Source: an uncultured Myxococcales bacterium (lineage in GTDB: Bacteria > Myxococcota > UBA4151). Taken from it: a stretch of 44,922 nt of DNA. Both the position numbers and the translations under genes were made by a program. The notes beneath the pieces were generated by a model. It was not told the origin of the DNA, ran no database searches, and saw only the letters and a list, made by a program, of their open reading frames with translations. Positions within the stretch are counted from its first letter, which is position 1; each line of letters begins with the position of its first letter. The stretch is from contig CAXGWI010000013.1 in the NCBI GenBank assembly GCA_964013405.1, positions 1 through 44,922 of the forward strand, read 5' to 3'. This document shows positions 1 to 44,922 of this stretch, one piece after another.

Positions 1-448
1 ATCCGGAGTCCATGTTGGAAGCGTCGATGGAGTTCGAAGCCGATCTGGGTGTGGACTCCATCAAGCGGGTTGAGATTCTCTCCCGGGTGGCTGACGAGTT
101 GCCGGACTTGCCCCAGGTGAACCCGGAGGATCTGAGCGACCTTCGAAGCATCGCCCAGGTCGTGGCTTTCTTGAGCGCCGATCTGGGGGTCGCGGCCCCT
201 GCCGCCCCCGTGAATGGCTCGAGCGGATCTGTACTGACTGCGGACCTTGTTCAGGCCGCGGTCTTTGCGGTGATCGCTCAGACCACCGGTTATCCGGAGT
301 CCATGTTGGAAGCGTCGATGGAGTTCGAAGCCGATCTGGGTGTGGACTCCATCAAGCGGGTTGAGATTCTCTCCCGGGTGGCTGACGAGTTGCCGGACTT
401 GCCCCAGGTGAACCCGGAGGACCTGAGCGACCTTCGAAGCATCGCCCA
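1..448 (+). repeat. Tandem ACP-domain duplication, period 291 nt
   Basis: 1-157 matches 292-448 with a single mismatch (T131/C422). Confidence 0.95.
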
Positions 449-2903
449 AGTGGTCTCGTTCCTGGTTGCCGATTTGGTCGAAGAAGCCCCGCCAGCCGGG
501 GCTGTGGCAGCGACCGCAGTCCCCATCGAGAAACCAGAGCAGACGGGGCCAGGCGCCTTGGCCTGCCGGGCCTTGCAGCCCCGTCTGATCCAGGGCTCCG
601 AGCCCACGGATGTGCGGGCCTTTCAATGCCCAGTCGATCATGAACTCTGGATTTATGATGATGGAACGCCCTTTGCCCAGGGGCTGGTATCGGCCTTCGA
701 AGCTCGTGGGATCACCGCACGGGTGATCGATGAGCAGGGCCAAGGGAACTGTAAGCCCTGCGGCGGCCTCATCCTTCTCGCCGGCCCGACGGAGGGCGAT
801 GAGCCCCTGTGGTCTGAGGCAGCCGAGGAGCGGTTGAAGCGCTCGGTGATGCTGGTGAAAAGCTTGGCGCCGGCCTTGCAGTCTGCCCAGGCTGCTGGTG
901 GTGCGCTGCTCTGTAGCGTGACCCAGTTGGACGGGCGTCTCGGGACGGGCCAGACCGACCATCGGGTCGATCCCTTGCAAGCCGGACTCGCAGGCCTGGT
1001 GAAGACTTCGGCGAAGGAATGGTCTGGTCTTCATGGCCGGGTCATCGACGTGAGCCCCCAATGGAATGACGAGACTCGGGCCATGGCCATCGTTGATGCC
1101 TGTTTGAAGGATGGGCCTATCGAAATGGGCGTGGGGCCCGATGGTGCGGTCACGGTCGATCTCGTGACCCAGCCAGAACCCCGGTCCCGGCGGGCCCTTG
1201 AGACCGGCTCTCTGTTCATCATCACGGGGGGTGCTCGCGGTGTGACCGCAGCCTGCGCCATCGAGTTGGCGAGCCGCCAGCCAGGCTTGGCCTTTGCGCT
1301 CTGGGGGCGCTCTCGTTTGGAGCCGGAAGCCGAGTATCTCGCGGGGGTTGAGGATGAAGCGAGCCTTAAAGCCCTGCTGCTTGAACGACGGGACGACGTC
1401 CAGACACCCAAGGAACTGCAAGCGGCCTGTGCCCGCGTGCTCGCCCAGCGCGAGATCCGTTCAACGCTAGCGGCCATCGAGTCCGTGGGAGCCCAAGCGG
1501 TTTATGCATCCGTGGATCTTCGGGATGCCGCGGCCGTGGCCACTGAGGTGGAGCGCTTGGAAGACCGGTTCGGGCCGGTGCGTGGCCTTGTCCATGGAGC
1601 CGGTGTGCTTCGGGATCGGCGAATCGAAGACAAGACCCGGGATCAGGTGGACGATGTGCTCGACACGAAGCTTGCGGGACTTCGTCATGTGCTCAATGCG
1701 CTGCAACTGGACGAGCTCCGTAGCCTCAATCTCTTCGCATCCATTACGGGCCGCGTGGGTCGTGTGGGACAGGTCGACTATGCTGTCGCTAATCAAGCAT
1801 TGGACAAGGTGGCCTGGCAGCTGGCTGCCCGACTGCCTGGCTGTCGAGTGCAGTCCTTCGCCTGGGGGCCTTGGGATGGCGGCATGGTGACGCCAGCCCT
1901 CCGTCAGACCTTCGTCAACGAAGGGGTGGGGCTGATTCCCTTAGCTGCCGGCGCCCGCTGCTTTGCCGATTGGGCCTTGGCGGCTCCTGGGGCCCACGCG
2001 GAACTGCTGGTGGGTGTTGATTTGCCCGAGCTGGCAGCGGCCGATGGGCTCGCGAGCGAGGGCGGACGGGCCTTACGGCAGCTCGAGCTTCATCCCGAAC
2101 TGCCGGTGCTGATCCATCACCGCTTGGCCGGTGAAGGTGTCCTTCCCATGGCCCTGGGGATCGACTGGATGGTTCAGGAAAGCCGGCGGCTTGGCCTGGG
2201 TCTCCAATTACATCGTGTCGAGAATGCCCAAGTCCTCCAAGGGGTGAGTGTTGCGGAGTCGCTGACGCTGACTGTTTGCCTGGAAACAAGCCAGGTGGAA
2301 GGCAGCGATCTGCGCCAAACCATGAGCCTTCGGGATGCCAGCGGTCGCCAGCGCATGCGTGCGGAGGTCGTGCTCAGCAGCGAAGCGCCCAGTCGGCAGT
2401 CCACTTCCATGGATGCACTGCCCGCAACGGGGACGTATTCGCCGGAGGCCATCTACGGTGAAGCCCTCTTTCATGGCCCGCTCCTCCAAGCCATCGAGTC
2501 AGTGGATGGCCTGAACTCCGATGGAATCGATGTGAGTTTGGTCCGGCCTGAAGCATCAGGCCCGTGGCTTGAAGGTGAAACGGCCGATTGGGATCCAGAG
2601 GGTACCCTGTGGCTTGATTCTGCTTTCCAGGCGATGATCCTGTGGAGTCGGGATCAGCAGTCAGCTCCCTCCTTGCCCAGCCGTTTCGGTCGTTGGCAGC
2701 GTTTCCAGGACTGGCCCGATGCGGCCCCTCGACTGCGGGCTCGGGTCCGCAGCGTTAAAGGGGCGATGATCACCAGCGATATCTGCTTCCTAGGGCCAGA
2801 TGATGAGGTGGTGGCCTTGGTCGAAGATTACTCGGCGACTGCATCACCCCAGTTGGCCGAAGCCTTTAGCCGCCATGGGAATGACCCGGCGCCCAAGGGA
2901 TGA
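1..2903 (+). CDS. pfaA: PfaA/Pfa2-like PUFA synthase subunit, 5'-truncated (ACP-ACP-KR-PKS-type DH)
   Basis: Frame is open to the window edge. Two ACP motifs EADLGVDSIKRVEIL, KR NADPH motif TGGARGVT with HGAGVLRD and DYAVAN, and DH motif HHRLAGEGVLP with LDSAFQ. ATGA overlap with the next gene. Confidence 0.9.
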   Translation, partial: PESMLEASMEFEADLGVDSIKRVEILSRVADELPDLPQVNPEDLSDLRSIAQVVAFLSADLGVAAPAAPVNGSSGSVLTADLVQAAVFAVIAQTTGYPESMLEASMEFEADLGVDSIKRVEILSRVADELPDLPQVNPEDLSDLRSIAQVVSFLVADLVEEAPPAGAVAATAVPIEKPEQTGPGALACRALQPRLIQGSEPTDVRAFQCPVDHELWIYDDGTPFAQGLVSAFEARGITARVIDEQGQGNCKPCGGLILLAGPTEGDEPLWSEAAEERLKRSVMLVKSLAPALQSAQAAGGALLCSVTQLDGRLGTGQTDHRVDPLQAGLAGLVKTSAKEWSGLHGRVIDVSPQWNDETRAMAIVDACLKDGPIEMGVGPDGAVTVDLVTQPEPRSRRALETGSLFIITGGARGVTAACAIELASRQPGLAFALWGRSRLEPEAEYLAGVEDEASLKALLLERRDDVQTPKELQAACARVLAQREIRSTLAAIESVGAQAVYASVDLRDAAAVATEVERLEDRFGPVRGLVHGAGVLRDRRIEDKTRDQVDDVLDTKLAGLRHVLNALQLDELRSLNLFASITGRVGRVGQVDYAVANQALDKVAWQLAARLPGCRVQSFAWGPWDGGMVTPALRQTFVNEGVGLIPLAAGARCFADWALAAPGAHAELLVGVDLPELAAADGLASEGGRALRQLELHPELPVLIHHRLAGEGVLPMALGIDWMVQESRRLGLGLQLHRVENAQVLQGVSVAESLTLTVCLETSQVEGSDLRQTMSLRDASGRQRMRAEVVLSSEAPSRQSTSMDALPATGTYSPEAIYGEALFHGPLLQAIESVDGLNSDGIDVSLVRPEASGPWLEGETADWDPEGTLWLDSAFQAMILWSRDQQSAPSLPSRFGRWQRFQDWPDAAPRLRARVRSVKGAMITSDICFLGPDDEVVALVEDYSATASPQLAEAFSRHGNDPAPKG

Positions 2904-5900
2904 GCCGCTCCGACCCCCATGCCCCCTGGGACATTGCCATCGTCGCAGCCGATGGTCTCTTTCCTGGGGCCGCTGACGCAGAGGCCCTCTGGTCTTTGAT
3001 CAGCGCAGGGGACGACGCCGCCCGGGAGACACCCGGTCGGCGTTGGGCACCGGGACGCGAAGGCATGCTCCATTCGGAGGGGGCCCCGGACAAGGCCTGG
3101 AGTGCTGTTGCCTGTCTCTTGGAGCAGCAGCCAGAGCTTCCCCCGGCCCTGGCCCACCTTGAAGAAGGCCTGGATAGACTCGATCCCAGTTATCGCTTGG
3201 CTTTGAGTGTGGGGGCTCGGGTTTGGTCCCAAGCGCAGACCCATAGCCTCGACCCTAAAAGGTGCCCCGTCATCTTGGCGAACATCGCGTTGCCGAGTCA
3301 GACCAGCGCTGATCTCTGTTTGGGGGTTCACGGTGCGCTGCTGAAAGAATGGGCCATCGGTTCGAGTCCTGAAGCGGGTTCCGATTTAGGGACGGATCCT
3401 GAGAATCTTGGCGCTTTTGCGGGGCCGGCCCATATGTTGAGTCAGGCCCTCGGCCTCCAGGGGGCCGCTTACGTCCTCGATGCCGCCTGTGCCTCTTCCC
3501 TTTATGCCCTGCACCTCGCTTGCCAGGAATTGCGTAGCGGCGCAGCCGATGCGGTCCTCACCGGTGGAATGTCTCGGCCCGATGCCCTCTACACACAGGT
3601 GGGCTTCAGTCAATTGACGGCCCTGAGTCGACAAGGTCGCTGTGCCCCCTTTGACCAGAGTGCCGACGGTCTTCTGGTGGGGGAGGGAGCCGCTTTCTTT
3701 GTTCTAAAAAGACATGCGGATGCTCTTCGTGATGGTGATGCTATCCACGGAATTATCCGTGGTATTGGTCTGAGTAATGATGTCGCCGGGAGCTTGCTCT
3801 CGCCTTCGTCGACCGGTCAGGTCCGAGCCATGCGCACTGCCTACGCACGGGCTGGCTGGACCACGGACGCGCCGGATCTCATCGAGTGCCACGGTACGGG
3901 GACAGCCCGGGGGGATCGGGTCGAGGTGGAAAGCCTCATGGAACTGCGGCCCGCGGACGCTTCACCCTGCGTGATCGGTTCGGTGAAATCGAACATCGGA
4001 CACCTGCTCACCGGGGCGGGGGCCGCGGGGCTGATGAAGGTGCTCTTGGCCCTTAAGCACGAGACGCTGCCACCGACAGCCCATTTTCAGCAGGGGCTCG
4101 ATGTGATCGATGGAGCCCGGCTTCGGGTTCTGAGTCAACCCGAACCCTGGCCAGTCCCTTCATCGGGCGAGCCGAGACGGGCGGCCCTCTCTGGCTTCGG
4201 ATTTGGCGGCATCAATGCCCATGTCCTGATCGAGGAGGCCCGCTGCGGGCCGAAAGAGGCCGAAGGGGAGCAGCCATGGACCGATCTGGCCGTCACCGGC
4301 CTAGGGGCTCGAGTCGGTGGTCTTCGGGATCGCCACGACTTCCGACAAGCCGTTCTTTTGGGGCACTCAGCCCTTGCCGACCGGCCTTCTGAGCGCTGGG
4401 GTGATGCGGAATCGAGCCAATGGCTCCAGCACCAACCCATGGCGAGACGTCCCCACACGGGCGCCTGGCTTCCCAGCCTGGATTTGCCTGTTGGGCGTTT
4501 CAAAATTCCCCCCATGGAAGCAGCCCAGGTGCTGCCCCAACAACTGTTGGCTCTTGAGGCGGCGAAACAGGCGACTGAGGATCCAGGCGCTGGCTGGCAG
4601 GATGCGCCGCCGGAGGGCCGTCTGCAAACGGGCGTCGTTGTGGGCCTTGAATTGGATCCGGCCGCAGCCGATGAGCATTTGCGCTGGATGCTGCCGACAT
4701 GGGTTGAGCGCTGGGATGCAGAGCTCGGTTTAGGTCTTTCAGGAGCCGAGCGAGATGCGTGGTGTGATGAGCTGCTGTCCTCTTTGGGGGGTCCCCTCGT
4801 CGCCCAACGAGTCACTGGCGCCCTCGGTGGGATCGTGGCGAGTCGGATCGCCAGAGAACTCAAACTCGGTGGACCGAGTTTCGTCATCGGTGCTGGCGGT
4901 AACAGTGGTCTTCGGGCCCTGCAGGTAGCTCAGCGTTTGATCGCCGCCGGTGACTGCGAGGAGATGCTTGTTGTCGGCGTGGATCTCGGCGGTGAACTTC
5001 GCAGTTGTCTCGCCCGTGGAGCCCAGCGGCCTTGGAGTGAAGGCCGGGAGGTCCACGTTCTCGATACTCGAGCCCAGGGACCTCTCCCCGGGGAGGGTGC
5101 GGTGGCGCTGCTGGTGAAATCGCCTGACCGGGCGGCTCGGGAGGGGGCCCGCTGTTATGCCCGCCTCGAGTCTTTCGGTTGCGGTGGTGGTGAAGCGATG
5201 GCCCTCGAACACTGTCTTGAGGGCGATGACAGTGGGCTCGCCTCTTTAGGTTATTGGGAACTCGGTGCCGATGGTTCGCCGGCCGGCGATCGGGAGCTGC
5301 TGAAGTCCCTGCCAGAGGCAGAAGGAGCGTCTGGGACTGGAGTCGCTTTAGGCAGTGCGAAGGCGGTGCTAGGCGATCTCGGGGCCGCCGCCGGTCTCGC
5401 AGCGGCGGCTAAGGCCTGCCTGGCTCTACATCATCGGGTCCTGCCTCCGTTGTGCACTTACAGCGAACCCATTCACCCCTTACCGCCGTGCTACCATGTG
5501 CCGGTCGAAGCCTTACCTTGGTTGCAAGAACACGATGGCTCTTCCCGCCGCGCCGCGGTGAGCCAGAGCCTCCCCACCGAAGCCCTTTGTGCCCTGTTCA
5601 CAGAGGCCGATACCTCGATGGTGCCCTTGGCCCTGCCCGAGGCGGAGGGCTTGTTTGTCCTCTCGGGCGTCGGGGAGGTTTTCGAGGCCCAGCGGGAGGC
5701 GCTGACTCGGCTCCTCAAGGACGCGGCGCCGGGGGATTCCATGGATGCCCTGGCCCAGCGTTGGTTTGACGCTTCCAAGGGGCCCGCTGCCCCCCAAAGC
5801 GCCTTCATTGCTCGGGATCGAGCGGATGGGCTGGAGCAGCTCGGCAGCCTGCAAGCCGGTCGAGGGGAGAAGGCCCAGCCGATGGCTTGGGTTTTTCCGG

Positions 5901-8900
5901 GATCCGGAAGCCATTATCTAGGCATGGGGCGCCAGTTGGGCTTGGACTTTCCAGGCACGGCAGCCCGGCTCGAGGCAGCCGGACAGCGGGGCCCGTCTGC
6001 AGCCCAGGCAGCCCTCTTCTTCCCCCATCGTCGCCAGTGGCCGAGCGGGTGGGAACAGGACCAAAGGCAGCGCATTCGCGCATCGGCCATCGGCATGATC
6101 TATGGGCAAGTCTCTTACGGCGTCGCCATGGCCGGGGTCCTCAGCGACTGCGGTCTCAAGCCCGATGCAGTTATCGGTTACAGCTTAGGGGAAACCGCAG
6201 GTTTCCTGGCCACGGGGGCGTGGTCAGACCAGTCGGCCATGATGGCGGAGGCTGAATCCGGGGAGCTGTTTAGCCGCTGGTTGGGCGGTGACTTTGAGGC
6301 GATGGCAAAGCGGTGGAAGCTCGATGCACCCGACTGGATGGTCGCCCTCGTGCCTCGCCCCGCAGACAGCCTTCGGCCTGCGTTGGGCGACCACTGTCGC
6401 CTCCTGATCATCAACGGTGCTGAAGAGTGTATTTTGGGGGGGCATCGACCGGCCTTGGAGGGGCTGCTTCGTCAGTTGGATTGCCGTGGAGCCGTGGAGT
6501 TGTCCGGTGTGATCACCGTCCACTGCGAGCTGCTCGAGCCCAAAGCCGAGGAATACCTTCGCCTGCACCATCGGGCCACCACCGTCCCCGAAGGCATCCG
6601 CTTCTACAGTGGTAATTGGGGGAGGGCCTATGATCTCACGGCGCAATCGGCCGCAGAGTCCATCCAGGCGAACGCCCTCCATGGCATCGACTACCCGGCC
6701 TTGATCGAACAGGCTTATGCCGACGGCCTTCGGGTTTTTGTGGAACCAGGCCCCGGCAATTCATGCACCCGCATGATCAAAAAAATTCTTGGCGATCGTC
6801 CCCACACCTGTGTGTCGCTCGGCGCCCAAGGCCAACGCCCGTTTACGGCGGTGATTCACGGGCTTCTTGATTTGATTCATGCGGGTTATTCCGCTGATTT
6901 GAGTTGTGTTTATGGTGTTCGTGATGCCCAGGGGGGTGAGGCGAAGCAAGCCGCCGCCATCCCCCTTGATCTGGTCTCCCTTCCGGTCCGCAACAAGGTG
7001 CCAGCCCGCCCCAGCCCTAGGGCGCCGGCAAACGACGACTTGATCGGGGGCAAGCCGGCGGCTGTTGAGCCGGTGCACCAACAGCCGGTGGCGACGGTGA
7101 CGGCCCAGCCGGCGGGTGCGCCGGCGCCATCGATGTCGGACTGGGACGCCACCGCCCGAGCCCACGCCGCCTTTTTGCAGGCCTCTCAGGAAAACACGGC
7201 CTTGCAGTTGGCCCTCATCGCGCGACTGCAAGGGCAGCCCGCTGAGTTACCACAAATCACCGGACTTCAGCCGGAGCATCAGCCGGTGCCCGAGCTGGCG
7301 ATTCCCCCGGCGCCCCAGCCATTGCATGACTACGAAGCCTGCCTGCAACTGGCCCGTGGCTCTGTCGCCAAGGTCTTCGGCCCCGCTTTCGCCGAGGTGG
7401 ATACGTATCCGGTTCGGGTTCGGCTCCCCGATGAGCCCCTGTTGCTGTGTCACCGGATCATGGACATTGAGGGCGAAGCGCTATCGATGGGGTCTGGGCG
7501 CATTGTCACCGAGCACGATGTCTTGCCCGATGCTTGGTACCTCGATGGCGGGCGTTCGCCCGTTTCGATCACCGTTGAGGCCGGGCAAGCTGATCTGGTC
7601 TTGTCCGGCTGGCTGGGGATCGACCATCAGGTCAAAGGCGGTCATGCCTATCGCCTTCTGGACGCCACCGTGACCTTCCATCGAGATCTCCCCAAGGCCG
7701 GAGAGACGATGCGATACGATATTCATATCGATCGCTTCATCCGCCAAGGGGACACCTGGTTGTTCTTCTTTCACTACGACGGCTTTATCGGTGAGGAGCG
7801 ACTCATCAGCATGCGAGACGGCTGCGCTGGTTTCTTCTCTCCAGCCCAGTTGGCCGAGGGCCGAGGCCTGGTGAAAGAGGTCGGCGAGGCGCCATTACAG
7901 CGGCGCCTCGATGCGAAAGGGCAGCCCGCCGCTCCCTTCCGCCCGCTGGTTCCCTTCGATCAGCCGATGGCGCTCTCCAGTGGGCAACTGGATGCCCTTC
8001 GGTCTGGTGATGCGGAGGCGGCATTCGGCGCCACCTTTAAGGGGCGGGAGATCGCACCGGGGCTGCGCCTGCCCGATGATCGAATGCGACTGATCCATCG
8101 TGTCACGGAGCTTGATCCCACGGGCGGTCGCTACGGGCTTGGTCGCGTGGTGGCCGAATGTGATGTGGAGCCCGACGCTTGGTATCTCACCTGCCACTTT
8201 GTCGACGATCAGGTCATGCCTGGCACCCTCATGTACGAGGGCTGTCTCCACAGTCTGCGGGTTTTGCTGCTGCGCATGGGCTGGATCGGTACGGCGGATG
8301 GTCGTGACGATGAACTCCACACGGCGCCCATCCTCGACATTCCCAGTGCCCTGGTGTGTCGAGGGCAGGTCTTAGCGGATACGGGCAGTTTCGCTTACGA
8401 GTTGGATTTGAAAGAGATCGGCTACGATCCAGAAGCCTACTGCTTGGCCGATGCGGTCATGCGGGTTGGCGATCACAAGATCGTCGCCTTTGACAACGTG
8501 AGTCTACGGATCCCTGGGCTCACGGAAGCCGCGGCGAAAAAGGGTGTGGGCACCATGGAGGCGCCCCTTGGTCTACCCCCGGCTCGCCCCGAGCTGACCT
8601 CTGTTTCCGGCAAGCCCGTCTACTACGGCCCGCAACAAATCGAAGCCTACTGTGTCGGGCGTCCCAGCGAGGGCTTTGGGGATCGCTACCTTCCCTTTGA
8701 TGAGCAGCGGCGGATCGCCCGGCTTCCTGGTCAGCCCTTTTGCTTTGTGGATCGGGTCACCGAGTTAAACGATCCCCCCTGGATCTTGAAACCTTCCGGG
8801 TGGATCGAATGCGAATACGATCTGCCGGATGCCCCCTGGTACGTGGCCGCGAACCGCCAGCAGGACCTCCCATTTTCGGTCATCTTGGAAGCAGCGCTAC

Positions 8901-9757
8901 AGCCCTGTGGTTGGTTGGCTGCCTATTTAGGCTCGGCGCTTCGCAGTGATCAGGATCTCCATTTCCGGAATCTGGGCGGTACGGCTCAATTGCTGAGGCC
9001 GATCACGGCAGCCAACCAGTGCATCACCACTCGAGTCCGCATGACGAAGGTGAGCGAAGCCAGCGGCATGATCATCCAGGACTTCGATTTGGAGCTCTAT
9101 GCAGACGGGGAGCTAGCCTATCAAGGCACCACGAACTTCGGCTTCTTCCCCAGCGCCAGCCTCGCGGCCCAGGTGGGGGTTCGAGGGGCTGCAGAGCGAG
9201 CTTGGGTCCAGAATGAGGGTGAAGCCTTTCCCCTGGAGTCTCTCGGCCCACCGTCGCCTGAGGCTTACGAGGGCGAAGTCCTCAACGAGGCGGGGCTCTT
9301 GTTGCCCTCGACCCCCTATCTGATGCTTGATCAGATCAGTTGCTTTGCCCCTGATGGCGGGCCCGAGGGGCTCGGTTACATCGCTGGGACTCGTCGTGTG
9401 GACCCCTCTGAGTGGTTCTTCAAAGCACACTTCTATCAAGACCCGGTCGTCCCGGGTTCCTTGGGGCTCGAGAGCTTTTTGCAACTCCTGAAGGTCTTCG
9501 CCCAGCGGCGCTGGCCGCAGCACGTCGACAGCCATCGCTTCGGTGCCATTGCCCTAGGCCGTGACCATGAGTGGATCTATCGGGGGCAGGTGATCCCTGA
9601 GAACGAAGAGGTTCTTGTGGAAGCGGTGATCACTGCCGTTGAGGAGGCAACCGATGGGACGCTGCGGCTCCAGGCCGATGGCTTTCTCCGCTGCGACGGC
9701 AAGGTGATTTACGAGATGAAGCACTTCTGCCTCGAACTGGAACCTCTGCTTCACTAA
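2900..9757 (+). CDS. Fused PfaBC/Pfa3-like PUFA synthase subunit (KS-CLF-AT-DH'-DH-DH'-DH), 2285 aa
   Basis: KS triad motifs DAACASS, HGTGT and NIGHLL. Second KS-like domain lacks the catalytic Cys (CLF). AT motif GYSLG. FabA-type DH motifs WYLTCHFVDDQVMPG and WFFKAHFYQDPVVPGSLG, each preceded by a His-less pseudo-DH. Confidence 0.9.
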   Translation: MSRSDPHAPWDIAIVAADGLFPGAADAEALWSLISAGDDAARETPGRRWAPGREGMLHSEGAPDKAWSAVACLLEQQPELPPALAHLEEGLDRLDPSYRLALSVGARVWSQAQTHSLDPKRCPVILANIALPSQTSADLCLGVHGALLKEWAIGSSPEAGSDLGTDPENLGAFAGPAHMLSQALGLQGAAYVLDAACASSLYALHLACQELRSGAADAVLTGGMSRPDALYTQVGFSQLTALSRQGRCAPFDQSADGLLVGEGAAFFVLKRHADALRDGDAIHGIIRGIGLSNDVAGSLLSPSSTGQVRAMRTAYARAGWTTDAPDLIECHGTGTARGDRVEVESLMELRPADASPCVIGSVKSNIGHLLTGAGAAGLMKVLLALKHETLPPTAHFQQGLDVIDGARLRVLSQPEPWPVPSSGEPRRAALSGFGFGGINAHVLIEEARCGPKEAEGEQPWTDLAVTGLGARVGGLRDRHDFRQAVLLGHSALADRPSERWGDAESSQWLQHQPMARRPHTGAWLPSLDLPVGRFKIPPMEAAQVLPQQLLALEAAKQATEDPGAGWQDAPPEGRLQTGVVVGLELDPAAADEHLRWMLPTWVERWDAELGLGLSGAERDAWCDELLSSLGGPLVAQRVTGALGGIVASRIARELKLGGPSFVIGAGGNSGLRALQVAQRLIAAGDCEEMLVVGVDLGGELRSCLARGAQRPWSEGREVHVLDTRAQGPLPGEGAVALLVKSPDRAAREGARCYARLESFGCGGGEAMALEHCLEGDDSGLASLGYWELGADGSPAGDRELLKSLPEAEGASGTGVALGSAKAVLGDLGAAAGLAAAAKACLALHHRVLPPLCTYSEPIHPLPPCYHVPVEALPWLQEHDGSSRRAAVSQSLPTEALCALFTEADTSMVPLALPEAEGLFVLSGVGEVFEAQREALTRLLKDAAPGDSMDALAQRWFDASKGPAAPQSAFIARDRADGLEQLGSLQAGRGEKAQPMAWVFPGSGSHYLGMGRQLGLDFPGTAARLEAAGQRGPSAAQAALFFPHRRQWPSGWEQDQRQRIRASAIGMIYGQVSYGVAMAGVLSDCGLKPDAVIGYSLGETAGFLATGAWSDQSAMMAEAESGELFSRWLGGDFEAMAKRWKLDAPDWMVALVPRPADSLRPALGDHCRLLIINGAEECILGGHRPALEGLLRQLDCRGAVELSGVITVHCELLEPKAEEYLRLHHRATTVPEGIRFYSGNWGRAYDLTAQSAAESIQANALHGIDYPALIEQAYADGLRVFVEPGPGNSCTRMIKKILGDRPHTCVSLGAQGQRPFTAVIHGLLDLIHAGYSADLSCVYGVRDAQGGEAKQAAAIPLDLVSLPVRNKVPARPSPRAPANDDLIGGKPAAVEPVHQQPVATVTAQPAGAPAPSMSDWDATARAHAAFLQASQENTALQLALIARLQGQPAELPQITGLQPEHQPVPELAIPPAPQPLHDYEACLQLARGSVAKVFGPAFAEVDTYPVRVRLPDEPLLLCHRIMDIEGEALSMGSGRIVTEHDVLPDAWYLDGGRSPVSITVEAGQADLVLSGWLGIDHQVKGGHAYRLLDATVTFHRDLPKAGETMRYDIHIDRFIRQGDTWLFFFHYDGFIGEERLISMRDGCAGFFSPAQLAEGRGLVKEVGEAPLQRRLDAKGQPAAPFRPLVPFDQPMALSSGQLDALRSGDAEAAFGATFKGREIAPGLRLPDDRMRLIHRVTELDPTGGRYGLGRVVAECDVEPDAWYLTCHFVDDQVMPGTLMYEGCLHSLRVLLLRMGWIGTADGRDDELHTAPILDIPSALVCRGQVLADTGSFAYELDLKEIGYDPEAYCLADAVMRVGDHKIVAFDNVSLRIPGLTEAAAKKGVGTMEAPLGLPPARPELTSVSGKPVYYGPQQIEAYCVGRPSEGFGDRYLPFDEQRRIARLPGQPFCFVDRVTELNDPPWILKPSGWIECEYDLPDAPWYVAANRQQDLPFSVILEAALQPCGWLAAYLGSALRSDQDLHFRNLGGTAQLLRPITAANQCITTRVRMTKVSEASGMIIQDFDLELYADGELAYQGTTNFGFFPSASLAAQVGVRGAAERAWVQNEGEAFPLESLGPPSPEAYEGEVLNEAGLLLPSTPYLMLDQISCFAPDGGPEGLGYIAGTRRVDPSEWFFKAHFYQDPVVPGSLGLESFLQLLKVFAQRRWPQHVDSHRFGAIALGRDHEWIYRGQVIPENEEVLVEAVITAVEEATDGTLRLQADGFLRCDGKVIYEMKHFCLELEPLLH

Positions 9758-9933
9758 CGGCATCCAAAGGATCCGAGTGGGTTCTCGGCCCTCGCCTCGA
9801 TCTTCTTTTAGGGACTGAGGCGCCAGCCCTGCGTGGGTGATGAAGGGCTGCTTGGCCAGCGACTATGACGAATTGCTTGAGTCCTGAGCAGCCATCCGAC
9901 AAACTACCTTGCCGAACGACTTGGCGAGGACCC

Positions 9934-14236
<4,303 letters not shown>

Positions 14237-14261
14237 CGTGACTTTCTCCAGGGCAAGAACA

Positions 14262-14289
14262 AACCAACAGAACATACGGTCTGTAGGTT
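14262..14289. promoter_or_regulatory. Imperfect inverted repeat in a divergent intergenic region
   Basis: AACCAACAGA-N8-TCTGTAGGTT, 9 of 10 positions complementary. Confidence 0.3.
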
Positions 14290-14470
14290 GTATCGTCCTT
14301 GGAGCGGAGCCGGACCACTCGCCACCGACAAACGTCGTAGTCCGCCGCAACCCCCCGATGATTTCACCGATAGACGGAATCGGTTCATTGGGGTGCGCGG
14401 TTTCAGCGGCGGGGCGAACCCCGCATCGCTCCATCTCGATCTTTCCAGCGGCTTGCCGTAGGCTCAGCCC

Positions 14471-14842
14471 ATGACGGCAGGTGCGGAACCCCATACCCGG
14501 CAGTTGCGACAGCGGCTTGAGGCGCTCCGGGATGAGTTGCGCCAGCAGTTGTCCGATGTGGGGGATATTTCTGGAACCGTCGAGTTGGATCAGGCTCGCA
14601 TCGGTCGTCTGAGCCGTATGGATGCGCTGCAGCATCAAGCGATGGCGAAAGAGCAAAGGCGCCGGGCGGAGGAGCGGCTAGAGCGCGTCCTTGCTCGACT
14701 TGCCGAAGCCGAGGCAGACGACCCCGATTTCGGTCTGTGTCGAGACTGTCTAGAACCGATTATCTGGGCCCGACTCGAAGCGATTCCGGATGCCCTATTC
14801 TGCACCGCTTGCCAGCAACTTCGAGGAGAGAGGCTGCTATGA
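14471..14842 (+). CDS. TraR/DksA family C4 zinc-finger protein
   Basis: Coiled coil with GRLSRMDALQ, and C-terminal FGLCRDC...RLEAIP...CTACQ zinc finger. Confidence 0.85.
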   Translation: MTAGAEPHTRQLRQRLEALRDELRQQLSDVGDISGTVELDQARIGRLSRMDALQHQAMAKEQRRRAEERLERVLARLAEAEADDPDFGLCRDCLEPIIWARLEAIPDALFCTACQQLRGERLL

Positions 14843-15858
14843 ATGATGTTATCTTGATCGGCTCGGCCCTACCGAGCTTCTTCCTCGCCCACATGATCTA
14901 CAAAGCTGATCGATACAAAGAGCCGATCGGGAAGTTCATATTTGCCTTCGTGATCGGCGTGCTGTCGCCCATCGTGACCCTGTTCTTTTCCGGCATGTTC
15001 GCAGGGATCTTTCCCGTAGAATCCAACGCCTGGACTCTTGCGCTGTTGGGCGCTGGCGTGCCCGAGGAATTGGGTCGCTTCTTGATTTTGTTGCTGCTTT
15101 GCAAGGTCTGGAAGGATGTGAATGAGCCTTTTGACTGCGTGGTGTATGCTGCGGCGATTTGGGCTGGATTCGCCGCGGTCGAAAATGTGCTCTATGCGGT
15201 CAATTTTGGGGCCCAGGGTGAGTCGCCTCTCTTCATCATCGCCATGCGTGCTGCCCTCTGTTCCACCGGGCATACGGCCTGGGGTGTCATCGTGGGTGCC
15301 TATGTGGGCATGGCGATGTTTGGTAAAGGCAACAAGATCGCATGGGCTCTCAAGGGCCTCGGCATCGCGATCATCCTTCATACGGTCTACGATGGTCTGC
15401 TCTTTTCTGTGAAAGATGGCGGCGCTGCCATGAACGGGCTGTGGGCCGTTGTTGTCGATGGGGTCACCCTCGTGATGGCCGTCCTGATCGTACTCCGGAT
15501 GAGCAGGATTCAGAGCTTCAGCGACGGCGAAGGTCAGAACTTAATGATGCAGGTCCGACTGATGCGACGATTCCGTCCCGATCGGGGAGATGGGGTCAAT
15601 CAACTGGCGAAGGGGCTTGGGGTGCTGGGTGTGATCCAGATTCTCTTGGTGCTCTTTTTCGCGGCAACGACCTACTTCGCTGCCCTCTTGTTGGCCTCTG
15701 GGGTGTATTTGGCCGTGATCGGTGGCGCCATCACTGGGGCTTTGGGTTACAAAACCTGGGGGGCGCTGTGGCGGCGCATCGAATTGACGGAAGCCGCTGA
15801 CGCCCCGGTGCTCGCAGCCGAGGCAGGGACTCAACCGGAAGATGAAGCCTCCGCTTAG
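14839..15858 (+). CDS. prsW: PrsW-family intramembrane metalloprotease with C-terminal extension
   Basis: Multi-TM protein with DRYKEP, PEELGR, GFAAVEN, GH and LHTVYD motifs. ATGA overlap with the upstream gene. Confidence 0.82.
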   Translation: MNDVILIGSALPSFFLAHMIYKADRYKEPIGKFIFAFVIGVLSPIVTLFFSGMFAGIFPVESNAWTLALLGAGVPEELGRFLILLLLCKVWKDVNEPFDCVVYAAAIWAGFAAVENVLYAVNFGAQGESPLFIIAMRAALCSTGHTAWGVIVGAYVGMAMFGKGNKIAWALKGLGIAIILHTVYDGLLFSVKDGGAAMNGLWAVVVDGVTLVMAVLIVLRMSRIQSFSDGEGQNLMMQVRLMRRFRPDRGDGVNQLAKGLGVLGVIQILLVLFFAATTYFAALLLASGVYLAVIGGAITGALGYKTWGALWRRIELTEAADAPVLAAEAGTQPEDEASA

Positions 15859-18029
15859 TTTGGCAATTCGATCCCCACGATGGTGGACTGGTTGCCGTTG
15901 TTGGTGCCCCAGCAGTAGATCCAGCCGATGCCTTGCTCATTGCACGCAAGGCCAGCGGGACCGGCTGCACCCTGGCAGTTGCCGAGATCGTGCTGACTCA
16001 ACTGGGCCCCTTGAGCGTTGAGTCGATAGAGGCGAATGGCCGGATCGTTTTGGTTGTGTCGATAGGCCAAGGCCCAGATGTTCTGGCCGTCGTAACAGAG
16101 GTCCGCAATGCCTTCTCCGATTCCCGTATCTACGGTGCTGCGTATGTCATTGGGGCTACCGGCTGGGGTAAACCGAAGCTGCCGTAGCGATCGCCAGTCG
16201 TAGCTTGTGGAGTGGTTGGCCCGGACCAGTTGGTCGCCCACGAAGGTCAATGGGTAGCCCCCGTAGGCCACCTGTTCGTTGCCGTGGTTGGACTTGGCCC
16301 CCCCACGGGTCAGTCGGTGCATGTCCTGACCGCCGCCGTTACCCGTGTAATCGGCGATGATGAAGTGGTCCTCGGCACAGGCGACCGAGGTCATATGTTG
16401 GAGATTGGCCTGAAGCGATCCGGTTTGTTGGCCGGTGGCCGGGTCGATGAAATAGAGGGGGTGGTTCCCTTGGATGGCGAGAACCAAGCGCTGTTGAGCA
16501 CCATCCCAACACATGCCTTGGGGATGAAAGTTCCAGCCAGAATAGGCTGGGACATTCACCGTGCCGGTGACGCCGGGGCCTTCCGCGTTGCAGTCCCCGT
16601 CACAGCCATCATCGGCCGCCAAATTCCCATCGTCGCACTCCTCTTCGCCCTCATGAACAAAGCCATCACCACACGCGGCCTCGACACAACCGCTTAAACA
16701 GGCATCTTCATTTTGATCGTTGCCATCGTCACAGGCTTCGAAGCCTTCTTCTCCCACCTCTAAGTCTTGGCGCTGGATCCCATCACCACAGCGAGCCTCC
16801 TCACAATTGGCGAGGCAGTCGTCGGCATCGTTCTCGTTACCGTCATCGCAGATCTCGAAGTTCGGATCGCCGACCTCCAGGTCGGCCCGCAAGAAACCAT
16901 CGCCACAGCGGGCCAGTTCACAGCCGCTCGGGCAGCGGTCGTCATCGTTGGCGTTCCCATCATCACAGGCTTCGTAGCCCGGCGCAGCCGGCTCGAGGTC
17001 TTGCCGGATAATGCCATCACCACAGCGGGCTTCTTCGCAGCCGTTCGTGCAGTGATCGATATTGCTTCGATTGCCATCGTCGCATTGTTCACCTTCTTGG
17101 ACCACACCATCGCCACAACTGGCTCGGGCTTGGCTTTGGCAACCGTTGCTGCACAGATCATCATCCACTCGGTTGCCGTCGTCGCAGTCTTCCACGCCAA
17201 TGTGTAAAATCGCATCACCGCATTCGGCGACCCGACAGGAACCGGTACATGCGTCGCTATCGACGAGATTACCATCGTCGCAGGCTTCCTGGTCGTTCCA
17301 GAGGATCCCGTCCCCGCAGCGGGCTGCCGCGCAGGTGTTGAGACAGGCATCTTCGTTCACCGTGTTGCCATCGTCGCAAAACTCTTCGCTTTGGACGATC
17401 CCATCGCCACAGGTGCTGGGTTGGCAGTTGGCACAGGTGTCGGTGGGGTCCTCATTGCCGTCATCGCAGCCCTCACCCGGCCCCAGGATCCCGTCACCGC
17501 AGCGATGGAGTTGGCAGTTGCTTAGGCAGTCATCTTGATCCTCGTCGTTACCGTCGTCACAGGCCTCAAAACCGGCTGCATCAGGTGCAAGATCGCTGCG
17601 CACAACCCCATCGCCACAGCGGGCCAGTCGACAATCGCGCCGACAAGCATCGGTGTCGGTTTCATTGCCGTCGTCACAGGCCTCAAAGCCGAGGTCACCT
17701 TCTGCAAGGGCCGCGGCCACGACGCCGTCACCGCAGCGAGCCAGTTCGCAGTTGGTGCGGCAGAGATCGTTGTCCACGGTATTGCCGTCATCGCAGGCTT
17801 CGTAGCCCGGGTCGCCGGGAGCACCGTCAGTACGTTGAATCCCATCGCCACAACGGGCCAGTTCACAGGCGTTGGTACAGGGGTCTGTGTTGTCTTCATT
17901 ACCATCATCGCAGAACTCACCGGCTTCGAGTTCCCCATTGCCACAACTGGCTTCGGTCTCTCGGACCACCACCTGTTCACCGGGACAGGCGAGGATGAAG
18001 GCGAGTAGGAAAAGGGGCCATCTGGACAT
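15855..18029 (-). CDS. DUF4215-type Cys-rich repeat lipoprotein with C-terminal beta-propeller-like domain
   Basis: Lipobox FILAC and 13 CDDGN units with CGDG. C-terminal ~240 aa carry blade-like motifs (PQGMCWDG, ADLCYDG, PAGLAC). Confidence 0.85.
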   Translation of the reverse strand: MSRWPLFLLAFILACPGEQVVVRETEASCGNGELEAGEFCDDGNEDNTDPCTNACELARCGDGIQRTDGAPGDPGYEACDDGNTVDNDLCRTNCELARCGDGVVAAALAEGDLGFEACDDGNETDTDACRRDCRLARCGDGVVRSDLAPDAAGFEACDDGNDEDQDDCLSNCQLHRCGDGILGPGEGCDDGNEDPTDTCANCQPSTCGDGIVQSEEFCDDGNTVNEDACLNTCAAARCGDGILWNDQEACDDGNLVDSDACTGSCRVAECGDAILHIGVEDCDDGNRVDDDLCSNGCQSQARASCGDGVVQEGEQCDDGNRSNIDHCTNGCEEARCGDGIIRQDLEPAAPGYEACDDGNANDDDRCPSGCELARCGDGFLRADLEVGDPNFEICDDGNENDADDCLANCEEARCGDGIQRQDLEVGEEGFEACDDGNDQNEDACLSGCVEAACGDGFVHEGEEECDDGNLAADDGCDGDCNAEGPGVTGTVNVPAYSGWNFHPQGMCWDGAQQRLVLAIQGNHPLYFIDPATGQQTGSLQANLQHMTSVACAEDHFIIADYTGNGGGQDMHRLTRGGAKSNHGNEQVAYGGYPLTFVGDQLVRANHSTSYDWRSLRQLRFTPAGSPNDIRSTVDTGIGEGIADLCYDGQNIWALAYRHNQNDPAIRLYRLNAQGAQLSQHDLGNCQGAAGPAGLACNEQGIGWIYCWGTNNGNQSTIVGIELPN

Positions 18030-18082
18030 GGTGAACTCCTGCCCTCAGTGTAGATCGAGAGGACAGTCGCTGTCACGGGCCG

Positions 18083-19252
18083 GTGAATCTGCTAGAAAGC
18101 CAGCGCCAAGGAGTTCCATTGCGCCCCCTTCTCGCCCTTGTGTTGATGTTACTGACTGCTTGTGGGCCCGGTGAGCCCTACAGCGTGCTCAAAGCCCAAG
18201 GCGTGAATCGCTATGTGGGCATGGCACAGATTAAGGAAGAGGTGGTCCAGGGCATCGACCGGACGGTGACCTTCGAACGGGCCACGGGGCCCGCCTGCTT
18301 GCGGGGCGCTGACTATCGGGTCTCGACCCGGGAGACGGGCGCAGATGAGCTCATGATTTTCCTCGCCGGTGGGGGGGCCTGCTGGAAGGATCGATGCACC
18401 GCCATCGAAGAAGCAAACAGTGGCATCTACCCGATGGGCGTCTTGCACAATGGGAGCGAGACCAACCCTTTTGCCGCCTGGAACCTCCTCTACCTTCCCT
18501 ATTGTGATGGGAGTCTGTTTGCGGGGGATGTGGACATCGATGATGATGGCGATGGACGCACGGATCGTTACCATCGAGGTTTGCGGAACCTCACCGCAGC
18601 CCTCGATGTGGGCAAAGCCACCTTCCCTACACCGACGAAGATTCTTCTCGCCGGCAGCAGCGGCGGTGGCTTTGGGACGGTGATCGCTGCCATCGCGGTC
18701 CGCATCACCTGGCCTGAGGTCCCGCTCGTCATCATGAATGATTCGGGCATCGGCGTGGCAAAAGAAGACGACAAAGGATTCATCCGGCGCTTGCTTGAAG
18801 AATGGAACGCCATGAGCCTGGTGCCCAGCGGCCGAGAGGACCTTTTGGCGAACGGGCATCTGAGCGAGTTTATCAAATGGCAGCTGGATGAAGACCCGCA
18901 ACTGCGGGTGGGGGCTTTTAGCTTTGCTGAAGATTCGGTGGTCTCGGAGGTGTTTTTGGAGATCGACCCGCAGCAGTTCTGCGAGGTGGCGAGTCGGGAA
19001 ACCGCTGCCATAAACCGAGCATTTCCAGACCGATATCGCTATTTTATCGCCCCTGGCGATGCCCACACAGTCCTCTATTCCGAGACAGGGATCGGCGTGA
19101 CGGGAAGTATTTTTGGCGAGGAGAGCGCCGCCGCGAGGGGCGTGAACCTGGGGGGCTACGACAGTACCGTGGTGCAAGGTCAAAGCATCAGCCAATGGAT
19201 GCGCGCGCTGGTGGCAGGCAGTGATGCTTGGGTGAACAGGCCGGTGCGATGA
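18083..19252 (+). CDS. Pectinacetylesterase-family hydrolase lipoprotein
   Basis: Lipobox LLTAC, with FLAGGGAC, LPYCDGS, nucleophile motif LAGSSGGG, NDSG and a late His (DAHT). Start uncertain. Confidence 0.8.
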   Translation: MNLLESQRQGVPLRPLLALVLMLLTACGPGEPYSVLKAQGVNRYVGMAQIKEEVVQGIDRTVTFERATGPACLRGADYRVSTRETGADELMIFLAGGGACWKDRCTAIEEANSGIYPMGVLHNGSETNPFAAWNLLYLPYCDGSLFAGDVDIDDDGDGRTDRYHRGLRNLTAALDVGKATFPTPTKILLAGSSGGGFGTVIAAIAVRITWPEVPLVIMNDSGIGVAKEDDKGFIRRLLEEWNAMSLVPSGREDLLANGHLSEFIKWQLDEDPQLRVGAFSFAEDSVVSEVFLEIDPQQFCEVASRETAAINRAFPDRYRYFIAPGDAHTVLYSETGIGVTGSIFGEESAAARGVNLGGYDSTVVQGQSISQWMRALVAGSDAWVNRPVR

Positions 19253-19698
19253 AGATTTGGATCGACGGTGATGCGGCACCGAAGCTGATGAAGGACGTGG
19301 TCTATCGCTGTTCTGATCGTTTGCGTTTGCCGGTGACGGTGGTGGCCAACAGTTGGCAGCAGACCCCTCGGGGAGACCGAATCAAAATGATCGTGGTGGG
19401 GGACGCCTTTGATGCAGCCGATGATTACATCGCCGAGCAGTGTGCCCCGGGCGACTTGGTTGTGACCGCGGACATCCCCTTGGCTGCTCGCATCGTGGCC
19501 TCAGGGGGCGCGGTGATCACGCCGCGAGGCGAGGAACTCGATTCGGAATCGATCGACGAGCGTCTTGCCATGCGAAACTTTATGGAAGAGATGCGGAGCG
19601 CGGATCTGGTCAGTGGGGGACCACCACCCTACGGTGATCGGGACCGCCAACAGTTTGCCAACACCCTTGACCGGGTCGTGACCCGCCTGCGCCGCTAG
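19249..19698 (+). CDS. yaiI: YaiI/YqxD (DUF188) family protein
   Basis: MKIWIDGDAAP, VVAN, DAADDYI, GDLVVTADIPLA, PRGE, GGPPPY and FANTLD. ATGA overlap with the upstream gene. Confidence 0.9.
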   Translation: MKIWIDGDAAPKLMKDVVYRCSDRLRLPVTVVANSWQQTPRGDRIKMIVVGDAFDAADDYIAEQCAPGDLVVTADIPLAARIVASGGAVITPRGEELDSESIDERLAMRNFMEEMRSADLVSGGPPPYGDRDRQQFANTLDRVVTRLRR

Positions 19699-19711
19699 CC
19701 TGGAGTTTATC

Positions 19712-20812
19712 ATGCGTTCTTTTTCTGTCCTCGTGCTGATCTGTGCGGCGGGATGTTTGCCCGATGACGCTTCGTCCTCCTCAAGCGGAGGGGTGCGCGG
19801 TGCAAGCGGCGGCCAGGATGCCGGGCCGACCTCAGGGGCATCGGATGCGGGTTCGAGCTCCCGGGTGGATGCTGGCGGGGGCGCTCAGGGGCCGGATGCG
19901 GGGGGGACGCAACCCAGCTCACCTCTGGTCGATAGCGACTGTCTTGATGGGCAGTATCGGGAGACGATGGTGGACCCTGACGCTGAGATCGCCGATCTTG
20001 TGGGGAACTTTTCCAGTCCAGATTTTATGATCTACATTGAGGAGGTCCTCAATCGCCGCTATCCTCTGGGTTGGCACATCATCGACCGCGGGCTTCGGGA
20101 GGGGGCCGCGATTGGTCACTGCATCGATTTCTTTATGCGGGATCGAAGCTCTGCGGAACGAGTGAACTCCCAGTTGTCCACGGCCGTGCATGAATGCGGT
20201 CACTTTTTGAATATGAGTCTCAACGATGACGCCTTCGTCATTCGCCGGGACCTCCAGATCACCTGTCAGGATGGGGACAGTACGGATCGCTTTGGGCGCA
20301 CTTTCGCTCGTAGCCGGATCAATGATGATGACTACAGCCGACTGAGGCCCCCATGCCAAGGCAATCGCAGTCCGGATTGTGATTCATACGCAGACATTTA
20401 TCTCGATGGGGACCCTGATAACGACGACTTTGAGGGCGGTGACCAGGGCTTCAACATGCTGGCGGAGGAGGCGGTTCAATACATCAACAGTCTCGCCACG
20501 AGCTACGCCATCTACGATCAAAGCCGTTACAGTACCTCGGCCCGCGATGGGATCCTCACCCATCTTTGGTGGATCCAGCGCTACTTAGCCCATGCTCGGG
20601 ACCGCTACCCAGCAGCGCACCAGTTCATTTTGGGCAACGATTGTTATCGGCGCCTGATCCTCACCATTTGGGGTCGGGCTTGGCTTTATCTCGAAGCCAC
20701 TGAGGAGATCAGCCAGTTAACGATCAATGGGGGAGAGATCGAAACCTTGGTCCTAGACCCCAACCTGCTCGCTGAAATCGAAGCGGTGCGAGAAGCCCAT
20801 GGCTGTCGCTAG
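19712..20812 (+). CDS. Hypothetical lipoprotein with HExxH zinc-binding motif
   Basis: GGAG RBS, lipobox CAAGC, Ser/Gly linker with DAG repeats, VHECGH and a downstream EEAVQY. Confidence 0.7.
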   Translation: MRSFSVLVLICAAGCLPDDASSSSSGGVRGASGGQDAGPTSGASDAGSSSRVDAGGGAQGPDAGGTQPSSPLVDSDCLDGQYRETMVDPDAEIADLVGNFSSPDFMIYIEEVLNRRYPLGWHIIDRGLREGAAIGHCIDFFMRDRSSAERVNSQLSTAVHECGHFLNMSLNDDAFVIRRDLQITCQDGDSTDRFGRTFARSRINDDDYSRLRPPCQGNRSPDCDSYADIYLDGDPDNDDFEGGDQGFNMLAEEAVQYINSLATSYAIYDQSRYSTSARDGILTHLWWIQRYLAHARDRYPAAHQFILGNDCYRRLILTIWGRAWLYLEATEEISQLTINGGEIETLVLDPNLLAEIEAVREAHGCR

Positions 20813-20821
20813 CCAGCCCAT

Positions 20822-22831
20822 TCAGCCGTTGCAGTCGAAGTAGAGGTCAAAGCCACGCAAAATCGGAGTGATTTGGGGGTCATCGCTGCTGAGCTCCGCC
20901 TCGATCATCGCCGTACTCAGGGTGGGGAGTTCGAAGAGCATGGCCGGCAGGTCGCTATGCTCCGAGCTCACCTCGTAGGGGCCATGGGCGACCGCTTGGG
21001 CCAATTCTCCTTCGCTCGCTGCCACCCGAATACGGAACCGGATGCGGGTGCCGGGTGGTGTTGTGGTGACCGCATCAAAGCTCTGCCAGGAGGTTTGCCG
21101 CTTGGAACAGCCTTGGACCACGGTCCGGTAACTGCCCCTCGGCAAGGTGAAGTTGCGAAGGGCAAAGCCCGTGAAGTCGCTGTAGGTATAGGGGGATTGA
21201 CCCACCCGGACTCGAACCATGGCGCCACCATTGTCCGGATCCACGCGGCTTGCCAGATCACCACCACCGCTCACGCCCCAAATTCGGCCGGTGAAGTCGA
21301 CCCCAACACCTACGGTGGCCGATCCACCCACCGAGTGATTGCTCAGGAAATCCATCGAGTCCGCATCCCAGGCCGCCACGGAGCCGCCTTCGTTGGTCGC
21401 CGCCCAGATGCGGCCTTGGTTGTCGGCCGCCACGCCACGAATCATCCACTGGACGGGGACGCTACGCCAATGCCCACCCCCCTGGAGCGGGTCGGCCACG
21501 GCCTGACCCTGATCATCAAAGTTGGGGTCATAGCTGGTGAGGCGTCGACCAAAGAAGCCGCCAAGCCAAAGTCTACCGCGGGCATCTGCGGCGATGCCGT
21601 AGGAGCCGCCCCAGGGACTTTGAATCATCTGTCCGGCTCGCCCGGTGGCTGAGTCTACACCGACCAATGTGCTCGGCGGCATCACACCGGCGCCGAGGCT
21701 CGTGGACCAGACCACCCCCTGGGCGTCGATGACGGCGCCGTAGGGCTGGTGGGCGATATCGACGGGATTGGTGAGCCCGGGCCGACGAACCAGTTCACCG
21801 CTTTCGCCCTGCAGGTTGTAAAATCGCCGCTCGTTAAACAGACCGACCCAGAGGTTGCCATTGGGGTTTTGGGCATCGCCACCGTCGATGGCGAGGGCCC
21901 GAGGGACACCGGCCTGTCCACCCACGGGGAGCGTCCAAAGGATGCACTCGTCTTCCATCCCCAGATACTCGGTGGGGTCGTTGACGTCGATGCTGCCATT
22001 GCCGTTGCGGTCGGCGCTGGTATCGATTCGGCCATTGCCGTTGCGGTCGTTGCATTGGGTGTCGGCGTACTTGGTGACCGAGCCCTGTCCTTCGAAATTG
22101 CGATTCGCCACAAAGGCGTTGCCGGCGAGATCGATGGCCGTGCGCGATGGGCTTTGATCTGCGTGGGGCGTGAGCCCAGCCCTGTTGGGGCCAACGGAGG
22201 GATAGCGGGCCACTTCTTGTAGGAGGTCCGTATCCACTTTGGAGACGGTGCCTTCGCCTGCATTGGCGATCCAGAGGCTGTTGGTGGCGACCTGTTCACC
22301 CGCCTCTCCAGGAATCAGGACGATGTTGCCATCGTCGTCTCGCTCCAGGCCCGAGTTGGCTGCCGGCTCTTCAAAGGCTTGGCCGTGGGCTGGGCCCCGG
22401 GCAACGGGCTCGCCAGGCTGGCTCTGGGACGAGCAGCCCTGGGGAAAGCCTTCGTCAATATCGCCATCGCAGTCGTCATCGGTTTGGTTGCAGGTCTCTT
22501 GGGACTCCGGCAGCCGCTGGCCCGTGCATGGGCCCCAGCGTCCGTCGACGCATTCGCGCACACCGCGCAGACAGATGCCGATGCCCGCGGTAGCTTCTGG
22601 GCCTTCATAGCAACGGGCCCGGGTATCGGCATCGCAAGGACAGCCTTCGCGGAGTTCGCCCTCGTCGCAGCCACTAGGATCTGGACGCTGTGAACCATCG
22701 CCTGGATCGCCGCCCTGGTCGCCGATTTGCCCGCATTGCCCGCCTGGGCAGGTGGGACCATGAGATGCCGGGTGATGGGGCTCGGAACAGGCTGTCGCGG
22801 CGAGGGCGATGAGCACAAAGAGACGGGGCAT
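20822..22831 (-). CDS. Lipoprotein with Cys-rich metal-binding-type motif and beta-propeller domain
   Basis: Lipobox AATAC, motif ETCNQTDDDCDGDIDEG, and blades LWIAN..EGTVSKVDT, PSRTAID, PRALAID, PYGAVID, YGIAAD, RGVAAD and PYTYSDFTG. Confidence 0.75.
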   Translation of the reverse strand: MPRLFVLIALAATACSEPHHPASHGPTCPGGQCGQIGDQGGDPGDGSQRPDPSGCDEGELREGCPCDADTRARCYEGPEATAGIGICLRGVRECVDGRWGPCTGQRLPESQETCNQTDDDCDGDIDEGFPQGCSSQSQPGEPVARGPAHGQAFEEPAANSGLERDDDGNIVLIPGEAGEQVATNSLWIANAGEGTVSKVDTDLLQEVARYPSVGPNRAGLTPHADQSPSRTAIDLAGNAFVANRNFEGQGSVTKYADTQCNDRNGNGRIDTSADRNGNGSIDVNDPTEYLGMEDECILWTLPVGGQAGVPRALAIDGGDAQNPNGNLWVGLFNERRFYNLQGESGELVRRPGLTNPVDIAHQPYGAVIDAQGVVWSTSLGAGVMPPSTLVGVDSATGRAGQMIQSPWGGSYGIAADARGRLWLGGFFGRRLTSYDPNFDDQGQAVADPLQGGGHWRSVPVQWMIRGVAADNQGRIWAATNEGGSVAAWDADSMDFLSNHSVGGSATVGVGVDFTGRIWGVSGGGDLASRVDPDNGGAMVRVRVGQSPYTYSDFTGFALRNFTLPRGSYRTVVQGCSKRQTSWQSFDAVTTTPPGTRIRFRIRVAASEGELAQAVAHGPYEVSSEHSDLPAMLFELPTLSTAMIEAELSSDDPQITPILRGFDLYFDCNG

Positions 22832-22972
22832 GATTGGACTCCCAGCAAGCGGTTTCGCGCGCTGGACTATCCGAAAATTGAGCGTTCGCCGCTATCGGAC
22901 GATCCTCGGGGGGTTTACAAGCTGGGTCAAGCCGCGCCTAGATAGGGGCGGAACTTATGGGGAATCCCACCG

Positions 22973-25855
22973 ATGCCAAGCCGGCCTTTGCTATTGAGCT
23001 TTGTGCTCATTGCCACATCAGGCTGTGGTCAGGCCTTGCCCGACTTGATTCTGGATCGCAGCGGCAGCGTGTGTGGTGACGGGGTCACCCAGTCGGGTGA
23101 AGCCTGTGATGACGGCAACGATAACGACTTTGATGCCTGTCTCTCCACCTGTCGAGAAGCCAGTTGTCACGATGGGTTTCGGCGCAGTGACATTATGCCA
23201 GGGATGGCTGGCTATGAGGCCTGTGACGATGGGAACACGGATGATGACGATGGCTGTGTCCTCGACTGCATACAAGCTCGCTGTGGCGATGGCCTGATTC
23301 GACGAGATCTCGATTTGCAGGTTCCCGGTTTTGAGGCCTGTGACGATGGTGATGACAGCGACCCTAATGACGGCTGTCACGGTTGCAAGGCCCCGGGCTG
23401 TGGCGATGGCGTCGTTCAGGCCAATGAGGAATGTGATGACGGAAATGGGGTCGACAACGACGCCTGTATTGAATGTCTCAACGCTCGCTGTGGTGATGGT
23501 GTCCGGCGGGTCGGTGAAGGCGGGGAGGCCTGCGATGATGGAAATGTGGACAATTCCGACGATTGCACAACGGATTGTGAGCCGCCTCGCTGCGGCGACG
23601 GCTACCGGCAGGATGGTGAAGCTTGTGATGACGGTAATGGAAGAGACGCCGACGCTTGCACCAACGCTTGCGAGGAAGCGACCTGTGGCGATGGGATCGT
23701 GCGTCGGGACCTTGCAGAGGGGCTCCCTGATGCCGAGGGCTGCGACGATGCCGATGAGGACAACCATGACGCCTGTACAAATGACTGCTTGCGAGCTCGT
23801 TGCGGTGACAACATCGTCCAGCGTCATTTTGAGGCCTGCGATGACGGCAATGAAAGTCCCGATGATTCTTGCGTGAACTGTGTCCAGCCGACCTGCGGCG
23901 ATGGAGTGGTTGACGCCGATGAGGAGTGCGATGACGGCAACGAAGACAACCGAGACGCCTGTACGGACCTCTGTCTCCACGCTCGCTGCGGTGATGGATT
24001 TCAACGCCAAGACCTCGCCCAGGATGAAGCGGGTGGGGAGTTCTGCGATGATGGCAACGAACTGGAGCAGGACGCGTGCCTAAACAACTGCGAACTCAGC
24101 CGCTGTGGTGATGGTGTCCAGCGTTTAGATCGGTTGCGGGGGGAGCCGGGCTTCGAAGCCTGCGACGATGGGAACGAGGTCCCTGATGATGGTTGCACAG
24201 ATGCCTGCCGCAGTGGCTGCGGCGACGGTCTCCTGGCCGAGGGGGAAGCCTGTGACGATGGCAACGACGAAGACGCCGATGCCTGCACCAATGGCTGCAC
24301 CGAGGCCAGGTGTGGTGATGGTGTCCAGCGGCAGGATCTCGACCCAGAGGCCGCCGGCTATGAGTTCTGCGATGATGGCAACGAGTCCAGTGAAGATGGC
24401 TGTACAGACATCTGCCGAATCGCTCGCTGTGGCGATGGGGTCGTCCGGCGTGACTTGCAACCGGATCAAGACGGTTTTGAAGCCTGCGATGACGGGAATG
24501 AGGACAACACAGATGAATGCACGGTGATGTGTCAGCCGCCCCGTTGTGGTGATGGCATCCTCCACGAGGGTGAAGCCTGTGATGATGGGAATGCAGTGGC
24601 CGGCGATGGCTGTCTTCTCGACTGCGAAGCCGCCGTCTGTGGCGACGGGGTTCGCCGGCTCGATCGGGTCGATGGCGAACCCGGCTACGAGGCCTGTGAC
24701 GATGGCAATATCGAATCGGGCGACGGGTGTCGCGGCGATTGCAGCAAGGTCGAGGTGATCAGCATCTGGGCCGGTGCTCAAAACTCCTGCGCAACTTTTG
24801 GTAATGGTCGTGCACGGTGTTGGGGGCGTAATTCTCAGCACAGAGAAGTTGAGCGAATCGCTGATGAAGAGGATGTGGTCTGGGCCGCGTGTATTAGTCA
24901 GAGGCTCGGTGTTTTTGGCGACCAGCCGGTCTACACCACCCTTCACCGAAATGGCCGTGTTAAGTGTGTCGCTCCCGCAGGGACTCGCTACCGCCCTTAT
25001 GCCTGTGGTCATGCGGACCCTTGGCTGATGGTGGCTCCCGACCAACCTCTAGAGGGTGTTGTGCAGGTCGACCTTGATAGAGATTTGGGTTGTGCACTCA
25101 CCGGCGAGGGGCAGGTCTATTGTTGGGGGGAAAGAGATAATGTCGGAACCGATGGGTTTCTCGCTGACCGAGTTGTTCCGATCGAGTCGCAATTCGAATT
25201 TGCCGAGATAGCGGTCGCTCCATCTCTGGCCTGTGGTCGAGCACGAGAATCAGGCCAGGTCTATTGTTGGGGCGATTATGTTAACCACCATTATGATCAG
25301 CCGACACTGATTGCTGGCACCGCGAATACAAACAGCTTAGCGATGGGAGAAGGCTTTGGGCTTGCAATGACGGAGGGGGGGATACTTGCTTGGGGTAGCG
25401 CTGGTTGTGGTCATTTTCCCTATTTCACTGGCCAGCACTCTTGCTGGGGCGGGCGGCTAAGGTTTTCTCAACATTCTCAGCTCATTGATTGGCCTGCCGA
25501 TGAGGACCGATGGATTCAGATGGCCGGCTCGGGTTTTTCCTCAAAACCGGTGGACCAGACGATTGCCTTTAGTTGTGGTGTGACCGCCAATCACCAGATG
25601 ACATGTGTCGGACGTACGCCATGGCGCCCCTTGTTACCAGGCGACCGCAACTTCGATGAATTAGCGCAAGATGCGAGGCAGCCTTCGCTCGCCCCGCTTC
25701 CCGATGGCGAGGAGGTCGTGGAAGTGAGGCTTGGTTATAGTCATGGCTGTGCCCGCACTCGGATCGGCCGTGTGTATTGTTTTGGTGGCAACGAGCATGG
25801 GCAGGCAGGTTTAGGAACTGAATACCTTAACCAACCAACCCTGATTATTCCCTAG
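22973..25855 (+). CDS. DUF4215-type Cys-rich repeat lipoprotein with C-terminal RCC1-like repeat domain
   Basis: Lipobox ATSGC and 16 CDD units. C-terminal RCC1/BLIP-II-like motifs [23 protein letters not shown] and [19 protein letters not shown]. Confidence 0.85.
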
Positions 25856-25884
25856 CCGTGCTGCTTTTGGCACAATGCTTGGAG

Positions 25885-26511
25885 TTAACGAAGTCGTTGG
25901 CGTAGCGGCTCAGCTAGATCGCTTCGACCTTGGGCTTCGTAGTTGCGTACTAGGTTCGAAAGGGCCGCCTGGACCTTTGCGTGCTCTTTGCCGAAGGCCG
26001 CTTCTCGAATGGTGAGCGAGCGGCGCAACAGCACCTCAGCAGTGCTGTGGTCACCGGCTTCCGATAGAACCACAGCGAGATTGTTTAAGGTCACCGCCAC
26101 CGCAGGGTGGTGATTGCCTAGGCTGCGCTCTCGGATACTCAAAGCCTGAAGCAGCAGACGCTTTGCTTCGTCCTGATCGCCATTGGCATTTTTGATAATC
26201 GCCAAGTTGTTCATGGCGAGGGCGACCATGGGGTGGTCATTCCCTAGGACTTCCCGACGGACCTCCAGAGAAAGCTCACTCATGGCCTCGGCCACCTCCG
26301 GATCACCGTTGCTTTGCTCCCGGTTGGCTTCGTTGTTGAGCCACACGGCTCGCTCGAGGGCCGTACCATCTTCCACGGCCCGAACCGCTTGCCACCCTTG
26401 AGTCGCCTCCGGATCGTTGGGCTGGGGAATGGGGCTCCGGGCCAGATCGCCTGTGGTGCTGCAGGCGGAGAAGGCCATCAGTAAGGCGAGGCTGGTTAGG
26501 GCACGGCACAT
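25885..26511 (-). CDS. TPR repeat lipoprotein (42-aa kinesin-light-chain-like repeats)
   Basis: Lipobox FSAC and repeats of the form ALSIRERSLGNHHPAVAVTLNNLA. Start uncertain (26547 GTG is the alternative). Confidence 0.8.
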   Translation of the reverse strand: MCRALTSLALLMAFSACSTTGDLARSPIPQPNDPEATQGWQAVRAVEDGTALERAVWLNNEANREQSNGDPEVAEAMSELSLEVRREVLGNDHPMVALAMNNLAIIKNANGDQDEAKRLLLQALSIRERSLGNHHPAVAVTLNNLAVVLSEAGDHSTAEVLLRRSLTIREAAFGKEHAKVQAALSNLVRNYEAQGRSDLAEPLRQRLR

Positions 26512-26657
26512 CGGGGTTATCTCCATCCACCTCTCGGCTACTGTCACTCTTGATCGGCAGGAGCGATGGGAAGTTGATAGGACGTCTGACCGATAGGCCT
26601 CGGTCGCCGAAAATGTCGGGCCGAAATCTGCAGTGAACTGGGGCAGGAAAGCGGCGG

Positions 26658-27584
26658 CTAAGGGCTGGCTACTTGAGCTTCTGTTAGCCGTTCTTCGGCC
26701 ATGCGTAGGTAGGCCGGGTCGAGATCAAAGCCCAGGTAGTCCCGTTCCAGTTGTAGGGCTGCCACCGCCGTGGATCCGGAGCCGAGGAAGGGGTCGAGAA
26801 CAAGATCACCTTTGAAGGTATAGAGTTCGATTAGGCGGCGAGGCAGCTCCAAGGGAAATGGCGCAGGATGCCCGACACGCCGGGCGCTTTCCGGTGCAAA
26901 GGACCAGACGTCTAAAGTGTCCCGCATAAAGGCTTCCTTTGAAATACTGTCTTCAAAAGGAAGTCCCTTAGTTTGTCGCTGCTTTTTTGTCAGTGCCCGG
27001 TTGAAGCGCCCCTTGCAGGCCACAATGATCCGCTCCGACAGGTCTCGCAGCACCGGATTGCTTGCGCTCTGAAAAGAGCCCCAAGCACAGCTGCCCGTGG
27101 CCCCTTTGCCTTTTTGCCAAATGATCTCAGCCCGTAAGAGCAGCCCTAACTCGCCCTCCAAGAGGCGAATCACATCGGCCGAAAGGCTTCGGTAGGGCTT
27201 CCTGCCCAAGTTGGCCACGTTAACTGCAATGCGCCCACCAGGCTCAAGGACCCGGACGCACTCGCTAAAGACCCGGTGGAGCATCTGCAGGTAGTCTAGG
27301 TAGCTCGCTGGGACCTTGCCTTGGCCGAGTTCTGCCTCATACTCCTTACCGACAAAATACGGCGGTGATGTCACCACCAGGGCGACGCTGTTGTCGGGGA
27401 CCTGGCTCATGTCTGAGCTGTCGCCACAGATGAGGCTGTTTCTCAGGGGCGAGACGACGACCGTCTCGTCGCTCGATAGGGTGGGTGCTTCGAAGCGTTC
27501 GTAGAAGGCACTGGCGTCGTGCCCCTCTCTTTTCGAGGTACCGAAAGCTTGGGTTTGCGTGCCGCGGGAGGCGCGATTTGCCAT
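26658..27584 (-). CDS. Site-specific DNA methyltransferase, beta class (N4-C/N6-A)
   Basis: Motif IV VTSPPY precedes motif I VLDPFLGSGST. Also HPAPFP and IIWQK. Confidence 0.9.
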   Translation of the reverse strand: MANRASRGTQTQAFGTSKREGHDASAFYERFEAPTLSSDETVVVSPLRNSLICGDSSDMSQVPDNSVALVVTSPPYFVGKEYEAELGQGKVPASYLDYLQMLHRVFSECVRVLEPGGRIAVNVANLGRKPYRSLSADVIRLLEGELGLLLRAEIIWQKGKGATGSCAWGSFQSASNPVLRDLSERIIVACKGRFNRALTKKQRQTKGLPFEDSISKEAFMRDTLDVWSFAPESARRVGHPAPFPLELPRRLIELYTFKGDLVLDPFLGSGSTAVAALQLERDYLGFDLDPAYLRMAEERLTEAQVASP

Positions 27585-27608
27585 GAGTTGATCCGCTCGG
27601 TCGGCCGC

Positions 27609-28373
27609 CTAGAAAGCCCATTCTAGTTCGGTTTTTAACTCGGTGTCGGTGGCCGATACCTCGTCGTAGGGGGCGGTATCATGCCGGGCCACATATTTCA
27701 GGTTGAGGGCGAGACGTCCTTCGATCTCGATACCTAGGGTGGTCTCAGAGAAGTAGCGAATGGAGTTAAAGTCGTCGAACCGGGGCTGGGCGAAGACGGT
27801 TTGACCAAAACTGACCCGCTCGGTCAGTGCCGTCGATAAGCTGAAGTAATTAGACCAGCGATGGCGGTGGAAGCTTTGATCCGAGTCAGTGGCTTTTACC
27901 TCGGTGTTTGTCCGTTCGGATTCGGACATGTAAGCCGTGCCGAGATGGAGGGTTCCGCCCTTCCATGCCGCCACTTTGATCCGTGGACCCACACCGACCA
28001 GGCCTCGAAAGGCGAGGCGGCGGAAAGGGTCACTTTCGTGTTGCAGGAAACCTTCCAGTGTCAGGCGCTCATTGAGTTCATGGCGATAGCGAAGGTGCTC
28101 AAAAGTGGAGGTTGCATGGGCTACACCTCCCTCGGCAGCGTACTCCCCCCGAAGGACCAAGAAGGCCAACCGATTGGGCCAGCGGTAGCGGGTGGTCATC
28201 TCTCCTTCCAATTGGAGTTCATCCACGCTGCCCGTCGACCACTCAACAGCGGCGGCCGCTTTGCCGCTCAGGCCCATGCTGTCTTCGTCGGCTTCGCCGA
28301 GGACATTGATGATGCCAGCCTGGGCGCTTGGTGCGCTCAGAACCAGGAGAAGAACAATAAAGCGATAGTTCAT
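27609..28373 (-). CDS. DUF481-like outer-membrane beta-barrel protein
   Basis: Signal peptide ending SAQA, alternating beta-strand pattern, HLRYR and GVGPR motifs, C-terminal WAF. Confidence 0.7.
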   Translation of the reverse strand: MNYRFIVLLLVLSAPSAQAGIINVLGEADEDSMGLSGKAAAAVEWSTGSVDELQLEGEMTTRYRWPNRLAFLVLRGEYAAEGGVAHATSTFEHLRYRHELNERLTLEGFLQHESDPFRRLAFRGLVGVGPRIKVAAWKGGTLHLGTAYMSESERTNTEVKATDSDQSFHRHRWSNYFSLSTALTERVSFGQTVFAQPRFDDFNSIRYFSETTLGIEIEGRLALNLKYVARHDTAPYDEVSATDTELKTELEWAF

Positions 28374-28380
28374 GCTGACC

Positions 28381-29016
28381 TTAACTGAATCGATTTTGTT
28401 TGGAGAGATCGAGACCGGACCTGCCGAGCATACTAAAGGTGATACAGCCGGCCAGGCCGAACCAGAGGTAATCGATGGGCGACACGAATTCGGTGAAATT
28501 TGTGGCGAAGCCGACAAAGTCGATGAAGCCAGCATCGACCAGCATCTGAACCTGGGGGTTGTCGAGGATCGTCCACCACTTGCCGAGGAGGATGCCGGTG
28601 CACGCGCAAACGACGCCGACGAGTTGGGTCAAGGGGCCACGCATGCCGCCACTGACGATCGCAACCGCAATCCCAACGATAAAGCCGACACCCAGAGCGA
28701 TGTAGCCCACTTCATAGCCGGTCGCGATGGCGATCTTTGCCCAGATCCAGCCACCGAGCGCGGCTGCGGTCATCCCACCGGCAGCGGCACCGGCAAGTTT
28801 CGGCGCAGTGACGGTTTCATCGGCAGCATTTTCTCGCAGTTGAGCGATCAGTGGTGTGATTGCAGTCCGCGCATCCTCGACGGAAAGACCGAAGTCCCTG
28901 GCGAAGTCGCTGATCACTTCTTCTGTGCTCTTGCCCTCGTTGAGTTTGGCAATCACGTAGTTTGTAATCGCTTCCGCAACTTCTTCTTCCGAAAGTTCTT
29001 CATTGTCGTCGGTCAA
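28381..29016 (-). CDS. Hypothetical membrane protein
   Basis: TTG start with GGAGG RBS, acidic N-terminus and about 4 hydrophobic helices (TGYEVGYIALGVGFIVG). Confidence 0.7.
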   Translation of the reverse strand: MTDDNEELSEEEVAEAITNYVIAKLNEGKSTEEVISDFARDFGLSVEDARTAITPLIAQLRENAADETVTAPKLAGAAAGGMTAAALGGWIWAKIAIATGYEVGYIALGVGFIVGIAVAIVSGGMRGPLTQLVGVVCACTGILLGKWWTILDNPQVQMLVDAGFIDFVGFATNFTEFVSPIDYLWFGLAGCITFSMLGRSGLDLSKQNRFS

Positions 29017-29070
29017 GGCATGTTCCTCCGAGCCGGGGGGTACGAGCCTAATCGAAAGTCCAGAGTGGGA

Positions 29071-29604
29071 CTAGCCCCTGAAGACGAGGCCTTTGCGAGC
29101 GTCATCGGAGTAGAGGTTGAGGGTCCAGCCCTCTTCCAGGCATTCCACCGAATGGATGAAATGATCGTAGCGCTCGCCTTCGCCCACGTGGAACAGGTGG
29201 TCGCCAGCTTCCATCACCGTCTCGCCCGTGGCTTCGACCCCGTCGTCGGTCAATCGATACATCACCATGCGGTACTTTCCCGAGAGCGCTGCGTACATGA
29301 CCACGGGAGGGTGCCCGTGGACGGGGGTGATGCAGCCGATACGCCAGTGGGCGAGGACGCCCTCAAATCCTGGCTCTGTCGGGGTATGAAGGGCCCCCAC
29401 AACGGTGCGCCGGTAGCAGGCGACGACAGGACATTGAAGTTCGTTGGGTAGGGTGTCGAGATCGATAGCATCCATCCGCTTACGGATGGCCGCAAAGCGC
29501 TTGGACCAAGCCATGTCTTGTTGGTCCAAAACGGCGCAGAAGTCCGCCCATGGCTGGGCCAAAATCTGACGATCATGGAAGGTGTCTGAGCGTCCAACGA
29601 CCAT
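29071..29604 (-). CDS. Cysteine dioxygenase-like cupin
   Basis: YRRTVV, TPVHGH, FIHSV and TLNLYS parallel the thiol-dioxygenase motifs YxR, HxH, H and SLHLY. Confidence 0.6.
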   Translation of the reverse strand: MVVGRSDTFHDRQILAQPWADFCAVLDQQDMAWSKRFAAIRKRMDAIDLDTLPNELQCPVVACYRRTVVGALHTPTEPGFEGVLAHWRIGCITPVHGHPPVVMYAALSGKYRMVMYRLTDDGVEATGETVMEAGDHLFHVGEGERYDHFIHSVECLEEGWTLNLYSDDARKGLVFRG

Positions 29605-29717
29605 GGTGACTTCCCCGTAGGGACAGAGTCATTCATGGCCTCTGCCGGGTCAAGGGCCCGCATCCAAGTGAGGCAAATCAATGCGGAAGCTGAAGAGGCC
29701 AGACTGGGAAGTGGCGC

Positions 29718-30668
29718 CTAAAATCGCTCTGTATGTGCGTGGCAGTAGGGGGCTTTACCGGTCTTGATGTAGTAATCTTGATGGTATTCTTCGGCGGGCC
29801 AGAAAATCCCTGCCGGCTGAACCTGGCTCACGACCGCATAGCCCTTCTTTTGCAGCAATTCGACCAGTTCGAAGACGATCTGTTCTTCTTCCTCATCCCC
29901 CACAAAGACAGCGGAGCGATATTGGCTGCCGACATCGGGCCCCTGCCGATCTTTCTGTGTCGGATCATGAATCTCAAAAAAGGTCTTCGCCAGGGTCCGG
30001 TAGGTCACCTTGGTCGGGTCGTAGACCACCCGGACGGTCTCCGCATGCCCCGTACTGCCACTGACCACCTCCCGGTAGCTGGGGTTGCGTTTGGTGCCTC
30101 CCATGTAACCTGATTCGGCTCGCAGCACGCCCGGAACCTTCTCAAGGAGGTGCTCCACCCCCCAAAAGCACCCGCCCGCAAAGAAGGCTTCCTTGTAGGG
30201 GACGTCACTGAAGTCTAGCGCCACGGAATTAACGCAATGCCTCGTATCTTTATCGTTCATTTGCTCGCCGCGAAAGACATGGCCCAAATGCCCGCCGCAG
30301 CGGGCACAGCGAATCTCTGTTCGCCGGCCGTCGGCATCGGGCACCTCCCGAACCGCACCTTTGATCGCCGAATCAAAGCTCGGCCAGCCCGTCCCGGAGT
30401 TGAACTTCGCCTTCGAAGAAAAGAGGGGCGCACCACAGCGGTTGCAGGTGTAGTTGCCTTTGCCTTTATGTTTCAGCAGGGCGCCGGTGAAGGCTCGCTC
30501 CGTGCCGCCCTTCTCGATGACGTCTTTCGCTTTGCCGGTGAGCTGCTTCCAGCCGCTTCGGGCTTTCGGGTCCGTCGACTGCTGGGCCGTGGTTGGTTGG
30601 GCCAGAGCCCAATGGGCCGTGGCAAAGCCAACGAGCAGAGCGAGCGTGACTTTAATCTGTCGAGACAT
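29718..30668 (-). CDS. msrBA: Exported bifunctional methionine sulfoxide reductase, MsrB-MsrA fusion
   Basis: Signal peptide. MsrB motifs GTERAF, CNRC, GWPSF, CARCGGHLGHVF and RHCVNS. MsrA motifs AGGCFWG, GHAETV, QYRS and AEEYHQDY. Confidence 0.93.
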   Translation of the reverse strand: MSRQIKVTLALLVGFATAHWALAQPTTAQQSTDPKARSGWKQLTGKAKDVIEKGGTERAFTGALLKHKGKGNYTCNRCGAPLFSSKAKFNSGTGWPSFDSAIKGAVREVPDADGRRTEIRCARCGGHLGHVFRGEQMNDKDTRHCVNSVALDFSDVPYKEAFFAGGCFWGVEHLLEKVPGVLRAESGYMGGTKRNPSYREVVSGSTGHAETVRVVYDPTKVTYRTLAKTFFEIHDPTQKDRQGPDVGSQYRSAVFVGDEEEEQIVFELVELLQKKGYAVVSQVQPAGIFWPAEEYHQDYYIKTGKAPYCHAHTERF

Positions 30669-30712
30669 GAGCCCCCTCGCTCAGAACATCCGGTCGCAGT
30701 GCTTCTTCCCAG

Positions 30713-33100
30713 CTAGCGGCAAGCGCAGATGCGAGCGCCGGAATAGTTGCCGTTGTTATAACCTGAACTGCCGCAGTCGGCGCTTGCGTTCACTTCCGCC
30801 CGGGATTCGGTCACGTTACAACCCGTTACTTCCGCGTTAAAGCCGTTGAATACCCATGTGTTCGACCAGCACCCAAGGCCGAAATAGGACCGATCCCAGT
30901 TGTTGCTGTGGAGGGTGAAGTGCCCAGCGTCCGTGGGGCCCACATTGCCGTCCTGTCTTCGAAAGCTCAGGCCCAAATGCTCCCGAACCAGCCGGTGGTA
31001 GTTCGTCTGGTTCGCTGAACCGTAACTGACAAGGCCATCGAGATCGCCCTCATGGCAACTCCGCCCCCGGGCCGCACATGCGCTTGTACAGGACTCAGAA
31101 TTGCTTCTGGCAAGGGTGACGAGATAGGAGTTCCCGTCGATCGTGACCCGTTTGAGGTGGTCGCCTAGGGCCTCGGAGCAATCACCTTCGCAGTCCGGGC
31201 CGCCGTCACAGGCTTCCACCCCTGCCTGGACATGGCCATCGCCACAAATGGCGTCGGCGCAATCGATACAGGCATCGGTGTTGATCTCATTCTCATCATC
31301 GCAAGCTTCACCGGCCTGGACGATGCCATCACCACAACGGGGCGTGGTGCAGGCGTTGCTGCAATCATTGTCGTTGATCTCATCGCCGTCATCGCAGCCT
31401 TCTCCCGCTTGTTCGATGCCATCACCGCACCGCGGCGTGGTGCAGGCGTTGCTGCAATCGTTGTCGTTGATCTCATCCCCATCATCACAAGCCTCGACGC
31501 CATCCTGGATCTGGCCGTCACCACAGCGGGCAGCGGCGCAATTGTTGAGACAGGCATCGATTTGGACTTCGTTGCCATCATCACAGGCTTCACCTGCTTG
31601 TTGGAAACCGTCGCCGCATCGGGCTTCGGCACAGGCGTTGGTGCAGGTATCCTCGTTGATTTCATTACCGTCATCACAGGCCTCAAAGTTGATCTGACCT
31701 TGGGCCACGTCGGCCCGCAGGATGCCGTCGCCACAACGGGCTTGAAGACAGTTGTTCGTACACGCGTCATTGGCCACGTCGTTGGCATCGTCGCAGGCTT
31801 CGTAGCCAGCAGCGCCAGGCTCTAGATCCCGGCGCAAAATGCCGTCGCCGCAACGAGCCTGTTCACAGGCGTTGCTACAAGCATCTACATTGGAGCGATT
31901 GCCATCATCGCAGGCTTCGTCTTCGTGAACGATACCGTCCCCACAAGTCGCCAGGGGCCGGATCTGACAGTCTGAGGTGCAGCCGTCGTCTTCAATCGCA
32001 TTGCCATCGTCACAGGCTTCGTAACCATCGGCACCTTCGGCAAGGTCCGCTCGTAGGAGGCCATCGCCACATCGGGCATGTTCGCAGGCATTCGTGCAGG
32101 CGTCCTGGGCCACCACGTTGCCATCATCGCAGGCTTCTTCGATCCCGAGGAGGTGGCCATCGCCGCAGCGGGCGACCCGGCAATCGTTGAGACAGTGGTC
32201 CGTTTGCTCGTCGTTGCCGTCATCACACTGCTCGTAGCCGGGATCTTCCGCTTGCAGGTCGCTGCGGTGAATGCCGTCGCCACAGCGGGCGGGGAGACAC
32301 TGGGTTGTACAGGCATCCTGAGGGACGGCGTTGCCATCGTCGCAGCTTTCTTGGTCGGCCCAGAGGATCCCATCGCCACAGCGGGCAGCGGCACAGCTGT
32401 TAAGACAGGCATCGGTTTCGACCTCATTGCCATCATCGCAGAACTCGCCGTCTTGAACATAACCATCACCGCAGGTGCTGGGGGTGCAATTGGCACAGGC
32501 ATCGGTGGGGTCCTCGTTGCCGTCATCACAACCCTCCCCAGGACCAAGGACGCCGTCACCGCAACGGGCTTCTTCACAGTTGCTACGACATGCGTCGTCG
32601 TCGGAGGCGTTGCCATCATCGCAAGCCTCGTAGCCGGCTTCATTTGGCTCGAGGTCGGTCCTAAGGACCCCATCACCGCAACGCGCAGGCTCGCAGTCGG
32701 TTTTGCAGGCGTCAGACTCCACCGTGTTGCCATCATCGCAGGCTTCAAAGCCGAGTCCGCCTTCACTGACGTCGGCCCGGACGACCCCGTCGCCACAGAC
32801 GGCCACTTGGCAGGTGTTCAGGCAGGCATCACCATCCAAATCATTGCCATCGTCACAGGTCTCATGGCCGACTTCCCCGATGGATAGATCCGTTCGGGTC
32901 ACCCCGTCACCACAGCGAGCGAGATCGCAGCCATTGGTGCATTCATCGGAGTTGACCTCGTTGCCATCATCACAGGCTTCGCCCAATTCAAGCTCGCCAT
33001 TACCACAGGAGCCCTGTTGTTGTTGGACGACCACCTGTTCCGAACAAGCGGCTGCGAGGCTGATGCAGATCAATAGGCTGAGTTTTTTGGGGTTGGTCAT
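30713..33100 (-). CDS. DUF4215-type Cys-rich repeat lipoprotein with unidentified C-terminal domain (795 aa)
   Basis: ATG 33100 with GAGGAG upstream, lipobox AAAC, 17 CDD units plus one degenerate unit, and a ~155-aa tip ending ARICACR. Confidence 0.85.
31321..31500 (-). repeat. 93-nt tandem duplication of one stalk unit
   Basis: Peptide [24 protein letters not shown] occurs twice; DNA copies begin at 31321 and 31414. Confidence 0.85.
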
Positions 33101-33159
33101 CTTCGACTTCTCCTCGGTGGAGCTTAATGGAGCCACCTGCGGGGGACAAGCGCCGCACC

Positions 33160-34203
33160 CTACGTGTGTCTGCGTCGGCGGAGGATGCTCCCCAGAATGA
33201 GAATGCAGAGACCAGGAGCGATGGATGTGGCGCCACAGTGGCACCCCACCGAATCGGCTGCTTTCGGTGGCGGATCCGAGTTGGCTTCGGGCTCGGCTCG
33301 AGTCCGCTTACAGTTCGATTGGGCCAAAGGGGTCGGGCTGGCCTCGCAGGTGAAGTACAAGCGGAGCCCCGAAGCACTGTAGCTCATCGCTTCGCATTGC
33401 CCATCCCCGTAGACTGGAGCCTTCAGAGCGGGGGCGAAATCCGTGACCACCCCATCGGTACGAAGGAGTTCGAGGCGATAGCCGGCGCCATAGGTCCCAA
33501 GAAAGAGTTCGGAACCCGTGGGGTCGATGTCGGCTTGGGTCACCAACAAGGCTTCCGTGCCCCCCTCCAGGGACACACGGGTCACAAGCTCCGCCTCGAA
33601 GGGCTCCTGTGAGCCGTTCCAGGCCGCGGCTGGAATCCGATAGGCAGAAGCGACACGGTCAAATGCCTTCTCGACGATGAAGAGGTCGCCGGTCTTTGGG
33701 TCGACCGCCAGTCCTTCTGCATCCCGGGGGCCCTCTGGATACACCAGGTCCAAGGGCTCGGCTTGTCCCCTTACCGTCTGTCCGGCACCCGGTGCTGGGG
33801 GCTCGGGGACGCGCCAGATCGTGACCTTGCTCCTCGCAGCTGCATTGTCGCCGATATCGCCGATGAAAAGACAGGTTTGATCGCCGCATGGGCCCAGCCC
33901 TAAGGCTTCCCAATCGGTGGCATCGACCCCGTCCAGTTCCAGTCGGCCCATTGCGGTGCCGTCGGAACGAAAAGCATAGACGAAGGGACCGCCCCCTGAA
34001 TCGTTGTGGCTCCAGAGCAGATCTGGAAATTGCCGGGAGCAGGCCAGGCCGCTGGATTCAATCAGTGCTGGGATCTGCAGTCGACTCTTGAGGCTCGCCT
34101 CGTCGAATTCGAGGCATGCCGCGGCGCCCAAAGCGGTCGAAGGCAGCATGCCGCTGACCAGGATTGCGAACAGCAGGCCTCCATTCCCGGTGCTGCCCCC
34201 CAT
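33160..34203 (-). CDS. Exported beta-propeller-like protein with MYXO-CTERM-like sorting tail
   Basis: [34 protein letters not shown] and QCEAM. Ends in a Pro-rich linker followed by GCHCG, a hydrophobic helix and RRRR. TGATG coupling to the upstream gene. Confidence 0.75.
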
Positions 34204-36122
34204 CAACCGCCGCCCTCGGCCCTTCGGTAGAAGACTTCAAGACTCCCCCGTCCGAGCGTGCTGCCATTGATGATCAGGGGCTGATTGATGAACCAGGCCG
34301 TGGAGTAGACGCAGAAATAGGCGTCGCTGGAGTCGTTCGCACCCACACACAACTCGTTGTAGGCCCCCACATCGCAGAAGCCAAACATGCAGCCCCTGGG
34401 GTCCTCCATATTGCGGTTGGCGCAAACCAAGTCGCCAACATCGTCCGGGATGTCCTCGACCGCACCGGCCCCACCCACTCGGTTGAGACCGAGTTGATCG
34501 TCACAGATGCGCCAGTCGTTGGTGATGTCTTCATTAAAGGTGAGTAATTCATCCATTTGGCCCTCTTGGGACTCGGTGACCACCAGGGTATGCACACTGG
34601 CCGGTGAACTTTGATCGGCGCGAAAATGACCGATGTTGACGTCATAGACCCGGAACATCAACTGGACAGCCCCGAGGCCCCGACAGATTTCGGGGAAGTT
34701 GGGGGCCGGCCGTGCAGCGCCGGTGGCGATGAGGCATCGGCTCCACGGGCCACCCCGCTCGTTGGCCAGGTCCATATCGCAGTAACTCTCCACAACCTGA
34801 TCGTGCTGAATGAGGAAATATCGACCGCTGGGGAGTTCGGGATAGCGCTCATTGAGAGTTTGGCAATCGGCCACCGCCTTTGCCACGCTGCTGCCGTCGG
34901 GAAATGCGGTACAGTCGTTTTGACAGGCATCGTCGTCGACCCGATTGCCATCGTCGCAGACCTCGTAGCCTGGCTGGTCCGCTGCGAGGCCTCGACGCAA
35001 GACACCATCACCACAGCGGGCAGCCGTACAGTCATTCAGGCAGGCGTCATCGTTGACACCGTTGCCATCGTCACAGTCTTCGCCCGCGTCGACGCGACCA
35101 TTGCCACAGATCTCGGCGCCGCAAGTCGGTGAACAGCCATCGCCCGGCTCCCCATTGCCATCATCGCATTCCTCGTAACCGGGTTGACCGACGCCCACAT
35201 CGGCCCGCTGGATGCCATCACCACAGCGGGCCAAGCTGCAGTCGAGTCGACAGGCATCGGAATCCACCCCATTGCCATCGTCGCAGGCTTCGCCTTCTTG
35301 GACCGACTGGTCACCACATCGGGGCAGGAGACAGTTGTTTCGGCAACCGTTCCGGTCATCTCGGTCGCCGTCATCACAGGCTTCAAACCCCGACGCTCCT
35401 TCCACTCGGTCCGTGCGCAGAACACCGTCGCCGCAGCGGGCCACCTGGCAGGTGACTCGGCAGGCGTCTTCATCGACCTCGTTGCCATCGTCGCATTCTT
35501 CGAAGCCTGTACGAATCACGCCATCGCCACAGCGACTTGCAGTGCAGTCGTTGCGGCAGCCATCGGAATCCACCGCATTACCGTCATCACAGGCTTCATA
35601 GCCAGCGTCATCGACCCCGAGGTCCTGCCGGACCACCCCGTCGCCACAACGGGCTTCGTCACAGGTGTTCAAACAGCCATCAAAGGGGTTTTGATTGCCA
35701 TCGTCACAGCTTTCGATTTGGCCGTCAGCCCCTCGGCCACCCGGGACCCCATCACCACAGATATTGGCGAGGCAATCCCCTCGGCAGTCATCGTCGTCCC
35801 GCTCATTACCATCGTCGCATTGTTCGAATCCTGGGGCCCCCAACAGGAGGTCGAGCCGGTGGATACCATCACCGCAGCGGGCTCGGACGCAGTTCGATAG
35901 GCAACCGTCTTGGTCATCAGCGTTGCCATCGTCACAGGTTTCGGCCCCCTGTCTTAAACCATCGCCGCAGCGACCATCGCCACCGCCGGCCGAGACCAGC
36001 AGGCTCGGAAGGGGCGCACTGCATCCGCCCCATGGGAGGATGAGAAGAAAGAGCAGGAGCTGAGACCGACCGCAAAGCGCAAACCGGAAGGGGAGCCATC
36101 GATCGGAGTTGGATGCATTCAT
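34203..36122 (-). CDS. DUF4215-type Cys-rich repeat lipoprotein with fibrinogen-like YCDM domain (639 aa)
   Basis: Lipobox-like WGGC, 10 CDD units, and a tip with DC..L..SGRYFL..YCDM..GGPW. Start uncertain. Confidence 0.8.
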   Translation of the reverse strand: MNASNSDRWLPFRFALCGRSQLLLFLLILPWGGCSAPLPSLLVSAGGGDGRCGDGLRQGAETCDDGNADDQDGCLSNCVRARCGDGIHRLDLLLGAPGFEQCDDGNERDDDDCRGDCLANICGDGVPGGRGADGQIESCDDGNQNPFDGCLNTCDEARCGDGVVRQDLGVDDAGYEACDDGNAVDSDGCRNDCTASRCGDGVIRTGFEECDDGNEVDEDACRVTCQVARCGDGVLRTDRVEGASGFEACDDGDRDDRNGCRNNCLLPRCGDQSVQEGEACDDGNGVDSDACRLDCSLARCGDGIQRADVGVGQPGYEECDDGNGEPGDGCSPTCGAEICGNGRVDAGEDCDDGNGVNDDACLNDCTAARCGDGVLRRGLAADQPGYEVCDDGNRVDDDACQNDCTAFPDGSSVAKAVADCQTLNERYPELPSGRYFLIQHDQVVESYCDMDLANERGGPWSRCLIATGAARPAPNFPEICRGLGAVQLMFRVYDVNIGHFRADQSSPASVHTLVVTESQEGQMDELLTFNEDITNDWRICDDQLGLNRVGGAGAVEDIPDDVGDLVCANRNMEDPRGCMFGFCDVGAYNELCVGANDSSDAYFCVYSTAWFINQPLIINGSTLGRGSLEVFYRRAEGGG

Positions 36123-36246
36123 GATGACCTTCTTAAGTGAAAACGCGCGCCCGCTCAAAACCCCCGAACCGCCCCCAGAAAGCACCACGGTGCTGGATCA
36201 TCCGCCGACTGCCTTGTACGGGGAGGGTAGAGAGGCGAGGAAAGCC

Positions 36247-36600
36247 ATGAAAATCTATCACAACCCCCGGTGCAGCAAGTCACGACGGACCCTCGCTTTG
36301 CTCAAGGAGCGAGGCCATGAACCGGAGGTGGTCCGTTACCTTGAGACGGGCTTAGCGGTGGCTGAGATCCGTGAACTCGCCGCTCGCCTTGGTCTGTCTT
36401 TGCATGATCTGCTGCGCAGCAAAGAGCCGGCCTATCGAGAGCAGAACCTCAGTCCAGACAGTTCCGACGAAGCGATTCTTCAGGCCTTGGTGGCAGCACC
36501 GATTTTGCTGGAACGGCCCGTCGTGGTCGTCGGCGAACAGGCCCGGACCGGGCGTCCCCCCGAAGCTGTGCTCGAACTCCTCGATGGTGAGGGGGCGTGA
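36247..36600 (+). CDS. arsC: Arsenate reductase (glutaredoxin-dependent ArsC family)
   Basis: MKIYHNPRCSKSR, VVRYL, LLRSKE, PILLERPVV and GRPPE. Confidence 0.88.
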   Translation: MKIYHNPRCSKSRRTLALLKERGHEPEVVRYLETGLAVAEIRELAARLGLSLHDLLRSKEPAYREQNLSPDSSDEAILQALVAAPILLERPVVVVGEQARTGRPPEAVLELLDGEGA

Positions 36601-37388
36601 CGGTTCAGCCTAAAGCCTGGCCTGCTATCGTCCTGAGTCTTCTTGCGGGGATTGCCTTCGGTGTTTCGTTCTTCGTGCCCTTCGTGAGCAGTGATTTTCG
36701 GGTTTCGCTGCCGGCGAAAGTTGATCGTGGTATCGAAGGGAGCGTGCGGGGCAGCGAGCGGTTTCTCGACCGACTCGAGGGACTGCTCGGTGCTGGGGTT
36801 CGAGACAAAGCCGAGGAGATCGGCAGCTTCTGGATGGACGCAGGCCTTGAGCGCAGTCTCGGTGAAGTGGGCCTCAATAGAAAGGGGGAGGGGATCCCCT
36901 GGAGTCGGTGTTTGGCCACGGGGGAGGGGGCGAAGGCCCCGGGCTGGCGCCCCTGCGTGAAAGCATGGATCAGCTATAAAGCGGGCATTCCCGTCGGCGT
37001 GCAAACCCTGAGTGGTGTCATTCGCGGCCTTTTTGCCCAAGGTGAGTGGCTCCTCGCTACGTTATTGACCCTCTTTTCCATCTGCTTTCCCGCGCTCAAG
37101 GTCGGGCTGACCCTCGTTTTGGGCCTGGCATTGGTACGAGTCGAGCTTCGTGAACGCTTGCATAAGGTCCTTGAGATGAGCGCAAAGTGGTCCATGACCG
37201 ATGTCTTCGTCGTCGCTTTGATGATCGTCTTCTTTAAGGCCGAGAACTTTAACTTCCACTTCCGGGCAGAGGTGGGCGTTTATCTGTTTGCGGCAGCGGC
37301 CATCCTTTCGTCCCTCGCCATCATGAAGCTGCCCTTGCCCGCTTCCCCCTCGGGCACTTCGGAGGAGGCGCCAACAAAAACCAGTTGA
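36597..37388 (+). CDS. PqiA-domain membrane protein
   Basis: LFSICFPALK and KWSMTDVFVVAL motifs of paraquat-inducible protein A. GTGA overlap with arsC. Confidence 0.75.
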   Translation: MTVQPKAWPAIVLSLLAGIAFGVSFFVPFVSSDFRVSLPAKVDRGIEGSVRGSERFLDRLEGLLGAGVRDKAEEIGSFWMDAGLERSLGEVGLNRKGEGIPWSRCLATGEGAKAPGWRPCVKAWISYKAGIPVGVQTLSGVIRGLFAQGEWLLATLLTLFSICFPALKVGLTLVLGLALVRVELRERLHKVLEMSAKWSMTDVFVVALMIVFFKAENFNFHFRAEVGVYLFAAAAILSSLAIMKLPLPASPSGTSEEAPTKTS

Positions 37389-37423
37389 CGGCTTTGGTTG
37401 CCTTGATAGGTGGGCGCTGTTGT

Positions 37424-37500
37424 TGCGGGGTGGAGAAGCTGGCCATCTCGTCGGGCTCATAACCCGAAGATCGCAGGTTCGAATCCTGCCCCCGCTACCA
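37424..37500 (+). tRNA. Initiator tRNA-fMet (CAT)
   Basis: Cloverleaf with D stem GAGA/TCTC (A11:U24), anticodon stem TCGGG-CTCATAA-CCCGA with three G:C pairs, T arm GCAGG-TTCGAAT-CCTGC, unpaired 1:72, A73 and encoded CCA. Confidence 0.97.
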
Positions 37501-37505
37501 ACGAT

Positions 37506-37535
37506 ACAGGCGCTTCGGCGCCTGTTCTCGTTTTT
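37506..37535 (+). terminator. Intrinsic terminator after the tRNA
   Basis: ACAGGCGC-TTCG-GCGCCTGT perfect 8-bp stem with a cUUCGg loop, followed by TCTCGTTTTT. Confidence 0.75.
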
Positions 37536-37616
37536 CAGCGGTAGAGCCCCCCGCCACCGGGGCCTGTCCATTGGCAGGCCGGCCTGTTCAGACTACAGGG
37601 GAAGTGGAGCCAGCCG

Positions 37617-38738
37617 ATGACTGAAATTGGCCCGGTGCCCTGGGCCTGCTCTGGGCCTGTGTTAGCGCCGCCCGACCTCCGTATCGGGCGCCGGCTTGGT
37701 TTGCAGATCTTCCAAGTTGCCGTGAACTGGCCCGCTCTGCAGCCAAAGGGGAGAGGGTTTCGTCGTGATCCGGCGCTGCTCGATCCCTACGATCGCGTTG
37801 TGGATCACCTCCTCGAACAAGAGCTGGAGCCCCAATTTAGTCTCCACGGGGGCGAGTTGCCGACCTCGCTTCAACTGGACGGTGGATGGACCCGCCGGGA
37901 CAATGCGAAGCGCTTTGTGGATTTTGCGGAAGGGATGAGTCGCCGCCTGGGGGACCGGGTCGAGCGATGGCTGACCCTTCAGGATCTGACGGCCATCGCC
38001 AGTTGGGAGGGGGGCGAACTTCACAGCGCCGATGGTCCGGGTTTACGCTACTTGAAAGCCTGCCATCATCTCCTCCTGGCCCACGCCTGGGCCAGCAAGA
38101 TCATTGCTGAGAACGTTCACAGTCCACACATCGATGTCGAGTTTCGTTGCCCGGAACTGGGTCCGGAGGCGGACCGAGATGAAGACCCGAGCCACCATCG
38201 CTGGATTCTCGACCCCCTTTCCGGGCAGGGCTACCCGGAAGAAGGTCTCCACGACCGCCGGGACCAGGGCGTTCTATCTAGCCTCGTGCCGAGTTTTGCC
38301 GAACGGGGCGACCTTCAACTCATTGGTTCAGCCTTGGGCGGAATCCGTCTGATCGTTGACTGGCCCTGGCGTGCGGCGCATTACGGCCCGTTCGAGCGAG
38401 TGCTCCATGGCCTCAGCGAGCGGCCGCTCTCGCTGCATTTGCGGCAGGGGCTAGGGGCTTCGCAGTTGGCCCATCCGGCCAATGATGAGGCTCGAGTCGA
38501 ACTGTTGCGCGATCAACTGGAGTCACTTGCATCAGCCAGTAGCAAGGGCTTGAACCTTCAACAAATCCAACTTGGCCCTTTGCTGGATGAGGAGCAATGG
38601 GCCGATGGAGCGAGGCCTCAACCGGGATTGGTTTGGATCGACCCATACACGAGGCGAAGATGGCCGAAGGCCAGTGGTCTTTTTGTGCAACGCTTCGTTG
38701 TCGAGGGGCACGTTGCGCGGACAGACTTGGGCCACTAA
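37617..38738 (+). CDS. Degenerate glycoside hydrolase family 1-fold protein
   Basis: Retains LP..LQ..GGW, LGDRVERW, HHLLLAH, DP...GYP, ND..R and GL..ID..T..R..K.S. The NEP and ENG catalytic motifs are not recognisable. Confidence 0.7.
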   Translation: MTEIGPVPWACSGPVLAPPDLRIGRRLGLQIFQVAVNWPALQPKGRGFRRDPALLDPYDRVVDHLLEQELEPQFSLHGGELPTSLQLDGGWTRRDNAKRFVDFAEGMSRRLGDRVERWLTLQDLTAIASWEGGELHSADGPGLRYLKACHHLLLAHAWASKIIAENVHSPHIDVEFRCPELGPEADRDEDPSHHRWILDPLSGQGYPEEGLHDRRDQGVLSSLVPSFAERGDLQLIGSALGGIRLIVDWPWRAAHYGPFERVLHGLSERPLSLHLRQGLGASQLAHPANDEARVELLRDQLESLASASSKGLNLQQIQLGPLLDEEQWADGARPQPGLVWIDPYTRRRWPKASGLFVQRFVVEGHVARTDLGH

Positions 38739-38808
38739 GCCTTTGACCTGTTCGGTGACAACCATTGCTGAGCCGCTAACATAGAGCGGTCATAGGAAAG
38801 GAAAAGCT

Positions 38809-39990
38809 GTGCTCTTTCGAGACCAAAAACTTATCGTTCTTGCGAGCCTTGTCACCTTTATCGCCTGCGGTGGGGACGGGCCGAATGAGCCAGAACAAAC
38901 TCGCAACTGCGATCCGGGCGCGACGCAAGCATGTACCTGCGTAGGGGGCGAGAACGGAGCGCAAAGTTGCGAGGGTGATGGCGCCGGCTGGGCTGACTGC
39001 GTCTGCACTGGCGGTGGTGGTGGTGGTGGCGGCACCAGTGACTGTCCCCAAGCGGATCACTTCTTGGATGTCGCCTCGGCGCCGGGCCCTGACGAGGGGG
39101 GGCTCATGCCCCGTCTCAGCGTCGTGTGCACGGAGACGGAGGTTCGGGTGACGACGAACGATATCCCACACTACACATTCATCCCGTTGACTCCCAACGC
39201 GCTGGTGGAAAACAACGTCACGCACATTTTCCCACGCTTTCCTGAAGTCGCTGCCGAGCCGAGTCGGATCAACGATGGCTTTCCTCAACTCGGAAGCGCC
39301 GGTGTGACCAATACGGGGCTCTCCATGAATGCCGCCAGCGAAGGACCAACCCCTGATCCTTACGGTGATCCGGTCGCCAACGCGCTCCTCGATGCCTGTG
39401 GTGGGCACACCGGGAGGGATTATCACAACCACACCATCGCCGAGAAATGCTTCATCCCCAGCGGTCTCGTGGCCGAACCGTGGAACAACCCAGACCCCGA
39501 CCCGAGTCAGCCGTCCCCTGTTCTGGGTTATGCCCTCGATGGCTTCCCGATCTACGGTAACCGGGGCTGCGCTGATGAGGACTGCAGCCGGATCATTGAG
39601 TTTCAGTCCAGCTGGGAGAACAACTCCGCGATGGCTGGAACCCTCGGCTGTCAGGACAATAGTGTCTGCAACAACGCGGCGGTCTGTGATGATGGCCGCG
39701 ATCGGAACAACGCCGGCAATGACTGCCATGTTTGCGCACCGGCCGTGGTCGATGGGCTTCGAACAACGGCCTGTATTCCGACGGAGTACGCCTTTGACAC
39801 CAATGAGTGGGTGGAAAAGGACGGCGAAGCCTATCTCGACGAATGTAACGGTCGCGTTCAGCCCGATGGCAGTTACGGCTACCACATCACGCCGACCTTC
39901 CCCTACTGGGCTGGGTGCTTCCGGGGCACGGCCACCCATCTCCGTGGTGGCGGTGGTGGCGGTGGTGGCGGCGGTGGCGGTCCTCCGTAG
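38809..39990 (+). CDS. YHYH-domain lipoprotein
   Basis: GTG start with AGGA upstream, lipobox FIAC, and motifs NDIPHY, LDACGGH..DYHNH, LGYALDGFPIYG, LDECNGR, YGYH and FPY..GC. Poly-Gly tracts. Confidence 0.82.
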   Translation: MLFRDQKLIVLASLVTFIACGGDGPNEPEQTRNCDPGATQACTCVGGENGAQSCEGDGAGWADCVCTGGGGGGGGTSDCPQADHFLDVASAPGPDEGGLMPRLSVVCTETEVRVTTNDIPHYTFIPLTPNALVENNVTHIFPRFPEVAAEPSRINDGFPQLGSAGVTNTGLSMNAASEGPTPDPYGDPVANALLDACGGHTGRDYHNHTIAEKCFIPSGLVAEPWNNPDPDPSQPSPVLGYALDGFPIYGNRGCADEDCSRIIEFQSSWENNSAMAGTLGCQDNSVCNNAAVCDDGRDRNNAGNDCHVCAPAVVDGLRTTACIPTEYAFDTNEWVEKDGEAYLDECNGRVQPDGSYGYHITPTFPYWAGCFRGTATHLRGGGGGGGGGGGGPP

Positions 39991-40000
39991 GAGGCACAGG

Positions 40001-40852
40001 ATGCCTGTGTGCTGGCGGCAGAGGGCGGCGCTGGGTATGCGGTTGGCCGCACTCACGCTGCTGGTGGCTTGTCCCATCGGCGAAGTTCCTGATGCCCTCG
40101 AAGCGGGTCCGGACGATGGACTCCGCCTCGACCAATCCCTGGTCTACACCCTTGATTGGGATCGGGAGGGTGTCACCTTACACGAGACTGGTTGGTCTGC
40201 GATTAACGATCTTGGCTTTGCGTTTGAGTTCCAACAGGCTTTTGCCACCACCTACAGCTTGGAGTTGGTGCCTTGCGACCCCGTGTCGAGGCCAGATGGT
40301 GGTCTTGGGGATTTGGTGGAGCGGGTGCTGGGTTGGATCGGGTCCAGGAAGGCCTTCGCTGGTCACGGCGGCGCACCGTTCAACCCGACACGCCTGGGTC
40401 AGTCTCTGGTGGAGTCAATTCACGGAGCCGTGCCTTTTGTCTCGGCACCGATGACCGCAGATGGGAACACTTACTGCCAATTCCACTACCTGGTGGCTCG
40501 GGCTCATGGGGGGACGCAGCAACTGCCTGAGACCCTCGACTACCTAGGGCGGTCGGCCATTCTGCAAGGCCGTTGGCGCCAGGCCGATGGGCCTTGGCAG
40601 GACTTCGACTGGCGCAGTGAGGTGCCATGGGGGGAGATGAAGTCTCTGGAGCCGGCGGTTGCAGATGGCCCCTTGTCAGCCGACGCCCCCACACAAGTCC
40701 TCGTGACCCGGCCGCTCCATGGACTCTTGCGGGCGCTTGATCCGGTGCAGATGCGACCGGAGGTTTTAGCGAACACCGTGATCAAAAACATGGTTCAGGG
40801 CACACGGATTGAGATTCGTACGGCCCATGGACGGTGGCGGTCACAACCCTAG
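40001..40852 (+). CDS. Hypothetical lipoprotein (283 aa)
   Basis: AGGAGG RBS overlapping the upstream stop, lipobox LLVAC, internal AFAGHGG, and Cys in LVPC and TYC. Confidence 0.7.
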   Translation: MPVCWRQRAALGMRLAALTLLVACPIGEVPDALEAGPDDGLRLDQSLVYTLDWDREGVTLHETGWSAINDLGFAFEFQQAFATTYSLELVPCDPVSRPDGGLGDLVERVLGWIGSRKAFAGHGGAPFNPTRLGQSLVESIHGAVPFVSAPMTADGNTYCQFHYLVARAHGGTQQLPETLDYLGRSAILQGRWRQADGPWQDFDWRSEVPWGEMKSLEPAVADGPLSADAPTQVLVTRPLHGLLRALDPVQMRPEVLANTVIKNMVQGTRIEIRTAHGRWRSQP

Positions 40853-40932
40853 CCTTTTCGTTTTAGACTTTCGCGAAGACCATGCACGGTTCGGGTCGAC
40901 TCGGGTCGGTGAAGGGGATATGGGCGCAGCCC

Positions 40933-42009
40933 ATGTCTGTCCTGCTCGTAACCAAACCGATGACCGCACCGTGGCACGATAGCTCGAGTCAGTTGGCCCG
41001 GACCCTAGCCGAGGGGCTCCATCGTCTCGGCGCCCCCGTTGAAGTGCGGGTCATGACGACGGCCGAGGGCTCCGGCATCGATGGGGTCGTCGATGAAGTT
41101 ATCTACCGCGAAGCGGGCGGTTTTTCTCCTGGAATCACCCAGAATTTACGAGTCTTTCGCCGCCTTGCAGCGGGGCGAGGTGAAGCGATGCGTCACTTCT
41201 TCTTCGCACCCAACCCGCGGGCAGCATTTGCTGCCCGGGTGGCCCATGGGCTCCGATCTCGACCGAGTCTGCATACCCTGTGCTCCATGCCGCCCGCGGG
41301 CCAGGCCCTCAAGCCTTCGCTCTTCGCCGATCGGCAGATGGTTCTTAGCCTGGCGGCGCAGCGACGATTGGAGGCCGAGGGCGTCGAGAGCCACCTGGTG
41401 GAACCGTCGGTTCTCCCCCTTGCGTCCAGTGAGGCCGGCCAAGCCCGTTGCCGTGAAGCTTATGGGGATTATCTCCTCTTTGCGGGAGACCTCCGCCCAG
41501 GCGGCGGGGCATTGGAAGCGTTGGAGGTCTTGGCTCGCCTGCCGGAGCCATTGAATCTCGTGGTCGCCTCCCGGCCGAAGGGGCGAGATTATCAGCGTGC
41601 CTTGGCCTCCCTAGAGCAAAGAATCCAAGACCTCCGATTGCAGGACCGGGTGCACCAGCTTGGCCGGATCGATTGGATCGGGGACTTGGTTGCGGCTGCT
41701 CGCCTGCAGCTCCTCCCGGCCACCGACCTGACGGCCAAGATGGACTATCCCCTGGTGTTGCTTGAGGGGCTCGCCGCAGGTGTGCCGGCGGTGGTGGCCA
41801 GTGAAGCCCCCATGGCCGCCATTGCGGATGGGCAAAGTGTCGCTGCTGCGCCGGCTGCCGATTCAGAGAGTCTAGGGGCTGCATGCGAAGCGGTTCTTGG
41901 GGAGAAGGCAGGAACGGCTGCCCGGGACCTGTATCGGACACGCTTTCTTCCCGAGCGCTTTGCCGAGGATGTCTTGCAGCATTACGCTGTGCTCGGGGTG
42001 GAGCCATGA
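40933..42009 (+). CDS. Glycosyltransferase, GT4-like (GT-B fold)
   Basis: LLFAGDL, RVHQLG and YPLVLLEGLAAGVPAVV motifs. Confidence 0.82.
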   Translation: MSVLLVTKPMTAPWHDSSSQLARTLAEGLHRLGAPVEVRVMTTAEGSGIDGVVDEVIYREAGGFSPGITQNLRVFRRLAAGRGEAMRHFFFAPNPRAAFAARVAHGLRSRPSLHTLCSMPPAGQALKPSLFADRQMVLSLAAQRRLEAEGVESHLVEPSVLPLASSEAGQARCREAYGDYLLFAGDLRPGGGALEALEVLARLPEPLNLVVASRPKGRDYQRALASLEQRIQDLRLQDRVHQLGRIDWIGDLVAAARLQLLPATDLTAKMDYPLVLLEGLAAGVPAVVASEAPMAAIADGQSVAAAPAADSESLGAACEAVLGEKAGTAARDLYRTRFLPERFAEDVLQHYAVLGVEP

Positions 42010-44687
42010 CGTCGACCCTGCGATGGGCCTTGCTGCTTGGCGGCGGGCTCGGTCTTATCGATGGTCTCTTCGGCCTCTGGCGGAGTGGATTTACCGCCAG
42101 CCACCTCGTTGGTACCCTGGCGATCATCGGTCTACACCAACTGGCGGCTGTCGGTCTCGCCGTTCTTCTGTTCGGTCTACTGGGGTCGGACCGAGAACCC
42201 CTGCGGCAGTGGTGTATCGAACTCTGGCAGCAGCGGGCTGGCAGCCCGCAAGAGAGCGGTAAAACACTAGCCTTCATTCTAGGCCTTGTGATGGCGCCCC
42301 TCTCCCTTGCCGCCGGCGTGAAGGCGCTCATGAGCTTGGAAGGGGCCTTCAAGACGCCGCTCTATGTTGCCCTCGGCCAAGGTTTGGCCCTGGTCGCGGT
42401 GATCGGCCTCATCTGGATTCTGACCCTACGTTGCCAGCGATTCCTGGCCGGCTTGGAGTTCCGTTCGTTCCTTTCAAGGCTACGGATTCTGATCCTCTTG
42501 GTGGTCGTTGGCGGCCTGCTCTATCTGTATCTTTGGTACCAAAGGGATCTTCTCTTTAAAGAGGTGGAGCCATGGCTGCCGCTGGCCCTGATCTTGTTGC
42601 TGGTCGTTAGCCTCGCCGCCCAACTCCTGCCCCTTCAGACCGGTGGGAAGACCGGTCTGATACTTTCCCTGCTCGGGGCTTTGGTCATGGGCTTAGGCAT
42701 CGGCAGCCTGCCCGGGCCCCGCCCACTGGTGGTGGGTGGCGCCCCCCTCGGCAGCCTGCTCGCCGAAGGTCTACGCCAGGCCAGCGATGTGGATCGTGAT
42801 GGTGTGGCTGCCCTGGTGGGCGGGGGGGATTGTGCACCCTTTGATGGCATGATCTTCCCCGGTGCGGTGGACCTCCCCGACGACGGCATCGATCAGGACT
42901 GTCTCGGCGGCGACCTGAAGGAGAGCGTGATCATCCCGCCGAAGCCGCCCCGCTTCGCAAAGATTGCCAAAGAAGCGCGCTCTGAGTTGGTGGTGCTGGT
43001 CTCCATCGATGCCCTACGGGCCGACCGGCTGGGCGCTTATGGTTACAAAAAGCATCCGACCAGTCCCGGGCTCGATGCTTGGGCAAAGAAGGGGGCAATC
43101 TTTGAGAAAGCTTATACCTCGGGCCCCTATACGATCGCGGCCATCCCAGGCCTGCTCACCAGTCGGGGCATCAGCCAAATTCCCAACTATGTCGCAACGA
43201 AGGGGAGTTATCGCCTCGATAAGGAGCTAGAGACGATCGCCGAGGCCTTTAAGGCCGATGGTTTTCGCACGGGGGCCGTCCTGACGGGGATCGATAATGC
43301 CACCAATGATTTTGCCCAAGGCATCCAAGATCTCAACATCATCAGTACCCGTTACCTGGACAGCGCACGAGAAACGGCCGCCGCCGCCCGTCAGTGGCTG
43401 ACGCGTCATCGCACCGGCAAGCGCTTCCTCTGGCTGCATTTCTTCGACCCCCACGACCCCTATCACCCCATATCGGCCTATGACTTCGGTGGTTCAGCCA
43501 GCGCCCGCTACGATGCCTCCATCGCGTACATGGATGAGCACTTAGCGCCCCTGTTAGAAGAACTGTCGGCCCAGCCGCGCACGACCATTGCGGTCATCTC
43601 CGATCATGGGGAGGCTTTTGGTGAGCACGGCGCCCACCATCACGGCATGGATCTCTACATGCCCAATGTGCATGTACCCCTCATCATCCGCAGTGACGGC
43701 TTGAAGCCAAGGCGCTTGAAGTCTGCGGCCAGTTCCTTGGACGTGATGCCCACCCTGCTCAATCTGGCGGGCCTGAAGCCCCGGACCGCCTTTGGTGAGA
43801 GTCTCGTGCCCCTACTCCAAGGTGAGCCTGAGCGGATGGATCGCGGTGTGCTGACAGAGTCCTATCGAGTCGGTCAGATCTTCGCTTGGTCCACCGGGCG
43901 CTACCGTCTCATTTACCGCCTTCATGCGAACCTGTTCGAACTCTACGATCTCTCGGTGGATCCAGGGGAGATGAACAACCTGTATCGACCTGGGACCGAG
44001 TTGAGCGACCGAATGACCATGGAACTCCTCCAGGCCATGAACCAAGGGGTCTATGTTCGTCGGGGGCTGCGGGTGAAAGAAATGCTCGTCGATGAGGTGC
44101 CGGCCGGCCATCGTCTCGAGCAGCCCCAGCGCTTCGGCGATCTGATCACCCTCCATGGTTGGCGCTTCTGGAAGGGTGGCAAGCCCGGCAAGCCCGAGTA
44201 CTTTCTCAGCCTCTTTCTCGAGGCTGACCGGCGACCAACCCTCCCCTGGCGGGTGGCGGTGGGACTGAAGCGAGGGCGCAAAACAGTGAACAAAGATCAC
44301 ATCCCAGGCCGCGGATACTTTCCATTCAATAAATGGCCCCCCGGCGTGCTGGTGGAAGACCGAGTTGTCGTTGGGCGTATGAGCAGACACCCGGCCGGCG
44401 ACTATGAACTGAGCCTGGGCTTCTATCTGGGTAAGGAGCGCCTTTTACCGGCCGCTGACGGGCCGCTGCCCCGCTCGCCCAGTGGCACAAGGGTGATCTT
44501 GTCCACCATCGAAGGGATTAAGCCCTTGAGTTGGTCTCGCCCCCGAAAGAAGCCGAAGGCGAAGACGCCGCTTCAGCCCAAAATGAATCCAAAATTCCCC
44601 GGTAGGGCTGGCTCGGGAAGTGACAAGAAAGTTGATACGCCGGGCTCGGTATTGGATAAGCCCGCGCTAGAGGATGGACCGCCGTGA
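42006..44687 (+). CDS. Membrane-anchored sulfatase-like hydrolase/transferase (893 aa)
   Basis: About 8 N-terminal TM helices, motif DC..D..IFPGA....DGIDQDC, VSIDALRAD, WLHFFDPHDPY, SDHGEAFGEHG, HVPLII and ELYDL..DPGEMNNL. ATGA overlap with the GT gene. Confidence 0.85.
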   Translation: MTSTLRWALLLGGGLGLIDGLFGLWRSGFTASHLVGTLAIIGLHQLAAVGLAVLLFGLLGSDREPLRQWCIELWQQRAGSPQESGKTLAFILGLVMAPLSLAAGVKALMSLEGAFKTPLYVALGQGLALVAVIGLIWILTLRCQRFLAGLEFRSFLSRLRILILLVVVGGLLYLYLWYQRDLLFKEVEPWLPLALILLLVVSLAAQLLPLQTGGKTGLILSLLGALVMGLGIGSLPGPRPLVVGGAPLGSLLAEGLRQASDVDRDGVAALVGGGDCAPFDGMIFPGAVDLPDDGIDQDCLGGDLKESVIIPPKPPRFAKIAKEARSELVVLVSIDALRADRLGAYGYKKHPTSPGLDAWAKKGAIFEKAYTSGPYTIAAIPGLLTSRGISQIPNYVATKGSYRLDKELETIAEAFKADGFRTGAVLTGIDNATNDFAQGIQDLNIISTRYLDSARETAAAARQWLTRHRTGKRFLWLHFFDPHDPYHPISAYDFGGSASARYDASIAYMDEHLAPLLEELSAQPRTTIAVISDHGEAFGEHGAHHHGMDLYMPNVHVPLIIRSDGLKPRRLKSAASSLDVMPTLLNLAGLKPRTAFGESLVPLLQGEPERMDRGVLTESYRVGQIFAWSTGRYRLIYRLHANLFELYDLSVDPGEMNNLYRPGTELSDRMTMELLQAMNQGVYVRRGLRVKEMLVDEVPAGHRLEQPQRFGDLITLHGWRFWKGGKPGKPEYFLSLFLEADRRPTLPWRVAVGLKRGRKTVNKDHIPGRGYFPFNKWPPGVLVEDRVVVGRMSRHPAGDYELSLGFYLGKERLLPAADGPLPRSPSGTRVILSTIEGIKPLSWSRPRKKPKAKTPLQPKMNPKFPGRAGSGSDKKVDTPGSVLDKPALEDGPP

Positions 44688-44922
44688 GCGATGCGACTGA
44701 AGACTACTATGATCGTTTCGCCGAGCGATACGACCGACGACGCGGCGGCGGTTATCATGCCTGGCTAGATGACCGGCAAGCGGCCTTGGTTCGTCGCCAC
44801 GCCCAGGGCGGGCGATTGTTGGAGGTCGGCTGTGGGACCGGCCTGGTTCTTGAGCGCTTAAAAGGCGACTTCGACGAGGTGGTTGGCATCGACTTGAGTG
44901 AAGGCATGCTGGAGCGAGCCCG
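44684..44922 (+). CDS. Class I SAM-dependent methyltransferase, 3'-truncated
   Basis: Not in the ORF track. Manual translation from GTG 44684 gives MSDATEDYYDRFAERYD...LLEVGCGTG...VVGIDLSEGMLERA. GTGA overlap with the upstream gene. Confidence 0.88.
   Translation, partial: MSDATEDYYDRFAERYDRRRGGGYHAWLDDRQAALVRRHAQGGRLLEVGCGTGLVLERLKGDFDEVVGIDLSEGMLERA

Follow-up and report, generated by a model that had tools for sequence, protein, structure and literature searches.

A genome-wide family of predicted repeat-stalked lipoproteins with diverse C-terminal tips in an uncultured marine myxobacterial lineage

The genome examined here (G000, 3.9 Mb) carries 119 open reading frames (ORFs) with at least three units of a Cys/Asp-rich repeat, and four of them lie in the window, i.e., the whole stretch of 44,922 nt that was analyzed. 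We consider it rather probable that these genes reflect an expansion, at the level of the bacterial family, of lipid-anchored and surface-exposed, adhesin-like proteins in which a stalk predicted to be stiffened by disulfides and calcium holds a tip, with turnover by gene gain and loss and, more rarely, by exchange of tips. Each cell is likely to bear a very large and slowly changing set of surface grippers.

The four stalk genes of the window

The earlier note had described four genes sharing the plan of a lipobox, a Cys/Asp repeat stalk and a C-terminal tip, and both this plan and the coordinates of the ORFs were borne out. Gene 1 (15855..18029, minus strand; Cys codon at 17987) has an EQVVVRE head, 13 repeats (16590-17945) and a tip of 244 aa (15858-16589). 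Gene 2 (22973..25855, plus strand; Cys codon at 23024) carries 16 repeats (23072-24742) followed by an RCC1-like tip (24743-25852). The ORF of gene 3 spans 30713-33244 on the minus strand, and the start is likely the ATG at 33100, behind GAGGAG, which makes 30713..33100 the likely gene; its Cys codon is at 33046, and an EQVVV head, 18 repeats (31178-33007) and a Cys-containing tip of 154 aa (30716-31177) are present. Gene 4, also on the minus strand (ORF 34203-36188), likely starts at the ATG at 36122 (34203..36122) and comprises a Cys codon at 36023, 10 repeats (34911-35969) and a fibrinogen-like YCDM tip (34206-34910). The unit counts agree with those given before (13, 16, 17-18, and 10). 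A lipobox-like Cys is found in all four genes, which lie on both strands and are interspersed with unrelated genes.

The repeat is that of the DUF4215 (PF13948)/TIGR02232 'Myxococcus cysteine-rich (acidic) repeat' proteins. All four proteins score above the cut-off of Pfam (146-203 bits vs. 27; E 4.5e-43 to 6.7e-61) and of TIGR02232 (156-273 bits vs. 20.8). Their stalks are 46-60% mutually identical (E <= 6e-66), while no pair of tips aligns better than E 0.03, in agreement with the earlier view of the tips as unrelated. The RCC1-like nature of the gene 2 tip was confirmed by PF13540. The fibrinogen-like assignment of the gene 4 tip stands in part: its own match to NF040941 is weak (20.9 bits, cut-off 30), but it clusters with paralogous tips, and one paralogue that was tested passes this model with 62.4 bits. 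A sequence search against solved structures, run with the gene 4 tip and with the stalk, returned nothing relevant. For the beta-propeller suggested in gene 1 no support was found: its tip has no Pfam match and the best PDB profile match is nidogen (E 0.27). One distant relative, P0025, carries the gene 1 tip on another head (39%). The gene 3 tip matched no Pfam or NCBIfam family; a model of it is similar to the C-terminal domain of MGAT5 (Z 6.7, rmsd 2.6 Å over 85 residues). Of its 23 homologues 18 were read, and in most of these the tip is C-terminal to a stalk of unrelated type. This tip was not found in the relatives G001-G005, whose assemblies are 59-93% complete, and its end is absent from the 140 nt adjoining msrAB in G001.

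Genome-wide expansion and tip repertoire

The view of the four genes as a system of their own did not hold: they are 4 of the 119 members of a genome-wide family and not a dedicated locus. The 119 ORFs total 264,921 nt from stop to stop, or 6.8% of the assembly, and it is this density that brings four genes into 20 kb. The expected number of stalk genes per 20.3 kb is 0.62, and about 0.7 windows of 20 kb with four genes would be expected by chance (hand arithmetic), on which ground a dedicated four-gene locus was rejected. Stalk genes occur on 82 contigs; only the contig of the window has four of them within 20.4 kb, and three occur together on six others. All genomes compared are fragmented metagenome assemblies, and 35 of the 119 stalk genes touch a contig end. 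A scan of genome contigs with MsrAB did not yield a placement of the organism in the taxonomy.

A strict lipobox rule was passed by 76 of the 103 5'-complete stalk ORFs, compared to 159 of 1,232 control ORFs. The 84 complete genes have 3-35 units (median 10). The EQVVVRE head is common to 30 genes of G000, and the 22 complete genes with this head carry 14 tip classes (15 before the merging of two fibrinogen-like ones). Recent whole-gene duplication was rejected, as paralogous tips are 24-57% identical, with 57% as the best value.

The repeat had been described as common in myxobacteria and functionally uncharacterized. This was upheld, with a CDDGN-coding motif present in 133 of the 151 genomes of the phylum sampled and no functional study found in literature searches. 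Five genomes of the family (3.0-3.9 Mb) hold 663-1,183 copies each (221-316 per Mb), in contrast to at most 48 per Mb in the 146 other genomes of the phylum, where the maximum is 418 copies in a genome of 11 Mb; in repeat density the family surpasses the next densest genome sampled about 5- to 7-fold.

The 93 complete tips fall into 39 classes, the largest being RCC1 (26) and fibrinogen-like (17). Pfam analysis of 59 tips revealed C-type lectin, LamG, FGE, ALK/LTK Gly-rich, PPC, LTD, matrixin, DUF1554 and other domains, while 28 of the 59 had no Pfam family; some tips resemble the AgmC N-terminal region with scores below the cut-off. An enzyme, matrixin, serves as the tip in at least one case and six complete genes have no tip at all, two observations that pure adhesion leaves unexplained.

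Predicted stalk structure and calcium motif

Four Cys are present in 1,070 of 1,096 units, and the composition of the units is very acidic (18% Asp, 9% Glu). Of the four residues that bind calcium in the ADAM shoulder motif defined in PMC4885070, the stalk keeps three, the shoulder positions being D/N in 100%, E in 99% and D in 98% of 1,281 units. Each unit may form two disulfides and bind one or more Ca2+, and the stalk would be a disulfide- and calcium-stiffened rod holding the binding domain away from the cell. A confident five-unit model (pLDDT 89) consists of turns, with no helices or long strands. Its fold matches are weak (Z 2.3-2.7). Foldseek searches with two models gave no match at E <= 0.001; in the first of these models the stalk part was of low confidence. 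The stiffened stalk put forward in the earlier note is consistent with structure prediction and the motif, from which its support comes. A three-copy complex prediction of the head with the first five units scored 0.00, unlike the calibration, and carries no weight either way.

Tip exchange, gain and loss between relatives

The DNA compared from relatives amounted to 626, 270, 297, and 117 kb (3-17% of each), in regions chosen around repeat matches and, in a few cases, around fibrinogen-like tips. The suggested comparison of syntenic orthologues covered 30 scoreable pairs between congeneric species, with the same tip class in 25, a tip-class switch in 4 and a diverged tip in 1. As 25 of the 30 keep their tip, tip exchange appears to be slow, on evolutionary time. 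Two of the four switches have their breakpoint inside the repeats and two at or near the last repeat. In the first, G000 C161 (fibrinogen-like) and G001 C101 (C-type lectin) are about 80% identical over 700 aa and part inside a repeat; no long exact repeat (23 nt) and no near-identical one was found at the junctions. In the second, G001 C33:59988 corresponds to units 1-5 of one G000 gene followed by the distal units and tip of its neighbor, a case that could be a collapsed tandem duplicate. The third and fourth are G002/G003 pairs whose flanks on the upstream side are 76-79% alike over 1.8 kb and whose tips differ. Near-identical repeat runs were also observed in two tandem neighbor genes.

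Gain or loss of whole genes, seen at 7 of 25 sites, is commoner than tip switching. At the syntenic sites of G001 both gene 2 and gene 4 are missing: the flanks of gene 2 are 396 nt apart there against 2963 nt in the window, and for gene 4 G001 C27 641-924 spans window positions 34059-36248. Gene 1 has a syntenic orthologue in G001 that keeps its tip (82%) on 16 repeats instead of 13. Among 23 G000/G001 pairs, up to 10 differ in repeat number, a species-level comparison in which some differences are perhaps motif misses.

In a quick tree of 120 columns 40 of the 73 forks were open, and pairwise identities were therefore relied on. Within the genus, the heads of 16 pairs are 81% identical against a background of 60%, whereas across genera those of 11 pairs with tips 57-72% identical are at background (58.8 vs. 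58.7%). On these identities, tips appear uncoupled from N-terminal stalks across genera, where head identities may be partly saturated or homogenized. The proposal of tips made interchangeable by the repeats thus finds support in this uncoupling and in the four switches, two of them broken inside the array, while at short range the pairs keeping their tip (gene 1 included) and the commoner gain and loss of genes speak against it; at that range the fixed tips that the earlier note had itself named as refuting are largely what is seen. From species to species the repertoire would change mainly as genes are gained and lost and more rarely as tips are exchanged, the latter likely through recombination in conserved repeats; this could be homologous recombination of the ordinary kind, in the form of unequal crossover or of gene conversion, with tandem or dispersed paralogues or incoming DNA as partners.

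Sequencing runs were compared at contig level (shares 0.06-0.21), and one of them, X1, is possibly the source of the window and not independent. Many short joints in the contigs of these runs were set aside as repeats of other organisms. RNA run X12, with short contigs on genes 2 and 3, was rejected as evidence of transcription, its sample being shared with a DNA run.

Comparison with known systems

A DUF4215 protein has been listed among diatom adhesive trail proteins (bioRxiv 2023.03.06.531300), and the domain is reported in human COLQ and, weakly, in large Peribacteria proteins; DUF4215/TIGR02232 also occurs in human PAPP-A. Compared to other proteins with this repeat, the family described here is denser, shares the EQVVVRE head and shows documented tip switches.

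Fibrillar adhesins, as outlined by Monzon et al. (2021; PMC8286594), are alike in combining an anchor, a tandem stalk and a distal binding domain in a single chain, with variable architectures. The window genes have 10-18 tandem stalk units in one chain, and a binding-type domain distal to the anchor (C-type lectin, LamG, fibrinogen-like) is found across the family; within the window the distal domain is RCC1-like or weakly fibrinogen-like, and two tips are without a family. The present family differs in its N-terminal lipoprotein anchor, and its role in adhesion is a prediction. The word 'lipoprotein' is absent from the main text of PMC8286594, and DUF4215 was not found in one supplement each of PMC8286594 and PMC9210967.

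The MAT fibers of Bdellovibrio bacteriovorus (Caulton et al., 2024; PMC10769870) are likewise described as a paralogous repertoire with a constant N-terminus and varied C-terminal tips, C-type lectin folds among them, and their authors suggest tip swapping and prey recognition. They are 21 trimeric, phage-fiber-like proteins, whereas the repertoire here consists of some 119 lipoproteins whose stalks are built of Cys/Asp repeats; the stalk is DUF4215, with no fiber or S74 Pfam match in the four window proteins, and predation by this organism is a conjecture. Periscope proteins (Whelan et al., 2021; PMC8201768) share the difference in repeat number between relatives (13 vs. 16 in gene 1) but are characterized by highly identical repeats, whereas units within the window genes are on average 55-62% alike in DNA (maximum 76%) and only 5 of the 119 genes contain repeated 31-mers. 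Taken together, the family is an extreme new form of a fibrillar-adhesin-like repertoire, built on a repeat that was already known but unstudied.

Function and alternative explanations

The proteins would be lipid-anchored and exported to the outer face, and their job would most likely be the gripping of many prey cells or particles by lectin-, fibrinogen- and RCC1-type tips. A bolder reading, which we entertain only tentatively, sees a plug-and-play platform taking up about 7% of the DNA in a small-genome marine Myxococcota-like family. A universal disulfide/calcium stalk would provide, through its repeats, recombination sockets for any repeat-flanked domain, including those shared with eukaryotes, and the resulting prey or particle repertoire, five times the Bdellovibrio MAT set, would still undergo reshuffling inside populations, with a retroelement that hypermutates a sister lipoprotein as a further source of change.

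It seems improbable to us that the proteins make up a coat with a protective or structural role, either as an acidic calcium-bridged layer or as decoys against phages, grazers or rival predators, with enemies driving the turnover of tips. The acidity of the units and the six tip-less genes would suit such a coat, and the high presence/absence turnover would fit an arms race, but many tips are known binding folds and their conservation across genera fits fixed ligands better than escape.

The lipobox alone leaves the membrane face undecided. Gram-negative lipoproteins are periplasmic by default, and a dedicated export signal was not identified. Scaffolds, sensors or metal sinks facing the periplasm, on the inner membrane or the inner leaflet of the outer membrane, are nevertheless less probable still: stalks of up to 35 units with lectin-type tips are ill-suited to a thin periplasm, and a type II secretion system offers a possible exit, even if some tips (AgmC N-terminal-like, below the cut-off, and RCC1-like) resemble envelope modules.

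In TraA of Myxococcus xanthus, Cys-rich repeats have been proposed to form a rigid stalk that presents a lectin-like head (PMC3325183), and tip sets differ between species, as would suit kin recognition in which a tip recognizes its like on sister cells. We find this very unlikely, as TraA is one polymorphic locus with TIGR04201 repeats, a MYXO-CTERM anchor and the opposite orientation, the PA14-like head being N-terminal, whereas here there are 119 genes with TIGR02232 repeats, the lipid anchor is N-terminal and most tips are conserved. By NCBIfam, the four window proteins match no TIGR04201, TIGR03901 or TraA model, but TIGR02232 instead.

Least credible is a fast dedicated diversifier within populations, be it inversion at specific sites, the switching of cassettes or a diversity-generating retroelement (DGR). 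The genome does contain a real DGR, whose target has one repeat-like unit and then an FGE-type tip, and on a contig of another marine run a tip about 92% identical to that of gene 1 sits on a different distal stalk. Against this, the DGR template repeat has a single match in the genome, its own target ORF on C5, and the 3' variable repeat of DGR targets, matching the template except at adenines, is found in none of the 119 genes; in G002 the orthologue of the target, a lipoprotein of 1,724 aa, has another stalk. A search of G000 for tyrosine recombinases found only two, both on contigs without a catalogued stalk gene, and neither the units of the window genes nor the paralogous tips approach identity. 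No fast switch for stalk genes was found among the tyrosine recombinases and the DGR template examined, and no longer homologues of the DGR target were found, the latter being weak evidence.

Biological significance

DUF4215/TIGR02232 is widespread in the phylum, and the lineage described here is the strongest natural case for studying its function, offering more than 100 copies per genome and natural tip switches with mapped breakpoints. The dozens of small tip domains without a family are candidate new lectins or binders. The lineage makes it testable how an uncultured marine bacterium recognizes prey or particles, and whether the repeat serves in general as a calcium/disulfide spacer.

Stalk Lipoproteins in the Window and Across the Genome

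The four stalk lipoproteins, encoded at 15855-18029 (-), 22973-25855 (+), 30713-33100 (-) and 34203-36122 (-) and termed here genes 1-4, are present where the earlier note had placed them; positions 33100 and 36122 are the more likely starts of genes 3 and 4. The proposed lipobox and stalk plan was confirmed, each protein consisting of a signal peptide, a lipobox-like cysteine and then 13, 16, 18 or 10 repeats (genes 1-4) of the form CG(D/N)G-loop-E-x-CDDGN-x4-D-x-C-x3-C. All four are members of DUF4215/TIGR02232, passing both the Pfam and the TIGR02232 model. Their C-terminal domains (tips 1-4) are indeed unrelated, as no tip aligned with another (best E 0.03), whereas the stalks are 46-60% identical. 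The RCC1-like label of tip 2 was also corroborated. Tip 4 clusters with paralogous fibrinogen-like tips, but it matched the YCDxxxxGGGW model only below cut-off. The beta-propeller label of tip 1 is a suggestion from sequence appearance, with a non-significant nidogen match; this tip was assigned to no family, and its two matches among 1,563 candidates were its own cluster and P0025 (39%).

In the genome carrying the window (G000; 3.9 Mb, 94% complete, 244 contigs, approximately 3,135 genes), 119 ORFs with at least three units account for 6.8% of bases, counted stop to stop. A strict lipobox rule was passed by 76 of the 103 stalk ORFs with intact 5' end vs. 159 of 1,232 control ORFs, and an EQVVVRE head immediately behind the lipidated cysteine is common to 30 genes. 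Six complete genes are tip-less and 20 genes are 3'-truncated, while the 93 complete tips (at least 80 aa) fall into 39 classes according to the clustering and motif rules of this analysis, i.e., RCC1-like (26), fibrinogen-like (17) and Gly-rich (5), together with numerous small or one-member classes. Among a scanned subset of 59 tips, a Pfam family was found for 31 and none for 28. The four window genes within 20 kb form the densest spot seen, yet they are consistent with the genome-wide background, and the relevant unit is the whole genome rather than the four-gene locus.

The congener G001 carries 13 head-to-tail stalk genes in 56 kb (contig C33, 5652-61823; L019-L022), mostly with differing fibrinogen-like tips, and the counterpart region in G000 is split over several contigs. 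Two adjoining stalk genes (L024:618-1727, with G000 orthologues on C43) have an end domain akin to the N-terminal portion of AgmC, a gliding protein, scoring 108 bits against NF047640, below its cut-off of 275.

Tip Exchange and Tip Conservation

Relatives were sampled over 626 kb of G001, 270 and 297 kb of the congeneric pair G002 and G003, and 117 kb of G005, with stretches picked mostly by head pattern or stalk matches and in a few cases by fibrinogen-like tips. Orthologues were defined as reciprocal-best N-terminal regions with at least 66% identity and at least 6 points over the next candidate, and their flanks were checked. Among the 30 G000/G001 pairs, eight were cut by contig ends and two were tip-less on both sides; in the 20 scoreable ones the tip was kept in 17 (69-94% identity), its class was changed in two, and an RCC1 tip was only 32% identical in one. 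The 16 G002/G003 pairs comprised six cut, eight with the tip kept (60-90%) and two with a changed class. The tip was also kept in 6/6 scoreable G005 pairs, which are partly the same genes over again and are excluded from the total of 30 scoreable pairs.

In the first of the four class switches (G000 C161 vs. G001 C101), approximately 80% identity extends over 700 residues and divergence starts inside a repeat, leading to a fibrinogen-like domain and a C-type lectin, respectively. A close copy of either tip was not found in the opposite genome, nor a long exact repeat at either junction; both findings count against a misassembly. The upstream link in G000 spans a contig gap, and the downstream flanks are unlike. 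In the third and fourth (G002 C139 vs. G003 C14; G002 C67 vs. G003 C67), upstream flanks are 76-79% alike along 1.8 kb and so are the last units (75-79%), placing the switch point at or near the stalk-tip junction. The G003 tip is similar to that of the neighboring gene in both (78 and 68%). In the second, G001 C33:59988 matches G000 C112:7869 in units 1-5 and in the flank upstream of them (77-94%), while its distal units (77-89%) and tip (94%) match the next G000 gene, an order that is apparent only, since it runs across a contig gap. A crossover between tandem repeats would produce this pattern; the two G000 neighbors have units in common that are 95-100% identical, and the G001 gene may alternatively be a collapsed assembly. 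A head-less remnant (L058:1246-2022; G000 C82:6112-6888), the G001 counterpart of which is a full 913-aa gene, retains two repeats plus a fibrinogen-like tip and represents a deletion through the stalk.

The interchangeability of tips envisaged by the earlier note is therefore supported by natural class switches with mapped breakpoints, but most loci retain their tip (25 of the 30 scoreable pairs, against the four switched), which speaks against a fast switch, and presence or absence of the gene is the commoner difference. For 25 G000 genes, both flanks could be mapped; seven of them, the second case included, are absent from the G001 site, and at two sites where G000 is empty, G001 carries genes. 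Gene 4 is absent from its G001 site and tip 3 was not found in the five relatives; owing to such differences, gene 1 is the only window gene with a syntenic orthologue, which in G001 has the same tip and three extra repeats. Units within a gene are 55-62% identical in DNA, stalk 31-mers are in common in only 13 of 7,021 gene pairs, and two tyrosine recombinases were found.

Across genera, head identity in 11 pairs with clearly orthologous tips was 58.8% vs. 58.7% in random pairs, and within genera (16 pairs) it was 81% vs. 60%. Heads cluster by genus in a quick tree, with 7 changes vs. 25.6 when shuffled. In one contig of another marine run, tip 1 is approximately 92% identical up to position 16580, and the remaining 495 nt do not follow the gene 1 stalk, even at 80%. 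This single contig gives only a hint that tip 1 may occur on a different stalk; a contig from a further run is colinear across the gene 1 stalk-tip junction.

Predicted Structure of Stalk and Tip

Units are 30-32 or 39 residues long with 18% Asp, and 1,070 of 1,096 have four cysteines. A confident model (pLDDT 89, pTM 0.68) covering the head plus five units, built from 60 aligned sequences, is made up of turns, and fold searches gave only weak matches, to the ADAM disintegrin shoulder and PAPP-A. The ADAM shoulder motif XCGN(X)3EXGEXCD holds Ca2+ with its N, E, E and D side chains, according to the part of the source consulted (PMC4885070), and three of these four positions are retained in 98-100% of 1,281 units. 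Taken together, these features lead us to predict two disulfides and bound calcium in each unit.

Among 1.84 billion representatives, 23 homologues of tip 3 were found; in most of the 18 examined it is the C-terminal module on other stalk kinds, and a few of the carriers have a eukaryotic appearance, including one that has kinase-like domains. The tip 3 model (pLDDT 84-96, residues 141-210) matched the MGAT5 C-terminal domain (Z 6.7, rmsd 2.6 A, 85 residues) far above Mincle (Z 2.3), and the third Atlas match (0.89) is a cluster with the MGAT5 family PF15024 on 12% of its members. An MGAT5-like fold is thus possible, the middling Z speaking to fold and not to function.

Reverse Transcriptases

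A diversity-generating retroelement (DGR) was detected on G000 C5 (L257:3-2699), consisting of a template repeat (2604-2699, -), an Avd-like gene (2002-2460, -), a reverse transcriptase (1049-2134, -) and a variable repeat (910-1005) located where a 5'-cut target ORF (3-995, +) ends. This ORF is oriented opposite to the cassette and has one repeat-like unit followed by an FGE-type tip. The first nine mismatches between the two repeats all fall on template adenines. None of the 119 stalk genes is a target of this element. G002 has a similar cassette (L258:1-1520), and its candidate target (L286:878-6049), orthologous to that of G000, is a lipoprotein of 1,724 aa that differs in its stalk and has lost the match to the template end. 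A second reverse transcriptase lies on G000 C131 (L259:4565-5884), with no template repeat found nearby.

Lineage, Genomic Setting and Known Systems

The CDDGN DNA pattern occurs 1,183, 876, 907, 1,074 and 663 times in the five family genomes G000-G004 (221-316 per Mb). The maxima among 146 further genomes from the phylum are 418 occurrences (in 11 Mb) and 48 per Mb, and the reversed control pattern gave 0-2 per genome. The repeat expansion is specific to this family. Judging from MYXO-CTERM matches and GltG-like proteins scoring below cut-off, the lineage appears Myxococcota-like, and contigs 92-97% alike come from a second marine metagenome study. G000 encodes a type II secretion system as well as type IV pili, while on C51 (L237:9948-15967) an FHA protein, an FHA-fused secretion ATPase and an A24 (prepilin) peptidase stand side by side, possibly a Tad/Kil-like system.

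The window also starts with a PUFA-synthase-like cluster (12-9757), in which a pair of large genes encode KR, ACP, ketosynthase, acyltransferase and FabA-like domains. A 581-aa ORF rich in Cys (12911-14656, -) has a different repeat type, a likely later start with a lipobox, and no Pfam or NCBIfam family. The lipoprotein at 20822-22831 (-), which has a propeller-like region besides a weak Cu-binding_MopE motif, is kept in G001, and the gene at 33160-34206 (-), whose product bears a MYXO-CTERM-like tail and weakly matches a myxosortase-dependent phytase-like model, is present in 5/5 family genomes.

Based on the parts of the sources consulted, the window proteins are built like fibrillar adhesins (PMC8286594) and resemble the 21 Bdellovibrio MAT fibers (PMC10769870) as a repertoire; the features tested rule them out as MAT (PMC10769870), Periscope (PMC8201768) or TraA (PMC3325183) proteins. 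In the passages seen, DUF4215 is named in work on diatom adhesive trails (bioRxiv 2023.03.06.531300) and other names of the repeat appear in PMC4736985 and PMC8667818, while passages of two PAPP-A papers do not name it. DUF4215 is absent from one supplement each of two adhesin surveys, and no literature on this repeat-stalk expansion was found among non-subscription papers and a minority of supplements. The component parts are already in catalogues, and their design follows a known principle. The observation made in the earlier note was borne out and its interpretation partly supported, the function of the stalk lipoproteins being one that we infer. What is new is the scale of the expansion, its confinement to one small-genome family and the natural tip switches with mapped breakpoints.
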